Assembly (NCBI GenBank): GCA_043803685.1
Contig: JAZDJU010000079.1
Location: 1 to 64,000, forward strand
Reading direction: 5' to 3'
DNA from: Candidatus Omnitrophota bacterium
GTDB lineage: Bacteria; Omnitrophota; Omnitrophia; Omnitrophales; Aquincolibacteriaceae
DNA: 64,000 bases
How positions within the stretch are numbered: the first letter of the stretch is position 1; each line of letters starts with the position of its first letter. The notes below the pieces were generated by a model. The model saw only the letters and a program-made list of their open reading frames with translations, was not told where the DNA came from and searched no databases. Positions 1-64,000 of this stretch are shown here, piece by piece. The position numbers and the translations under genes were made by a program.

Positions 1-169
1 GCGAGGGAAAGATCGACGCCATGCTCGAGCTTTTGAGGCCCTTCGATCTTAAAGAAGTTGTCCGGACGGGCAGATCGCCATGGCCCGCCGGGGGGAGCTC
101 AAGGCCCCGAAGAAATGCGGCGGAAAGACCGTTGCTTGCAAGACGGCGAAAAAAACAAAAAAGAAATAA
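1..169 (+). CDS. ilvN: Acetolactate synthase small (regulatory) subunit, 3' end, with apparent 1-nt frameshift near 69-73
   Basis: Reads EGKIDAMLELLRPFDLKEVVRTG, then IAMARRG continues in another frame to TAA at 167-169; immediately upstream of ilvC. Confidence 0.8.
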
Positions 170-205
170 TCTCAACCAAGTAGCACTGAACGAAAGGAAA
201 ATAAA

Positions 206-1207
206 ATGGCAGTTAAAATTTATTACGATAAAGACGCGGACCTCAATCTTCTCAAGGGCAAGAAAGTCGCCATCATTGGTTACGGGATCCAGGGACGCGG
301 ACAGGGATTGAATCTCCGCGATTCCGGCGTGGACGTGATCGTTTCTGAAGTCCCCGGCACTCCCAATTACGAGCAGGCGGTGAAGGACGGTTTCAAGCCC
401 ATGACGGCGAGTGAGGCGGCCCAGCAGGCCGATATTATCCAGATCCTGACGCAGGATCATCTTCAGGCCGAGATCTATGAAAAGTATATTGCCCCGTACA
501 TGAAGGCCGGCAAGTCGCTGTGCTTTTCTCACGGGTTTAATATTCATTTCGGTTACATTGTGCCGGCCAAGGAGATCGACGTGTTCATGGTCGCTCCCAA
601 GGGACCGGGTTCGCTCGTGCGTTCCCAGTTCGTCGAAGGCGGCGGCGTGCCGTGTCTCGTGGCGGTGAAACAGAACCCTAGCGGCAAGGCCCTCCAGATC
701 GGCCTCGCCTACGCGAAGGCGATCGGCGGCGCCCGTGCGGGTGTGATCGAAACGACTTTCAAGGAAGAGACCGCGACCGATCTTTTCGGCGAACAGGCCG
801 TGCTTTGCGGCGGTTTGAGCGCTCTGATCACGGCGGGTTATGACACCCTGGTCGAAGCCGGGTATCAGCCGGAGATGGCGTATTTTGAATGTCTCCACGA
901 AGTGAAGCTCATCGTGGACGCGATGTTTGTGCACGGGATCAGCGGCATGTACCGTCGCGTGTCCGACATGGCGGAGTACGGCGGCTACAGCCGCGGGCCG
1001 CGCGTGATCACGAAGGATACGCGCAAGGAAATGAAGAAGATGCTCGAGGAGATCGTCTCCGGCAAGTTCGCGAAGGAATGGATGGAAGAGAACAAGAAGG
1101 GCCGTCCCAATTTCAAGCAGCAGCGTGAAGCTTGTGAAAAGCACGGGATCGAGAAGGTCGGGACGCAGCTCCGTGGGATGATGGAATTTATCCACAAAGC
1201 GAAATAA
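206..1207 (+). CDS. ilvC: Ketol-acid reductoisomerase (class I)
   Basis: YYDKDADL, IIGYGxQG, LNLRDSG, FSHGFNIHF, APKGPG, TTFKEET-TDLFGEQAVLCGG motifs. Confidence 0.97.
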   Translation: MAVKIYYDKDADLNLLKGKKVAIIGYGIQGRGQGLNLRDSGVDVIVSEVPGTPNYEQAVKDGFKPMTASEAAQQADIIQILTQDHLQAEIYEKYIAPYMKAGKSLCFSHGFNIHFGYIVPAKEIDVFMVAPKGPGSLVRSQFVEGGGVPCLVAVKQNPSGKALQIGLAYAKAIGGARAGVIETTFKEETATDLFGEQAVLCGGLSALITAGYDTLVEAGYQPEMAYFECLHEVKLIVDAMFVHGISGMYRRVSDMAEYGGYSRGPRVITKDTRKEMKKMLEEIVSGKFAKEWMEENKKGRPNFKQQREACEKHGIEKVGTQLRGMMEFIHKAK

Positions 1208-1230
1208 GAAAGGAACCAAGCGGTAAGGTC

Positions 1231-2778
1231 ATGGCAGAGAAACGGAAGATCCACATATTCGACACGACGCTCAGGGACGGTGAACAATCGCCCGGAGCGT
1301 CGCTTACGCCCGACGAGAAATTGACGATCGCGCGTCAGCTCGAACGATTGAATGTGGATGTCATTGAAGCCGGATTTCCCGCCTCGTCGCTCGGGGAAAT
1401 GAAAGCGGTTTCCGCGATCGCGGCGGCGGTGCGTAAGCCCGTGATCTGCGGTCTTTCGCGGATGATCCCGAGGGATATTGATGCCTGCCGGAAGGCCCTG
1501 GAAAAGGCCGCGAGAAAACGGCTCCATCTTTTTCTCGCGACCTCCCAGATCCATCGCGAGTTCAAGTTGAAGAAGAACAAGAAAGAGATTCTTGCGATGG
1601 TGGAGCAGCACATCAAGTCCGCCGCCAAGGATTTCAAGCAGGTGGAGTTCTCGCCCGAAGATGCGTCGCGCACCGAGCGGGACTTCCTGGCCGAGACCGT
1701 CCGGGCCGCGATCCATGCCGGGGCGACCTCGATCAATATTCCGGATACGGTAGGTTACACCGTGCCTCAGGAATTCACAGAGCTCATCCGGTTCCTCATC
1801 AAAAAGAACCCCGGCCTCGGCAAGAAGATCGTTCTTTCGGTCCATTGTCACAATGACCTTGGTCTCGCATCGGCGAATTCCCTTGCCGCTGTCTTGGCGG
1901 GGGCGAACCAGGTGGAATGTACGGTGAACGGGATCGGCGAACGCGCGGGGAACGCCTCGCTTGAAGAGCTCGCCATGACGATTGACACGCGCGCGGATTT
2001 TATGGGCTGCTACACGGATATCAAGCTCTCCGAGATCACCAAGGCTTCGCGGTTGGTGTCGAATCTCACCGGGGTGGTTGTCCAGCCCAACAAGGCGATC
2101 GTGGGGCGGAACGCTTTCTGGCACGCCTCAGGGATCCATCAGGACGGCGTACTCAAGAAACGCCAGACCTATGAGATCATGAATCCAAAAAAGATCGGGC
2201 TTTCCGGAAGCCAATTGATGCTCGGAAAACTCTCGGGCAAACACGCGTTCGAAGTCCATGTGAAGAAACTCGGCTTCCGTCTTGCGCCCGCGGAATTGGA
2301 CCAGGCCTTTGTTCAATTCAAGGCGCTCGCGGACAAGAAAAAATATATCTTCGACGAAGACCTCGAAGCCATTTTGCAAAGTGAGATCGCCAAGATCCCG
2401 GAGACGTGGAAGCTTGTGTCGATGCGGGTTGTGTCCGAGACCGGCGCGAAGCCTCACGCGGAGCTCAAGCTCTGCTTTGAGGGCAAGGTCAAGGAAGCTG
2501 TTTCCAACGGAGACGGCCCCGTGGACGCCTGTTACAAGGCCATCGAGAAGATCGTTGATTCCAAGGCGAAGCTCATGCATTACGGTTTGCAGTCGGTCAC
2601 CGGCGGCAAGGATGCCTTGGGCGAAGTGCTCGTGAAACTCGAGATCGGCGGCAAGGAAGTGACCGGTCGCGGGACGAGTACGGACATTATTGAGGCTAGC
2701 GTTCGAGCCTATCTTTTCGCGCTCAATAAGATCTTGGCGAACCCCCATCGGGCTGCGAGCCAGCCTTCGCCGGTGTGA
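1231..2778 (+). CDS. leuA: 2-isopropylmalate synthase
   Basis: IFDTTLRDGEQSPG, HCHNDLG, GIGERAGN, SGIHQDG; C-terminal regulatory domain (GDGPVDA). Confidence 0.95.
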   Translation: MAEKRKIHIFDTTLRDGEQSPGASLTPDEKLTIARQLERLNVDVIEAGFPASSLGEMKAVSAIAAAVRKPVICGLSRMIPRDIDACRKALEKAARKRLHLFLATSQIHREFKLKKNKKEILAMVEQHIKSAAKDFKQVEFSPEDASRTERDFLAETVRAAIHAGATSINIPDTVGYTVPQEFTELIRFLIKKNPGLGKKIVLSVHCHNDLGLASANSLAAVLAGANQVECTVNGIGERAGNASLEELAMTIDTRADFMGCYTDIKLSEITKASRLVSNLTGVVVQPNKAIVGRNAFWHASGIHQDGVLKKRQTYEIMNPKKIGLSGSQLMLGKLSGKHAFEVHVKKLGFRLAPAELDQAFVQFKALADKKKYIFDEDLEAILQSEIAKIPETWKLVSMRVVSETGAKPHAELKLCFEGKVKEAVSNGDGPVDACYKAIEKIVDSKAKLMHYGLQSVTGGKDALGEVLVKLEIGGKEVTGRGTSTDIIEASVRAYLFALNKILANPHRAASQPSPV

Positions 2779-3653
2779 AAAAGGACGGGGCCTTCAAGCT
2801 CTACGGAATCTTCGGATACCCCCTCTCGCATACTCTTTCTCCAGCCATGCACGAAGCCGCATTCCGCGAACTCGGGATCGATGCTAACTATATCGTTCTG
2901 GAGCTCGTCCCCGAAGCGTTCAAAAAACTGATGCGCCGGGCTTCCAGATTCTCCCTTTCAGGGTTCAACGTCACGGTCCCTTATAAAGAAACCGTCATGA
3001 AATATCTGGATAAGGTCCGGCCGGAGGCGCAGGCCATTGGTGCGGTCAACACGGTCTTTAAGCAGGGGAAGCGATGGATCGGCGCGAACACCGACATGGA
3101 AGGTTTTCTGAAGACCCTTGTGACGGACGGCGGTTTTCGCCCCTCTGGGAAAAAAGCGGTGGTGCTCGGCGCGGGCGGCGCGGCGCGGGCGGTGGTCTAT
3201 GGACTTTCACTGGAGGGCGCCCGGGAGATATTGATCGCGGATTGTTTTTCTGAAAAAGCCCGGAAGATTGCAGGCGACATGAAAAAGTTTTTCAAAGGGA
3301 CGGAATATCATGCTGTAGAAGCTGGGACCTCTGAGGTCAAGGCGGCTCTTCAAAAAGCCGATGTAATCATCAATGCGACCCCGCTTGGGTTGAAGGCCCA
3401 GGATCCCGAGGTAATCCCTGAAGCATGGATACCGAAGAGCGGGGACAAAAAGATATTTTTCATGGACCTTATTTATAATCCGGCCGTGACGCCTTTCCTC
3501 AAGATCGCTAAGAAGAAAGGCCACCGGACTTTGAACGGGCTCGGGATGCTGCTTTATCAAGGGGTTCGGGCTCTGGAACTTTGGACGGGACGGAAAGCGC
3601 CGGTGAGTGTGATGCGCCGGGCGCTTCTTCAGTCGCTTGAAGGGAAAGGGTAA
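2775..3653 (+). CDS. aroE: Shikimate dehydrogenase
   Basis: GYPLSHTLSPAMH, NVTVPYK, GAVNT, NTD, GAGGAARA, GLGMLLYQG. Confidence 0.95.
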   Translation: MKKDGAFKLYGIFGYPLSHTLSPAMHEAAFRELGIDANYIVLELVPEAFKKLMRRASRFSLSGFNVTVPYKETVMKYLDKVRPEAQAIGAVNTVFKQGKRWIGANTDMEGFLKTLVTDGGFRPSGKKAVVLGAGGAARAVVYGLSLEGAREILIADCFSEKARKIAGDMKKFFKGTEYHAVEAGTSEVKAALQKADVIINATPLGLKAQDPEVIPEAWIPKSGDKKIFFMDLIYNPAVTPFLKIAKKKGHRTLNGLGMLLYQGVRALELWTGRKAPVSVMRRALLQSLEGKG

Positions 3654-3656
3654 TAA

Positions 3657-4451
3657 ATGGATGCATCATTCGTCGCGTGCTTCGTTTTTGCTTTTGGCGC
3701 GATCATCGGAAGTTTTCTGAACGTCTGCATTCACCGGATGCCGCGCGATCTTTCGATCGTGCGCCCCGGGTCGCATTGCCCGCAATGCAAGGCGATGATC
3801 CCCTGGTATCAGAACATTCCGCTTGTGAGCTATCTTTTGCTTCGCGGGAAATGCGCCCGGTGCCGGCAGCCGATCGCCTTCCGGTATTTTCTCGTCGAGC
3901 TTATCACGGCGGTCGGAGCGTGGCTTTTATGGCGGCACTACGGCCTTTCTGTTGAATTCGCGGCGAGCGCGATCTTTTTTGCGATGCTTTTCGTAGCCAC
4001 CATGACCGATTTTGAAACCGGGCTCATTCCGGATGAGATCACGGTCACGGGGATGATCGCGGGGCTCGCGCTCAGCGTGACCGGTCACGGGCATTTTTCG
4101 CAGGAGCTCTGGTATCAAAGGCTTCTCGCTTCCTTGGTTGGACTTTTGGTCGGAGGCGGCATCCTGATCTTGACCGGTTGGCTCGGGAAACTTGTCTTTC
4201 GTAAGGACAGCATGGGAGGCGGGGACGTCAAACTTCTGGCGATGATGGGCGCATTCCTGGGGGCGGGGCCCGCGGTCCTTATTTTTTTTCTGGCGCCGTT
4301 TCCGGCTTTACCGTTCGCGATGTGGCAGCGTTTCGTGAAAAAAGAAGAGATCATGCCTTTTGGACCGTTCCTGGCGATCGCGGGGGCGATCCTCTATCTC
4401 AAAGGCGATGTCGTCGTGAACTTTTTACTCAAAACCTACGGAGTTCAATAA
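3657..4451 (+). CDS. pilD: Type IV prepilin peptidase / N-methyltransferase (A24)
   Basis: GSFLNVCIHRMP, two CxxC pairs, MGGGDVKL, MPFGPFL; multiple hydrophobic segments. Confidence 0.93.
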   Translation: MDASFVACFVFAFGAIIGSFLNVCIHRMPRDLSIVRPGSHCPQCKAMIPWYQNIPLVSYLLLRGKCARCRQPIAFRYFLVELITAVGAWLLWRHYGLSVEFAASAIFFAMLFVATMTDFETGLIPDEITVTGMIAGLALSVTGHGHFSQELWYQRLLASLVGLLVGGGILILTGWLGKLVFRKDSMGGGDVKLLAMMGAFLGAGPAVLIFFLAPFPALPFAMWQRFVKKEEIMPFGPFLAIAGAILYLKGDVVVNFLLKTYGVQ

Positions 4452-4452
4452 C

Positions 4453-5571
4453 ATGCTCAAATATATTACCGCAGGAGAGTCGCACGGTCATTATATGGCC
4501 GCGATCATGGAAGGTTTTCCAAGCGGCCTTTCGCTCGATCTCGATTTTATCAATAGCGAGATGCGCCGTCGCCAGGGAGGTTACGGTCGCGGGGGCCGGC
4601 AGAAGATCGAGACGGATAGCGTTGAGATCCTTGGGGGCGTGATCAAGAAGGTCACGACGGGCGCGCCGCTGGGTTTCCTTCTCACGAACAAGGATTTCAA
4701 GATCGAAGAAATGCCGGAGCTTTTCCGGCCCCGGCCCGGGCACGCGGATCTTGCGGGAGCTCTCAAGTATGACCAGGGGATCCGCGCGGTCCTGGAACGC
4801 TCGAGCGCGCGGGAAACTTCCATGCGCGTTGCCGTGGGAGCCGCCTGCAAACTTCTCCTCAAGACCTTCGGGATCGAGATCGCCGCCCACGTGGTCCAGA
4901 TCGGGAGCGCCTCGCTTCCGGAACAGGATGTCACGGTCGAGGTGATCCGTAAGCTTACCAAGGATTCCCCCGTGCGGTGCGTGTGCAAAAAGACGGCGGA
5001 GGCCATGATGCGGGTGATCGCGAAGGCCACCAAGAACGGGGATTCGCTCGGCGGAAAATATGAGGTTCGCGCGACGGGGCTACCGATCGGTTTGGGCTCT
5101 TACGTTCATTATGAAAGAAAACTCGACGCGCGGCTTGCCATGATCCTGATGAGCCAGCAGTCCGCGAAGGCGGTCGAGATCGGGGACGGCGTGCGGTTGG
5201 CAGGTCTTCCGGGCTCCGGATCGCATGACGAGATCTTTTACGGAAAGGCGCGCGGCTATTTTCACAAAACGAACCATGCCGGTGGCCTGGAAGGCGGGAT
5301 GACGAACGGCGCGGACCTGGTGGTCCGTCTCACGATGAAACCGATCGCGACGCTCGCGCGGCCGCTCGCGTCGGTGAATATGAAGACGAAAAGAACGGAA
5401 AAGGCGGATTTTGAGCGCAGCGATGTTTGCGCGGTTCCGGCCGGAAGCGTGATCGGGGAATCGCTTGTGGCCTACACGCTAGCGGACGCGTTCCTTGAGA
5501 AATTTGGCGGCGATTCGATCAAAGAGATCCGCCGCAACTACGAAGGTTATTTAAAACATATCCGTGGCTGA
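4453..5571 (+). CDS. aroC: Chorismate synthase
   Basis: TAGESHG, RRQGGYGRGGR, PRPGHAD, ERSSARET, GGLEGGMTNG, MKPIATL, RSDVCAVP. Confidence 0.97.
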   Translation: MLKYITAGESHGHYMAAIMEGFPSGLSLDLDFINSEMRRRQGGYGRGGRQKIETDSVEILGGVIKKVTTGAPLGFLLTNKDFKIEEMPELFRPRPGHADLAGALKYDQGIRAVLERSSARETSMRVAVGAACKLLLKTFGIEIAAHVVQIGSASLPEQDVTVEVIRKLTKDSPVRCVCKKTAEAMMRVIAKATKNGDSLGGKYEVRATGLPIGLGSYVHYERKLDARLAMILMSQQSAKAVEIGDGVRLAGLPGSGSHDEIFYGKARGYFHKTNHAGGLEGGMTNGADLVVRLTMKPIATLARPLASVNMKTKRTEKADFERSDVCAVPAGSVIGESLVAYTLADAFLEKFGGDSIKEIRRNYEGYLKHIRG

Positions 5572-6079
5572 CAATATTTACCTGATCGGCATGATGGGTT
5601 CCGGCAAGACCGTGACTGGGAGGGCCCTGGCGGAATTTGCGGGCTATTCTTTTGTGGATCTGGACGCTGAGATCCAGGCCGCGGAAGGGTGCTCGATCCC
5701 GGAGATCTTTGAAAGGTCCGGAGAACCCCATTTTCGAGCTGTGGAGTCGTCGACTCTCGAACGATTTTCAAAGAAGACCCAGCAGGTGGTTGCGACGGGC
5801 GGCGGTATCGTGCTCCGGCCCGAGAATGTGCAACAGATGAAAAAGACCGGGAAGATCGTGCTACTTAAAGCGTCTGCTGAGTGTTTATGGCAACGGGTGC
5901 GGTATTCGAAAGACCGGCCGCTTCTCAATAAGCCGGATCCTTTCGGAACGCTCCGGCAGATCCTGAATGACCGGGAGTTTTTTTATGAAAAAGCTAGCGA
6001 CCTTTCGGTGCTGACGGATGGTAAAAGCGCTGAAACGGTTGCGAAAGAAATCCGGGATATGTTAAGGTCGAAAGCATGA
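5564..6079 (+). CDS. aroK: Shikimate kinase
   Basis: LIGMMGSGKT Walker A, DLD, ATGGG, RPLL. Confidence 0.95.
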   Translation: MADNIYLIGMMGSGKTVTGRALAEFAGYSFVDLDAEIQAAEGCSIPEIFERSGEPHFRAVESSTLERFSKKTQQVVATGGGIVLRPENVQQMKKTGKIVLLKASAECLWQRVRYSKDRPLLNKPDPFGTLRQILNDREFFYEKASDLSVLTDGKSAETVAKEIRDMLRSKA

Positions 6080-7173
6080 AGACGATCAAGGTTCAAAGTT
6101 CCAAAGGGAATTACGAGATCCGTATAGGGCGGGGGCTTTTGGCCCAGGCCGGGGCCCATCTTGCCCGGGTTTTCAAGCCAGGAACAAAGCTCATGATCGT
6201 CTCCCAGAAGAATCTCACGCCTTATGTGAAGATCGTGGCCGCGTCACTTTCCCGGAAAGGTTTCAAGGTCCATGTTCACATGCTCCCCGATGGAGAGGTC
6301 GCGAAATCGGGAACGGAGCTCTTCCGGCTTTCGTACGCGCTTTTGGCCCAGGGATTCGAACGCCGGGATGGGATCGTCGCGGTAGGCGGCGGCGTGGTTG
6401 GCGACCTTTCGGGATTCGCGGCGTCGGTCTATTTGCGCGGGATCCGCTACGTGAACATCGCGACAACGCTTCTGGCGCAGGTGGACAGCGCGATCGGAGG
6501 AAAGACCGCGATCGATCTTAAGGCGGGAAAAAACCTCATGGGATCTTTTTGGCCGCCGGCGCTTGTGATCTCGGACGTGAGCGTGCTCCGTTCGCTTCCG
6601 CAACGGGAGCTTTGCGCTTCGCTTGGAGAGGTCGTGAAGTACGGCGTGATCCGCGATCCCGCTCTTTTCAGTTTTCTGGAAAAGAATTACAGGAAAATCT
6701 TGCGTAAGGATCTTGGGGCGATCGAGAAGATCGTGCTTGCGTGCGCCAGGATCAAGGCGGGTGTCGTGACCCGCGACGAGTTCGAAACGAAAGGGGAGCG
6801 CGCGATCCTCAACTACGGCCACACGTTCGCGCACGGGATCGAAGGAGCGCTCACTTATCAGGGGTTGGTGCACGGCGAAGCAGTCGCGATCGGGATGATG
6901 ATGGCGGCACAGCTTGCCGCGGACCTCGGGCTTTGTCCGGAAGATCTTCCGTGGCGTCAGATGAGGCTTCTCGTATCCATGAAGCTTCCTGTCTCGATCA
7001 AGAAATTTAATTTGAAGGCTTCCGCGATCCTGAAGGTCATGATGACGGACAAAAAGAAGAGCCACGGAACGTTGCGTTTTATCCTCCCTCGGAAGATCGG
7101 CAAAGTCACCGTTGAGAAAAATATCCCCGTCGAAAGTCTCACCAAGATCCTCCGCCTCGCCGGCGCCAAATAG
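6076..7173 (+). CDS. aroB: 3-dehydroquinate synthase
   Basis: GGGVVGDLSGFAA, TTLLAQVDSAIGGKT, LNYGHTFAH, HGEAV, DKK. Confidence 0.96.
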   Translation: MKTIKVQSSKGNYEIRIGRGLLAQAGAHLARVFKPGTKLMIVSQKNLTPYVKIVAASLSRKGFKVHVHMLPDGEVAKSGTELFRLSYALLAQGFERRDGIVAVGGGVVGDLSGFAASVYLRGIRYVNIATTLLAQVDSAIGGKTAIDLKAGKNLMGSFWPPALVISDVSVLRSLPQRELCASLGEVVKYGVIRDPALFSFLEKNYRKILRKDLGAIEKIVLACARIKAGVVTRDEFETKGERAILNYGHTFAHGIEGALTYQGLVHGEAVAIGMMMAAQLAADLGLCPEDLPWRQMRLLVSMKLPVSIKKFNLKASAILKVMMTDKKKSHGTLRFILPRKIGKVTVEKNIPVESLTKILRLAGAK

Positions 7174-7246
7174 CCTGCGAGGGAATTCCCTTATTTTAAA
7201 CAACAGGACTGTGGCGCTTGAGAGTTGCCGAAAATATAAATAACAA

Positions 7247-7275
7247 TTGATATTAAATCAATTCTAAGTTATGCT
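7247..7275 (+). promoter_or_regulatory. Putative sigma70 promoter TTGATA-17-TATGCT, overlapped by the palindrome AATTGAT-N5-ATCAATT (7245-7263)
   Basis: Hexamers with 17-bp spacer; the ATG at 7282 follows the -10 after 6 nt. Confidence 0.5.
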
Positions 7276-7281
7276 TCTTCC

Positions 7282-7794
7282 ATGAAAAAGCAAAGCTGTC
7301 TCATCCCCCACGAGAAGATATTCAGGACCATCTTGTTTCTTCGCGGGCAAAAGATCATGCTGGATGCCGACCTGGCAGAACTCTATGGGGTTTCGACCAA
7401 GAGGCTGAATGAACAGGTGCGAAGAAATGCGAGCCGTTTCCCCATAGATTTCATGTCCCGGCTGACCGTGGAAGAGAAAAAGGAGGTGGTCGCAAATTGC
7501 GACCACCTCAAACAGCTTAAATTCTCGCCTTCGCTTCCGAATGCATTTACGGAGTATGGCGCGATCATGCTCGCAACCGTGCTGAATACCCGGTTGGCGG
7601 TCCGGATGAGTCTTCAGGTTGTCCGGGCTTTTGTGAGGTTGCGGGAGATCCTCGCGACACATAAGAGCCTGGCCCGGAAGATCGAAGAAATGGAAATGCA
7701 ATATGATGCGAACTTTCGGGTTCTTTTTAACGCAGTTCGCAGACTCTCCCATCCTCCGGTACGCAAGAAGCAGATGATAGGATTTCATTTATGA
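7282..7794 (+). CDS. ORF6N-domain (KilA-N-like) putative DNA-binding protein
   Basis: RGQKIMLDADLAELYGVSTKRLNEQVRRNxxRFPxDFM, FTEYGAIMLATVLN, C-terminal IGF. Confidence 0.9.
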   Translation: MKKQSCLIPHEKIFRTILFLRGQKIMLDADLAELYGVSTKRLNEQVRRNASRFPIDFMSRLTVEEKKEVVANCDHLKQLKFSPSLPNAFTEYGAIMLATVLNTRLAVRMSLQVVRAFVRLREILATHKSLARKIEEMEMQYDANFRVLFNAVRRLSHPPVRKKQMIGFHL

Positions 7795-8975
7795 CGTCAT
7801 GCGAGAAGAAAGAGGTTTCGGCGTTTTTGAGGCTAGGGCGTCTTGGGATCGAGGGGCGACGCAGGGTCCTGGCATTTCTCTCCGAAGGAAGAACAGCTTC
7901 GGAGATCGTAGAGCGGATGGATTCTCAGGATCTTCTGGGAGATCTTCCGGTCTCGTCGAATCTACCGCCTTTTGATCCGGAGCGTGAGATCGAACTTTGT
8001 TCTCAAAAGGGGATCGATCTTCTGCTTTATTCCGACCCGGATTATCCGGCTATTCTTAAAGAGATCGCAGACCCGCCGCTTCTCCTTTATAAAAATGGAA
8101 CCCTCATCGAGGAAGACAGGAATGCCATTGCCATTGTGGGGACGCGGCATCCGAGTTTTTACGGACGGACGCAGGCCAAAAAATTTTCCCAGGCATTGGC
8201 CGCACGGGGGCTCACGATCGTGTCCGGGTTGGCGCGAGGGATCGACCAGGTGGCGCATGACGGCGCGCTTTGTGTCCCTTACGGTCGCACGCTCGCGGTG
8301 ATGGGATGCGGGCTCGATGTCGTTTATCCCAAAGAACACGAGAGTCTTTTTAAAAGGATCTCCGAACGGGGCGCGGTTCTTAGCGAATATTCCCTGGGGA
8401 CGCCGCCGCTTCCGGAGAATTTCCCGCGCCGGAACAGGATCCTCTCAGGACTTTCGTATGCCACGTTCGTGGTCGAGGCCCACTCGCGAAGCGGGTCTCT
8501 CATTACCGCGCATCAAGCGGTGGAGCAAGGTCGCGAGGTTTTTGCTCTTCCGGGATCCGTAGATCAACTGACCTCTCATGGTACGCATCAGCTTATTAAA
8601 GAAGGCGCTTTTTTAGTGGAGACTCCCGAGGACATCGTTCTAGCTCTGGCGGACCGCTTGAAATGGGAGAATCATTTTCAGAGGGTGGGCGTTGGACAAA
8701 CGATCTCTTCGGAGCCTCAGGTCGATAGTTCGTCGTTTCCCGCCAAGGTCGAGGGGCAAGCGCCTCTGTGTGACAAAAAGGGGTCTGACCCCTTTATCTT
8801 GGGAGGGGGAAAAAGTGAAATCGAAGAACTCCTGAAAGAAGAGGGGCCGCTTGCTCAGGATGAGATCCTAGAATTTACCGGGCTGGAGCCCTCGGTATTG
8901 CCGGCACGTCTTCTTAATCTCGAGTTGAGCGGGAAGATCAAAAGAAACTCGGACGGAAAATATTCGCTTAAATAG
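7791..8975 (+). CDS. dprA: DNA-processing protein DprA
   Basis: YPxxLKEIADPP, AIVGTR, IVSGLARGID, NFPRRNRILSGL, SGSLITA; C-terminal winged helix. Confidence 0.95.
   Translation: MTSCEKKEVSAFLRLGRLGIEGRRRVLAFLSEGRTASEIVERMDSQDLLGDLPVSSNLPPFDPEREIELCSQKGIDLLLYSDPDYPAILKEIADPPLLLYKNGTLIEEDRNAIAIVGTRHPSFYGRTQAKKFSQALAARGLTIVSGLARGIDQVAHDGALCVPYGRTLAVMGCGLDVVYPKEHESLFKRISERGAVLSEYSLGTPPLPENFPRRNRILSGLSYATFVVEAHSRSGSLITAHQAVEQGREVFALPGSVDQLTSHGTHQLIKEGAFLVETPEDIVLALADRLKWENHFQRVGVGQTISSEPQVDSSSFPAKVEGQAPLCDKKGSDPFILGGGKSEIEELLKEEGPLAQDEILEFTGLEPSVLPARLLNLELSGKIKRNSDGKYSLK
8777..8795. repeat. REP-like palindrome AAAGGGGTCTGACCCCTTT inside the dprA linker
   Basis: Perfect 9-bp arms around 1 nt; the core GGGGTC(T/A)GACCCC recurs at 25696-25708. 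Confidence 0.7.
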
Positions 8976-9004
8976 CGCAAAGCACAAAGCTCAAGGCGCA
9001 AAGT
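8975..9004 (+). repeat. Left arm: tandem 7-mers GCGCAAA GCACAAA GCTCAAG GCGCAAA GT
   Basis: Inverted partner at 9390-9419, 27/30 identical. Confidence 0.9.
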
Positions 9005-9389
9005 GGAAAAAAGCATGCAAGAACTCAAGAAGCCAATGAAAAGCTTCAGAGACCTTATGATTTGGCAAAGAAGCGTTCTACTTGCGGAACTGATTTATCA
9101 GAAAACGGAATGTTTTCCCAAGGCCGAACGTTACGGTCTTGTTTCTCAAATGCGAAGAGCGGCCGTTTCAATTCCGTCGAATATTGCTGAAGGTTATCGG
9201 CGTAGACACGCCAAAGAATTTCAGCAATTTCTCAATATAGCCCTTGGTTCTATCGGGGAATTGGAAACGCAGGTTGTTTTGGCGACCAGGTTTCACTACT
9301 TGTCGTTAGAGGATCAAGGCGGACTTTCGGGAGAACTGGATAGCCTTGTAAGGACGGTTGTCAGTTTAAGCAAGAAGATACAGCGTTAA
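9003..9389 (+). CDS. Four-helix-bundle protein (23S rRNA IVS-protein / bAvd-like family); start may be a downstream ATG
   Basis: SFRDLMIWQRS, FPKAERYGLVSQMRRAAVSIPSNIAEG, FLNIALGSIGELETQ. Confidence 0.93.
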   Translation: MEKSMQELKKPMKSFRDLMIWQRSVLLAELIYQKTECFPKAERYGLVSQMRRAAVSIPSNIAEGYRRRHAKEFQQFLNIALGSIGELETQVVLATRFHYLSLEDQGGLSGELDSLVRTVVSLSKKIQR

Positions 9390-9419
9390 ACTTTGCGCCT
9401 TGAGCTTTGCCCCTTGCGC
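9390..9419 (-). repeat. Right arm: inverted tandem 7-mers AC TTTGCGC CTTGAGC TTTGCCC CTTGCGC
   Basis: Reverse complement of 8975-9004; inner 20 bp perfect. Confidence 0.9.
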
Positions 9420-9487
9420 CCGTTTTCATGGGTTAAGCTTCCGCAGGGAGAGGCCGTTATTAGATTGGTCGACATGGGAAAAAGGTT

Positions 9488-9516
9488 TTGACAGACAGGT
9501 GTTTCCTCTATAGAGT
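9488..9516 (+). promoter_or_regulatory. Putative sigma70 promoter TTGACA-17-TAGAGT
   Basis: Consensus -35 with 17-bp spacer upstream of the RDD gene. Confidence 0.6.
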
Positions 9517-9573
9517 TTTGTCTGAAAACCATGTCTTGTTAAGAGGAGCTTTTTTAAACGAAAGGAGTCAAAG

Positions 9574-9963
9574 ATGGATGGATTGGTGCCGGCAAGTAAG
9601 GGGAAAAGGTTTGCGGCGGGGTTGATCGATTTGGTCATTATTCCCATCGTGTTAGGGATCGTGATCGGCTTGTTGCTCTTAGCGGCTCCGGACATGGTGC
9701 GAAGCATCGTGCTGGTGGTCGTCAATGTCATTTGGTTGATGTTCCGCGACGCTGTTTTTTCTCCGGGTCGGGCGATGGTCAAGGTCAAGATCGTGAGCCT
9801 CACGGGGGAAAAAGTGACCTGGTTGCAGGCGTTGATCCGGAATATTCTTTTGATCATTCCGTTCGTGCTCGTGGTGGGATATATCCTTGAGGTTGTAATG
9901 CTGATCGTCAAGGGACACCGTCTTGCGGACAATTGGGCCAAGACGCAGGTCGTTGAAATTTAA
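9574..9963 (+). CDS. RDD-family membrane protein
   Basis: KRFAAGLID, SPGR, LIRN, GHRLADNWAKTQVV; AAGGAG RBS. Confidence 0.88.
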   Translation: MDGLVPASKGKRFAAGLIDLVIIPIVLGIVIGLLLLAAPDMVRSIVLVVVNVIWLMFRDAVFSPGRAMVKVKIVSLTGEKVTWLQALIRNILLIIPFVLVVGYILEVVMLIVKGHRLADNWAKTQVVEI

Positions 9964-10002
9964 GACCGGGCTTATCAAAACCAGGTTTGAGTCAGTTTTC
10001 AC

Positions 10003-10044
10003 AATTCTCCTCCGTGGGTGACCGCGGAGGAGAATTTTTGTTTT
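10003..10044 (+). terminator. Stem-loop, probable intrinsic terminator
   Basis: AATTCTCCTCCGTGG-GTGA-CCGCGGAGGAGAATT followed by TTTGTTTT. Confidence 0.6.
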
Positions 10045-10059
10045 AAGGAGGTTCAAGTC

Positions 10060-11208
10060 ATGAACGGTGTTCCGACGATCATGAACATGCTGGCATTCTC
10101 ATGGGCAAGAAGCCGGGCGGTACTCTTCCCATTCCGCTTCAAATTCTGGCTCCGTGTGCTGATCGTGGTCTGGCTCGCGGGTGTTGGGATCCACGGATGT
10201 AGCATGAATTTTCAAGCCCCGGCACGATCCTCCAAGGCTGAGTCCGTATCCGTAAAAACCGTTACGGCGCAGTCATCGGCGACCTCCTCCACTAAGATCT
10301 CTCCCTTGGCGGGCACTCCGGGCTCTTTTTCAGGATCGGTTCCCGCGTTCCAACAAGAAGATGCGAAGAATGGGTTGTCCGGTCCAAATTCAAAGTTTAT
10401 CGAAAATCTCAGAACGGGTGCCAAACGCTGGGGCGTTTGGATCGTGGCAGGGCTTGGGGTGTTCGGACTTGTTCTTGGAGTTTTGTTTGCCTGGTTATCG
10501 TGCCGTTTTAATTTCGTGCTTCTGGAGGTGATCCTGACGCGAGAACCCACGATCAAAGAAGCGTTTCAAAGACACAAAGAAGCAGGAAATTCCTATTTTG
10601 TGTGGACCCTGACTTTTCTGGGGATCTGCCTTGCGGCTTTCTTGTTGCCGGGGCTGATCATCGTGCTTTCTTTTGGGATCGCGAAATGGAGCTCCGTCCT
10701 GGGGATCCCTCTCATGGTCCTTGGAGGTCTCTCGATCCTGGCAGTGATCGTTGCGATGATCTTTGTCGGCGCCGTGATGCGCGACTTTGCGCTTCCGATC
10801 ATGTATTCCGAAGGGATCCCGGCCATAAGCGCTTTAAACAAGTTCCTGGACTCTCCCGAATTCACTTTTGGAAAGGTCTTTCAGTATCTTCTCGTGACCT
10901 TCGGTTTATGGATCCTTCTTGCGATACTCCAGACCGTGGTCGGTGTGATTGTGGCGATTGGCGGATTGATCGCGGGAGGTCTTGCGGCTCTTCCTGGCTT
11001 TATTCTGATACAGGTTTTCCCGTTCCTAACACTTCCGCTGATTGTGTTGGGGAGTCTGGTTGCTTCAGTCCTCATTCTGGCTGTTATCGTGATGATCGGT
11101 ATGGTCATGTTACCGGCGGTGATCTTCCTCCGGGCGTTCGCGCTTGCCTATTTGACACGTCTCTATCCCGAATGCGACCTGCTATTGCTTTCGGAGAAGA
11201 GTGCTTGA
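10060..11208 (+). CDS. Multi-pass membrane protein of unknown function
   Basis: Long ORF with many hydrophobic segments; AAGGAGG RBS before ATG 10060. Confidence 0.8.
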   Translation: MNGVPTIMNMLAFSWARSRAVLFPFRFKFWLRVLIVVWLAGVGIHGCSMNFQAPARSSKAESVSVKTVTAQSSATSSTKISPLAGTPGSFSGSVPAFQQEDAKNGLSGPNSKFIENLRTGAKRWGVWIVAGLGVFGLVLGVLFAWLSCRFNFVLLEVILTREPTIKEAFQRHKEAGNSYFVWTLTFLGICLAAFLLPGLIIVLSFGIAKWSSVLGIPLMVLGGLSILAVIVAMIFVGAVMRDFALPIMYSEGIPAISALNKFLDSPEFTFGKVFQYLLVTFGLWILLAILQTVVGVIVAIGGLIAGGLAALPGFILIQVFPFLTLPLIVLGSLVASVLILAVIVMIGMVMLPAVIFLRAFALAYLTRLYPECDLLLLSEKSA

Positions 11209-11295
11209 AAAACCCCGGCAAAGACTTTCTTCTTCGAGATTGTTCCCTCCGGGTCGTCGAATCTGTGTTAGCCTTCTATCAAAGGGAAGAATGCT

Positions 11296-11688
11296 ATGTC
11301 TAAAAAGAAACGTTTTGGAAAAAAACGATCCGTTAAGAAGGATGTAGGGGTTTTGGGAGAGGTGCTTTCTCTCTACGCGAAGCTTGCGGATCTTAAAAAG
11401 GACATGGCTAAGGCGACGGAGGGAGGGGAGAAGGCGGAGGATCGCCTGACGAGCCTCGAGATCCATATGAATATCCTGGCCCGGCTACTGACTACGCTTT
11501 GCATCGAAAAGCTCGGGATCCGTCTCACGGCTCTCAAGCGCCTAGTGCGCCGCGTAGAAAAAGAGGCGGTCCGTGACTCCCAGATCATGGAACTCGAGTC
11601 TCTTTACAAGCTCTCCCATGAAGGTCCCAAGAAGACCCCGCCTGCTAGTATCAAACCCAAGGACGATCCTTGGGAGCAGATCTCATAG
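11296..11688 (+). CDS. Hypothetical protein, predicted helical/coiled-coil
   Basis: 130-aa ORF on the coding strand; no family recognised. Confidence 0.7.
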   Translation: MSKKKRFGKKRSVKKDVGVLGEVLSLYAKLADLKKDMAKATEGGEKAEDRLTSLEIHMNILARLLTTLCIEKLGIRLTALKRLVRRVEKEAVRDSQIMELESLYKLSHEGPKKTPPASIKPKDDPWEQIS

Positions 11689-11837
11689 ACGACGAAGGTC
11701 CTGAAAAGGCTCCTAAGAGATATAAGTACTTTCTTCTGGATGGAACTTGGGTTCGATTTGCAACAAAACAGGTCACTTCATCATTTTCTATAACGCGTTT
11801 CCTGCAAACAGGTTGTAAGCGTCCGATAAACTTGACG

Positions 11838-11866
11838 TTTACAATCAGTTCCATATTGTTTAAAAT
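11838..11866 (+). promoter_or_regulatory. Putative sigma70 promoter TTTACA-17-TAAAAT for topA
   Basis: Near-consensus hexamers with 17-bp spacer. Confidence 0.55.
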
Positions 11867-11884
11867 CCCCTTCCTTGAAAGCGC

Positions 11885-11970
11885 GTGATAAGGCGTAGGT
11901 GGTAAGGCTTAAGTTATAGCCATCAAGCGTCTTATCCTCTTTTGTTTACGGCTGATCACTTATCACTTAC
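11885..11970. repeat. Degenerate inverted 7-mer array (GTGATAA/GGCGTAG ... TTACGGC/TTATCAC)
   Basis: Period-7 units in opposite orientation at both ends of the topA leader. Confidence 0.55.
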
Positions 11971-11982
11971 TGAGGAGTTTTT

Positions 11983-14118
11983 GTGGCGAAAGCAAAAAAG
12001 AGCGTCAAAGGCGTCAAGAGTTCCAAAACTTCCAAATCTGCCAAGGTCGCCGCCAGGGCTGCGAACGGGCCCAAATATCTGGTCATCGTCGAGTCTCCTG
12101 CCAAGGCCAAGACCATCAATAAGTTCCTGGGAAAAGACTTCCATGTCGTCGCATCCATGGGACATGTCCGGGACCTTCCGAAGAGCCGGATGGCCGTCGA
12201 TATCGAACATGATTTCACCCCGGAATATATCATTATCCGGCGGGCCCTGAAAACGGTCAAACAGCTCAAGGCCGATGCCGAGGGGAAAGAGATCATCTAT
12301 GTCGCTCCCGATCCTGACCGGGAGGGTGAGGCCATCAGCTGGCACCTGGCTCACATCTTTTCGGAAGAAGGACACGGTCCGAAGATCCTCCGGGTGGAAT
12401 TTAACGAGATCACCAAAGAGGCCGTGCTGAAGGCTTTTGAACATCCCCGCGAGATCGACATGGATCTCGTGAACGCGCAGCAGGCGCGCCGCATTCTGGA
12501 TCGCGTGGTGGGCTATCAATTGAGTCCGCTTCTCTGGCGGAACGTTGGCCGGGGACTCAGCGCCGGGCGCGTGCAGTCGGTGGCGCTCCGGTTCATCGTG
12601 GACCGCGAACGCGAGATCCGGAAATTCGTGCCGCAGGAATACTGGACGCTCGACGCGAAACTCTCCGCGGTGGAAGGTCCGGAACAATCCAGGATCTTTC
12701 TCTCCCGTCTGACGCAGATCGATAAAGTAAAACCCGAGCTCAAGACCCAGGCCGAGATCGACGGGATCAAGCAGGAACTGGGGCAGCTTCCTTTCCAGGT
12801 CTCGAACATCGAAAAGACTGAAAAACGCCGCAAGCCGCAGGCGCCTTATTCCACGAGCAAACTTCAGCAGGAGGCCTACAGCCGGCTCGGGTTCTCGGCG
12901 GCGAACACCATGCGGATCGCGCAGCGGCTTTACGAAGGCGTGGAGCTCGGCGAACAGGGCAGTGTGGGTCTTATCACTTATATGAGAACCGATTCCGTGA
13001 ACGTCGCCGTCTCCGCGCAGGAAGAAGCCGCGAACTATATCCGGGAAAAGTTCGGAAAAGACTATCTCCCAGAAAAACCGCCCATTTATAAATCCCGCAA
13101 GGGCGCCCAGGAAGCCCACGAGGCTGTCCGTCCGACGTCGGCCTTTCGTATCCCGGATTCGCTCAAGGATTTCCTGGAGCCCGATGAATTAAAACTTTAT
13201 GAACTGATCTGGAGAAAGTTCCTCGCGTCCCAGATGACGCCGGCGGTCGACGAACACACCGCGCTTTCGATCCTGGCCGGAGAGAAATATGGATTCCGGA
13301 CGACCGGTAAGCGCAATCTTTTCCTGGGATTCACCGCCGCGTTCGGTGAGATCAAAGTGGAGACGGAAAATTCCAAAGAATCCGAAGAAGAAGCTCCGGA
13401 AGTATCGGAGCTCCCGGACCTTCAAATAGGACAGAAGCTGACCCTTCATGAGCTTCTGGGCGAACAACATTTCACCAAGCCTCCGGCGCGGTTTAACGAC
13501 GCGAGCCTGATCAAAATACTTGAAGAAAAAGGTATCGGCCGTCCGAGCACCTACGCACCTACGATCTCGACCATTCTCGGACGCATGTATGCCGAGCGGA
13601 AGGGGGGCGCGCTCATGCCGACCGAACTCGGGGAGACGGTTCTGGATATCCTGGTACAGCATTTTCCGACGATCTTGGACGTGGAGTTCACGGCGCTTAT
13701 GGAAGCAGAGCTCGACGAGATCGAGGAAGGAAAGCTGGAGTGGGTGAAAGTCCTGAAGGATTTTTACGGGCCCTTTGCGGAGTTCTTGGCGCGGGCGCAG
13801 ACCGAAATGAAGAGCGTCAAACAGGCGCCCATCCCAACGGATTACAAATGCGGCCTTTGCGGCAAACAGGTCATGATCAAATTCGGACGGTTCGGAAAAT
13901 TCATGGCCTGTTCCGGATTTCCGGAATGCAAATACACACGCTCTATTCCGACAGGGTTCTTCTGTCCGGAGCCGGGTTGCGGCGGTGAGCTCGTGAAGCG
14001 CCGGGCCAAAGGCCGACGGGCTTTCTACGGTTGTTCGAATTACCCGAAATGCACGCACGTGGTTAACGAGCTTCCGAAGAAAGAAGACGCTGCCGAAGCT
14101 TCGTCCGAAGCGCCGTGA
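11983..14118 (+). CDS. topA: DNA topoisomerase I
   Basis: LVIVESPAKAKTI, GHVRDLP, DPDREGEAI, SAGRVQS, ITYMRTDS; C-terminal zinc ribbons. Confidence 0.97.
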   Translation: MAKAKKSVKGVKSSKTSKSAKVAARAANGPKYLVIVESPAKAKTINKFLGKDFHVVASMGHVRDLPKSRMAVDIEHDFTPEYIIIRRALKTVKQLKADAEGKEIIYVAPDPDREGEAISWHLAHIFSEEGHGPKILRVEFNEITKEAVLKAFEHPREIDMDLVNAQQARRILDRVVGYQLSPLLWRNVGRGLSAGRVQSVALRFIVDREREIRKFVPQEYWTLDAKLSAVEGPEQSRIFLSRLTQIDKVKPELKTQAEIDGIKQELGQLPFQVSNIEKTEKRRKPQAPYSTSKLQQEAYSRLGFSAANTMRIAQRLYEGVELGEQGSVGLITYMRTDSVNVAVSAQEEAANYIREKFGKDYLPEKPPIYKSRKGAQEAHEAVRPTSAFRIPDSLKDFLEPDELKLYELIWRKFLASQMTPAVDEHTALSILAGEKYGFRTTGKRNLFLGFTAAFGEIKVETENSKESEEEAPEVSELPDLQIGQKLTLHELLGEQHFTKPPARFNDASLIKILEEKGIGRPSTYAPTISTILGRMYAERKGGALMPTELGETVLDILVQHFPTILDVEFTALMEAELDEIEEGKLEWVKVLKDFYGPFAEFLARAQTEMKSVKQAPIPTDYKCGLCGKQVMIKFGRFGKFMACSGFPECKYTRSIPTGFFCPEPGCGGELVKRRAKGRRAFYGCSNYPKCTHVVNELPKKEDAAEASSEAP

Positions 14119-14128
14119 GCTCTAGAAC

Positions 14129-15007
14129 ATGAACAAGCAGGTCGAGGATTTCCTCAATTTTCTCGCGACCGAAAAGGGCGCTTCGGTGCATACGACTAAG
14201 AATTACGGCATCGATCTCCGGGAATTCGTGAAGTTCATGGCGGAAAAAGAGCTCCGGAGCCTGAGCTATCTCGATATCCGTTCCTTTCTGGCGTTCCTGA
14301 AGACCCGCGAGTACAGCAAGAGCTCCATTTCCCGGAAGCTTGCCTGTCTTCGTTCTTTCTTCAAATATCTCGTGCGCGAGAATATCCTGACGCAAAATCC
14401 CGCGGCGGGGATCGCGACCCCTAAAAAGGAAAAACGGCTTCCATCTTTCATGAATCCCGATGAGGTCACGAAGCTTCTCGACGCTCCGGACAAGAATTCC
14501 TGGGAGGAGAAACGCGATAAGGCGATCCTGGAGATGCTCTACAGCTCCGGGCTCCGCGTGAGCGAACTTGCGGGACTCAATCATGACGATCTGGATTTTT
14601 TCGGAGGACTGGTCCGTGTGCGCGGCAAAGGAAAGAAAGAGCGTATTGTTCCGGTGGGACAAACGGCGCTCAACTGCCTGCGGGCTTATTGCGACATGAA
14701 AGCTCCGCGTGAGGTCGCGAACGCGATCAAAAAACCGCTTTTCATCAGCCGGATCGGGAGCCGTCTCACGGACCGCAGTGTCCGGCGCATGATCCTGAAA
14801 TACGTGAAACGCACGGGGCTCGGCAAGGAGATCTCGCCGCACATGTTCCGTCATTCTTTCGCGACACATATGCTTGATCGCGGGGCGGATCTCCGGAGTG
14901 TTCAGGAACTTTTAGGCCACGCGAATCTTTCGACGACACAGATCTACACGCATGTGACGACCCAGCGTCTTAAGGACGCTTACGCGGCGGCGCATCCGAG
15001 GGCGTGA
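14129..15007 (+). CDS. xerC: Tyrosine recombinase XerC
   Basis: LYSSGLRVSEL, GKGKKER, HMFRHSFATH, LLGHANLSTTQIYTHV; follows topA. Confidence 0.88.
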   Translation: MNKQVEDFLNFLATEKGASVHTTKNYGIDLREFVKFMAEKELRSLSYLDIRSFLAFLKTREYSKSSISRKLACLRSFFKYLVRENILTQNPAAGIATPKKEKRLPSFMNPDEVTKLLDAPDKNSWEEKRDKAILEMLYSSGLRVSELAGLNHDDLDFFGGLVRVRGKGKKERIVPVGQTALNCLRAYCDMKAPREVANAIKKPLFISRIGSRLTDRSVRRMILKYVKRTGLGKEISPHMFRHSFATHMLDRGADLRSVQELLGHANLSTTQIYTHVTTQRLKDAYAAAHPRA

Positions 15008-15015
15008 ATCGCGGG

Positions 15016-15068
15016 CCACGAACCATGCACCACGTACCACGTTTTTCGTGGACCGTGGTTCGTGGCAC
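15016..15068. repeat. Hairpin of inverted 7-mers (CCACGAA CCATGCA CCACGTA CCACG / CGTGG ACCGTGG TTCGTGG CAC)
   Basis: Period-7 array then its reverse complement; sister copy at 62989-63034. Confidence 0.85.
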
Positions 15069-15088
15069 GAGTAACACAAAGGGAATAA

Positions 15089-16492
15089 ATGATCAGAACG
15101 TTTTTGTACAATCTAGCATTCACGGTGTTCGCGGTCTTTTATGCGCCGGTCTTTTTGTCGAAGCTCCGGCAGGCCGAGGATCCGGGCGCGCTTTGGCGGG
15201 AACGACGGGGGATATTCCCAAAAGATTGGGCCGGGAAATTCGCCGGGAAGAAGATCGTCTGGCTCCACGCCGTGAGCGTCGGAGAAGTGATGGCGGTCGA
15301 AAAATTCATCGGGGAGTGGCTTGCTTCGGCGCCAGAGTATGATCTGTTGCTAACGACCGTCACGCCGACGGGGCAAAGGATCGCGAAAAAATTCGAGGGA
15401 CCGCGAGTCCATGTTTGCTATTTTCCGTTCGATCTGACGCCGGTCGTGAAACGTTTTCTCGATCTTTTCAAGCCGGTCTGTTTATTACTGGTCGAGACCG
15501 AGATCTGGCCGAATGTTGTGACGGAAGCCAAACGGCGGGGCGTGCCGGTGGGCGTGATCAACGCGCGGCTCTCGGAGCGTTCGCTCAAAAGATACAAGAT
15601 CATTCCTTGGATTTTTAAGCCTTTGTGGGAGAAACTTGATTTTGTGTTCGCACAATCTGAAGAAGATGCCGGGCGCTTCCGGGCCTTGGGGATTACCGAA
15701 GGATCGGCGCGGGATATGGGGAACCTGAAATTTGATCAGGGAGAGGGAACTGCGGGAGGCGGGGTGGATGTGCCAGGGTTACGCCGTGCCTGGGGATATG
15801 GCTCCGGAGATCTTGTGTTGATCGCGGGGAGCACGCATCCGGGAGAAGAAGAAATGCTCCTGGCTGCTTTCAAGGTGTTGCGCGAAAAGTTCCCGACGCT
15901 TAAGTTGATCCTGGCGCCGCGGCACATTGAGCGTTCGGAAGGAATTTTGAAACGATCAGAACAATATGGGTTTCATGCAGCCTTGTCGTTAAAACCGGTC
16001 TCTTCTCAAAAAGAGGAGAGGGCGGGGAAGCAAGAAGGTCCGGGGCCTGAGGTGCGGGTCCTGAACCAGTTGGGCGTTCTTAAGAATCTGTACGGAATCG
16101 CGGATCTCGTGTTCATGGGCGGGAGTTTGATCCCTCACGGCGGTCAAAACCCGATCGAGCCCGCGCGTTTTAGTAAAGCAGTGCTCCATGGATCGCATGT
16201 TTTCAACTTTCACAAGATCTACCACCTGCTCGATCATGACGGTGGCGCTCTTAGGATCTCGGCCCCGGACGAACTGTCGTCCGCGGCGGCAGAGCTTCTT
16301 GCTCACGAGAGCCGGCGTCATGCTATGGGGCAAAAGGCTTTTCAGATCATTAACCGTTTACGGGGTGCCAGCAAATGTCAGGCCGGGTGGGTCTTGACGT
16401 TTCTCAGGAACCGGCGTCCCCAGGAAAGGATCAGAAATAATGGACAGCATGAAGAATTACTTTCGTCTCTTGGCGGAGGACAAACAAAATGA
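15089..16492 (+). CDS. waaA: Kdo transferase
   Basis: WLHAVSVGE, TPTG, ETEIWPN, INARLS, GNLKFD, AGSTHPGEE, GGQNPIEPA. Confidence 0.95.
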   Translation: MIRTFLYNLAFTVFAVFYAPVFLSKLRQAEDPGALWRERRGIFPKDWAGKFAGKKIVWLHAVSVGEVMAVEKFIGEWLASAPEYDLLLTTVTPTGQRIAKKFEGPRVHVCYFPFDLTPVVKRFLDLFKPVCLLLVETEIWPNVVTEAKRRGVPVGVINARLSERSLKRYKIIPWIFKPLWEKLDFVFAQSEEDAGRFRALGITEGSARDMGNLKFDQGEGTAGGGVDVPGLRRAWGYGSGDLVLIAGSTHPGEEEMLLAAFKVLREKFPTLKLILAPRHIERSEGILKRSEQYGFHAALSLKPVSSQKEERAGKQEGPGPEVRVLNQLGVLKNLYGIADLVFMGGSLIPHGGQNPIEPARFSKAVLHGSHVFNFHKIYHLLDHDGGALRISAPDELSSAAAELLAHESRRHAMGQKAFQIINRLRGASKCQAGWVLTFLRNRRPQERIRNNGQHEELLSSLGGGQTK

Positions 16493-17489
16493 CCCGACGA
16501 GCGGAGTTCTCTCCGCGCTCCTGTCACTGGCGGCGTGGGGGTACGGGCTCGGGGTTCGGGTGTTCCGCGGGCTTTACGAGAAAAAGATCCTAAAACGTAA
16601 TCGTCTGCCCTATCCTGTCATCAGCGTTGGCAATCTGACCTGGGGCGGCACCGGCAAAACGCCCTTCGTGGAATATCTCGCGCGAAAGATCGGCACGCAC
16701 CGGCGCGTCCCCTTGGTCCTGACGCGCGGTTACAGTCATGACGAGGCCGTGGAGCTCCAGAACCATCTTCCAAGCGCCGTGATCGGCGTTGGAAAGGATC
16801 GCACCAAGGTCGCCCAACGCGTCAAAGAAGAAAAACGGCATGTGGATATCGCCATTCTGGATGACGGGCTTCAGCATCAGGTGCTCGAGCGGGACGTCGA
16901 CATCGTAGTCGTCAATTCGCTGAACCCTTTTGGTAACGGAAAACTTATCCCGCGGGGGATCCTGCGCGAACCTCTCTCCGTTTTGAACCGGGCGGCCATC
17001 ATCGTGCTCACACACGTGAATCTGGTGAGCCCCGAAGAGCTGGTGAAGCTCAAGGCGAAGATCAAGGATCTCGCGCCTCAGGCGCAACTGGTTGAGACGC
17101 TCATGGAGGTGCTCTTCCTTTATCGCGCCAAGACGAAGGTCCGGACGGCGATCGAGAAAATGGCCGGCCGGCGCGTTTCGACTTTTGCTGCGGTAGGGAC
17201 GCCTCGGTCCTTTCAACTCGTTTTGCAGCGTTTTCAGCTGAAGACCATCCGGAACTTCGAATTCCTGGACCATCATGAATACACCAAAGAAGAACTCATG
17301 AAGATCAAGGAAGTCGCGCAGTCGGCTGGCGCCGAGGAGATCATCACGACGGAAAAGGATTATTACCGCTCGCGCGATTTGATCACCGAAACACTGAACC
17401 CGCTGGTGCTTGCCGCGCGGCTCCGAGTCGTATCGGGAGAGGAGATCCTCACCGACCGGTTGTTTCGTTTGCTGGGAGTCAAGAACTGA
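16449..17489 (+). CDS. lpxK: Tetraacyldisaccharide 4'-kinase (start 16440 or 16449)
   Basis: VISVGNLTWGGTGKTP, LTRGY, LDDGLQH, PRGILRE, FLDHH, TTEKD. Confidence 0.95.
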   Translation: MKNYFRLLAEDKQNDPTSGVLSALLSLAAWGYGLGVRVFRGLYEKKILKRNRLPYPVISVGNLTWGGTGKTPFVEYLARKIGTHRRVPLVLTRGYSHDEAVELQNHLPSAVIGVGKDRTKVAQRVKEEKRHVDIAILDDGLQHQVLERDVDIVVVNSLNPFGNGKLIPRGILREPLSVLNRAAIIVLTHVNLVSPEELVKLKAKIKDLAPQAQLVETLMEVLFLYRAKTKVRTAIEKMAGRRVSTFAAVGTPRSFQLVLQRFQLKTIRNFEFLDHHEYTKEELMKIKEVAQSAGAEEIITTEKDYYRSRDLITETLNPLVLAARLRVVSGEEILTDRLFRLLGVKN

Positions 17490-19438
17490 TGGAAGATTTG
17501 CTCGACCGGATCGCTTATCTCATCGCTCGCGCGCTCATTTTTATTTTTGAGCGCATCCCGCTCGCCGTCGGCCTCAAGATCGGCGACGTTCTGGGGCGCG
17601 CGGTCTTCTATGTTTCCCAAAAGCGCCGCGTGGCCTACATCAATCTGAAAGCGGCACTTGGGGAACAACTGACCTCCGCTGAGCGTTGGAAGGCCGTGCG
17701 CGAGCATTTCGGTTTGATGGGACAGAACGTCGTCGAGGTGATGTCCTTCCGGCGGATGAAACGCGAACATCACGATTTTCATGTTAAGACCCAGGGCGTT
17801 GAGCGGTACGAAGAGCTTCTTCGCTCGGGTCGCGGAGGAGTCCTTCTTACCGCGCATTTCGGGAATTGGGAGCTCCTGCAGGTCTGGTCGGGGCTTCGTG
17901 GTACGCCGATCCATATTTTGGCGCGAGAGCAAAAATATCCGAGGATCAACGGATTGATCAACGAGCTTCGCGAAAGCCACGGCTCGATCTCGATCCGTCG
18001 CGGCGCGGGTGTTCGCGGGTTGATCCGGGCGCTTCGCGAGAAAAAGATGGTCGGAGTTCTGGGCGACCAGTCCGCCGGCAAGACCGAGGGCATTATCCTG
18101 CCGTTCTTTGGCCGGAGGACGACGGTTCCGGTTGGAGCCTTTCAATTGGCCCATCGTACGGACGCGGCTATCATGCCGTTCTTTATCGTAAGGACCGTGG
18201 GCCCTGAGCACGAAGTCTATTCTGAGGCGATCCTTAAAGATGATACCAGTCTCGCTCCAAAGGCACGCGTCGAATACCAGGCGCGGCAATATCTGGAAGT
18301 CCTCGAAGGTTTTATCCGGAAATTCCCGAACCAGTGGCTTTGGGAGAACAAACGGTGGAAGTATTGCTGGGACCGGAAGATCGTGATCCTCTCGGACGGA
18401 AAGGCCGGACATTTCAAACAATCCGAAGCCGTGGCAGAGATGCTCGCGAGTTTCAAGGAATTCCACGGACGTCCCGGTCTCAAGTTTGAGACCGAAGAGA
18501 TCCGCGTGGAATATCGCTCGGAGTTCCATCGTTCGGCCTTGTTCCTCGCGGCCTTTTTCATGAAACCGTGGATCCAGGGGCGACTTCACTGGCTCGCGCC
18601 TTTTTTCACTCCCGAAACCCAAAAGGCGATCGAACGGCTGAATGCGGATTTCATCATCGCGGCGGGGTCCGGACTCGCGCCGCTTCAGCGGCTTCTCGCG
18701 CGGGAGACCGGCGCGAAGTCGGTCGTGATCATGAACCCTCCTTTCCCTTATTCTGTGACGCATTATGATCTCGCGATCGTGCCGGCACATGACGGTGGCG
18801 GAGTTCCCAAAAGAACGTTCCGTTGTGTGATCATGCCAAGCGGTTACGGGACTGCGGATCGCGCGGCGGATGTCGCGCAATTGCGGGTAAAGCTTGGGGA
18901 AGGGTCCTCGCCAAAGATCGCGGTGTTCCTTGGCGGCGCGACACGGAGTTATGATCTGACCGTGTCGGACGCGGAGAAACTTTGCTCGGCTCTGAAACGC
19001 GCCAAGCCGCGCGCCGGGGATTATATGATCACCACGTCCCGGCGAACTTCAGCGCCTGTCGAGCGGTTTTTAAAGAGCGCGCTTACCCAGCATCCGGGCT
19101 GCAGGCTTCTTGTGATCGCTAATGAGGATAACCCCGCTTATGCGATCAGTGGCATGATGGGGTTCGCGGATCTTTTGATCGTGACCGGGGACAGTCTCGC
19201 CATGATCTCGGAAGCGGTCGGGACCGGCAAACGCGTGATCGTGCTGAGTCTTGGGGAGGGCGAGCTTCCGGAAAAACATTATCGTTTTCATCAGATCCTT
19301 GTTCAGCGCGGGCTTGTGACTTTGAGCGGTCTGGCGGATTTGGAAAAGAATATCACGGAACTTCTTGGGAAACCGGTGACGCCAGTATTCCAACGCGAAA
19401 AAAATGCCCTGATCGAACGTTTAGGAGCCTTGATATGA
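17489..19438 (+). CDS. Fusion: lipid A late acyltransferase (LpxL-like) plus ELM1/GtrOC1-like domain
   Basis: N-half LTAHFGNWE, LGDQ, PNQWLWENKRWK; C-half ILSDGKAGHFKQS, PAHD, TTSRRT, VTGDSLAMISEAVGTGK. Confidence 0.85.
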   Translation: MEDLLDRIAYLIARALIFIFERIPLAVGLKIGDVLGRAVFYVSQKRRVAYINLKAALGEQLTSAERWKAVREHFGLMGQNVVEVMSFRRMKREHHDFHVKTQGVERYEELLRSGRGGVLLTAHFGNWELLQVWSGLRGTPIHILAREQKYPRINGLINELRESHGSISIRRGAGVRGLIRALREKKMVGVLGDQSAGKTEGIILPFFGRRTTVPVGAFQLAHRTDAAIMPFFIVRTVGPEHEVYSEAILKDDTSLAPKARVEYQARQYLEVLEGFIRKFPNQWLWENKRWKYCWDRKIVILSDGKAGHFKQSEAVAEMLASFKEFHGRPGLKFETEEIRVEYRSEFHRSALFLAAFFMKPWIQGRLHWLAPFFTPETQKAIERLNADFIIAAGSGLAPLQRLLARETGAKSVVIMNPPFPYSVTHYDLAIVPAHDGGGVPKRTFRCVIMPSGYGTADRAADVAQLRVKLGEGSSPKIAVFLGGATRSYDLTVSDAEKLCSALKRAKPRAGDYMITTSRRTSAPVERFLKSALTQHPGCRLLVIANEDNPAYAISGMMGFADLLIVTGDSLAMISEAVGTGKRVIVLSLGEGELPEKHYRFHQILVQRGLVTLSGLADLEKNITELLGKPVTPVFQREKNALIERLGALI

Positions 19439-21531
19439 AAGTGATGCAGCTTTTGCCGGCGCTTGAGCTCGGCGGGACGGAACGCGGCGTGGTGGATCTC
19501 GCGCGAGCCATGAAAAAAGAAGGGCACGCGACTCTTGTAGTTTCGTCCGGGGGATCCCTCGTGGCCGAGTTGCAAAAGATCGGGATTCCGCACTACGGAT
19601 TGCCTGTCCACCAGAAGTCTTTGGCGGGATTGTTCCTGGTCGAGGAGCTTGTGAAGATCATCCAGCGGGAGCGCGTGGATATCGTCCACGCCCGGAGCCG
19701 TGTTCCAGCCTGGCTTGGGTGGCTCGCGGCCCGCAAGGCCGGTATCCCGTTCGTTACGACCTGTCACGGGCATTATTCCGTCCATCCGATGAGTTTTGTG
19801 ATGGGGTGGGGGAAGCGGGTGATCGTGGCGTCCCACGCGATCGGCCGCAGAATGATCGACGAGTTCAATGTTCCGCCCGACAGGATCCGGTTGATCCCGA
19901 GGGGTGTCGATCTCTCGCAATTTACCTTCTCTTTCGCGAAGTTTGAAAAACATCCGGGACCCATGCGGATCATCCACATCGGAAGGTTCTCTCCGGCCAA
20001 GGGCCAGGTGGAATTCCTCAAGGCGATCCACCTTTTGCGCAGCCGGCTTTCACATTTTGAGGTGTGGATCGTGGGTTCCGAAGGTCGCGGCAAGCATCGT
20101 TACACGGACCTGATGAAAAAGACGGTGCAGCAATTCGGTCTCGAAACTTGCGTCAAGATCCTTCCGCCGACGCGCGATGTCGCGGGCCTTTTAGCCGGAT
20201 CCGATCTCTTGGTGCTTTCCTCCCTTATTCCGGAGCCTTTTGGCCGCGTGATCATTGAAGCGGGCGCTGTGGGGACCCCGGTGGCTGCGACCTGGCTCGG
20301 AGGCGTGCCGGATATCATCGATCACAATGAGAACGGCCTTCTTTTCCCTCCGAGGAACATTCCCGCGATGGCCGAGGCCATGTACGAGCTTTTGACGGAC
20401 AGGGACAAGGCCAAAGCGTTTGCCGTGAAATTGCGGAAGAAGGTCGAAGAGAAATTCAATCTGGAACAGATGGTCAAGAAAACGCTCGAGGTTTATCAGG
20501 AAGTCCGCAAGCGGCGGAAAATCCTTGTGATCAAGCTCGGGGCGATGGGGGACCTGATCCTGGTCGTGCCGAGCCTCCGGATGCTGAAGGAACGTTTTCC
20601 GGACGCTTCGATCACGCTCTTAGTCGACCGCAAGCTCGCGCCGATCGTGTCCGCCTGTCCTTATCTGGATGATATGATTCTGGTGGACCGGAAAAAACTT
20701 TCGAATATTCTCTATCTGCTGAAGACCGCGCGCCGCGTCCGCCGGGAAGGTTTTGATATGTCCGTCGATCTTCATAACAATAAATGGACGCATCTTCTGG
20801 CGTATCTTGGAGGCGCGGTCCAGCGGTTCGGTTTCGCGCGCGGGAAGTGGGGATTTCTTCTTAATCGCCCCGACCGGACCTTTGAGGTCGCGGATTCACC
20901 TCTTCGCCATCAGTTCCGGGTCTTGTCGAGGGCCGGGGTGGTCAAATTCGATGATGTTCTGGAACTTTGGCCGAAGCCCGAGAGTCTTGAAAAAGCGGGC
21001 GAGATGATCCGCACGCTCGAACCCAAAGAGTCCACGCGGATCATCGGATTCATCATGGGGTCCAGTCCTAACTGGCCGAGCAAACGCTGGCCCGCGGAGC
21101 AATTTGTCGCTCTCGCGAAGCGGTTCTTTGAAAAATACGACGCACGGATCGTCCTGATCGGCGCGCCGGAAGAAACGGACCTCGGCCGGCCTTTTTATTC
21201 TTTTGGGTCCGGCAAGGTCCTCGATCTTATCGGTAAGACCGCGCTCGAGGAACTCCCGGCCTTTTTCAAACAGCTCCATCTGGTCGTGACGGGAGATACC
21301 GCGCCGCTCCATATGGCCGCCGCCATGAACGTTCCGATCGTTGCACTTTTCGGCCCGACGGACGCCAAGCGTCATGTGCCTCCCGGGAAAAAGATCGATG
21401 TTCTTTCGCACCATATGCCGTGCCAGCCTTGTTACGAAGGGATCTGCAAGGCTAAGGAAAAGATGGCTTGTCTCACGCGCATCTCCGTGGAAGAGGTGTT
21501 TGAGCGCTGCCAACGGGCACTTACTTCATGA
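19435..21531 (+). CDS. Fusion: GT4 glycosyltransferase plus GT9 heptosyltransferase-like domain
   Basis: LPALELGGTERG, HARSRVPAW, EPFGRVIIEA; then KLGAMGDL, SKRWP, GDTAPLHMAAA, LFGPT. Confidence 0.9.
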   Translation: MKVMQLLPALELGGTERGVVDLARAMKKEGHATLVVSSGGSLVAELQKIGIPHYGLPVHQKSLAGLFLVEELVKIIQRERVDIVHARSRVPAWLGWLAARKAGIPFVTTCHGHYSVHPMSFVMGWGKRVIVASHAIGRRMIDEFNVPPDRIRLIPRGVDLSQFTFSFAKFEKHPGPMRIIHIGRFSPAKGQVEFLKAIHLLRSRLSHFEVWIVGSEGRGKHRYTDLMKKTVQQFGLETCVKILPPTRDVAGLLAGSDLLVLSSLIPEPFGRVIIEAGAVGTPVAATWLGGVPDIIDHNENGLLFPPRNIPAMAEAMYELLTDRDKAKAFAVKLRKKVEEKFNLEQMVKKTLEVYQEVRKRRKILVIKLGAMGDLILVVPSLRMLKERFPDASITLLVDRKLAPIVSACPYLDDMILVDRKKLSNILYLLKTARRVRREGFDMSVDLHNNKWTHLLAYLGGAVQRFGFARGKWGFLLNRPDRTFEVADSPLRHQFRVLSRAGVVKFDDVLELWPKPESLEKAGEMIRTLEPKESTRIIGFIMGSSPNWPSKRWPAEQFVALAKRFFEKYDARIVLIGAPEETDLGRPFYSFGSGKVLDLIGKTALEELPAFFKQLHLVVTGDTAPLHMAAAMNVPIVALFGPTDAKRHVPPGKKIDVLSHHMPCQPCYEGICKAKEKMACLTRISVEEVFERCQRALTS

Positions 21532-22550
21532 AGATTCTTGCGGTGATGAAAAATTGGCTCGGGGACCTGCTTTTTCAGATGCCGGCGCTCGACCTGATCC
21601 ATCAAAAATATCCCGGCGCTTCGATCACTTGCATCGCGCCCGAACGGTGCCGGGAGATCCTGGAAGCTCATCCGGCGGTTTCGGCATTCATTCCTTTTGA
21701 CGAAAAGAGCACGCACCGTTCCTGGCTTTCGAGGATGCGCTTCATTCTGGACTTGAAGCGACGCGGGCCTTGGGACCAGGGTTATCTTTTTCACCGCTCG
21801 CGCTCGCGCGCGATCTTTCTTGCGTTTGCCGGTGTGAAAGAACGCATCGGCTACGGAAAAGGGAGAAAAGGATTTCTGTCGCTCGCGGTTGAAGAACCAA
21901 CGCGTACGATGCACCAGGTGGATTATTTTTTTTCCATGATGGAAGGGGCCGGATTTGTGCTTCCCGCGGAAAGAGAGTACCGGTTCTTTTATAAAGAAGA
22001 GGATGATCGTTCCGCGCTGGAGGTTCTCGAGCGTCACGGGATCGAAAAGAACGCGAAATATATCGGCTTCCATCTGGGCGCGAACTGGGAGCCCAAGCGA
22101 TGGCCTGCCGCGCATTTCGCCACGCTCGCGGACATGATCAGTGAGAAGTGGAAGCTTCCGGTCGTTGTGACCGGTTCCAGGAATGACGAGCCGCTTCTTA
22201 AAGAATTTCTCGCGAATGTCCGGCGGGCGAAGATCGTTCCTCTGGTCGGGCAAACGGGGTTGCGTGTTTCCGCTGCCGTTTACAAACATGCCGCGTGTCT
22301 TGTGACAGGCGACTCCGGCCCCATGCATATCGCCTCAGGCGTTGGGGCGCCGGTCGTGGCTCTCTTTGGCCCCACGGATCCGAAACTCACCGGACCGCGC
22401 GGGAGCGGTGAAAGCATCGTGTTAGAGTATGTTCCCCAAGGCTACAAGGTTCCTTTTTTTGGCAAGGAGCTCCCGGCAGAAGGCTGGCTCTTGCGTATCA
22501 CACCGGAAGAGGTTCTGGATGCGGTCGAAAGGATCTTGAGAAAAGCATGA
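21528..22550 (+). CDS. waaF: LPS heptosyltransferase II-like (GT9)
   Basis: NWLGD, PKRWP, GDSGPMHIA, LFGPTDPKLTGP. Confidence 0.75.
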   Translation: MKILAVMKNWLGDLLFQMPALDLIHQKYPGASITCIAPERCREILEAHPAVSAFIPFDEKSTHRSWLSRMRFILDLKRRGPWDQGYLFHRSRSRAIFLAFAGVKERIGYGKGRKGFLSLAVEEPTRTMHQVDYFFSMMEGAGFVLPAEREYRFFYKEEDDRSALEVLERHGIEKNAKYIGFHLGANWEPKRWPAAHFATLADMISEKWKLPVVVTGSRNDEPLLKEFLANVRRAKIVPLVGQTGLRVSAAVYKHAACLVTGDSGPMHIASGVGAPVVALFGPTDPKLTGPRGSGESIVLEYVPQGYKVPFFGKELPAEGWLLRITPEEVLDAVERILRKA

Positions 22551-23509
22551 ACATTCTTGTCGTGACGCTTAGCAATTTTGGTGACGTTATATTAACAACT
22601 CCGGTGATCATGGCGCTTGTCCGGAAATATCCGAAGGCGCGGATCACGGTGGTGGTGGGGCCGCGCGCGAGGAGCGTTCTGCAGAGCAGCCCTGAGATCC
22701 ATAAGATCGTGATCTATGACAAGAGGGCCCCTTTCCGGGAAAAACTGAAATTCATTGCGGAACTTCGCAAAGCGAAATATGACCTCGTCGTCGACCTGCG
22801 CAACACCGCGATCCCGTTCCTCGTCTCCTGCAAGAAAAGGACGCCTCTTTTCAGGAAATTCACCAAGGTCAACATGAGGGACCGGCATCTTGAGATGCTC
22901 GCGACCGTGGAGGGGGATAGCCCCCTTATGTCTCCGTTCCATTTTTCTAATCAGGCGGATGAGACCTTTGCATTGCGCGTTTTGGAGACGGCGGGGATCC
23001 GCGAAAAGAGCGGATGGATCCTGGCGGCGCCGGGAGCGGCGAGCGAAAGAAAGCGATGGCCCGTCCAGCATTTTAAGGAAGTGATCCGCGTGCTTCATCA
23101 AAAGACAGGCAAAAAAGTCTTGCTGGTCGGAACGCTTGACGAAAGGCCGGTCGCCGACAGTATCCTTGCGGAACTTCCGGGGATCGTTGGAGTGCTGTGC
23201 GGCGATCTCGTCCTGCCGGAAACGGCGGCGCTTATTGCGAAAGCGTCGCTTGTGATCGCCAATGACAGCGCGATCATGCATCTGGGATTTGAACTGGGAA
23301 CGCCGACCGTCGGGATTTTCGGGCCGACGGACCACGAGAAGTACGGGCACGAGGGGGCGAAATTCCGTATCGCGCGGGGGGATTCTCAGAATTGTGCCTG
23401 TGGGTCCGACCAATTGCCGCGGGCCGAACGAAGCTGTTTTCACGGGCTCGAACCCGAAAAAGTGATCCGGCTCTCTCTGGAGCTTCTGAATGCCGCTCAA
23501 ACTTCCTGA
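22547..23509 (+). CDS. GT9 glycosyltransferase
   Basis: LSNFGDVILTTP, KRWP, NDSAIMH, IFGPT. Confidence 0.9.
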   Translation: MNILVVTLSNFGDVILTTPVIMALVRKYPKARITVVVGPRARSVLQSSPEIHKIVIYDKRAPFREKLKFIAELRKAKYDLVVDLRNTAIPFLVSCKKRTPLFRKFTKVNMRDRHLEMLATVEGDSPLMSPFHFSNQADETFALRVLETAGIREKSGWILAAPGAASERKRWPVQHFKEVIRVLHQKTGKKVLLVGTLDERPVADSILAELPGIVGVLCGDLVLPETAALIAKASLVIANDSAIMHLGFELGTPTVGIFGPTDHEKYGHEGAKFRIARGDSQNCACGSDQLPRAERSCFHGLEPEKVIRLSLELLNAAQTS

Positions 23510-25733
23510 AACTCCGCGCATTCTTGTTACCCGCACCGACCGTATCGGGGACCTGGTGCTCACGACGCCTCTTTTCAGGGCCTTGCGTGAAAAATTCCCG
23601 AAGGCCTGGATCGCGGCGGTGGTGTTCCTTGAACATCGCGAGATCGTGGAAGGTAATCCCTATCTGGATGAAGTGATCCTCTATGACAAGACGGGGAATG
23701 AACGTGGTCTTTTGGGACAGTTCCTTTTCAGCCGGAAACTCCGGAGCAAGAAATTCGATGTGGTGATCCACGCCCACGGCACGAACCGGATGCATCTTGC
23801 CGCATGGCTTGCGGGAATTCCCAAGCGCATCGGCTACGGGCGTCGCGCGTCCTGGGCCCTGACGCATGTTCATCCTTATAACAAAAAAGAGGGCCAAAAA
23901 CAGGAAGCCGAATATCTTTTTGATCTCTTAAGCTTTTTGGATGTGAAGGCTCCTTCCAGGATCGCACCCTTTTTCCCCGTGACCGACCGGTCTGTTCGTT
24001 CCTTCGAAAATCTTCGTCTTTTTCATAAGATCCCGGTCGATCTCCCCTGGATCGTTCTGAACCTCTCGGCGAGCGATGTCACCAAGATGTGGCCGGTGGA
24101 GCGTTTCGCCGAACTTGTGACCCGGATGCGGAAAGATCATTCCTGTGTGTTTCTTGCGATCGGCGTCTCTGCGGACAGACCCCTTATCCAAAAGCTAACC
24201 CAACACACATCGGTACCGGTCTTCGATCTGAGCGGAAGGCTTTCGCTCGGAATGTTGGGCGCGCTTCTCAAGAGATCGGCTCTGCTTATTTCCAATGATT
24301 CCGGGCCTGTCCATATCGCGAACGCAGTGGAAACGCCCGTAGTTTCCATTTTTGGAAGATATGGCGCGGGACTTGGGCCCGAACGATGGCGGCCGCTCGG
24401 AGACCGTTCACGCGTGGTTGCGAAGGATGTTTCCCATATTCCGGAGTCTGAGCGCAAGTTTACTTATATTGATGAGATCGCGGTGGAGGATGTCTTAGCG
24501 GCCGCAAATGATCTGCTCGGAAGTAGCGGCACGCATTCATGTGAAGGGGAAAGTCCTGAAAAACGGAGGGCGGAGGGCGGAGGGAGGATGGAGCAAACCG
24601 TTTCACGCCATCCGCCATCCGCCATCCCTCATCCCGCCAAAATTCGAAGAATTTTGATCGTTCACCCTTACGGGATCGGGGACCTTCTTTTCGTGACGCC
24701 TGTGATGCGCGCGCTTCGTCTCATCCCGACGGTCGAGACGGTCGACCTTCTCTTGGGGTCCCGCACCCGGGAGGTTGTGGAGAACAATCCTCATATCAAC
24801 GATATCTTTGTAGCGGATAAAGACAAGGCCCATCGTCAGACCCGGCTTGAAAATTTTCGCGACTTCTGGGAGCTTGGCCGGAAACTCCGGGCCAAGCGCT
24901 ATGACCTGATCCTGGATTATTCGCTGCGTCGCGAGCACGCTTTTTTCGGGCGGTTCCTTCTCGGGATCCCGAAGTGCGCGGGGTTCGCGTATAAGAAACG
25001 CGCGACGTTCCATAATATCCGCTTTCCGCTTCCCGAGGCTTTCTGGAAACGGCATGTGGTGGATTTTTACTGCGATCTCGCGGAAGCGGCCGGGATCCCC
25101 GTTGAGGATCGTTTTCTCGAATATTGTTTCCCGAAGACGGTCTCCTTGATCGAAGCGGAGGTTGCCGGAAAGCTGAAACTTCTGCCCGAACGTTTTCTCG
25201 CGGTCGCTCCCGGTGGCGGGGATTCGTGGGGGAAAGAGGCTTCCTTCAAGCGGTGGCCCGCGAAGTATTTCGCAGAACTGATTAAGAAGCTTCAGGAAGA
25301 AAAAGGCATTCATGGGGTTGCTATTTTGGGGAGTCGCTCCGAGCGAGCGCTGTGCGAAGAGTTCCAGTCAATGATCAAACCGCCCTCGGTCGTGTTGGCA
25401 GGAGAAACGAGTCTTTCGCAGACCGCGATGGTTCTCAAAAAATCCGTATTGTTTGTCGGTAATGACGGGGGGCTGGTGCATCTGGCGCACGCGCTGCACG
25501 TGCCGCTCATTGCGTTCTACGGACCCGTGCCGCCCGAGGTGTATGGACCCTATCCGTCGTCACCCGAGGCCGTCGCCGTTTTCAAGCAAAGCTTGGAGTG
25601 CCGTCCCTGCTATTACAAATTTCGATACAACAAAGAGTGTAAGACCATCGCGTGTCTTAATGATCTGAATCCGGAAGAAGCCTTCGAACAAATAAGGGGT
25701 CAGACCCCGTTTAATGAAAAGAGGTTGTCGTGA
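23490..25733 (+). CDS. Tandem double GT9 glycosyltransferase
   Basis: Two GT9 modules (RTDRIGD...NDSGPVH; PYGIGD...NDGGLVH) joined by a repeat-derived linker. Confidence 0.88.
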   Translation: MPLKLPETPRILVTRTDRIGDLVLTTPLFRALREKFPKAWIAAVVFLEHREIVEGNPYLDEVILYDKTGNERGLLGQFLFSRKLRSKKFDVVIHAHGTNRMHLAAWLAGIPKRIGYGRRASWALTHVHPYNKKEGQKQEAEYLFDLLSFLDVKAPSRIAPFFPVTDRSVRSFENLRLFHKIPVDLPWIVLNLSASDVTKMWPVERFAELVTRMRKDHSCVFLAIGVSADRPLIQKLTQHTSVPVFDLSGRLSLGMLGALLKRSALLISNDSGPVHIANAVETPVVSIFGRYGAGLGPERWRPLGDRSRVVAKDVSHIPESERKFTYIDEIAVEDVLAAANDLLGSSGTHSCEGESPEKRRAEGGGRMEQTVSRHPPSAIPHPAKIRRILIVHPYGIGDLLFVTPVMRALRLIPTVETVDLLLGSRTREVVENNPHINDIFVADKDKAHRQTRLENFRDFWELGRKLRAKRYDLILDYSLRREHAFFGRFLLGIPKCAGFAYKKRATFHNIRFPLPEAFWKRHVVDFYCDLAEAAGIPVEDRFLEYCFPKTVSLIEAEVAGKLKLLPERFLAVAPGGGDSWGKEASFKRWPAKYFAELIKKLQEEKGIHGVAILGSRSERALCEEFQSMIKPPSVVLAGETSLSQTAMVLKKSVLFVGNDGGLVHLAHALHVPLIAFYGPVPPEVYGPYPSSPEAVAVFKQSLECRPCYYKFRYNKECKTIACLNDLNPEEAFEQIRGQTPFNEKRLS
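24564..24635. repeat. In-frame inverted 7-mer array (CGGAGGG x3, AGGATGG / CCATCCG x2, CCATCCC, TCATCCC)
   Basis: Period-7 purine-rich array followed by a complementary array, inside the GT9-GT9 linker. Confidence 0.85.
25696..25708. repeat. REP-like palindrome GGGGTCAGACCCC at the 3' end of the GT9 gene
   Basis: Reverse complement of the core at 8780-8792. Confidence 0.6.
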
Positions 25734-26494
25734 AACGCAAGATCATCGAGATCGACCGGGAAAAATGCAACGGGTGCGGGCTTTGCACGAAGGCTTGCGC
25801 GGAAGGCGCGTTGGTCCTGGATAAAGACAACAAGGCCGTGCTTGTCAAAGAGATCTTTTGTGACGGGATGGGCGCTTGTCTGGATGTTTGTCCCGTTGAC
25901 GCGCTCAAGATCATTGAAAGGGAGAGCGACGGTTATGATCCCAAAGCCGCTTTCGATCATGTGTTGAAGACACAAGGGACTGATGCCGCCAAGAAAGTCC
26001 ACGGGGCCCCCGTACCGCCCAGCGGTGGCACTTTGCCCCATTTCGGGGGATGTCCGGGGACCATGGCTCGCGAGATCAAGCGCGAAGTTTCTGGAACCTC
26101 AGGCAGTCCGGCGGCAGGTTCTGTGGCGTCCGAGCTTAGCCAATGGCCGATCCAGTTACATCTGATCTCTCCGCTTGCGCCTTATTTCAAAGAATGCGAC
26201 CTTCTGATCGCAGCGGACTGTACGGCTTTCACTCTCGGAAGTTTCCATCAAGATATGCTCAAGGGAAAGAAACTTGTGATCGCGTGTCCCAAGCTCGATG
26301 AAACTGAAGGTTATGTCGAGAAGATCGCGGAGCTTCTAAAGCATAATACGGTTTATTCGCTGACAGTGGTGATCATGGAAGTGCCGTGCTGTACCGGTCT
26401 CTTTCGCATGGTTCAGGAGGCGGTTGCGCTTTCCGGTAAGCAGCTTCCGGTCAAAAGGGTCGTGGTCGGTCTCGATGGGGCTATCCTTGTCTGA
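25730..26494 (+). CDS. 4Fe-4S dicluster protein
   Basis: CNGCGLCTKAC and CDGMGACLDVCP; GCPG, QWPIQL, AADC, CPKLD, MEVPCC. Confidence 0.9.
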   Translation: MKRKIIEIDREKCNGCGLCTKACAEGALVLDKDNKAVLVKEIFCDGMGACLDVCPVDALKIIERESDGYDPKAAFDHVLKTQGTDAAKKVHGAPVPPSGGTLPHFGGCPGTMAREIKREVSGTSGSPAAGSVASELSQWPIQLHLISPLAPYFKECDLLIAADCTAFTLGSFHQDMLKGKKLVIACPKLDETEGYVEKIAELLKHNTVYSLTVVIMEVPCCTGLFRMVQEAVALSGKQLPVKRVVVGLDGAILV

Positions 26495-26566
26495 GATTTT
26501 ATTTCCAAAATGGTTGACAAGGATTGCCCCAATCTCAGCTTTGCTTCGATTGATTGGTATTGGGAC
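26476..26566 (-). repeat. Structured intergenic repeat family I, copy E (reverse orientation)
   Basis: 26526-26566 is 36/41 identical to the reverse complement of 47366-47406; hairpin arms 26476-26491 and 26516-26531. Confidence 0.85.
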
Positions 26567-26584
26567 GATAAGGAACTGATCTTC

Positions 26585-27379
26585 ATGAAAAAAGTCGCAG
26601 GGTTAATCTTGGCAGGGGTTCTCCTCCTCGCTCCGTCTCTTGCCGCGAGTGATACGGAAAAGGTTTTTCCGTATGCTGAAAAGCTCGCGGGAAAGATCTT
26701 TCTTGGGGAAAAGATCAAATTCGATATCAGCTACCTCGGTATGACCGTGGGGGAAGCGATCGCTGAGGTGAAAGAGATCGTCAAGGTGAACGGACGCGAT
26801 GCTTATCACATCGAGATCCAGGTCCACTCGCGAGCGATCCTTAATTGGATCTATAAGGTGCGGGACACGCACCACAGCTATATCGACGCTGAGCATTTTC
26901 ATTCCCTTCGTTACGAAAAGAAGATCCAGGAAGGCCGTTACTGGACGGACGAGTCCATGGAATACGATCAGGAGGCGCATATCGGCCGCTTCCATTCCCT
27001 CAAGGACCACAGCCGCAAGGAAATGTTCATCCCCAAGAATGTTCAGGACCAGATCTCTTGTTGTTATTGGCTCCGGCTTCAGGAAATGAAGCCCGATTCC
27101 AAAACCCTGATCCCGGTTAACGCGGATGAAAAGAATTGGGACCTTGAAGTGGTCACGCATGGCATGAAGGAAATGAAAATAGACTCTGTGGGCGTTTTTC
27201 AGGCCGTTGAGGTCGAGCCGGTCATCATGTTCGAAGGTTTTTTTGTACGACGGGGCAAAGTCAGTGGCTGGATCAGCATGGACGAGCGCCGCATCCCGCT
27301 TGTGATGAAGGTCAAAGTCCCCGTTCTCGGGGAAGTCGTTGCCACCCTCGCCCAGTACGAGCCCGGCGCAGCTTCTTGA
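26585..27379 (+). CDS. Secreted DUF3108-like protein
   Basis: Signal peptide MKKVAGLILAGVLLLAPSLA; GEKIKFDISYLG, YKVRD, WISMDERRIPL. Confidence 0.75.
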   Translation: MKKVAGLILAGVLLLAPSLAASDTEKVFPYAEKLAGKIFLGEKIKFDISYLGMTVGEAIAEVKEIVKVNGRDAYHIEIQVHSRAILNWIYKVRDTHHSYIDAEHFHSLRYEKKIQEGRYWTDESMEYDQEAHIGRFHSLKDHSRKEMFIPKNVQDQISCCYWLRLQEMKPDSKTLIPVNADEKNWDLEVVTHGMKEMKIDSVGVFQAVEVEPVIMFEGFFVRRGKVSGWISMDERRIPLVMKVKVPVLGEVVATLAQYEPGAAS

Positions 27380-27517
27380 CCGGTCGTGACGGTACCCGCT
27401 TTTGGGAGAGGCTCTCAAGGGGTCAAGATTTCCACTCGCCAAGTCGTTAGTTGGAGAGCTCAAGATGGCTGGATATTTTGACGCCAAAAAAACAGCCGGA
27501 TCACAAGGAGAAGGTCA

Positions 27518-28019
<502 letters not shown>

Positions 28020-28142
28020 ACGCCGGGAGCATGACTCGGGTTCGTGAAATGAGCGTTGATAGAATGACAGGGTCTGGCTCCTTTTGAAGGGGATTTAATC
28101 AATCTCTCCAAGCCCCAATACCGTTCAGCTAAGAACCGTTCG

Positions 28143-28188
28143 TTACACCCCGGGTGTGTAAAACCAGTTTTACACACCCGGGGTGTAA
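28143..28188. repeat. Perfect palindrome with 22-bp arms (REP doublet-like)
   Basis: TTACACCCCGGGTGTGTAAAAC-CA-GTTTTACACACCCGGGGTGTAA. Confidence 0.92.
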
Positions 28189-28308
28189 AATAGGGTTGAT
28201 GTTGCAAGAGATATGCTCTGAATTAACCCATTCTCTCTTCTTGCCCTCTGTGATAAAATCCGCCCCTGTTGATTCGAATACCGACCTACTTCGATGGAGA
28301 AATATATT

Positions 28309-28593
28309 ATGCCGACTTATGAATACGAATGCGGGGCATGCGGGCACCCGTTCGAAAAGTTCCAGTCCATGACCGATAAGCCCGTCAAGAAGTGTCCGAA
28401 GTGCGGGAAAGCCAAGGCTCAGCGCATCATCTCGGGTGGTTCGGGAGTGCTTTTCAAAGGGAGCGGTTTTTACCAAACCGATTACCGGTCCGCAGGGTAT
28501 AAGGAATCGGCCAAGAAGGATGTTCCCACAAAAGCGGCTCCGGCGGCGTCACCCTGTTCCGGTGATTGCTCGTCCTGCGAGGCCAAGAAGTAG
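28309..28593 (+). CDS. FmdB-family zinc-ribbon protein
   Basis: [29 protein letters not shown]. Confidence 0.92.
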
Positions 28594-28658
28594 CAAGGTT
28601 TCACCTCGGATTATTTCTAACCCGTTACATCTAAAGGGGTTACCCTTGTTTCCTTTCA

Positions 28659-28687
28659 TTGACACTGGTTCCCTAGGGTGTTAGAAT
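28659..28687 (+). promoter_or_regulatory. Putative sigma70 promoter TTGACA-17-TAGAAT with extended -10 TG
   Basis: Near-perfect consensus upstream of the heptose/Kdo/lpt operon. Confidence 0.75.
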
Positions 28688-28768
28688 GCGCCACGTTATT
28701 TTAAAATATGAACGGACAGGCTGATTTTCCCAAGGAAAAGTAAGCCTGTTTTCTTTTTTGAGGGACCC

Positions 28769-29788
28769 ATGAAGACCCCATCGATGCCTCTAAGCACGCT
28801 TGAAAAAAGACGCTTTCTCGAGATCCTTGAACGGTTCCAGGAAGTTCGCATTCTTGTGATCGGGGATTTCATCCTTGACCAGTTCGTCTGGGGGAGCGTC
28901 AAGCGCATTTCTCCGGAAGCGCCAGTCCCCGTCGTCAGGGTCGAACGGGAGTCCTTCATGCCCGGCGGATCGCTTAATGTCGCTAATAATATCCGTTCTC
29001 TCAAAGGGCAGGTTTTTCCTTGCGGCGTGGTGGGCCGGGATCTTTACGGGCGAGTGCTCCTTCGAGCGATGCGGAAGCAGGGGATCGAAACGGGAGGGAT
29101 CATTTGCGATCCGACGCGTCCCACGTCCCTCAAGACCCGAGTGATCGCGCATTCCCAGCAAGTGGTCCGGTTCGACCGGGAAAACACGGACGATGTTTCC
29201 AAAGCGGATATCCTGAAGATCCTGAAATTTGTCCGCGAGAACATCAAGCGCATGGATGTCGTGATCCTGGAAGATTACGGCAAAGGCGTCATGCAGCCCT
29301 TTCTCTTGAAAGAGATCGTCCGTCTTGCCAAGAAATTCAAGAAGCCCGTTCTCGTGGATCCGAAAGAAAAACATTTTGTCTATTACCGCGGCGTCACCTG
29401 TATCACACCGAATCGCAGCGAAGCCTTTAACGGCTATGAGCGGACGCACGCTTCCTCCTATAAGACGCCCACGCTTGAAGAAGTGGGTTGGGGCCTGATG
29501 AAAAAGTTGGACCTGGAGTCCGTGCTGATCACGCTCGGCGAGGACGGCATGGCGCTTTTCGAAAAAAACAAGAAATTAACCCGGGTTCCCACGGCGGCGC
29601 GTGAAGTTTACGATGTCTCCGGCGCGGGGGATACGGTGATCGCAACGCTCGCGGTCGCGTTGGCGGCGGGCGCGAAGATGCAGGAGGCCGCGAGGATCTC
29701 CAACCTTGCCGCCGGCATCGTGGTCGGGAAACTGGGCACCGCGACGATCGTTCCCGAAGAGCTCGAAGAAGCGATCCGGAAGGCATGA
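28769..29788 (+). CDS. rfaE1: D-glycero-D-manno-heptose-7-phosphate kinase (HldE kinase domain only)
   Basis: GDFILD, RISPEAPVPV, DYGKG, VDPK, TPN, VYDVSGAGDTV, VGKLGTA. Confidence 0.92.
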   Translation: MKTPSMPLSTLEKRRFLEILERFQEVRILVIGDFILDQFVWGSVKRISPEAPVPVVRVERESFMPGGSLNVANNIRSLKGQVFPCGVVGRDLYGRVLLRAMRKQGIETGGIICDPTRPTSLKTRVIAHSQQVVRFDRENTDDVSKADILKILKFVRENIKRMDVVILEDYGKGVMQPFLLKEIVRLAKKFKKPVLVDPKEKHFVYYRGVTCITPNRSEAFNGYERTHASSYKTPTLEEVGWGLMKKLDLESVLITLGEDGMALFEKNKKLTRVPTAAREVYDVSGAGDTVIATLAVALAAGAKMQEAARISNLAAGIVVGKLGTATIVPEELEEAIRKA

Positions 29789-30528
29789 GCGCGAGTCCTG
29801 TGAAGGCTCTGGGCGTTATTCCCGCACGATTAGGTTCCACCCGTTTATCTGAAAAGATCCTCCGTTCTATTCATGGCAAGACTATGATCCAGCATGTTTG
29901 GGAGCGCGCACGTCAAGCGAAAAGGCTCGAAGAGGTGGTCGTCGCCACGGACGATGCTCGGATCCAACAATGCGTGGAAGGGTTCGGCGGCCGGGCGATC
30001 ATGACGCGCAAGGACCATCCGAACGGGACTTCCAGGATCGCGGAGGTCATGGGCTCCTTCAAGCAGGATCTCGTGATCAATATCCAGGGCGATCAGCCGC
30101 TCGTAGACCCCAAGGCGCTCGACGAGATGGTGGCTATTTTTGAGACGGCGAAGGATGTGGAGATGTTGACCCTGGCCGTGAGGATGACGGACCGGGCAAG
30201 TTTCGAGAACCCCAATGTTGTTAAAGTGGTCTGTGATGCGGAAGGGGACGCGCTTTATTTTTCGCGCGCGACGATCCCCTTCGTTCAGGGGAAACAAAAT
30301 GGCGCGTGCAGTTTTCTGAAACACCTCGGAGTTTACGGATACCGGCGTGATTTTCTTTTGAATTTTGTTGCTTGGGAGCCTGGAATCCTGGAAAATACCG
30401 AGAAATTGGAGCAACTCAGGGTCCTTGAAAGAGGGCATTCCATTCGCGTGATCGAAACGGCGTATGATTTCATCAGCGTGGATACGGAAGAGGATCTTCG
30501 GGAAGTTGAAAGACGTTTGCGGAACTAA
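29785..30528 (+). CDS. kdsB: CMP-Kdo synthetase
   Basis: IPARLGSTRL, NIQGD, PNVVKVV, ALYFSR, HLGVYGY, EKLEQLR. Confidence 0.96.
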   Translation: MSASPVKALGVIPARLGSTRLSEKILRSIHGKTMIQHVWERARQAKRLEEVVVATDDARIQQCVEGFGGRAIMTRKDHPNGTSRIAEVMGSFKQDLVINIQGDQPLVDPKALDEMVAIFETAKDVEMLTLAVRMTDRASFENPNVVKVVCDAEGDALYFSRATIPFVQGKQNGACSFLKHLGVYGYRRDFLLNFVAWEPGILENTEKLEQLRVLERGHSIRVIETAYDFISVDTEEDLREVERRLRN

Positions 30529-30534
30529 TTTTCT

Positions 30535-33137
<2,603 letters not shown>

Positions 33138-33141
33138 GATC

Positions 33142-34113
33142 ATGAAAACATCCCCTGTGATACGGCTCGCCAAAGAGGTTCTCAGGATCGAGGCTCTCGC
33201 CATTTCGCGACTGCGTTCCCGGATCGGCAAGGATTTTGAAACAGTCGTTCAGTGGATGGCGGACTGCAAGGGCCGTGTGATCCTTACCGGGATGGGGAAG
33301 CCCGGCTTCATCGCCCGCAAGATCGCTGCGACGATGGCTTCGACCGGTACGCCCACTTTTTTTCTTCATCCTGCTGAAGCGGTGCACGGCGATCTCGGCA
33401 TGGTGACTTCGAAGGACTTGGTGATCGCGATCTCTCAGAGCGGGGAAAGCGAAGAGATCGTGAGGCTTCTTCCGCTTCTCAAGAAAAAAGGCGTGAAGCT
33501 TGTCGCGCTGACAAGCGTTCCGAAGTCCGCTCTCGGCAAGAACGCGGATATTGTGCTGGATCTTGGCGTGCGGCGCGAAGCCTGTCCTTTGAATCTGGCG
33601 CCTTCCGCCTCAACGACGGCTTCGCTCGCGATGGGGGACGCGCTTGCTCTTTCGCTTCTCAAGAAAAAAGGGTTCCGCTCTGAAGATTTCGCGGAACTGC
33701 ATCCTGGAGGGAGCCTTGGAAGACGATTGCTCAAGGTGGGGGAGATCATGCGCACGGGGAAAGCCAATCCGCTCGTGGGGGTTAAGACCACGGTGCGTCA
33801 GGCGCTTCTCAAGATCACGGCCTCGCGGGCCGGGAGCTGTACGATCATTGATAAACACGGAAAATTATTGGGCGTTTTCACCGACGGAGACCTCCGGCGT
33901 CATCTCAAGTCCCAGGGTGAAAAGATCCTGAACCGTCCTGTCATTCAATTAGCCACGCTTCGACCCCGTTACATTCAGAAAGAGAAACTCGCGGAAGAGG
34001 CGTTCCATGTGATGGAGTCGCTTCGCATCGACGAATTGCCTGTGGTGGACAAAGCACGGCGTGTCGTAGGCCTTTTGGACGTTCAGGACCTGATGAGGGC
34101 GGGACGGGTCTGA
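33142..34113 (+). CDS. kdsD: Arabinose-5-phosphate isomerase (SIS plus CBS)
   Basis: GMGK, HPAEAVHGDLG, EACPLNLAP, HPGGSLG, FTDGDLRR. Confidence 0.94.
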   Translation: MKTSPVIRLAKEVLRIEALAISRLRSRIGKDFETVVQWMADCKGRVILTGMGKPGFIARKIAATMASTGTPTFFLHPAEAVHGDLGMVTSKDLVIAISQSGESEEIVRLLPLLKKKGVKLVALTSVPKSALGKNADIVLDLGVRREACPLNLAPSASTTASLAMGDALALSLLKKKGFRSEDFAELHPGGSLGRRLLKVGEIMRTGKANPLVGVKTTVRQALLKITASRAGSCTIIDKHGKLLGVFTDGDLRRHLKSQGEKILNRPVIQLATLRPRYIQKEKLAEEAFHVMESLRIDELPVVDKARRVVGLLDVQDLMRAGRV

Positions 34114-34120
34114 TCTTCTC

Positions 34121-35053
34121 ATGGCCAAATACAAGCTCTATCGTTACCCTCTCTACCTTCTCGCAAAGTTTGGAGCGGGATTTCTGCTGATCCTGCCGCG
34201 GAGTTTGGCGTTGTGGTTTGCGAACGGGGCAGGGTTTCTCGGGTATTGGTTGATTTCGCGTCAGAGGACGAAGATCCTTGAAAACCTGAGGATCGCGTAC
34301 GGTAGCACGAAGAGTTCTTCGGACCTAGACAGGATCGGTTGCCAGGTCATGGGGCATATGCTCCAAACGGCGGTGGATTTTCTGAGGTTCACCCGGCTTT
34401 CGCGTGAGAAGGCTGCGTTGTTCGTGGAGTCCGATGAAGCCTTTTCTTTTTGCAAAGATATTTTGCAAGAAGGGAAAGGGCTCATTATAATGACGGCGCA
34501 CCTGGGTAACTGGGAACTTTTGGCCGGAAGCTTCGGACTTCAAGGTTTCCACGGCGCCGTGATCGGCCGTCGGATCTATTATGAGCCTTACAATCGGTGG
34601 ATCGTGGGACTGCGGAGTTCCGTGGGAATTCGAACGATCTATCAGGATGAGGCGGTCAGGCAGGTCTTTGCGCATTTGAAAAGCGGTGACGTTTTAGGGA
34701 TCTTGCCGGACCAGGACCGAGATCGCGTTCGCGGGATTTTCGTGGACTTTTTTGGAAAACCGGCGTATACGTCCGTGGCGCCGGTGAAGTTTTCCATGGC
34801 CTCGGGAGCGCCGATCTTGACGGCTTTTATGGTGCGGAAGCCTGGAAATCGCTACAAGCTTCAACTCGGGAAATTGATACGGCCCAAGATCGAGGAAGGG
34901 GACCGGGCGGCCTCGATCCGGAAGTATACTGAGATATGGATGAAAGATTTTGAGGAAGTGGTTCGTCGTTACCCTGAACAATGGGGTTGGATGCATGACC
35001 GTTGGAAAACAAGGCCTGAAGATGTTACGGTGGCGGAGCCTAATACCGCATGA
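34121..35053 (+). CDS. Lipid A late acyltransferase (LpxL/HtrB family)
   Basis: TAHLGNWE, LPDQD, VDFFG, PEQWGWMHDRWK. Confidence 0.9.
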   Translation: MAKYKLYRYPLYLLAKFGAGFLLILPRSLALWFANGAGFLGYWLISRQRTKILENLRIAYGSTKSSSDLDRIGCQVMGHMLQTAVDFLRFTRLSREKAALFVESDEAFSFCKDILQEGKGLIIMTAHLGNWELLAGSFGLQGFHGAVIGRRIYYEPYNRWIVGLRSSVGIRTIYQDEAVRQVFAHLKSGDVLGILPDQDRDRVRGIFVDFFGKPAYTSVAPVKFSMASGAPILTAFMVRKPGNRYKLQLGKLIRPKIEEGDRAASIRKYTEIWMKDFEEVVRRYPEQWGWMHDRWKTRPEDVTVAEPNTA

Positions 35054-35119
35054 CATTTGAAATTAGGGGTATGCGGTATAGTACTGTTAACCCCTAAAAT
35101 CAAATAGAGAACAGTACTA
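35045..35119. repeat. Structured intergenic repeat family II, copy A (75 bp)
   Basis: 65/75 identical, ungapped, to 37384-37458. Confidence 0.92.
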
Positions 35120-35138
35120 AGGAGAAAGTGAAGCGCTC

Positions 35139-36047
35139 ATGATCAAACGTCTTATTTTAATTTTTGTCGCTCTTGTGGTGTTCTACGTGTTTTTCGTGCA
35201 AATGCAGGTGGTCATTACGCGTAAGCAGAGAGCTGAGAAAAGCACCGAAAAGCCCTCCGAACAAAAACCGCAGAGCATTCTTGCCTTTTCGTTCACCAAA
35301 TACACGCTTGAAGGGCAGCGTGAGATGGAGATCGAAGGAGATTCCGCGAACATCCTTTCCAATACGGTGCAATTAATGAACGTGATGGCCAAGGCGTATG
35401 CCGATGAAGTTCCCGTGACCGTTACGGCGGACCGTGGCAATTACGATAAGAAAAAGAATAAGGTTCATCTCGAGAAGAACGTTGTGGCGACGACCGATGA
35501 TGGGACGAGGCTTGTGACGGAGGCGCTTGACATGAGCCCTTCGGATCACATCGTGGAGACCGATCTTCTGACGCAGGTGAAAAAGGATAATATCAATGTC
35601 GAAGGGACCGGCGCACGGGCCGAAACCAATCTGAAAAAGGTGAAGTTCCAGAAGAACGTGACGGTCATTGTCCAGAATACCGACGATAAAAAAGACGGGC
35701 CGACGACCATTACCTGTGACGGACCCCTGGTGATCGATTACGAAAAAAACATCGCGCATTTCAGAGACAATGTTGTGGCGCAGGATTTCCGGGGGAAACT
35801 TACGGCGGACACTATGGATGTTTATTATAATCGTGTAAGCCGTCATGTTTCCAAGATCGTGTCCGCCGGCGATGTGGTGATCGAAAATCCCGATGGGAAC
35901 AAGACCTATTCGGACAGTGTGATCTATCTGGCGGACGAAGGGCGGATCATTTTGGGGGGAGACACCGAAGCCCTTTATTTCAGTGGGAGTGATGACAAAG
36001 CGAGTTCCGGAAAAGGAACTGGCAAAGGAATGCAGGGGATCTTCTGA
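35139..36047 (+). CDS. lptC: LPS export protein with LptC-like and LptA-like regions
   Basis: N-terminal TM anchor, beta-rich repeats, directly upstream of lptB; 302 aa is long enough for two jellyroll domains. Confidence 0.75.
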   Translation: MIKRLILIFVALVVFYVFFVQMQVVITRKQRAEKSTEKPSEQKPQSILAFSFTKYTLEGQREMEIEGDSANILSNTVQLMNVMAKAYADEVPVTVTADRGNYDKKKNKVHLEKNVVATTDDGTRLVTEALDMSPSDHIVETDLLTQVKKDNINVEGTGARAETNLKKVKFQKNVTVIVQNTDDKKDGPTTITCDGPLVIDYEKNIAHFRDNVVAQDFRGKLTADTMDVYYNRVSRHVSKIVSAGDVVIENPDGNKTYSDSVIYLADEGRIILGGDTEALYFSGSDDKASSGKGTGKGMQGIF

Positions 36048-36049
36048 GC

Positions 36050-36775
36050 ATGAACCTTCTTGAGACGAAGCAACTGACCAAGAGTTACAAGGGGCGCACG
36101 GTCGTTAACGGCGTGAATATTCAGATCTCACGCGGGGAGATCGTGGGACTTCTGGGTCCTAATGGCGCCGGGAAAACGACATCTTTCTACATGGTGGTCG
36201 GGGTCATCCGCCCGGAATCAGGGCATATCTATTTCCGGGGCGAAGAGATCACGAACCTTCCGATGTTCGAGCGAGCGCGGCTCGGGATCGGTTATCTTTC
36301 CCAGGAACCTTCGATCTTTCGCAAGCTGACCGTGGAAGAGAATATTATGGCGATCCTGGAAACTCTGGAGATTCCTCAGGAGGAACGAGATCGCCGTCTC
36401 AAGCGGCTTTTGAATGACCTCGATATTGCTTATCTCGCGAAGAATAAAGCCTTCACGCTTTCCGGCGGCGAACGGCGGCGGCTCGAGATCACGCGTGCGC
36501 TTGTAACAAATCCTTCTCTTCTCCTTTTGGACGAACCTTTCAGCGGCGTGGATCCCATCGCTGTCTTCGAGGTTCAGAAGATCCTGCAGCGGCTCAAGGC
36601 CCAGGGCCTCAGTATTCTGCTGACAGATCACAGCGTCCGCGAGACGCTTTCCATCACCGATCGCTCTTACCTTCTTTTCGAGGGTAAGGTCGAGGTCTCC
36701 GGGACCTCAGAGTTTCTCGCCTCCGATGCCAAGGCCAGGGAGATCTATCTCGGGGAGAGGTTCACTTTGGCGTAA
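36050..36775 (+). CDS. lptB: LPS export ABC ATPase
   Basis: GLLGPNGAGKTTSFYM, LSGGERRRLEI, LLDEPFSGVDPI, TDHSVRETL, YLGE. Confidence 0.96.
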   Translation: MNLLETKQLTKSYKGRTVVNGVNIQISRGEIVGLLGPNGAGKTTSFYMVVGVIRPESGHIYFRGEEITNLPMFERARLGIGYLSQEPSIFRKLTVEENIMAILETLEIPQEERDRRLKRLLNDLDIAYLAKNKAFTLSGGERRRLEITRALVTNPSLLLLDEPFSGVDPIAVFEVQKILQRLKAQGLSILLTDHSVRETLSITDRSYLLFEGKVEVSGTSEFLASDAKAREIYLGERFTLA

Positions 36776-36830
36776 TGCGGCGTCCGCACTTTCTATCAAT
36801 TCATTAAAGACTCTCAGGGAGGAACTCACA

Positions 36831-37382
36831 GTGGATATTCGTTTTTCGGGACAGAATCTCAAGATCACCGCAGGAATGAAGGAGCATTTGGAGGAACGTC
36901 TTCCGAAGTTCGAGAAATACGCGCCCCGGATCGTGGAAGCGCACGTGTTCCTCAAGAAAGAAAAATATATTTTCAAAGCAGAGATCACGCTCGCGGCCAA
37001 GGACTTTCACGCCTTTGGCATGGGCGAGGCCAAGGATAATATTTTCGCGGCGATCGATGAAGCCTACGAACGCGTCGAGAAGCAGTTGAAGAAATTCCGC
37101 TCCAAATCCAAAGGGCATCATGTCAAGAACGCCAAGACCTCGGGGAAGATCGCCCGGGCGCTTGAGATGATCGAAGCGGAAAGCATTCTTCCAGACGATC
37201 ATCCGAAGATCACGCGTTCCTCGGCGTTCGCGGCGAAGCCCATGTCCGTTGAAGAAGCTAGCCTTCAGTTGGAGATCTCTCCGGAGCCGTTTCTTGCTTT
37301 TATGAACCAGCATACCAACATCGTGAACGTGATCCATAAGCGTAAGGACGGAAGTCACGGGCTTGTCGAGCCAGGGCGCTAG
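36831..37382 (+). CDS. hpf: Ribosome hibernation promoting factor (long HPF)
   Basis: GTG start after GGAGG; GQNLKIT, AAID, EKQLKK, KPMSVEEA, RKDGSHGLVEP. Confidence 0.92.
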   Translation: MDIRFSGQNLKITAGMKEHLEERLPKFEKYAPRIVEAHVFLKKEKYIFKAEITLAAKDFHAFGMGEAKDNIFAAIDEAYERVEKQLKKFRSKSKGHHVKNAKTSGKIARALEMIEAESILPDDHPKITRSSAFAAKPMSVEEASLQLEISPEPFLAFMNQHTNIVNVIHKRKDGSHGLVEPGR

Positions 37383-37383
37383 A

Positions 37384-37458
37384 ACCGCATCATATTTGAA
37401 ATGAGGGGTATGCGGTGGAGTATTGTTAGCCCCTAAAATCAAATGGAGAACAGTGTTA
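37384..37458. repeat. Structured intergenic repeat family II, copy B
   Basis: 65/75 identical to 35045-35119. Confidence 0.92.
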
Positions 37459-37487
37459 GTCTTAATTCTTAGCAATTGAAGCATGGC

Positions 37488-37528
37488 GGTCCCGATCTAT
37501 TCAAGTGCGGTTGAGATCGGGGCCTTTT
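37488..37528 (+). terminator. Stem-loop with short T run, possible terminator
   Basis: GGTCCCGATCT...AGATCGGGGCC followed by TTTT. Confidence 0.4.
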
Positions 37529-37560
37529 CGTAACTTTTTTCAATCCGGAGGAATGTATTT

Positions 37561-38025
37561 ATGAAGATCACCGATTTTCTCAACGTCAAGGGCATCAAGG
37601 TCGATCTCGAAGCGACCGACAAGGAGGGGATCCTCAAAGAAATGGTGGATCTTTTGGCCGAGGTGAAGGATGTGGGAGACAAGAAGAACATTCTGCGAGC
37701 CTTGGTCGAGCGTGAGAATCTGGGCTCCACGGGCATTGGCCAGGGGATCGCGATCCCTCATGGAAAGACCGACAAGGTGGATGGTCTTGTGGCGGTGTTG
37801 GGTGTGAGTCGCAAGGGCGTGAACTTTGAAGCGCTCGACGGCGAGCCGGTCTATATCCTGTTCCTGCTTGTTGCTCCGAAGGACACGGCGGGGCCCCATC
37901 TCAAGGCTCTGGCGCAGATCTCAAGGCTTCTCCGCGATACCTATTTCTGCGAACTTATCAGAAAATGCAAAACGCCGAAGGATGTTTTTGATCTGATCGC
38001 AAAAGAAGAGAGCCGCAAGGTTTGA
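37561..38025 (+). CDS. ptsN: PTS EIIA (Ntr/Fru type)
   Basis: RENLGSTGIGQGIAIPH, FEALDGEPV, HLKALAQISR. Confidence 0.85.
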   Translation: MKITDFLNVKGIKVDLEATDKEGILKEMVDLLAEVKDVGDKKNILRALVERENLGSTGIGQGIAIPHGKTDKVDGLVAVLGVSRKGVNFEALDGEPVYILFLLVAPKDTAGPHLKALAQISRLLRDTYFCELIRKCKTPKDVFDLIAKEESRKV

Positions 38026-38059
38026 TATACGGTCTTAGCCGGTTCTTTGGCGACCTTCT

Positions 38060-39319
38060 ATGAAATTTTTTAAGTGGTTCTATCCCGGTATCGGGATCAA
38101 GCGGTGGATCATTCTTTGCGCGTTGGGGCTCGGGTTCATCGTACTGGTGGCCCTGCTGACCGTGCAGACCATGGCCAAAACGAGCGTGCTACTGGCCTCG
38201 TTCGCGACGGCGCTTTTGATCCTCGGTATCTTTCTCATCTATACCTCGATCAAAAACATGGTCCGGATCTTTGTCCGTGCTCTGATGCCCTTGAATGGGA
38301 ACGATTCGCTTGTGGATATCGTGTATCAGAAACGCCGCGTCGAGTCTTTGTTGCACGGGCCTCGAATTGTGGCGATCGGTGGCGGAACCGGCTTAAGTAC
38401 CATGCTTTCGGGCGTCAAGGTGTTTACGAGCAATATCACGGCGATCGTGACAGTGACGGACACGGGGGGAAGTTCCGGGCGTTTGCGCGATGAAATGGAT
38501 ATGTTGCCTCCGGGCGATATCCGGAATTGTCTGGTGGCGCTAGCCGACGCAGGGCCGCTCATTCGTGATCTTTTTCAGTACCGGTTCGAACTCGGAGAGG
38601 GATTGAAGGGACACAGTTTCGGGAATCTCTTCATCACAGCGCTTTCGAAGGTCACGGGCGATTTTGAGAAAGCGATCGCGGAATCCAGCAAAGTGCTAGC
38701 GATCCGGGGGCGCGTGCTTCCGTCCACGCTTGAAAAAGTGACGCTGGTTGGCGAATTCATGGACGGGACCTCGGTGGAGGGAGAAACGAATATTACGGAC
38801 CTGAAAAAGCCGCTTCGCAGTATTCGTCTCCGGCCGGACGATTGCAGGGCGTGCCAGGAGGCCCTAGACGCGATAGAGATCGCGGATCTTATTCTGATGG
38901 GCCCTGGAAGTCTTTATACGAGTATTTTGCCGAATCTTTTGATCAAGGATATTCGCGATGCTGTACTCCGGTCTGACGCGTACAAGGTCTATATCATGAA
39001 CGCGATGACGCAGCCGGGGGAGACCACGGGTATGAGCGCGTGGGATCATTTAAATGTGATCCTGGAACATACGGATCCGAGGATCGTGGATGCCTGTTTT
39101 GTGAACACTGCGGTTATTCCGGACACCATGCTTCAGCGTTACGCCAAGCAGGGTGCCACCCCGGTGAAACTGGACATTGAGAAGATCCGGGAAAAGGGTT
39201 ACCGGGTCATTCAGGGGAATGTCCTTCAACCGGGAGAGCAGGTCCGCCATAATTCGGAGCTTTTGATGAAATTCATTCTGGAACATTACAGGGATCATGT
39301 CGAACGGACGGAAGAATGA
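38060..39319 (+). CDS. yvcK: YvcK/CofD-like (gluconeogenesis factor family) protein with N-terminal TM helices
   Basis: IGGGTGLS, GGSSGRLR, PPGDIRNC, GHSFGNL, GPGSLYTS, TQPGET. Confidence 0.9.
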   Translation: MKFFKWFYPGIGIKRWIILCALGLGFIVLVALLTVQTMAKTSVLLASFATALLILGIFLIYTSIKNMVRIFVRALMPLNGNDSLVDIVYQKRRVESLLHGPRIVAIGGGTGLSTMLSGVKVFTSNITAIVTVTDTGGSSGRLRDEMDMLPPGDIRNCLVALADAGPLIRDLFQYRFELGEGLKGHSFGNLFITALSKVTGDFEKAIAESSKVLAIRGRVLPSTLEKVTLVGEFMDGTSVEGETNITDLKKPLRSIRLRPDDCRACQEALDAIEIADLILMGPGSLYTSILPNLLIKDIRDAVLRSDAYKVYIMNAMTQPGETTGMSAWDHLNVILEHTDPRIVDACFVNTAVIPDTMLQRYAKQGATPVKLDIEKIREKGYRVIQGNVLQPGEQVRHNSELLMKFILEHYRDHVERTEE

Positions 39320-39624
39320 CGCAGCCCCTAAAAAAACAACGTAAGAAGGACGGCCAGGAATCGGTCGAACGTGTTTTTGTCATCAATAATAAGCTGGGTC
39401 TTCACGCCCGGCCGGCGGCCGTCTTTGTCCAGACCGCGAATCGTTTTAACGCCCTGGTTGAGGTCCAAAAGGAAGATCTCAAGATCGACGGGAAGTCGAT
39501 CATGGGCATCATGACCCTCGCGGCCGAGAAAGGTTCTTCCATCACGGTGCGGGTCACGGGGAAAGATGCCATCGCGACGATGGAAGCGTTAGCCAAACTT
39601 ATCGAGTCTGATTTCGGAGAATAA
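39316..39624 (+). CDS. ptsH: Phosphocarrier protein HPr
   Basis: NKLGLHARPAA, DGKSIMGIMTL. Confidence 0.95.
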   Translation: MTQPLKKQRKKDGQESVERVFVINNKLGLHARPAAVFVQTANRFNALVEVQKEDLKIDGKSIMGIMTLAAEKGSSITVRVTGKDAIATMEALAKLIESDFGE

Positions 39625-39628
39625 GGCC

Positions 39629-41377
39629 ATGAAAGAATACAAAGGGATCGGAGTATCGCCCGGGATCGCGATCGGGAAAGTTTTTATCCTGCATAGCGGT
39701 GGTTCCTTCAATCTTCCCAAGCGCGTGGTGGGACTGGATCAGCTCTCTAACGAGATCGCCCGGTTCGAGGAAGCGCTCACGCGGACGCGCACCGAGATCC
39801 TCGGGATCCGAAGAAGACTGTCGGATCAGATCGGCCGCGAAAGTTCGGACATTTTTACGGCCCATCTTTTGATCTTGGAGGACCGGACCCTGATCGAGGA
39901 TGTGATCGAAGTGATCAAGGGCGAGAAGGTTGGCGCGGAGTACGCCTTTGCGGCCGTGATCCAGCGGTATTTTCAGGCCTTTTCCCAGATCAATGACGAA
40001 TATCTCAAAGAGCTCATCTCGGACATCCGGGATGTGGGGAGACGGCTTCTCGCGAATCTTTGCGGAGAAGAGAAAAAGCGTCTGGAAGAATTCAGTGGAA
40101 AGGTGATCATCGCCTCTCACGATCTTTCGCCGTCCGACACAGCTTCCCTTGACCGGAAAAAAGTCATGGCTTTTGTGACCGAGATTGGCGGAGCGACGTC
40201 GCATACGGCGATTCTCGGGCGTTCCCTTGAGATTCCCGCCGTCGTGGGACTCGAAAAGATTGTGGATGAACTTCAGGACGGCGATACGATCATTGTGGAC
40301 GGGGCGCACGGGGTCGTGGTCATTGATCCCGACCAGGCGACCATCGACAAATTCAACTTTCAGGAGAACCGCATCTCCCAGCTCACCGGAGAGCTGGATA
40401 AGCTGCGCGATTTACCGGCGGAGACTCTCGACGGAAAACACATCACCCTTGCCGCCAATATCGAATTTTATCACGAGGCGGCTTCCGTCATTTCTCATGG
40501 CGGAGAAGGGGTCGGACTTTTTCGTACGGAATATTTTTACATGAACCGGTCGACGCTTCCGACGGAGCAGGAACAGTACGAGGCTTATCACAAGATCGCG
40601 GAGGCGATGAAGCCGCATCCCGTGGTCATTCGCACACTGGATCTTGGGGGCGATAAATTCGCGTCCACGCTCGAGATCCCGCATGAAATGAATCCTTATC
40701 TGGGCTGGCGCGCCATCCGTTTTTGCCTGACGCGAACGGACATCTTTAAGACCCAGCTCCGGGCGATCCTTCGGGCGAGCGCTCATGGGGATCTGAAGAT
40801 CATGTATCCGATGATTACCGGTGTGTACGAGATCCGTGCCGCGCGCGAGATCCTGAATGAAGCGAAGGCCGAGCTTGAAAAGGAAGGCGTTCCCTTCAAT
40901 AAGAACATTCACGTTGGGGCCATGATCGAGATCCCTTCGGCGGCGCTCGCAAGTGATGTGCTGGCCAAGGAAGTGGATTTCTTTTCTCTCGGGACGAACG
41001 ATCTGATCCAGTACGTGCTTGCGATCGATCGTATGAATCAGAAGATCGCCCATCTTTATGAGCCGACCCATCCGGCGATCGTTCGTCTGATCGATCTGAC
41101 GATCCGGAACGGTCACGGTCATAACATCTGGGTGGGGAGTTGCGGCGAAATGTCCTCGGATCCGGCGATCGCGATCCTCCTCGTGGGGCTCGGGATCGAC
41201 GAGATCAGCGCTAGCCCTGTGATGCTGCCCAAGATCAAGAAAGCGATCCGTTCGATCCGTTATTCCGACGCTAAGGAGATCGCCCAAAAGGCCCTTGCGT
41301 TCCATACCGGCAAAGAGACCTACGCTTTCCTCAAGGAAAAGCTCAAGGATGTGTGCGCGGAGCTTGCTGACGAATAA
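39629..41377 (+). CDS. ptsI: PTS enzyme I
   Basis: GGATSHTAI, GVGLFRTE, IRTLDLGGDK, NPYLGWRAIR, SLGTNDL, CGE. Confidence 0.95.
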   Translation: MKEYKGIGVSPGIAIGKVFILHSGGSFNLPKRVVGLDQLSNEIARFEEALTRTRTEILGIRRRLSDQIGRESSDIFTAHLLILEDRTLIEDVIEVIKGEKVGAEYAFAAVIQRYFQAFSQINDEYLKELISDIRDVGRRLLANLCGEEKKRLEEFSGKVIIASHDLSPSDTASLDRKKVMAFVTEIGGATSHTAILGRSLEIPAVVGLEKIVDELQDGDTIIVDGAHGVVVIDPDQATIDKFNFQENRISQLTGELDKLRDLPAETLDGKHITLAANIEFYHEAASVISHGGEGVGLFRTEYFYMNRSTLPTEQEQYEAYHKIAEAMKPHPVVIRTLDLGGDKFASTLEIPHEMNPYLGWRAIRFCLTRTDIFKTQLRAILRASAHGDLKIMYPMITGVYEIRAAREILNEAKAELEKEGVPFNKNIHVGAMIEIPSAALASDVLAKEVDFFSLGTNDLIQYVLAIDRMNQKIAHLYEPTHPAIVRLIDLTIRNGHGHNIWVGSCGEMSSDPAIAILLVGLGIDEISASPVMLPKIKKAIRSIRYSDAKEIAQKALAFHTGKETYAFLKEKLKDVCAELADE

Positions 41378-41487
41378 AGGAATAATGTCTTTTGTATTCA
41401 AAACAAAAGAAATCGAACTTTGCAAATATTTTTCCGCAACTTGGTGGAAGCGCTCAAAGCGCTTCCTATCTCTAACGGGGTGAGATC

Positions 41488-42252
41488 ATGAGCCTGAAAG
41501 TCGTTATTCTCTGCGCGGGATACGCGACGCGTCTTTATCCTCTGACCGAAAATATGCCAAAGCCCCTGCTTCCCGTGGGGAAAAAGCCCATCCTGGAGTG
41601 GATCCTGGAACGTGTCGAGAAAGTCCAGGGCGTGGAGGCTGTTTATCTTGTAAGCAATCAGAAATTCGCGGGGCATTTTGAAACATGGACGGCGAAGGCG
41701 AAATATCCCTGGCCGGTGCAGGTCGTCAACGATCAAACTACGAGTAATGAGACCCGTCTCGGGGCTATCGGAGATCTCGCGTACGTGATCAAGGCGAAAA
41801 AGGTCGATCCTTGCGATCTTCTGGTGATCGCGGGGGACAATTTCTTCGATTTCGACCTGATGTCCTTCGTCCATTTCGGAATGAAAAAGAGACCGCACGG
41901 AGTGATCGCGGTCTATGACGTCGGGGACAAGGAATTGGCCAAGCGTTACGGTCTGGTGAGGACCGATGGCGGGGGGAAGATCCTGGAATTCCAGGAAAAG
42001 CCGCTCCAACCGGCCACGACGCTTGCCTCCAGCGGCATTTACTGGCTTCCCCAGGAGACGTGGAGCTTGCTTGACAGGTATATCGCAAGCGGCCATAATA
42101 CCGACCAACCCGGCCATTATATGCGTTGGCTGGCTGAAACATCAGGCCTCTTCGCTTTTTCTCTTAAGGGAAAATGGTTGGATATCGGTGACCTCGCCTC
42201 TTATCAGAAAGCCAACGCCATCGTCAATACCCCAACAAATCCAAAGGAGTAA
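41488..42252 (+). CDS. Sugar-phosphate nucleotidyltransferase family protein
   Basis: [34 protein letters not shown]. Confidence 0.9.
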
Positions 42253-42259
42253 CACCACT

Positions 42260-43447
42260 ATGAAAAAAGGGCATTATTTCTTCACTTCTGAGTCTGTTTC
42301 CGAAGGACATCCGGACAAGGTCTGCGATCAGGTCTCGGACGCGATCCTGGACGCCTATCTTGCGGGGGACCCCGCGTCTCGCGTAGCCTGCGAGTGCTTG
42401 GCCACGACCGATCGTTTGACCATTGCCGGCGAGATTACGAGCAAGACGAAGGTCGATGCTGAGAAAGTGGCGCGGAACACGATCCGCAAGATCGGCTATG
42501 TGGACCCTTCGATTGGTTTCGATTACAAGACTTGTAAGATCGATATCGCGCTTCATACCCAGTCGCCTGATATCGCGATGGGCGTGGATACCGGTGGCGC
42601 CGGGGACCAGGGCATGATGTTCGGCTATGCGACCGATGAGACGAAAGAACTCATGCCGCTTCCGATCATGCTGGCTCAAAAGTTGGTCCGCTATCTGGCC
42701 GCAGTCCGGAAATCGGGCAAGATCAAGTATCTCCGGCCGGATTCGAAGAGTCAGGTTACAGTCGAGTATGACAACGAAAAACCCGTTCGCGTCGAAGCCG
42801 TGGTTCTGAGCTCCCAGCATGACGGGGATGTAACGCTTCCGACGATCACGAAGGATCTGATCGAGAAAGTCATCAAAAAGGTCATACCGGCCAATTTAAT
42901 GGACAAGAACACCAAAATCTTCATCAATCCGACCGGGCGTTTTGAGGTCGGTGGACCGCATGGGGATACAGGGCTCACAGGCCGCAAGATTATCGTCGAT
43001 ACCTACGGCGGCATGGGCCGTCACGGCGGTGGCGCGTTCAGCGGAAAAGATCCTTCGAAGGTGGACCGTTCGGCGGCCTATTTCGCGCGCTACGTGGCCA
43101 AGAACATCGTGGCTGCGGGTCTCGCGGGCAGTTGCGAGATCCAGGTGTCTTATGCGATCGGTGTGGCGAAGCCCGTTTCGATCCGCGTGGACACGTTCGG
43201 GACGAACAAGGTCAGCGAAGAGGCGATCTCGGAAGCCGTGACGAAGATTTTCGATTTTACGCCACGCGGGATCATCAGTACGTTGGATCTGCGCCGCCCG
43301 ATCTACAACATGACGGCAGCGTATGGACATTTCGGGCGTAGTGAAGCCGGTTTTACCTGGGAAAAGACCGACAAGGTGGCTGCGCTCCGCAAAGCCCTGA
43401 AACTCAAAGACAACTGTTGCTGCAGCAAAGTCACCTGCGCGGCTTAG
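42260..43447 (+). CDS. metK: S-adenosylmethionine synthetase
   Basis: [51 protein letters not shown] before ATG 42260. Confidence 0.98.
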
Positions 43448-43461
43448 TTCCGATTCTCGGT

Positions 43462-43498
43462 ATCGCGGGGTCACGTTGTGACCCCGCGATCTGTTATT
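43462..43498 (+). terminator. Perfect 13-bp stem-loop after metK
   Basis: ATCGCGGGGTCAC-GTT-GTGACCCCGCGAT followed by CTGTTATT. Confidence 0.6.
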
Positions 43499-43526
43499 AA
43501 TGGTAACCCAACACAAAAAAGAAAAA

Positions 43527-43619
43527 GGCCATGATAATCCCAATGCGATTCAATTTTAATAAAGTTGAAATTGGGGCTGTCATGGTCAACCTTATGAGAA
43601 AGAACTCTTAGACCATGAC
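43527..43619 (+). repeat. Structured intergenic repeat family I, copy C (includes the ahcY start codon)
   Basis: GGCCATGA..TCCCAAT...ATTGGGGC-TGTCATGGTC-AACC...TAGACCATGAC, colinear with 47356-47447. Confidence 0.85.
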
Positions 43620-45054
43620 GAAGACCTCCCCCAAAAAAACTCCTGCTCTTAAATTGAAGAACGATTTCAAAGTCGCGGACCTCTCGTTAGCCGCCTGGGG
43701 GCGTAAAGAGCTCGACATGGCCGAGAAAGAAATGCCGGGACTCATGGCAACCCGGAAAAAGTACGGATCCCAGAAACCTCTCAAGGGCAAGCGGATCATG
43801 GGCAGTCTCCACATGACGATCCAGACCGCGGTCCTGATCGAAACCTTGATCGAGCTCGGCGCCGACGTGCGTTGGTGCTCCTGCAATATCTTCTCCACCC
43901 AGGATCATGCTGCCGCGGCTTTGGCCGTAAAGGGCATTCCGGTATTTGCATGGAAGGGAGAGACGCTAGAAGAATATTGGTGGTGCACGCTTCAGGCGCT
44001 CAACTTTCCAGGAGGCAAAGGGCCGAACCTCATCGTCGATGACGGCGGTGACGCGACTCTCATGATCCATCTGGGTTATGACGCGGAAAAGGATCCGAAG
44101 ATCCTCAATCAAAAGGTCGAGACGCAGGATGAGATCGAACTTTTCAAGCTCCTGAAAATGGTCATGAAGGCAGAACCTAAGAAATGGCACGGAGTGGTCA
44201 AAGAGTGGGAAGGTGTTTCCGAGGAAACGACCACGGGTGTCCACCGTCTGTACAAGATGCAGGAACAGGGAAAGCTTCTCGTTCCAGCGATCAACGTGAA
44301 CGATTCGGTGACAAAATCCAAGTTCGATAATCTCTACGGATGCCGTGAATCCCTGGCAGACGGCATCAAGCGCGCGACGGACGTGATGATCGCGGGCAAG
44401 GTTGCCGTGGTGTTGGGTTATGGGGACGTGGGAAAAGGCAGCGCCCAGGCCATGCATGGTTTCGGAGCTCGTGTGATCGTGACCGAGATCGACCCGATCT
44501 GTGCGCTTCAGGCCACGATGGCCGGCTTTCAGGTGGCGAGGCTCGAGGACGTGCTGGATATTGGGGATATCTACGTAACGACGACCGGGAATATAGACGT
44601 CATCACCGCCGAACATATGTCCAAGATGAAGGACGAGTCCATTGTTTGTAATATTGGGCATTTTGATAATGAGATCCAGGTCGCCCAGCTCCAGAAATGG
44701 CCGGGCATCAAACGGATCAATATCAAACCACAAGTCGATAAGTATATTTTCAAGGACGGGCATTCGATCATTCTGCTTGCCGAAGGCCGTCTCGTGAACC
44801 TGGGCTGTGCTACGGGCCATCCGAGTTTTGTGATGTCGAATTCGTTCACGAATCAGACGCTCGCGCAGATCGATCTTGTGATGAATCCCAAGAAGCCCGG
44901 CGTTTACCGTCTTGAGAAGAAGCTTGATGAGGAAGTGGCCCGGCTCCATCTCGATAAATTGGGCGCCAAGCTCACGAAACTCACGAAAAAGCAGTCCGAG
45001 TATCTGGACGTTCCTTTCGACGGTCCTTACAAGCCCGAGCACTACAAGTACTAA
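43615..45054 (+). CDS. ahcY: Adenosylhomocysteinase
   Basis: [47 protein letters not shown]. Confidence 0.98.
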
Positions 45055-45137
45055 ACGGGTTGTCGCGGCGTCTCATTCCAGGCTGGCCTTCCGGTAACGG
45101 TTCGTTGGTTTTGTGTCTATTTCCATAGGAGAGGTTC

Positions 45138-46280
45138 ATGCAGAATTTTGTGTTTAAAAATCCCACGGAGATCCTTTTTGGCAAGGGAATGATCCGTGAG
45201 ATCTCAGGGCGCGTTCCAAAGGATCTTGGCGTCCTTTTTCTCTACGGGGGCGGGTCGATCAAAACAAATGGCGTCTACGCACAGGTCAAGTTGGCTCTTA
45301 AGGGCTTTCGTGTGACCGAGTTCGGCGGGGTCGAGGCGAACCCGCTCTATGAAACCTGTCTTAAGGCTGTCGAAGTTGTTAAGAAGGAAAAGATCGGTTT
45401 TATTCTGGCAGTGGGGGGCGGCTCTGTCCTGGATGCCGGGAAATTCATCGCGGCCGCCGCGTGTTTTAGCGGTTCAGAGCTTTGGGCCATTCTTCGAGAG
45501 CACGGGGCCAATGTCAAAGCGGCGCTCCCGATCGGGACCGTTCTGACGCTTCCCGCGACGGGTTCTGAAGCGAATGGGAATTCGGTGATCTCCCGCGGCG
45601 CGACCCGGGAAAAACTACATTTTTTCTCACCGCATGTGTTCCCTCATTTCTCAGTGTTGGATCCTGAGACGACATTCTCTTTACCTGAGAAGCAAGTGCG
45701 CAACGGGATCGTGGATGCGTTTGTGCATGTGATGGAACAGTACATGACGTATCCAGCGCATGCTCCCCTCCAGGACCGGATGGCGGAATCGCTTCTCCAG
45801 ACCCTGATCGAGGTGGCGACGTTAACCTTGAAGAAACCCAAGGATTATGAAGCTCGCGCGACCTTTATGTGGAGCGCGACGCTCGCGCTGAATACTTTGA
45901 TCGGATGCGGCGTCCCTCAGGATTGGTCGACGCACATGATCGCTCATGAGCTGACCGCTTTCTACGGGTTGGATCACGCGGAGACGCTCGCGATCGTTCT
46001 TCCCGGGGTCTGGCAGTACAAACTGACCGCTAAAAAGAAAAAGTTGGAACAATACGGCGTTCGTATTTGGAACGTTAAAACCGCCAAAGAGGCCATTGTG
46101 AAGACGGAGGCGTTCTTCCACTCTCTCAAAATGCCGACACGATTTGGCGACTACAAGATCTCCGCCAAAGAGGCTTCCGGAAAGATCCGCGAACGTTTCG
46201 CGGAACGAGATTCCGTGTTTGGCGAACATAGCGACATCACGGCGGACGCCGCGGCAAAGATCATTGCTTCCCGGGCCTGA
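45138..46280 (+). CDS. Iron-containing alcohol dehydrogenase (YqhD/BdhA-like)
   Basis: NPTEILFGKG, GGGS twice, TLPATGSE, DAFVH, THMIAHE, HAETL. Confidence 0.92.
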   Translation: MQNFVFKNPTEILFGKGMIREISGRVPKDLGVLFLYGGGSIKTNGVYAQVKLALKGFRVTEFGGVEANPLYETCLKAVEVVKKEKIGFILAVGGGSVLDAGKFIAAAACFSGSELWAILREHGANVKAALPIGTVLTLPATGSEANGNSVISRGATREKLHFFSPHVFPHFSVLDPETTFSLPEKQVRNGIVDAFVHVMEQYMTYPAHAPLQDRMAESLLQTLIEVATLTLKKPKDYEARATFMWSATLALNTLIGCGVPQDWSTHMIAHELTAFYGLDHAETLAIVLPGVWQYKLTAKKKKLEQYGVRIWNVKTAKEAIVKTEAFFHSLKMPTRFGDYKISAKEASGKIRERFAERDSVFGEHSDITADAAAKIIASRA

Positions 46281-46304
46281 ACTTTTTATCAAAAGGATAT
46301 TGCT

Positions 46305-47324
46305 ATGACCAGGACAAAGATCATTTGCACGTTGGGCCCCGCGTCGGGCCGGGCCAGTGTTTTGCGGCAGATGATGCGCGCGGGAATGGATGTGGTGAGA
46401 CTTAATTTTTCTCACGGGACGCTCGCGGAGCATGAGGAGAAAATCCGTCTCGTCAGGATGCTGAACAAGAAATACCGTCGCCATATCCGCATCCTCGGAG
46501 ATCTCGAAGGTTATCGCATGAGGATCGGCGAGTTGAAGGGACGACAGCCGCTCGAGGTGAAAAAACGGCAGGTGCTTTGCCTTACCACGGAAAGTATCGT
46601 TGGAGAGGGGAGCCGCATTCCTTTTGATTGGGCGGGTTCTCTCGGGCCGATCAAACCCGGGCAGCACATTTTTATCGATGACGGTCTTATTGTCCTCAAG
46701 GTCGAGGCTTGCGACGCGAAGAATCTCAAGACTCGCGTGATCGTGGGGGGCAGGATCAAGGAACGGAAAGGGATCAATATTCCCGGCGTGCGGCTCGATG
46801 TGACGGGGCTGACCCGGAAGGACAAAGAGGATATCCATTTCTGCATCGAACATAAAATAGATTATATCGCGCAGTCCTTTGTACGGAACAAACAGGACAT
46901 TTTAGACCTCCGGAATCATCTCAAAGGTCATTCCCATACCTGCTCGGTGATCGCCAAGATCGAGAACCGGGAAGGAATTCGCAACATCGATGAGATCCTC
47001 AGTGTTTGTGAGGGGATCATGGTCGCGCGAGGGGACATGGGAATCTCGATTCCGATCTATGAGGTGCCCTCGGTCCAGAAGAAGATCATCAGGAAATGCA
47101 ATAAGGCGAAAAAGTTCGTGATCACGGCGACGCAGATGCTTGAGAGCATGACCGAGCATCCGATCCCGACGCGTGCGGAGGTTTGCGATGTGGCGAACGC
47201 GATCCTTGATGGAACGGACTATGTGATGCTTTCCGCCGAGTCCGCCGCGGGGCTTTATCCCGTTCAATGCGTGGAGATGATGAACCAGATCATTAAATTC
47301 ACCGAAAAAAATCCTTCAGCGTAA
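46305..47324 (+). CDS. pyk: Pyruvate kinase, short form lacking the C-terminal domain
   Basis: [47 protein letters not shown]. Confidence 0.93.
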
Positions 47325-47341
47325 TTAACATTCTTCTTTAT

Positions 47342-47447
47342 AGAAAAGAACCCTAGGCCATGACAGTCCCAATACCAATTAATCGAAGCGTAGCGAAGAT
47401 TGGGGCGGCCATGGTCACCTTAATGGAAAAGAATCGTAGACCATGAC
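47342..47447 (+). repeat. Structured intergenic repeat family I, copy D (includes the ABC-F start codon)
   Basis: Colinear with copy C; 36/41 match to inverted copy E; internal direct repeat GAAAAGAA.C.TAG(G/A)CCATGAC. Confidence 0.88.
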
Positions 47448-49251
47448 CGTACTATTACAAGTGAATGAACTCCACAAAGCCTATGGCGCGGTGACGATCC
47501 TGGACGCCGCGACCGCGACCTTCGGAGACGACCAGAAAGTCGGCGTGATCGGCCGCAACGGGGCCGGGAAGTCCACGCTTTGCCGTATCATTACCGGTCA
47601 CGAAACGGCGGACAGCGGCACCATTACGCGCAATACCGCGTTGCGCCTCTCCTATCTCGAGCAGCATGATACGTTCAAGCCCGGAGAGACGGTGGTGGAT
47701 TTCCTGATGCGCACCACGCGGAGCGAGCACTGGGAGTGCGGGCAGATCGCCGCGCAGTTCCAACTCGAAAACGAGATCCTTGAAGCCCCCGTGCGAAATC
47801 TTCCGGGAGGTTTCCAGACGCGCGTGAAGCTTGCCGCCATGCTCCTGGGTGACCCCAACTTTCTGATCCTGGATGAGCCGAGCAATTATCTGGATCTGAG
47901 CACGCTGATCCTGCTAGAGAATTTCCTGATCAACTTCCGCGGCGGGTATCTGGTCGTTTCGCACGATCGTGAATTCCTGAAGCGGACCTGTGACAGCACG
48001 CTTGAAGTCGAACATGGCCAGTTGGCGCTTTATCCCGGGAATATCGAAGAGTATTTTGAATTTAAAGAAGAGCAGCTTGCGCAGAAGCAGGCCTATAACC
48101 GCGGGATGGACAAGAAACGCGAACAGCTCCAGAACTTTATCGACCGGTTCAAGGCGAAGGCTTCTACGGCGACACGCGCGCAGTCAAAAATGAAACAGCT
48201 CGCGAAACTCAAAACGATCGAGATCGCGCATCCGATGAGCACGGTCAAGATCCATATCCCGCCCGTGGAACCCAAAGCAGGGGTGGCGGTGACCTGCGAA
48301 GACCTTGTGATCGGATATCCCGAGAAGGACATTGCTCGGAACATTCAGGTTGAGATCGACCGGGGAAAACACGTCGCAGTGCTCGGAAATAACGGCGAGG
48401 GGAAGACGACATTCCTGAGAACCCTCGCGGGAAGTCTCCAACCCAAGGGCGGTAGTTTCCGGTGGGGGACGGGCCTTAAGATCGCTTATTATGCACAGCA
48501 TGTCTTTGCAGTGCTCGACCCGGAAGATGATGTGTACACGTATCTTCTGCGGGAGAGCGCGGATGGCGTGAACCGTCAGGATGTGCTCAACATGGCGGGA
48601 TGCTTCCTCTTCAAAGGAGATGACGTCGAAAAGAAAGTGAAAGTCCTGAGCGGCGGCGAGCGTGCGCGTCTTGTCCTTGCGGGGATCCTCCTCTCCAAGA
48701 GCCATGTCCTGCTTCTCGACGAGCCGACGAACCATCTGGATTTTGAAACGGTGGAAGCCCTGGGGAGCGCGCTCAAATCCTTTTCCGGCACCGTGGTTTT
48801 TATCAGTCACGACAGGACCTTCGTGAACCTCCTGGCCTCGAGCATTCTTGAAGTGAAGAAAGGCCGCATCATGCATTATCCCGGGAGCTACGAAGATTAC
48901 GTGTATCACCTCGAGCAGGTGGCGCGGGGCGAGGAAAAGGAAACCGATGACAATATTTCCAACACTTCCTCGAATAGTGGGGCCTCGGGCGCAAGCGTCC
49001 AGGCTCAGGAGCCTAAACAGAATGGGCAGAAGTCTGAGATCAAAAAGATCCAAAAGCAGATGGACAAGGCGGAAGGGCGCGTGAAGCACTTCACGGCCGA
49101 GCGGGACAAGGTGCTTGCCGAAATGGCCCAGAATCCCTTGCATTTTTCCAAGGAGCGCAACGCGCGTCTCAAAGATGCCCAGATTCAGATCGAATCCGCC
49201 GAGGCGGAGTGGAATTCCTTGGCGAAGAAGATGGAAAAACTTCAGCCATGA
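47443..49251 (+). CDS. ABC-F family ATPase
   Basis: Two NBDs (GRNGAGKST, GNNGEGKTT), LDEPSNYLD / LDEPTNHLD, no TM segments, C-terminal coiled coil. Confidence 0.93.
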   Translation: MTVLLQVNELHKAYGAVTILDAATATFGDDQKVGVIGRNGAGKSTLCRIITGHETADSGTITRNTALRLSYLEQHDTFKPGETVVDFLMRTTRSEHWECGQIAAQFQLENEILEAPVRNLPGGFQTRVKLAAMLLGDPNFLILDEPSNYLDLSTLILLENFLINFRGGYLVVSHDREFLKRTCDSTLEVEHGQLALYPGNIEEYFEFKEEQLAQKQAYNRGMDKKREQLQNFIDRFKAKASTATRAQSKMKQLAKLKTIEIAHPMSTVKIHIPPVEPKAGVAVTCEDLVIGYPEKDIARNIQVEIDRGKHVAVLGNNGEGKTTFLRTLAGSLQPKGGSFRWGTGLKIAYYAQHVFAVLDPEDDVYTYLLRESADGVNRQDVLNMAGCFLFKGDDVEKKVKVLSGGERARLVLAGILLSKSHVLLLDEPTNHLDFETVEALGSALKSFSGTVVFISHDRTFVNLLASSILEVKKGRIMHYPGSYEDYVYHLEQVARGEEKETDDNISNTSSNSGASGASVQAQEPKQNGQKSEIKKIQKQMDKAEGRVKHFTAERDKVLAEMAQNPLHFSKERNARLKDAQIQIESAEAEWNSLAKKMEKLQP

Positions 49252-50249
49252 GAAACTTTGACCCTCGGGAACGATCGGGAAGTCCTCGCGGGGAGCGTCA
49301 CTCCCATCACAACGGCTCTGGTCCCCAGCGTTCCTTTTACCGGCAGCCCCATGAAGAATCCCGTCGTGCGGTGTCTGACGACGAACAGCGATTTTTTGCC
49401 AGCACGGCCGTTGATCCTACGCCGCGGATCCGTCTGGAAGAAGGTTCTCAGGAACTCACGATGCGCGTCATGGATCTCATCACGCCGATCGGGATGGGAC
49501 AGCGCGGGTTGATCGTGGCGCCTCCGGGATCCGGCAAGACGACATTTCTTAAACATCTTTGTCAGGCAGTGGCAAAAAGCCGGCCGGAGATGAAGCTTTA
49601 CTGTCTTTTGATCGATGAAAGGCCTGAGGAAGTTACGGATTTTCGTCGCAGTGTCACGGCTGAGGTCCGGTGGTCCTCCTCCGACCAAACCTATGATCAT
49701 CATATCCAGACCGCCCGGGAGCTTATGCAACAGGTCTACCGCGAAGTTGCGGCGGGTGCGAATGTGATGGTCCTGGTCGATTCTTTGACGCGCTTGGCGC
49801 GCGTGCATAATGCTGAGCAACGTTCCAGCGGCCGGACGCTTTCCGGAGGCGTCGATGTTCGTTCCATGGAAGTGCCGCGGCGGATCTTCGGATCCGCGCG
49901 CAAGATCGAACACGGAGGGTCGCTTACGATCCTCGCGACGATCCTCGTCGATACCGGAAGCCGTATGGACCAGCTGATCTTTGAAGAGTTCAAGGGCACG
50001 GGGAATATGGAGATCTTTTTGTCTCGCGAGATCTCGAACCAGCGAATCTATCCGGCCGTGGATATATCAAAAAGCGGAACACGCAAGGAAGAACTTCTTT
50101 TCTCTGAGCAGGAACTGGAGCCGGCACGCCGGATACGTCGCGCCCTCGCCGGACTGAAACCGATCGAGGCGATCAGCGCACTGATCGAACAGCTCAAAAA
50201 ATATCCCGCAACCAAAGACCTTCTCGCGGCCGTGAGTAAATTACAATGA
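49248..50249 (+). CDS. rho: Rho-like ATPase lacking the N-terminal RNA-binding domain
   Basis: PIGMGQRGLIVAPPGSGKT, LIDERPEEVTD, DSLTRLAR, SGRTLSGG, EEFKGTGNME, SGTRKEELL; ATGA overlap with ABC-F. Confidence 0.85.
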   Translation: MRNFDPRERSGSPRGERHSHHNGSGPQRSFYRQPHEESRRAVSDDEQRFFASTAVDPTPRIRLEEGSQELTMRVMDLITPIGMGQRGLIVAPPGSGKTTFLKHLCQAVAKSRPEMKLYCLLIDERPEEVTDFRRSVTAEVRWSSSDQTYDHHIQTARELMQQVYREVAAGANVMVLVDSLTRLARVHNAEQRSSGRTLSGGVDVRSMEVPRRIFGSARKIEHGGSLTILATILVDTGSRMDQLIFEEFKGTGNMEIFLSREISNQRIYPAVDISKSGTRKEELLFSEQELEPARRIRRALAGLKPIEAISALIEQLKKYPATKDLLAAVSKLQ

Positions 50250-50485
50250 TGCCGGAAAAAGAGAACGATCTTGGTGTGCAGCCGTTGGATGCTTTGATGG
50301 CTAAGCATGGGTTGACGAACCACGCGCTCGTGGCAGTCTCGACCGAGCAGCTTTCCCATAAAGTCGTACAAAAGGCGCGCACGGGAAGGCGTCTTACCAC
50401 GAAGGCTAAGACCAAGGTCCTGGACGCGTTGCACCTCGCGCTTCCGGAACACAAGTTCGCCCACCGGGACCTTTTTAACTACTAA
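50246..50485 (+). CDS. Small hypothetical protein
   Basis: 79-aa ORF translationally coupled to the Rho-like gene; STEQLSHKVVQKARTGRRLT. Confidence 0.7.
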   Translation: MMPEKENDLGVQPLDALMAKHGLTNHALVAVSTEQLSHKVVQKARTGRRLTTKAKTKVLDALHLALPEHKFAHRDLFNY

Positions 50486-50588
50486 TTGGCGCGGTTTTTT
50501 GATATAAAAAAGTCTTCGCGGGGCCATTCGTAGACGTGAGAATGCGCTCCTCGTTTTTTAAAGAATATTCTTAAAGGAGAATGGCATC

Positions 50589-51518
50589 ATGGCCCATTTC
50601 AAAGTTACCGTAGTCGGAGCGGGTTTTGTCGGAGCGACAGCCGCGCAGCGCATCGTTGAAAAGAACCTCGCGGACGTTGTGCTTGTCGATATTGTCGAAG
50701 GACTTCCTCAGGGCAAAGCCTTGGATATCATGGAGTCCGCGCCCGTCGAAGGGTTCTCTTCCAAGATCACGGGTTCGAATAGCTACCAAGATACGGCCAA
50801 TTCCGATGTGATCGTGATCACAGCGGGACTCGCGCGTAAGCCGGGCATGAGCCGCGATGATCTTCTTTTTAAGAACGCCGAGATCGTTGGCGGGATCGTG
50901 ACGGAGTGCGCCCGGTATTCTCCGAACGCGGTTCTGGTCATGGTCACAAATCCGCTCGACGTGATGACCTGGCTCGCTCAGAAAAAGTCGGGATTCCCGG
51001 GCGAGCGTGTGATCGGGATGGCTGGCGAGCTGGATTCGTCACGGTATGCTTATTTTATCGCGGAAAAACTTGGTTGCAAACCTTCGGATGTGAAAGCGAC
51101 GGTGCTCGGCGGGCACGGCGATCAAATGGTTCCGGTGCCGGAGCTGACGAAGGTCGACGGGAAGCCGATCACGCAACTAATAGACGTCGCAACGATCGAA
51201 GCGATCAATCAAAGGACTCGCGACGGCGGGGCGGAGATCGTAAAACTTCTCAAGACCGGAAGCGCTTATTACGCGCCGTCCTCCTCCGCTGTCAAAATGG
51301 TGCGGGCGATCCTGCAAGATACCGGAGAAGTGATCCCGTCCTGTGTTTACCTCCAAGGACAGTATGGATTGAGCGATGTTTATTGCGGCGTGCCGGTGGA
51401 GCTTGGTCGTAAAGGTGTCAAAAAGATCCTCGAGATCCCCGTGAGTGAAGGCGAACGGAAAGCGCTCCACGCTTCTGCCGAGGATGTACGCGTTAATTTT
51501 CTCAAGTTAAAGGTCTGA
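50589..51518 (+). CDS. mdh: Malate dehydrogenase (LDH-like)
   Basis: VGAGFVG, GKALD, TAGLARKPGMSRDDL, NPLD, GGHGD, SAYYAP. Confidence 0.96.
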   Translation: MAHFKVTVVGAGFVGATAAQRIVEKNLADVVLVDIVEGLPQGKALDIMESAPVEGFSSKITGSNSYQDTANSDVIVITAGLARKPGMSRDDLLFKNAEIVGGIVTECARYSPNAVLVMVTNPLDVMTWLAQKKSGFPGERVIGMAGELDSSRYAYFIAEKLGCKPSDVKATVLGGHGDQMVPVPELTKVDGKPITQLIDVATIEAINQRTRDGGAEIVKLLKTGSAYYAPSSSAVKMVRAILQDTGEVIPSCVYLQGQYGLSDVYCGVPVELGRKGVKKILEIPVSEGERKALHASAEDVRVNFLKLKV

Positions 51519-51576
51519 AATGCGGACGATGGGACAAGAAAAGGCGTCCCTTTAGGATTCTACCCATGATGGTTGG

Positions 51577-52242
51577 ATGGAAGCTCGTATGATCCCATTG
51601 AACATCGAAGGTATGCAGGCATCCGTTCAGAAATTCTTCGCGAATCCCTCCAAGGAACTCTTGATCCTGACACTGGCCGGATGGTCGGCCGGGATCAGTT
51701 TGTATCTGACGGTGGGCTTATTAGGCCTCTGCGGGCATTTCGGATGGATCCATTTGCCGGGGGAACTCGCGATTTTCGCCAACCCGATCGTTTTTTCAGT
51801 CTCCTTCATTATTTTTTCGATTGAATTCATCGCTGATAAGGTCCCTTATGTGGATTCGGTCTGGGATTCGGTCCACACCTTTGTTCGCCCGGTGGGCGGG
51901 ATTGCGATCGGATATCTGGCCGGTTCCGAGCATGGCCCCATGATCCAGGCCATGTACGCGATCTTCGCGGGGACGTTGACGCTGAATACCCACACGGCAA
52001 AGGCCGCGGAACGTTTGGCTATCAATACGTCTCCGGAACCTTTCTCGAACATCGCGGCGAGTACGGTCGAACAGGGGCTTGTGATCTTCCTGTACTGGTT
52101 TTTCATCAGGCATCCGGTGTGGACCTGCGTTATAATCATCGGACTACTGGTCGTGGCTTTTTTCCTGATCCGTCTTTTGTGGCGTTTTGTGAAGGCGGTT
52201 TTTGGATTCGGAGAGCGCGCGAAAAAGGAAAAGAATTTATGA
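51577..52242 (+). CDS. DUF4126-like membrane protein
   Basis: WSAGISLY, EFIADKVPYVDSVWDSVHTFVRP, NTSPEPFSN. Confidence 0.85.
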   Translation: MEARMIPLNIEGMQASVQKFFANPSKELLILTLAGWSAGISLYLTVGLLGLCGHFGWIHLPGELAIFANPIVFSVSFIIFSIEFIADKVPYVDSVWDSVHTFVRPVGGIAIGYLAGSEHGPMIQAMYAIFAGTLTLNTHTAKAAERLAINTSPEPFSNIAASTVEQGLVIFLYWFFIRHPVWTCVIIIGLLVVAFFLIRLLWRFVKAVFGFGERAKKEKNL

Positions 52243-52439
52243 TCTTCAGTCTGAATGGCAAACAAGCGTTGATCGAAAAACCTTTAACCCTGGAAGCGCT
52301 TGTCGCGGCCAGGGGATTGTCTCCCGACAAGATCGTGGTCGAGCACAATTTTAGTATCATCTCCAAAGAAGATTGGCCCAAGATCATGTTGAAGAACCAG
52401 GATATTGTTGAGATCGTCAGTTTTGTCGGAGGCGGATGA
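52239..52439 (+). CDS. thiS: Sulfur carrier ThiS
   Basis: 66 aa ending [12 protein letters not shown] 52239. Confidence 0.95.
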
Positions 52440-53227
52440 GCATGGAAGACCTTCTTTTGTTGGGCGGACGTTCGATCAAGAGCCGGCTTTTGCTCGGAAC
52501 GGGAAAATTTTCGAGCTACCCCGTGATGCAAAAAGCCCTCGAAGCTGCCCAGCCCGATATCGTGACGGTTGCGCTTCGCCGTGTGGACCTCGCCTCTCAG
52601 GCGGAAAATATCCTCGAATATGTTCCGAAGTCCTGTATTCTCATGACCAATACTTCCGGCGCGAGGAACGCGGACGAAGCCGTGCGGATCGCCCGGCTCG
52701 CGAAAGCAAGTGGCGCCGGCAACTGGATCAAGATCGAAGTGGTCCAGGACCACAAATACCTTTTGCCGGATAATCTCGAGACACTCAAGACTGTTGAGAT
52801 CCTCGTGAAGGAAGGATTCATCGTGCTTCCGTACATGAGCCCGGATCTTTCTATGGCAAGGCGCATGGCGGATGCGGGCGCAGCGGCGGTGATGCCGCTC
52901 GGGGCGCCGATCGGTAGTAACCGGGGCCTCAAGACCCGGGAGCTTGTTGAGATCCTGGTGCGTGAGATCAAAGTGCCTGTCATTGTGGACGCGGGCCTCG
53001 GAAGCCCTTCGGACGCTTGTGAATGTATGGAAATGGGTTGCGCGGCGGTGCTTGTGAACACGGCGATCGCGATCGCTCGGGATCCGGTGGCGATGGCCGG
53101 AGCGTTCCGGGAAGCCGTGAGCGCGGGTCGAGCCGCCTATCTTGCCGGCCTTGCTTCTTCCGGAAGCGAAGCTAGCGCCTCTTCGCCGCTGACCGGTTTT
53201 CTCCGCAATGAAACACGCCGAGAATGA
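52436..53227 (+). CDS. thiG: Thiazole synthase
   Basis: [42 protein letters not shown]. Confidence 0.97.
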
Positions 53228-54336
53228 GCTACTACGATATCCTCCTGAAGTATAAAGATCTTCCCTTCGAAAATGTTTTTCGTGGCATCTCACGCCAGGA
53301 AGCGGAACGTTCGACCCATTCCGACGAGCAGAACCCCGAACGGCTTCTGGCGCTCCTTTCTCCCGCCGCTGAAGAATTTCTGGAACCGATGGCGCAGAGG
53401 GCTCACGCCTTGACCCTGATGCATTTTGGCCGAACGATCCAGCTTTATACTCCCATGTACCTTTCGAACCATTGTGAGAATCAGTGCGCTTATTGCGGGT
53501 TCAACGTCACGAATAAGATGAGCCGGAGAATTTTGACCCTTGAGGAAGTAGAAAAAGAGGCTGTGTTCATCGCTTCGACGGGGATCCAGCATCTTCTGGT
53601 GTTGACGGGAGATTCGAGGGTCAAGAGTTCTTTGACCTATATCAAAGAATGTTTGGAAGTGCTTAAAAAATATTTCAGTTCGATCTCCGTCGAAATTTAC
53701 GCGCTTACGGAAGAAGAGTACGCGGATCTTGCCCGTTCGGGAGTCGATGGAGTGACCCTGTACCAAGAGACCTATGAGGAGACTGTTTACGCGCGGGTCC
53801 ACAAATCGGGGCCCAAAAAAGATTTTCGTTTCCGGCTTGATGCTCCGGAGCGTGCCGCAAAGAGCGGGATGAGAAGCGTCAATATGGGGGCGCTTCTGGG
53901 CCTGAATGATTGGCGGAAAGAAGTTTTTTGGATGGGGCTTCACGCTCAGTATCTTCAAGACCATTACGGAGAGGTTGAGATCGGGGCCTCGCTTCCGCGG
54001 CTTAGACCGCATGCCGGAGACTTCAAAGATATTACGGAAGTGAGCGACCGGAACATGACGCAGATCCTTATGGCGCTCAGGATCTTTTTGCCCCGGCTTG
54101 GGATCTCGCTTTCGACGCGGGAGAGCGCTGCTTTGCGCGAGAACCTTTTACCTCTTGGGATCACACGCATGTCGGCGGGATCCACGACGCGAGTCGGAGG
54201 CCATACGATCGATGCTCTCCAACATCAAAACATTCCTCAGTTTGAGATATCGGACCCCCGGGACGTACAGGAGATGAAGGCGATGCTTGCCGCCAAGGGA
54301 TATCAACCCGTGCTGAAGGATTGGATGCAAATATAA
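53224..54336 (+). CDS. thiH: 2-iminoacetate synthase (radical SAM tyrosine lyase)
   Basis: [37 protein letters not shown]. Confidence 0.95.
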
Positions 54337-54944
54337 TGACAAACACACTCCGGCAGGACTTGATCCAGAAGCTCGGCGAAGTGAAATTCGCCAAGATCGA
54401 GAAAGCGAAGATCGGGATCGCGGGCGCGGGCGGTCTCGGGTCCCATTGCGCGGCCTGCCTTGTGCGGACGGGATTCAAACATCTTACGATCGTGGATTTC
54501 GATCATGTCGATCCCACCAACTTGGGCAGGCAGTTCTATTTCGCTGACCAGATTGGCATGAAAAAGGTTGAAGCCTTGCGAGTCAATCTTCTTCGGATCC
54601 ATCCTCGCCTGGAACTCCGGACCTTGTCTGTCAAATTGGATGCCGCTAATATTCCGGAAATATTCCGTGATTGCGACGTGGTGGTGGAGTGCCTCGATCT
54701 TGCCGAAACCAAGAGCGTTCTCATTTCGAAGCTCCTGCCTTCAGGGAAATATCTCGTATCGGCTTCGGGACTTGGGGGATACGGCGCAAGCGATGATGTG
54801 AAGGTCCATCAAGTGAAGCCGAATCTCGTTCTGATCGGGGATCTTGCGTCGGATGTCGAGAAGTTCCCAGCGTTCTCGCCGCGTGTCAGCCTGGTCGCGG
54901 CCAAACAGGCGGACGCAGTGCTCGAATTTGTGGTCGCGGACTGA
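54336..54944 (+). CDS. thiF: ThiS adenylyltransferase
   Basis: GIAGAGGLGS, DFDHVDPTNLGRQ, AAKQAD; located in the thi operon. Confidence 0.92.
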   Translation: MTNTLRQDLIQKLGEVKFAKIEKAKIGIAGAGGLGSHCAACLVRTGFKHLTIVDFDHVDPTNLGRQFYFADQIGMKKVEALRVNLLRIHPRLELRTLSVKLDAANIPEIFRDCDVVVECLDLAETKSVLISKLLPSGKYLVSASGLGGYGASDDVKVHQVKPNLVLIGDLASDVEKFPAFSPRVSLVAAKQADAVLEFVVAD

Positions 54945-54948
54945 TGCG

Positions 54949-55725
54949 ATGAAGGACTTTTTGACCGCAGGCATTTTTTCAGGTTTCCCATCTTGGAAAT
55001 CCATAGCCTTTGCCGGCGAAGTTACTCCCAAGATCCTCAAATGTGAGGTTGTGACGGAAGGCGAAATCCCGCGGCCTCTTTATCTCGCGGCGATCATTTC
55101 CAGGGAAGAAAAAATGGCCTGGCAGTCGTTCCAGGATGTTCTCGATCACACCATGACCCTCGCGCAAGGCGGGTTGCGCGGATTTTTCGGGTTCGATGTT
55201 CTTTCTATCGATATTCAGCAAGGAATGAAAAACTTCAATCCGAGAGCGCTGAGTCAGCTTATCATCAATCACGCCCGGGAACTGGGGCCTGACCAAAAGG
55301 CGCTGATCCGTTACGGGCAGCTTTTTGCTCTCTTGCATTACCGTGCGCCCGCCGATTGGGGAAAGATCGAAGTGAAGACTCACGTGGATTTTTTCAGCCA
55401 GGCCGCCGCGTCATCCGAAGTGACCGAGGCGAGTGTTCTCGCCGCTTTGAGAGGCTCTGGCTCCAAGAATAAAAATTCCTCGGGAGATCAGCTGGATCTT
55501 CTCTTGAAGAAGCTTCTGAAAGAAAGCGGGCAGGAACCTGGTGCGATCTATTTGCTGCATGATCTCAGTACCCAGTCTGTTTGGGATCCGTCCAATAAGG
55601 TCCAGCAACAAAGAGTCAGGGACTGGATCGAGAGAGAGAAACAGTCCCGCGCGGGAAGCTTACCGGATGTCTTTCTCTATCTTTCCGCGACTCAAGCTCT
55701 TCTGGAGTTTAGTCGTCATTTTTAA
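54949..55725 (+). CDS. Hypothetical protein
   Basis: 258-aa ORF following thiF; no family recognised. Confidence 0.7.
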   Translation: MKDFLTAGIFSGFPSWKSIAFAGEVTPKILKCEVVTEGEIPRPLYLAAIISREEKMAWQSFQDVLDHTMTLAQGGLRGFFGFDVLSIDIQQGMKNFNPRALSQLIINHARELGPDQKALIRYGQLFALLHYRAPADWGKIEVKTHVDFFSQAAASSEVTEASVLAALRGSGSKNKNSSGDQLDLLLKKLLKESGQEPGAIYLLHDLSTQSVWDPSNKVQQQRVRDWIEREKQSRAGSLPDVFLYLSATQALLEFSRHF

Positions 55726-55784
55726 GTGTCTGGACCGGAGCCTATTTAACAGAAGTCGGTGGAGTGCAGGAGAAAATCCTTTCT

Positions 55785-57764
55785 ATGAGTGAAGATCGAA
55801 GACCGGTTGATCCCGAAGAAGCGAAAGCCAAGGCCAGTGGCAGGCCTCCGGCGGCGGTGGAGCCCCAACACAGTGACATCAACTACCAAAAGGCGCTCAG
55901 CGCCGCGTTTGATGGTTTCTGGATCAATGACCGTGACGGACGGTTCCTGGATGTCAACGAGGCCTATCTCAAACTGACCGGATACAGCCGCGAAGAGTTT
56001 TTAAAATTGAATCTTAAAGATATTGATGTTCCCGAAGACCCTGAGGGGATCGCCCAACATATCCAAGATATTATGAGGACCGGAAAAGGCAGGTTCGAAA
56101 CTCGCCATCGCGGGAGCGACGGGAGTCTGATCCATGTGGAGGTGAGCGTTCATTTTTCCGGTCTCGAAGGCGGCAGGTTCTACACCTTTGTGAGAGATAT
56201 CACCGAAAGCTGGCAGGCGGAAGAAGCGCTGAAGCGTTCGTACTAAGAGCTTGAGAGAAATAACAAGCGACTCAATGAGCTCGACCAGTTAAAAGATAAT
56301 TTCATCTCCACCGTATCGCATGAGTTGCGTACTCCCTTGGCCATCATCAAACAATTTTCAGGCATTATTTCAGATGAGATCCCCGGAAAACTTACGGAGG
56401 ATCAGAAACAGTATGTCGAGATCATTCGAAGCAGCACGGATCGTCTGGTCCGTCTGATCAACGATCTTCTCGATATCTCCAAGATCGAATCCGGATCGGT
56501 GGTGCTCAAAAGGACGCTTGTCGAGATGGGGCGCATGGCCCACAACGTGATCTTCGCTTTGCAGCCTCAGGCGGATCAGAAGCATATTGAGCTTCGCGCG
56601 GATTTCCATGAGCCGTTGCCGGCCATTTATTTTGATTCGGAGAAGATCGTTCAGGTTTTGACGAATCTGATCGGTAATGCCATTAAATTCACTCCTGAGC
56701 ACGGCCGCGTTACAGTCGCGATTACGGAAAAAGAAAAAGAAATGGAATTCAGCGTCGCAGATACAGGGCCAGGCATCAGTCCCGAAGACATGAGCAAGGT
56801 GTTTAAGCGGTTTCAGCAGTTCGGCCGAACGGCCGGTTCCGGCGCCAAGGGTACGGGGCTAGGGTTGGCGATCTCGAAACAATTGGTGGAGATGCATGGC
56901 GGCAGGATCTGGGTCGAGTCCAAGGAAGGGGCCGGAAGCCGGTTTATCTTTACATTGCCCAAATACGACGAAACAGAGAGTTTGCAGCAATGTTTTCTTG
57001 ATACGATCGCGATCGCGGCAAAAGATGGCACGGACTTCTCTCTCTTTACGATCGGATTCGCGCATGCTTCCCAAGATGAAAGCGAGTCCGGTAAAATAGC
57101 GAGACGGGATTTCCTCCTGAAGTTGGGCAATAAGCTGGAGCATAGCGGGGCGATCAGGGATTACCAATTTTTTCCGACCGAAAAGGGGATCGTGTTTGTA
57201 ATGCCCGTTAACAAAAAAAATATGTGCAATGTGATCGCCCGGGCGCAAAGAAAGATCAAAGAATGGGTGTTTGAGGATTGGGCGGGGGGTATCAAGGATC
57301 TCTCTTACGGGCATGCCACTTATCCTGAGGATGGAGTGTCCGGGGATGCGTTGCTGGATTCCGCGTACAGCCATAGCGTCAGTGAAATAGAGTCGAGAAA
57401 GAAAAGGAAAGTATTGATCGCGGATGATGATCGCATCAGCCTGAGACTCTTGGAGTATTTTCTGAGCCAATTAGGATATGGAAAGATCGAAAAGGCCCAT
57501 GATGGGTCCGAGGTTCTCTTGAAGGTCAAGGCCGTGCCCTTTGACGCGGTGATCCTCGACATGCAGATGCCGATGAGTGGTTATGAGGTGATCGGGACTC
57601 TCAAGGAAAACGTGAGGACTAAAGATATCCCGATCCTGATCCTCTCCGGGAATTCATTGGATCCTGGGGAAATAGCGGATTATATCAGCGCCAAGGCGAT
57701 CCCCCGGATCCAAAAGCCCTGCAAGATCGACGAGCTTGAAAAATGGATGATGTATCTTGTCTAA
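55785..57764 (+). pseudogene. PAS-HisKA-HATPase-(degenerate GGDEF-like)-REC hybrid kinase interrupted by in-frame TAA at 56244-56246
   Basis: The frame continues past TAA as ELERNNKRLNELDQLKDNFISTVSHELRTPL into the kinase ORF. Confidence 0.85.
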
Positions 57765-57845
57765 ATGCCGTAAAAGAAGAAGGCGCGACCCTGCTGTAAG
57801 GGGTCCTGGAGCGTATGGCGAGAGTAGGTTTCTCGGGTCTGATTC

Positions 57846-59429
57846 ATGGAGGTTTTTAAGGGGATGAAAGAAAAAGAGAAGAGTGCGCAGGCGGCATTGG
57901 AAGAATCCGAGCTCAAGTACCGTAAGATCTTTGATGCGGCGCAAGAGGGGATACTCCTTTGTGAGGCCTCCACCGGGCAGATCCTGGATGCGAACCTTTT
58001 TTTGCTAGATCTCCTTAACTATTCTTTGGCCGAGATCCTGGCGAAAAAAATTCAGGACCTTGGCATCTCTCCGGAGACCCTCCAGTTCCCCGAGAGTGAC
58101 GGGGGATCTCTCCAGACCCTCTGTGGCCATTCGAGGCCTATCTCTCTTAAGACCCAAAAGGGTCGTGAGCTCCCTGTGGAAATGATATGCATCCGGTACC
58201 CGCTCAGAGATAAAACAGTGATCCAATGCTCGGTGCGTAATGCCGCTAGCCGCAAATTGATGGAAACGAGCATCAAGAAACTCACAGAAGAAGTGCAAGC
58301 GAAGACCCAGGAACTGGATAACGCCCATAAGGCGCTCAAGAAATTGGATGAGCTCAAATCCGAGTTCGTCTCCGTTGTTTCTCACGAGCTTCGCACTCCC
58401 TTGGCGACCATGCAGGAATTCACCGCTATTATTTCAGATGAAATCCCCGGGAAGCTCACAAAGGAACAAAGACAGTACCTCGATATCATCAAAGATAATA
58501 TCGAGCGCCTCACACGGCTCATTTCTAGTCTTTTGGACATTTCAAACCTTGAGGCCGGAAAGATAGAGCTGAAAATGACGCTCGTCGATCTCGGGGATCT
58601 GGTCACCGGGATACTCGCCACCTTAAAATCTCAAGCGGATGAAAAAAAGATCGAATTGATCATGAAGTTCTCTGAGTCCGGGATCCAGGTTTGCGTAGAC
58701 CCTGAGAGGATCGCCCAGGTATTTATGAATTTGATCGGCAACGCCATTCGATTTACGCAAGAGTCAGGGCGGATCACGGTTGAAATCAAGAAAACGGTAA
58801 CGGAAATTGAATGCAGCGTCAACGACACCGGCATCGGTATCGCGGAGGAAGACCTCCCGAAGGTGTTTCGTAAATTCCAACAATTCGGACGTATTCCGGG
58901 AAGCGGTGAGAAAGGAACGGGCCTCGGTCTTTCGATCGCTAAAAATATCGTGGAAATGCACCATGGCAGGATCTGGGTTGAGAGCAAAGTGGGTGAGGGG
59001 ACGAAGCTTTCTTTTGCCTTACCCCAATCCAGGGCCGAGGAGCTCTTCAAAGAGTATATTATCCATGCCCGGTTGGAGTTGCGGAAGCACGGCGCGAAAA
59101 GGTCGCTGATGGTTGTATCGCTGTTCCACTTCGAGAAGCTTAAGCAAGAATTCTCCTCAGAAAAGGCCAAGATCATCTTCAAAGAGATTGAGGACATGCT
59201 GAGAAATTCCATGCAAGGCGAAGGAGAGATCACTCTTAAAGACACGGGAAAAGCGGTTGTCGTCCTGGTCAGCTATGATGAAAAGGATTCCTTAGCGGTG
59301 AAGGGGAAGCTATGGCAGGTGTTGGGGGATTATCTCGCCCGCCAAGACCTGAGCCATAAGATCATCCTCCGGTTTGGAGATAAATATCCCGTCGAAGACC
59401 CAGGCGAGGGAGGCTTGACCGGAAAATGA
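57846..59429 (+). CDS. PAS-domain sensor histidine kinase
   Basis: PAS region, VSHELRTPL, NLIGNAIRF, DTGIGI, GTGLGL. Confidence 0.93.
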   Translation: MEVFKGMKEKEKSAQAALEESELKYRKIFDAAQEGILLCEASTGQILDANLFLLDLLNYSLAEILAKKIQDLGISPETLQFPESDGGSLQTLCGHSRPISLKTQKGRELPVEMICIRYPLRDKTVIQCSVRNAASRKLMETSIKKLTEEVQAKTQELDNAHKALKKLDELKSEFVSVVSHELRTPLATMQEFTAIISDEIPGKLTKEQRQYLDIIKDNIERLTRLISSLLDISNLEAGKIELKMTLVDLGDLVTGILATLKSQADEKKIELIMKFSESGIQVCVDPERIAQVFMNLIGNAIRFTQESGRITVEIKKTVTEIECSVNDTGIGIAEEDLPKVFRKFQQFGRIPGSGEKGTGLGLSIAKNIVEMHHGRIWVESKVGEGTKLSFALPQSRAEELFKEYIIHARLELRKHGAKRSLMVVSLFHFEKLKQEFSSEKAKIIFKEIEDMLRNSMQGEGEITLKDTGKAVVVLVSYDEKDSLAVKGKLWQVLGDYLARQDLSHKIILRFGDKYPVEDPGEGGLTGK

Positions 59430-59547
59430 AGGAATCCTGGCGCGGTGTAGATCCCGCCAAGAGAAAACACAGAGTCTGATCCTTAAATCATAAAGGGCCT
59501 TTGGGACGGGATCTATGAACCGCTGAAGGGCAGAGTGGAGAGAGAAA

Positions 59548-59922
59548 ATGGCGAATAAAAAAATCTTAATAGTCGATGACGAAACAGTGCTTCAGATGGG
59601 AGTGGCGATCAGGCTCAAGGCGGCGGGTTTCGACGTTCTGACCGCTTCGGACGGGCTTGCGGGGCTGGAAATGGCGAGAAAGGAAGATCCGGACTTGATT
59701 CTTCTGGATCTGATGCTTCCGAAAATGGACGGTTTTAAAGTGTGTCGCATGCTCAAGTTCGACGCGAGATACAAAAACATTCCGATCATCATGCTGACGG
59801 CTCGAGCGCAGGATGTGGATAAAGGCATGGGTTCCGAGGCCGGCGTTAACGCCTACATCACAAAGCCTTTTGACCATCGAGAGCTATTGGACAAAATTAA
59901 AGAGTTGTTGAATATTCAATAG
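59548..59922 (+). CDS. Single-domain response regulator
   Basis: ILIVDDE, LLDLMLPKMDG, MLTA, KPF. Confidence 0.95.
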   Translation: MANKKILIVDDETVLQMGVAIRLKAAGFDVLTASDGLAGLEMARKEDPDLILLDLMLPKMDGFKVCRMLKFDARYKNIPIIMLTARAQDVDKGMGSEAGVNAYITKPFDHRELLDKIKELLNIQ

Positions 59923-60088
59923 GGCCCCCGAACGGTTGTCCAAAGGGTGTTGGAAATTTGATGGTCTGCAGTGATCTCCCAAATTCCACGGGTTGGACCC
60001 AGGTTGTGCGGCTGATATTTTCATGTTTAAGGACTCACGTGAATTAGCGAATTTGAAGCAACAGTCGCGGAAAGGATTGGGGAATCCG

Positions 60089-60700
60089 ATGCATCTCTTT
60101 TTTGATACGGAAACGACCGGATTGCCGAAAAGCTGGAAAGCTCCTGTTTCTGATGGCGGGAATTGGCCGCACATCGTCCAGATCGCCTGGGCGCTTTTTG
60201 ACGAGAAAGGGACGCAGATCGCCCTTCACGATCACATCATCAAGCCGGAAGGTTTTGTGATCCCTGAAAGCGCGACGGCGATCCATGGCATTAGTACCGA
60301 AAAGGCATTGAAAGAGGGACGACCGGTCGCGGAAGTTTTGAAGGAGTTCTCCGGAGCCTTGGGTGGGGCTGCTTGTCTTATTGCGCATAATCTGGATTTC
60401 GATGAAAAGATGGTCCGGGTGGAGCTCTTACGTCAGGGGATGCCGGATGTATTACAGCAGGTTCCGGCTCACCAGAAAATATGTACCATGAAAAGCTCAA
60501 CGAAGTATTGCAAGATCCCCGGTCCTTACGGCGACAAGTGGCCGAAATTATCCGAGCTTCACATCAAGCTGTTCGAGGTGGATTTCGAGGATCAGCACAA
60601 TGCGGCGTCTGATGTTCTTTGCTGCGCGAAATGCTTCTTCGAATTGAGACAGCGAGGCATCCTGGGGGATGTTTTGACCGGTGGGCCCCTTGAAAAATGA
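60089..60700 (+). CDS. DEDDh 3'-5' exonuclease
   Basis: FFDTETTGLP, AHNLDFD, HNAASDV. Confidence 0.92.
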   Translation: MHLFFDTETTGLPKSWKAPVSDGGNWPHIVQIAWALFDEKGTQIALHDHIIKPEGFVIPESATAIHGISTEKALKEGRPVAEVLKEFSGALGGAACLIAHNLDFDEKMVRVELLRQGMPDVLQQVPAHQKICTMKSSTKYCKIPGPYGDKWPKLSELHIKLFEVDFEDQHNAASDVLCCAKCFFELRQRGILGDVLTGGPLEK

Positions 60701-60759
60701 GGGCTTCTAGGTTCGGGTTCCTGATGACAAACGCGGTAATATTTCCTCCGTTTTTCCCC

Positions 60760-60788
60760 TTGCTTCACGGGTCTTCTCTGAATAAGAT
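60760..60788 (+). promoter_or_regulatory. Putative sigma70 promoter TTGCTT-17-TAAGAT
   Basis: Hexamers with 17-bp spacer upstream of the acyl-CoA dehydrogenase gene. Confidence 0.45.
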
Positions 60789-60873
60789 AACGTGCCTTAG
60801 CTACTAGGAATAGGTCCTGAAGTCGCCTTCTCGGGGTTTGAACTCATAGCGCAACGCCAATCGAAAGGAATCA

Positions 60874-62982
60874 ATGTCCATGAGTACTGTTAATGCCGAA
60901 AAAAGAGCTTTAATGAGCACGCTTCCCGGGGACGACGTCCGCCAGATCATGTGGCGGTTCTCAGACCGTTATGACCTCCAGATGGTGGTTCAGTCCACCC
61001 GTTCCGTGGCGCGTGGGGTTGTCGCCCGGATGGTGGCGGATAAGCAGCGCGACACTCATGAATGGACGCCTGAGAAGGCCGCCATGCTCAAGTCTTTTGA
61101 TGAGGCCGGCATTACGGCCGCTTTCATGGAACCGGAACAAGGCGGGTATATCTCCGGGCCGAAGAACCTGGTGCTCGCGATGATCGCGTTTGAACTTTGC
61201 TGGGTGGATGCCGGCGCCGCGACGGCGAGTCTTGCGAATAATCTCGCGCTTGAACCGATCCACGAAAAAGGCACTCCTGAACAGATCCAGAAATATATGG
61301 GCGGCTGCGTGCCTCCGAAACCGGGGGAAAACCGGAAGATCATTCGAGGATCGTTCGCGCTCACAGAGCCCCTTCCTTACGTGGGAGTCGATGCCGGCAT
61401 GCTTTCCGGCCGTATTAGCATCGCGGAATGGAAAGAAGGGCAGGAGCCGATCATTCAGGTTGAGAAGCGCGGCCGTTTCATCACGAACATGGGCTATGCG
61501 AATTTCGTGACGGCCTCCGTGGATACCGCCGACCCGCGCATCAAATCCAGCTGCATGATCATTCTTGAGGAAGGCGATCAGGGCCTTTATGACCGTGGTG
61601 CCCCGACCCTGAAGCTGGTGCACCAGCTTTCCAGCACGCACGATCCGATCTTCAACCTGAAAGTCCCGGCCAGCCGTATCATTGGCGGTTACACGATCAA
61701 GGACGGCGTGATCATCCCCAATTTCAACAACAGCGAAGTGATCGAAGCCGTGTTCCGCCGCACGCGCGTCACCGTGGGCATCATGACCACCGCGAAACTC
61801 CTTTCCGCGATCGAGCCCGTGATCCGCTACCAGCGCACGCGTTTTCGCGGTGGAAGTTCGGTTTCTTCCGGAACACCTCGCTATGATCTCGGGATTCAGC
61901 AGAAGGAAGATCCTTGTCATCGTCTGGTCGATGTTTGGGCCACCGGCGAGGCGGGCGCGTCGCTCGGGTTCGAAGGCGCCAGGCTTTTCGATGCTTTTGA
62001 CGTCATGGAGCATGAAAAGGACAAACTCTTCAATGAGCAGGGGATCAAGGGCGCCCGCGCGCAGATGAAGGTGCTCGCGGAACCGCGCAAGAAAGCACTT
62101 GAGTATATTGAGCTTATGGCGAAACCGGAAGCCGAGCGCGATGCTAAGCAGGTCGCGGCACTCGAAGCTGACCTCTTCGTGCAGTATCTCATCAAGGAGT
62201 CGCTTGCCGATGTGTATTGCCCTGCCGGAAAGCTCTGGAACACGGGCTATGGCGCGACGATGATGCGCGAAGCCGTGAGTTTGATGGGCGGTTACGGGAT
62301 CACGGAAGATTGCCCGGGGTTCCTCACGCAGAAATGGTCGGATGCCCAACTCGAGGCGACGTACGAAGGGCCTGAATGTGTGCAGCGTCTCCAGATGAGC
62401 CGCACGATGGTGAACGACATTTTCCTAGCCCAGTTCAGGCACTGGATCAAGGACCTCCGTGAGATCGCGAAACAGAAACCGGAAATGGGCGCTTGCGCTC
62501 TGGCTAGCGCGATGGAACTTTGGCTCTGGTCGCTCGAATATCTCCAGTCCCACAAGGACGTGAACGGGAAGACGCTTTATGGCGGACAGCGCCAAGGTGT
62601 TATGTTTCCGATGGCCGACGCACTCGCATGGCTCCTTGGCGCGCGCCAACTCATCCTCGATACGCTCGAGCTTGAGAAAAAAGGTCCCGAGAATCCCACG
62701 CTTGCCGAAGGTCTGGCTGGAGTGGTGAATTTCTATTCAGATCTGAGCGGCGTTCAGTCGGCCCGTGCCGCAGGAGAGGTCGGAAAGATCTGTGCTGATC
62801 TCGTGTATGGCTATCAGGCTTCGAGCGGTTGCTGCTCCACCGTGAGTGCGGAGCTCAAAGCGTTCGCGGAATTGCGCGCGAAGACCGATGCGTGTTTTTC
62901 GGGGCTTCGATTTTCCAAGGATCGTGCCGCGGAAGCCGTTGCGCAGATCATGATCCCGGAAGCGCTTGATTATCCCCTGTAA
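60874..62982 (+). CDS. Large acyl-CoA dehydrogenase family protein
   Basis: FALTEP, KRGRFITN, LMGGYGITED, ATYEGP. Confidence 0.88.
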   Translation: MSMSTVNAEKRALMSTLPGDDVRQIMWRFSDRYDLQMVVQSTRSVARGVVARMVADKQRDTHEWTPEKAAMLKSFDEAGITAAFMEPEQGGYISGPKNLVLAMIAFELCWVDAGAATASLANNLALEPIHEKGTPEQIQKYMGGCVPPKPGENRKIIRGSFALTEPLPYVGVDAGMLSGRISIAEWKEGQEPIIQVEKRGRFITNMGYANFVTASVDTADPRIKSSCMIILEEGDQGLYDRGAPTLKLVHQLSSTHDPIFNLKVPASRIIGGYTIKDGVIIPNFNNSEVIEAVFRRTRVTVGIMTTAKLLSAIEPVIRYQRTRFRGGSSVSSGTPRYDLGIQQKEDPCHRLVDVWATGEAGASLGFEGARLFDAFDVMEHEKDKLFNEQGIKGARAQMKVLAEPRKKALEYIELMAKPEAERDAKQVAALEADLFVQYLIKESLADVYCPAGKLWNTGYGATMMREAVSLMGGYGITEDCPGFLTQKWSDAQLEATYEGPECVQRLQMSRTMVNDIFLAQFRHWIKDLREIAKQKPEMGACALASAMELWLWSLEYLQSHKDVNGKTLYGGQRQGVMFPMADALAWLLGARQLILDTLELEKKGPENPTLAEGLAGVVNFYSDLSGVQSARAAGEVGKICADLVYGYQASSGCCSTVSAELKAFAELRAKTDACFSGLRFSKDRAAEAVAQIMIPEALDYPL

Positions 62983-62988
62983 ATCGTT

Positions 62989-63034
62989 CCACGTACCACG
63001 CACCACGTGGACCATGGATCGTGGCCCGTGGCAC
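62989..63034. repeat. Hairpin of inverted 7-mers (CCACGTA CCACGCA CCACGTG / ACCATGG ATCGTGG CCCGTGG CAC)
   Basis: Same CCACG/CGTGG 7-mer family as 15016-15068. Confidence 0.85.
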
Positions 63035-63072
63035 AAAGCGTTGTCGTGTGACTTAACTTGTTGGGTGCCCCT

Positions 63073-64000
63073 ATGACCGTTGAACGGCAAAAGATGGATG
63101 TTGACGTTGTTTGCGTAGGATTCGGGCCCGCTACGGCGGGATTTTTAACGACGCTGACACGGGCGATCGAGAAGGATCCCGTCGCTGAGCATTTTCAAAG
63201 CAAGGTCATGCCGGGAATGCCGCTTCAGGTGATCTGCTACGAACGGGCTGACGATATCGGGTTCGGTGTTTCGGGGATCGTGACTGAGGCGAAGGGGATC
63301 AAAGCGTCTTTCACAGCCGAGGAGCTTTCCCAGATCCCGATGGCGCATCCAGTCAAGCATGAAGAAGTTTATTATCTTCTCGATCCCGTCGGCGCAAGTC
63401 GTCGCTCCTGCATCTTAAAGCTTGTCGACTGGTTGCTCTGTACTTTCGGTTTTATCCTTCCTTGGTTTAAAGATCACGCATTCCAATTACCCTTCATTCC
63501 TCCTTTTATGGCTAAGCATGGGGGGTGGGTGTTTTCGATGGGACAGTTCACGCAGTGGGTCGGGTCGAACCTTATGGGTTCGGGTCTTGCCCAAGTGTGG
63601 CCCGGGATGCCGGTGAAAGAACCTCTTTTTGATTCGAACCGTGTGGTCGGCGTCAGGCTCGCGGATCAGGGCGTCGAGAAATCCGGAAAACCCACCGGCG
63701 CTTTTATGCCAGGCATGGATATTCACGCGGGGTTCACGGTCGTTGGGGACGGGCCTTATGGTCCGGTGGGTCAGAACCTTGACGGCAAGTTCGGACTTCC
63801 GGAAGGAAATCACCAGCGCGAATGGGCCCTCGGGATGAAGGCTGTGGTGGAGCTTCCTGAGAATACCACTCTCGAACCGGGGACGGTCATTCACACGTTC
63901 GGTTTTCCGGAGCCGGAGATCTTTGGTTTTCTTTATGTGTATCCGAATCGTGTGGCATCTCTCGGGATCTTTGTTCCTTCCTGGCTTGATAATCCGATGC
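63073..64000 (+). CDS. ETF-quinone oxidoreductase / FixC-like flavoprotein, truncated by the window end
   Basis: My translation: MTVERQKMDVDVVCVGFGPATAG (FAD-binding), later RLADQG and TVVGDG; follows acyl-CoA dehydrogenase; absent from the ORF track because no stop lies in the window. Confidence 0.82.
   Translation, partial: MTVERQKMDVDVVCVGFGPATAGFLTTLTRAIEKDPVAEHFQSKVMPGMPLQVICYERADDIGFGVSGIVTEAKGIKASFTAEELSQIPMAHPVKHEEVYYLLDPVGASRRSCILKLVDWLLCTFGFILPWFKDHAFQLPFIPPFMAKHGGWVFSMGQFTQWVGSNLMGSGLAQVWPGMPVKEPLFDSNRVVGVRLADQGVEKSGKPTGAFMPGMDIHAGFTVVGDGPYGPVGQNLDGKFGLPEGNHQREWALGMKAVVELPENTTLEPGTVIHTFGFPEPEIFGFLYVYPNRVASLGIFVPSWLDNPM

Follow-up and report, generated by a model that had tools for sequence, protein, structure and literature searches.

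Among described systems, those closest to the repeats analyzed here are the IS200/IS605 insertion sequences and their gene-less derivatives (PATEs), on which the excerpted texts of PMC3201880 and PMC3597680 also bear. In the engineered IS608 described in the excerpt of PMC5934647, bases that directly follow the left-end hairpin on its 3′ side had been altered so as to pair with target sequence upstream of the cleavage site; in wild-type IS608, according to the same excerpt, those bases are buried in a second small hairpin. As these partial texts present them, IS200/IS605 elements and PATEs have hairpin-based ends, insert directly 3′ of a short specific sequence, and read target and own end via bases beside the hairpin, partly by non-canonical pairs, traits to which the family described below is akin; in IS608, bases 3′ of the hairpin can extend recognition, and an arm X with its partner X′ stands at that place in our family. 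REP, BIME and REPIN repeats are likewise short, abundant, hairpin-forming, gene-less and sometimes clustered, in genomes with Y1 HUH proteins (partial texts of PMC8266576 and PMC3333891).

The present family departs from these systems in several respects. Unlike IS200/IS605 elements, which have left- and right-end hairpins, one unit consists of a single scaffold hairpin and an X/X′ hairpin, its target equals the element’s own 3′ end, that end and the hairpin are not separated by a linker, the family has no linked TnpA, and no TnpB was found in the G000 genome. PATEs insert 3′ of a fixed short target, leaving no classical duplication, and have sub-terminal hairpins; the tail here differs among lineages of one family, with insertion directly 3′ of a lineage-specific 3–7 nt equal to the element’s own end. 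The family resembles the Correia/NEMIS repeats of Neisseria and the Rickettsia palindromic elements, which are ~100 nt long, non-autonomous and present in many copies, and affect the expression of neighboring genes; gene-end or in-frame insertions of bacterial MITEs are tolerated. The family differs from bacterial MITEs in lacking both clear terminal inverted repeats and a target duplication of fixed length, and from DDE-type MITEs in that its repeated triplet is lineage-specific, part of the stem and paired with the head of X; no parent IS with matching ends was found in G000. Integron attC core sites (R″/R′) read RYYYAAC and GTTRRRY and lie in cassette arrays beside an integron integrase; these motifs were not evident in a 26-copy alignment of the family, and no cassette array surrounds the copies.

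The window, a 64,000-nucleotide stretch of an Omnitrophota contig, holds three repeats, located where a sequence-only reading had placed them and with X and X′ strings as that reading wrote them. All three belong to a mobile DNA element, 84 bases long and so far undescribed, that occurs in Omnitrophota bacteria. In each unit a conserved scaffold hairpin (TCCCAAT..ATTGGGG) is followed by the 11-nt arm X, which an A-rich spacer separates from its pairing partner, the arm X′. The full, type-B copy at the 4Fe-4S (Fe-S) gene (26481–26565, reverse strand), supported by a profile search and by its filled or empty state among relatives, divides into scaffold (26565–26527), X CAATCCTTGTC (26526–26516), spacer (26515–26492) and X′ GACAAGGATAG (26491–26481); its left flank GTTCCTTATCG (26566–26576, reverse strand) runs on into native GGAACTGA of the displaced gene end, and the copy folds with 15 pairs around one mismatch. 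On the forward strand, the full, type-A ahcY copy (43538–43621) is made up of scaffold (43538–43576), X CTGTCATGGTC (43577–43587), spacer (43588–43610) and X′ GACCATGACGA (43611–43621), and is preceded by a left copy GGCCATGATAA (43527–43537) that represents the displaced original ahcY start region; an orthologous insertion is present in G012 and a spacer-plus-X′ remnant in G018. The full, type-B ABC-F copy, also on the forward strand (47367–47449) and filled in 10 of the 18 genus genomes examined, consists of scaffold (47367–47405), X CGGCCATGGTC (47406–47416), spacer (47417–47438) and X′ GACCATGACCG (47439–47449), with an older X′-like copy of the ABC-F start, GGCCATGACAG, to its left (47356–47366). 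Upon recount, the scaffolds of the two type-B copies match at 34/39 positions, in place of the 36/41 given earlier. Pfam confirms ahcY, ABC-F, the 4Fe-4S protein and DUF3108.

The repeat family is far beyond chance palindromes. A profile search with nhmmer returned 89 matches in the 2.89-Mb genome, 54 near-full and 35 partial. Within Omnitrophota the repeats are restricted to a single GTDB family, with dozens of copies per genome in at least four genera. Unit length is sharp, at 83–84 nt. Copies are mostly intergenic, some lying inside gene ends and tRNA genes; most are not upstream of a same-strand gene, and most are not at tRNAs; tandem arrays are present in which modules overlap by the 3-nt tail. 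In 39 parsed copies, which carry 32 distinct X 11-mers, 389/429 X/X′ cells pair (shuffle mean 288.7, maximum 316, 2000 shuffles). The 26-copy alignment has invariant TCCCA.T and T.GGG.C, two-sided changes in 10/11 X/X′ pairs and 6/7 inner scaffold pairs, and a covariation score of 0.448 against 0.175 shuffled, a value reached by 0/500 shuffles, with slid controls at or below 0.087. The compensated change in X that had been seen among the window copies thus extends genome-wide: X is not constant, and it covaries with X′ in both the parsed copies and the alignment. Stem position 2 is occupied by alike, not complementary, bases (A.A in 13 and T.T in 6 of the 39 copies), and forward-strand G.T pairs number 28 against 14 A.C pairs.

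The earlier proposal of a small non-autonomous mobile element is borne out by orthologous sites that are filled or empty and by copies nested within other copies. In all five nested copies, excision of 83–84 nt gives back a full outer element (nhmmer E-values 1e-13 to 8e-24), the inner tail equals the 3 nt preceding the insertion, and the target has only the last 3–4 nt of X′ in common, the body of X′ being absent; the same scaffold-loop position (..CGG^AAATTGGGG) was struck each time. The whole unit moves, X′ included. At one compared site, filled in G005 and empty in G004, only TAG is common to both. More generally, the element sits directly 3′ of host sequence identical to the final 3–7 nt of the X′ that it carries (8 or more at ahcY), and this tail match between target and X′ leaves a short direct repeat around scaffold, X and spacer. 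The tail triplet is lineage-specific (TAG, CAG, CGG, TGG or CTG) and is paired with the head of X. The X′ tail equals the last 3 nt of the left flank in 24/41 G000 copies and in 31/40 copies from 10 other genomes, these 40 having been chosen by model score (shuffled mean 15.4, maximum 22, 2000 shuffles); in the latter set the identical runs span 3 nt (17 copies), 4 nt (8), 6 nt (4), 7 nt (1) and 11 nt (1). Identity extending to at least 6 of the next 8 nt was observed for 5/41 G000 copies (shuffled mean 1.1, maximum 4).

The sequence-only reading had further remarked that the outer arm overlaps gene ends. This is so for the ATG of ahcY, the ATG of ABC-F and the last codons of the Fe-S gene, but for the most part the supposed mirror of host sequence is element sequence standing in for displaced ends. 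A copy of the tail comes to lie toward the gene, so that X′ mends insertions falling a few bases within it. A new start codon comes from the ATGAC lineage, the final 7 nt of tRNA-Val are rebuilt by the GGGCGG, GCGCGG and GGGCAG lineages, and new last codons with a stop come from the TAG lineage. At the Fe-S site, filled in three genomes (G000, G005 and G004) and empty in nine, X′ encodes the last codons of the 4Fe-4S gene (..A-I-L-V), with the stop TGA within the spacer; the protein ends in ..IR(N/S/H) where the element is absent, versus ILV in the filled gene. Only GGATAG(C) of this X′ is native, 5/11 nt being missing from empty sites, and in a comparison of locus L207 with L214, L216 and L209 the G005 left flank still reads GGATAG(C), a 7–10-nt direct repeat with the X′ tail. 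An MscS-like gene, filled only in G000 and empty in G004, G005 and G010, starts MPVSS without the element, versus MTA with it, and the empty sites lack the ATG-bearing X′. The tRNA-Val 3′ ends include both filled and empty sites; the matching 7 nt pre-exist when empty, and the direct repeats overlap the restored tRNA end. Empty ABC-F sites already hold the matching 7 nt, ATGACNG, and empty ahcY sites (G/A)(G/A)CCATGA. In the displaced ahcY start region, a stretch of 20 nt (aaaaaagaaaaaGGCCATGA) shows no difference from the start region in use in G006.

In the ahcY copy, the ATG within X′ (43615) opens the 477-aa AhcY frame, and that within the ABC-F X′ (47443) opens the 600-aa ABC-F frame; these new start codons are predicted from the frames alone, in which TTG at +32 (ahcY) and GTG at +11 (ABC-F) are possible starts. 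A 26-codon upstream ORF at ahcY (43531–43611, forward strand) leads from the displaced ATG through the element to a stop TAG 3 nt before the new ATG, and the corresponding 28-codon ORF at ABC-F (47360–47446, forward strand) ends in a TGA that overlaps the new ATG (ATGA). Judging from their sequences, both may be translated: the displaced old start codon would open a short ORF ending at the new ATG, where ribosomes would continue by coupling.

Taken together, the likely explanation is a gene-less, ~84-nt, two-hairpin mobile family that inserts after a match to its own tail, the tail patching displaced gene ends. Besides the lack of a linked enzyme, the even orientation of the copies and the alike bases at stem position 2, further observations count against it: tail identity of variable length (3 to at least 11 nt) also fits enzyme-free template switching, and GACCATGACG, present at ahcY in five empty genomes, may be native or a footprint, which the tree does not separate.

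The ATG in the X′ arm of three genes, downstream of a purine-rich spacer, together with strong covariation and the excess of G.T pairs, would also suit a cis-acting RNA module instead of mobile DNA, such as a 5′ leader or a terminator, with the start codon hidden by X. Against this stand the majority of copies, not upstream of a same-strand gene, the antisense orientation of the unit at tRNA-Val and the Fe-S gene, the nested copies, tandem arrays and filled and empty sites across relatives, and an Rfam scan in which the family matched no described family (0 matches at gathering score over the whole window, 0 at E ≤ 1 over 43300–47600). We regard an RNA module as extremely improbable; a regulatory by-effect at single loci may occur.

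The sequence-only reading had also envisaged that X would, in every copy, be complementary to the site of insertion in the host. In the guide-templated form of this idea, mobility is limited to scaffold, X and spacer, X′ belongs to the host in every case, and X serves as a programmable complement of the site. Agreeing with this, X′ overlaps the ends of ahcY, ABC-F, the Fe-S gene and tRNA-Val, much of X′ pre-exists at some empty sites, and extended identity between left flank and X′ is enriched. The expectation that X′ pre-exists at empty orthologous sites held for its flank-side part at tRNA-Val, ABC-F and ahcY, but 5/11 nt of X′ are absent from empty Fe-S sites, its ATG-bearing form is absent at the MscS-like gene, and its body is missing from all five nested targets. 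Identical X′ strings (GACAAGGATAG and AGTTTGGGCGG) recur at unrelated loci, and the A.A or T.T mismatch is conserved and inherited in both arms. Where X and X′ are non-complementary at position 2, the base in the left flank agrees with X′ in 27 cases, as against 5 in which it agrees with the Watson–Crick complement of X; the target follows X′, of which only the tail matches. Because the bases at this position are alike, plain Watson–Crick guiding by X does not explain target choice, and a guide-templated element is highly improbable.

No cognate enzyme gene lies in the window, as the sequence-only reading had stated, and the enzyme-carrying relative it had suggested looking for (RAYT/HUH, IS110 or other recombinase) was sought, with none found linked to the family. 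Among 18 recombinase and transposase loci in G000, a family copy occurs within 3 kb only at one Y1-like gene, catalytically degenerate (motifs RIH and F), with one copy beside it. No family sequence occurs within 3 kb of any of the six DDE loci in this genome, and PF01548 (DEDD transposase, IS110/IS1111) was absent from the search of this 91% complete genome. In two Y1 proteins of G000, both HUH and Tyr are intact. None of 30 genus Y1 loci is bracketed by TCCCAAT units; a full copy lies within 1.5 kb of 5/30, in no constant arrangement. Four of 20 genus genomes have no Y1 match, and one of these, G006, is rich in copies, which counts against the preferred explanation.

These data bear on a classical REP/BIME or REPIN family served by a RAYT. 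Copies are numerous, mostly intergenic, hairpin-forming and in part arrayed, and three RAYT-like Y1 genes are present in G000, scoring 52–57 bits against NF047646, under its cut-off of 80. However, the unit has two unlike hairpins and not an inverted doublet, the 26-copy alignment is without a conserved 5′ tetranucleotide of the GTAG kind, and copies lie within gene ends and tRNA genes. Other inverted repeats accompany the intact Y1 genes, located at C72 and C16, the genus RAYT-like group is flanked by GTACACACCCGGTGTGTAC palindromes, and no RAYT among the genus loci examined is flanked by the family’s own repeats. The array of REP/BIME units homogenized per locus, the other option of the sequence-only reading, therefore fits poorly, and we consider a RAYT-served family quite unlikely.

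Islands that target tRNA genes cut into the 3′ part of the tRNA, carry replacement bases and have a direct repeat at both ends. The direct repeats over the restored tRNA-Val 3′ end resemble this, and G000 has about nine tyrosine recombinase genes, several adjoining tRNA genes, as would suit a mini-element mobilized by a tyrosine recombinase, CIME-like or a satellite of such an island, with the X′ tail as att core. Tyrosine-recombinase overlaps measure 6–8 bp, longer than the 3–4 nt in common at most element insertions; the core differs among lineages, 0/9 tyrosine recombinase/integrase loci of G000 lie within 3 kb of any copy, and dozens of dispersed, non-tRNA targets for an 84-nt unit with no linked integrase are unlike both site-specific integration and tRNA-targeting islands. 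Integrase mobilization is very unlikely.

Enzyme-free spread, by template switching or short-homology recombination at 3–11 nt with hairpins kept by quasi-palindrome correction, is compatible with the varying length of junction identity, the tandem arrays with 3-nt overlaps, the lack of any enzyme linked to the family in the loci searched, and copies without strand bias. IS200/IS605 elements are reported to be orientation-biased, whereas family copies stand 26:26 relative to local GC skew, a weak test since skew follows gene strand (r 0.88) in this draft genome. Set against such spread, one loop position was hit five times with 3–4 nt identity despite many other microhomologies, unit length is sharp, dozens of copies per genome occur across genera, and each lineage has its own tail triplet, which pairs with the X head, so that we judge it unlikely.

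For the tail-matching mobile family, we propose a mechanism that, on its own, is tentative: movement as a single strand or circle by a structure-reading strand transferase of the HUH/Y1 kind. The X′–scaffold junction would zip with X into one long hairpin, and the transferase would swap the element tail for the identical tail in the target, with both tails aligned in turn by the first three X bases, much as guide and cleavage site work together in IS200/IS605. The bases 3′ of the IS608 left-end hairpin extend target reading and X occupies the same position, so the geometry supports the preferred explanation.

A further reading, which we hold to be doubtful, is that of a DNA element that retargets itself in nature, much as IS608 was engineered for long targets: the 3′-end triplet and the matching X head, with longer pairing optional, would set integration, and lineages would retarget by changing them. 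If true, lineages that carry a start codon or a tRNA-Val 3′ end as a repair patch could land harmlessly in the opening bases of essential genes, and translation from the displaced start codon would run across the element to the new ATG.

The three repeat copies named in the sequence-only reading are present with the sequence described, in a draft genome (G000; 2.89 Mb in 133 contigs, 52% G+C) of which the window is contig C79. Each copy, at the Fe-S gene (26481-26565, reverse strand), at ahcY (43538-43621, forward) and at the ABC-F gene (47367-47449, forward), is a unit of 83-85 nt with four components: the scaffold, a conserved hairpin (TCCCAAT ... ATTGGGG); an 11-nt arm, X, with C as its first base; a 22-24 nt spacer opening with (A)CC and continuing as an A-rich stretch, often GGAAAAGAA; and a second 11-nt arm, X', the pairing partner of X. 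The inner scaffold stem occurs as type A (TTTCAAC nnn GTTGAAA) or type B (TCGAAGC nnn GCTGAGA), and X type and scaffold type are reassorted relative to one another among the G000 copies. Single-strand folding of the three window units returned two hairpins, the scaffold and X/X'. Across 39 parsed copies, which carry 32 distinct X 11-mers, 389 of 429 X/X' cells were paired (361 Watson-Crick, 28 G.T), against 288.7 on average and 316 at most when partners were re-dealt in 2000 shuffles. A 26-copy alignment displayed two-sided changes at 10 of the 11 X/X' pairs and 6 of the 7 inner scaffold pairs; its covariation score was reached by none of 500 shuffles, and the signal was lost when the partners were slid. 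The exception is position 2 of the X/X' stem, non-Watson-Crick in 22 of the 39 copies (A.A in 13, T.T in 6). A pure RNA role for the unit is an unlikely rival explanation. Rfam gave no match to the window at the gathering score and none to 43300-47600 at E<=1, and the sequencing runs listed comprised three DNA runs with genome shares of 0.05-0.07 and no RNA run with the genome.

The family is abundant and lineage-restricted. A profile built from 47 seeds (E<=1e-3) located it at 89 places in G000, 54 near-full and 35 partial, the latter mostly the X-spacer-X' hairpin alone; orientation relative to GC skew was 26:26, a weak test that revealed no strand bias. A covariance model, scored up to a cap in each genome, detected the family in 12 of the 13 genomes sampled from the genus of G000. 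Several further genera belonging to that GTDB family carry it too (20 of 47 genomes); beyond it, two genomes gave single weak matches and the remaining 128 of the 151 Omnitrophota genomes searched gave none. Pattern scanning of genome contigs yielded at least 119 loci; 11 true members were among the matches listed, all but one from records titled Omnitrophota or Omnitrophica. In the literature searched, we found neither a published description of such a family nor a paper pairing Omnitrophota with 'repetitive element'. Six near-identical composites of ~265 nt in G000 each combine three X-spacer-X' hairpins with one scaffold, all with GCAG tails (C31:6012-6107, C31:10665-10801, C61:10383-10519, C98:61528-61664, C114:3564-3655 and C123:5403-5665). 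The composite is missing at the C123 site in six relatives, and element arrays therefore seem to move as units. A separate copy at C98:21308-21391 lies in an open frame inside a 5359-codon stop-free stretch, so that either the unit was inserted in frame into a giant gene or it joins two ORFs. Among 41 copies, the frame through the element is open in 20 for one phase, in 10 and 11 for the other two, and in 13-19 on the opposite strand, with no clear signal of reading-frame bias.

Mobility is directly visible in nested copies and in orthologous sites. Five G000 copies are nested in the scaffold loop of another copy, always immediately before AAATTGGGG, and excising the inner 83-84 nt recreates a full outer element in all five (E 1e-13 to 8e-24). 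Identity between the target and the inner X' is limited to the final 3 nt (5/5) or 4 nt (2/5). Comparison of G000 with 19 other genomes of the genus furnished clean filled and empty pairs. The Fe-S site is empty in nine genomes, where the gene runs ..GGGGCTATCCGGAAC TGA with the ATG of the next gene 5 nt on, and the protein ends in ..IR(N/S/H); in the filled genomes (G000, G005 and G004) the end is ..ILV. A direct repeat, GGGGCTATCC, still flanks the element on both sides in G005, and the native part of this copy's X' (GACAAGGATAG) is GGATAG(C) only. For an MscS-like gene on contig C106, the empty sites of G004, G005 and G010 read GGAGG..ATGCCGGTATCGTCCAC(C/A)G|T(T/C)CAAAC, with ACNG the only bases in common with X'; in G000, the element is placed after ..TCCACGG and its X', AGTCATGACGG, brings an in-frame ATG, so that the predicted protein start becomes MTAQT, not MPVSSTVQT. 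At a plain intergenic site, filled in G005 and empty in G004, the common bases are TAG only. The site of a copy on contig C74 is empty in G005 and G004, with GACTG common to the X' tail; this copy was rejected as a fourth start-codon case, the frame that it opens being merely 17 codons long. At four further C123 sites, divergence of the intergenic DNA (~78% identity) prevented the boundaries from being placed to the nucleotide. Taken together, these comparisons show that the unit is mobile and that X' travels along with it.

Where the unit lands follows a short rule: a brief stretch identical to the element's tail lies directly before it. The triplet ahead of the scaffold is the same as the one closing X' in 24 of 41 G000 copies, and in 31 of 40 copies picked by model score from ten other genomes; re-dealing the pairs of this second set 2000 times gave 15.4 on average and never more than 22. 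In the ten-genome set, the identical run extends over 3 nt in 17 copies, 4 in eight, 6 in four, 7 in one and 11 in one; longer identity (>=6 of the next 8 nt) was seen in 5 of 41 G000 copies (shuffles: mean 1.1, maximum 4). The tail triplet is lineage-bound (TAG, CAG, CGG, TGG or CTG) and lies opposite the first three bases of X. Template switching at microhomology is a less likely rival explanation, which the varying length of the identity would also fit; against it stand the lineage-bound triplet and the repeated use of one scaffold-loop position by the nested copies. Where X and X' are non-complementary, it is X' that the flank matches, not the base that would pair with X by Watson-Crick rules. 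At position 2, the flank equals X' in 27 cases, the complement of X in 5 and neither in 7, in a pool of 68 copies of which 27 came from loci chosen on other grounds. X thus complements the tail only insofar as it complements X'.

Units also lie at the ends of tRNA genes. A G000 copy located at the contig end of C92 lies directly against a tRNA-Val(GAC) gene encoded on the opposite strand; the last 7 nt of its X' (TGCGCGG) form the 3' end of the tRNA, with a repeat of AGACCTGCGCGGT to the left. Genus-wide, several tRNA-Val genes have units at their 3' ends, some sites bearing two in tandem, and the X' tail tracks the acceptor sequence (GCGCGG, GGGCGG, GGGCAG). Empty tRNA-Val sites read AATCTGGGCGG in G010 and G006 and AATCTGGGCAG in G009, and the G031 copy is decayed, its X no longer matching. 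GGGCGG is also contained in the X' types most frequent in the rest of G000 (AGTTTGGGCGG and GACTTGGGCGG). Integrase-mediated recombination is an unlikely rival explanation for the family; no family copy was found within 3 kb of the tyrosine recombinase gene of the window. That gene, at 14447-14965, has a 293-aa frame (Phage_integrase, 170 bits), and other G000 integrases adjoin tRNA-Glu, tRNA-Thr, tRNA-Met and tRNA-Pro. A gene-less element of ~125-150 nt, built around a central catgacacatgtcatg palindrome, interrupts tRNA-Val genes in their 3' part and is accompanied by tRNA-end duplications of 20-45 nt (loci L202 in G012, L195 in G016 and L198 in G015; G000 C92 ~13918-14040); a look-alike follows tRNA-Arg at C104:13371.

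Ten of 18 genus genomes carry a unit at the ABC-F site. Scaffold type differs among them, and the insertion point is constant, after ATGACNG, splitting codon 3 between its G and its T. Of the 8 unfilled genomes, 7 likewise have ATGACNG; the exceptions at this start are the unfilled G009 (ATGGTCC) and a genome of another family (ATGCCCG). An X'-like copy lies left of the element, often with a spacer-like leader, and G017 carries two full units in tandem. X and X' vary among genomes yet remain complementary, as in G008 (CGGTCATTGTT with AACAATGACCG). The upstream gene also varies, the break falling exactly at the element, and recurrent landing sites are in this way gene-order breakpoints. The ahcY site is filled in G000 and G012, and G018 retains spacer and X' only; unfilled sites read (G/A)ACCATGAC(G/A) in five genomes and (G/A)(G/A)CCATGAA in five. 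The start region in use in G006 is matched exactly by the 20 nt left of the G000 ahcY unit. A tree asking whether MT-type ahcY starts are native or footprints left 8 of 14 inner branches open, and AhcY loci from metagenome contigs, at most 88% identical and so too remote to serve as empty-site comparisons, were left out. The gene preceding ahcY is followed, just past its stop, by a perfect 10-bp palindrome (GCGGGGTCAC gtt GTGACCCCGC, window 43461-43489), possibly a terminator or else a repeat of another kind. In all three G000 start-codon cases, a short frame begins at the old, displaced ATG, crosses the unit and ends at a TAG 3 nt before the new ATG (ahcY) or at a TGA overlapping it (ABC-F, MscS-like); alternative start codons occur 11-32 nt further in. 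From the reading frames we infer that the short frames are translated and that the ATGs supplied by X' are the working starts. Gene ends are replaced by element sequence, and nested and tandem products exist. The mirroring of gene ends by X that the sequence-only reading reported is a real pattern; the guide-directed targeting offered there as one of two alternatives is not supported, and the guide-like appearance is largely accounted for by the element overwriting gene ends.

We consider it probable that the family is, in general, a mobile unit that inserts behind a sequence identical to its tail and replaces gene ends. How it moves can be modeled from the pairing. In a circle or tandem joint, X' would abut the scaffold, so that X' with TCCCAAT could zip onto ATTGGGG with X into one long hairpin, the spacer serving as closing loop; a target with the same end triplet could then displace X' from X and be swapped for it. 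This exchange mirrors site reading by IS608, in which cleavage sites are reported to be read by element bases beside the hairpin, partly through non-canonical pairs (PMC5934647). The same study describes engineered complementarity just 3' of the left-end hairpin that led to 12- and 17-nt targets, and a wild-type element in which the bases 3' of that hairpin are hidden in a second small hairpin (PMC5934647). G000 encodes two Y1 proteins with HUH and Tyr intact (C72:67164-67847 and C16:13869-14381), and we found no link between them and the TCCCAAT family. Linkage to Y1, tyrosine recombinase, DDE_Tnp_1 or rve genes was likewise absent, save for one degenerate Y1-like gene, and the IS110 DEDD and TnpB families were not found in G000. 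Given the missing Y1 link, we rate an HUH mechanism of movement well below the general account, as a tentative and rather doubtful proposal.

In its working, the TCCCAAT family is nearest to a gene-less element of the IS200/IS605 type, from which its single scaffold hairpin, the lack of a cognate TnpA and, on a weak test, the absence of a strand bias seem to set it apart. A DDE-type MITE was rejected as its class. A classical REP/RAYT system, in which the units would be REP sequences served by a RAYT, is a further, unlikely rival; by their features the units do not form a REP/REPIN family. RAYT-like genes do occur in these genomes: intact ones are flanked by GTACACACCCGGTGTGTAC palindromes (L258 in G009, L251 in G011, L257 in G003). 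Downstream of the RAYT-like gene comes a conserved ~90-nt unit, possibly a gene for a small RNA, that combines a TATAAT box with a hairpin and a run of T. A Y1-like protein in G000 (C106:35521-36186; L042 1399-2064) has HUH as RIH and the catalytic Tyr as Phe; this form is conserved (L244, L245), is fused to a 200-aa C-terminal part in G005 and G007, and looks like a domesticated, non-catalytic RAYT relative. GIY-YIG proteins were rejected as the family enzyme; one small GIY-YIG gene lies 100 nt from a nested TCCCAAT array in G000, and these genes, found in or beside tRNA genes, are part of a separate element that has a tRNA duplication of its own, 34 nt long. One GIY-YIG mini-gene, encoding 78 aa and accompanied by small hairpins, lies within tRNA-Gln(TTG) at C40:49820-50253 (L397 1388-1821), where the first 34 nt of the tRNA gene are duplicated upstream as a dead stub, followed by the intact gene; two further small GIY-YIG ORFs adjoin tRNA-Gln(CTG) and tRNA-Lys (C129:10283-10489 and C104:5613-5825).

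To our knowledge, Omnitrophota are known from metagenomes only, and to them is added an abundant, uncharacterised mobile element. An 84-nt element is tolerated a few bases inside the essential ahcY, ABC-F and tRNA-Val genes because the missing end is supplied by the element itself, and ends supplied in this manner affect gene calling and start-site prediction in these genomes. Target choice appears to be encoded in the element's own DNA and to be lineage-specific, which, if borne out, raises the importance of the element; were its enzyme found, the family would constitute a very small programmable integration system.
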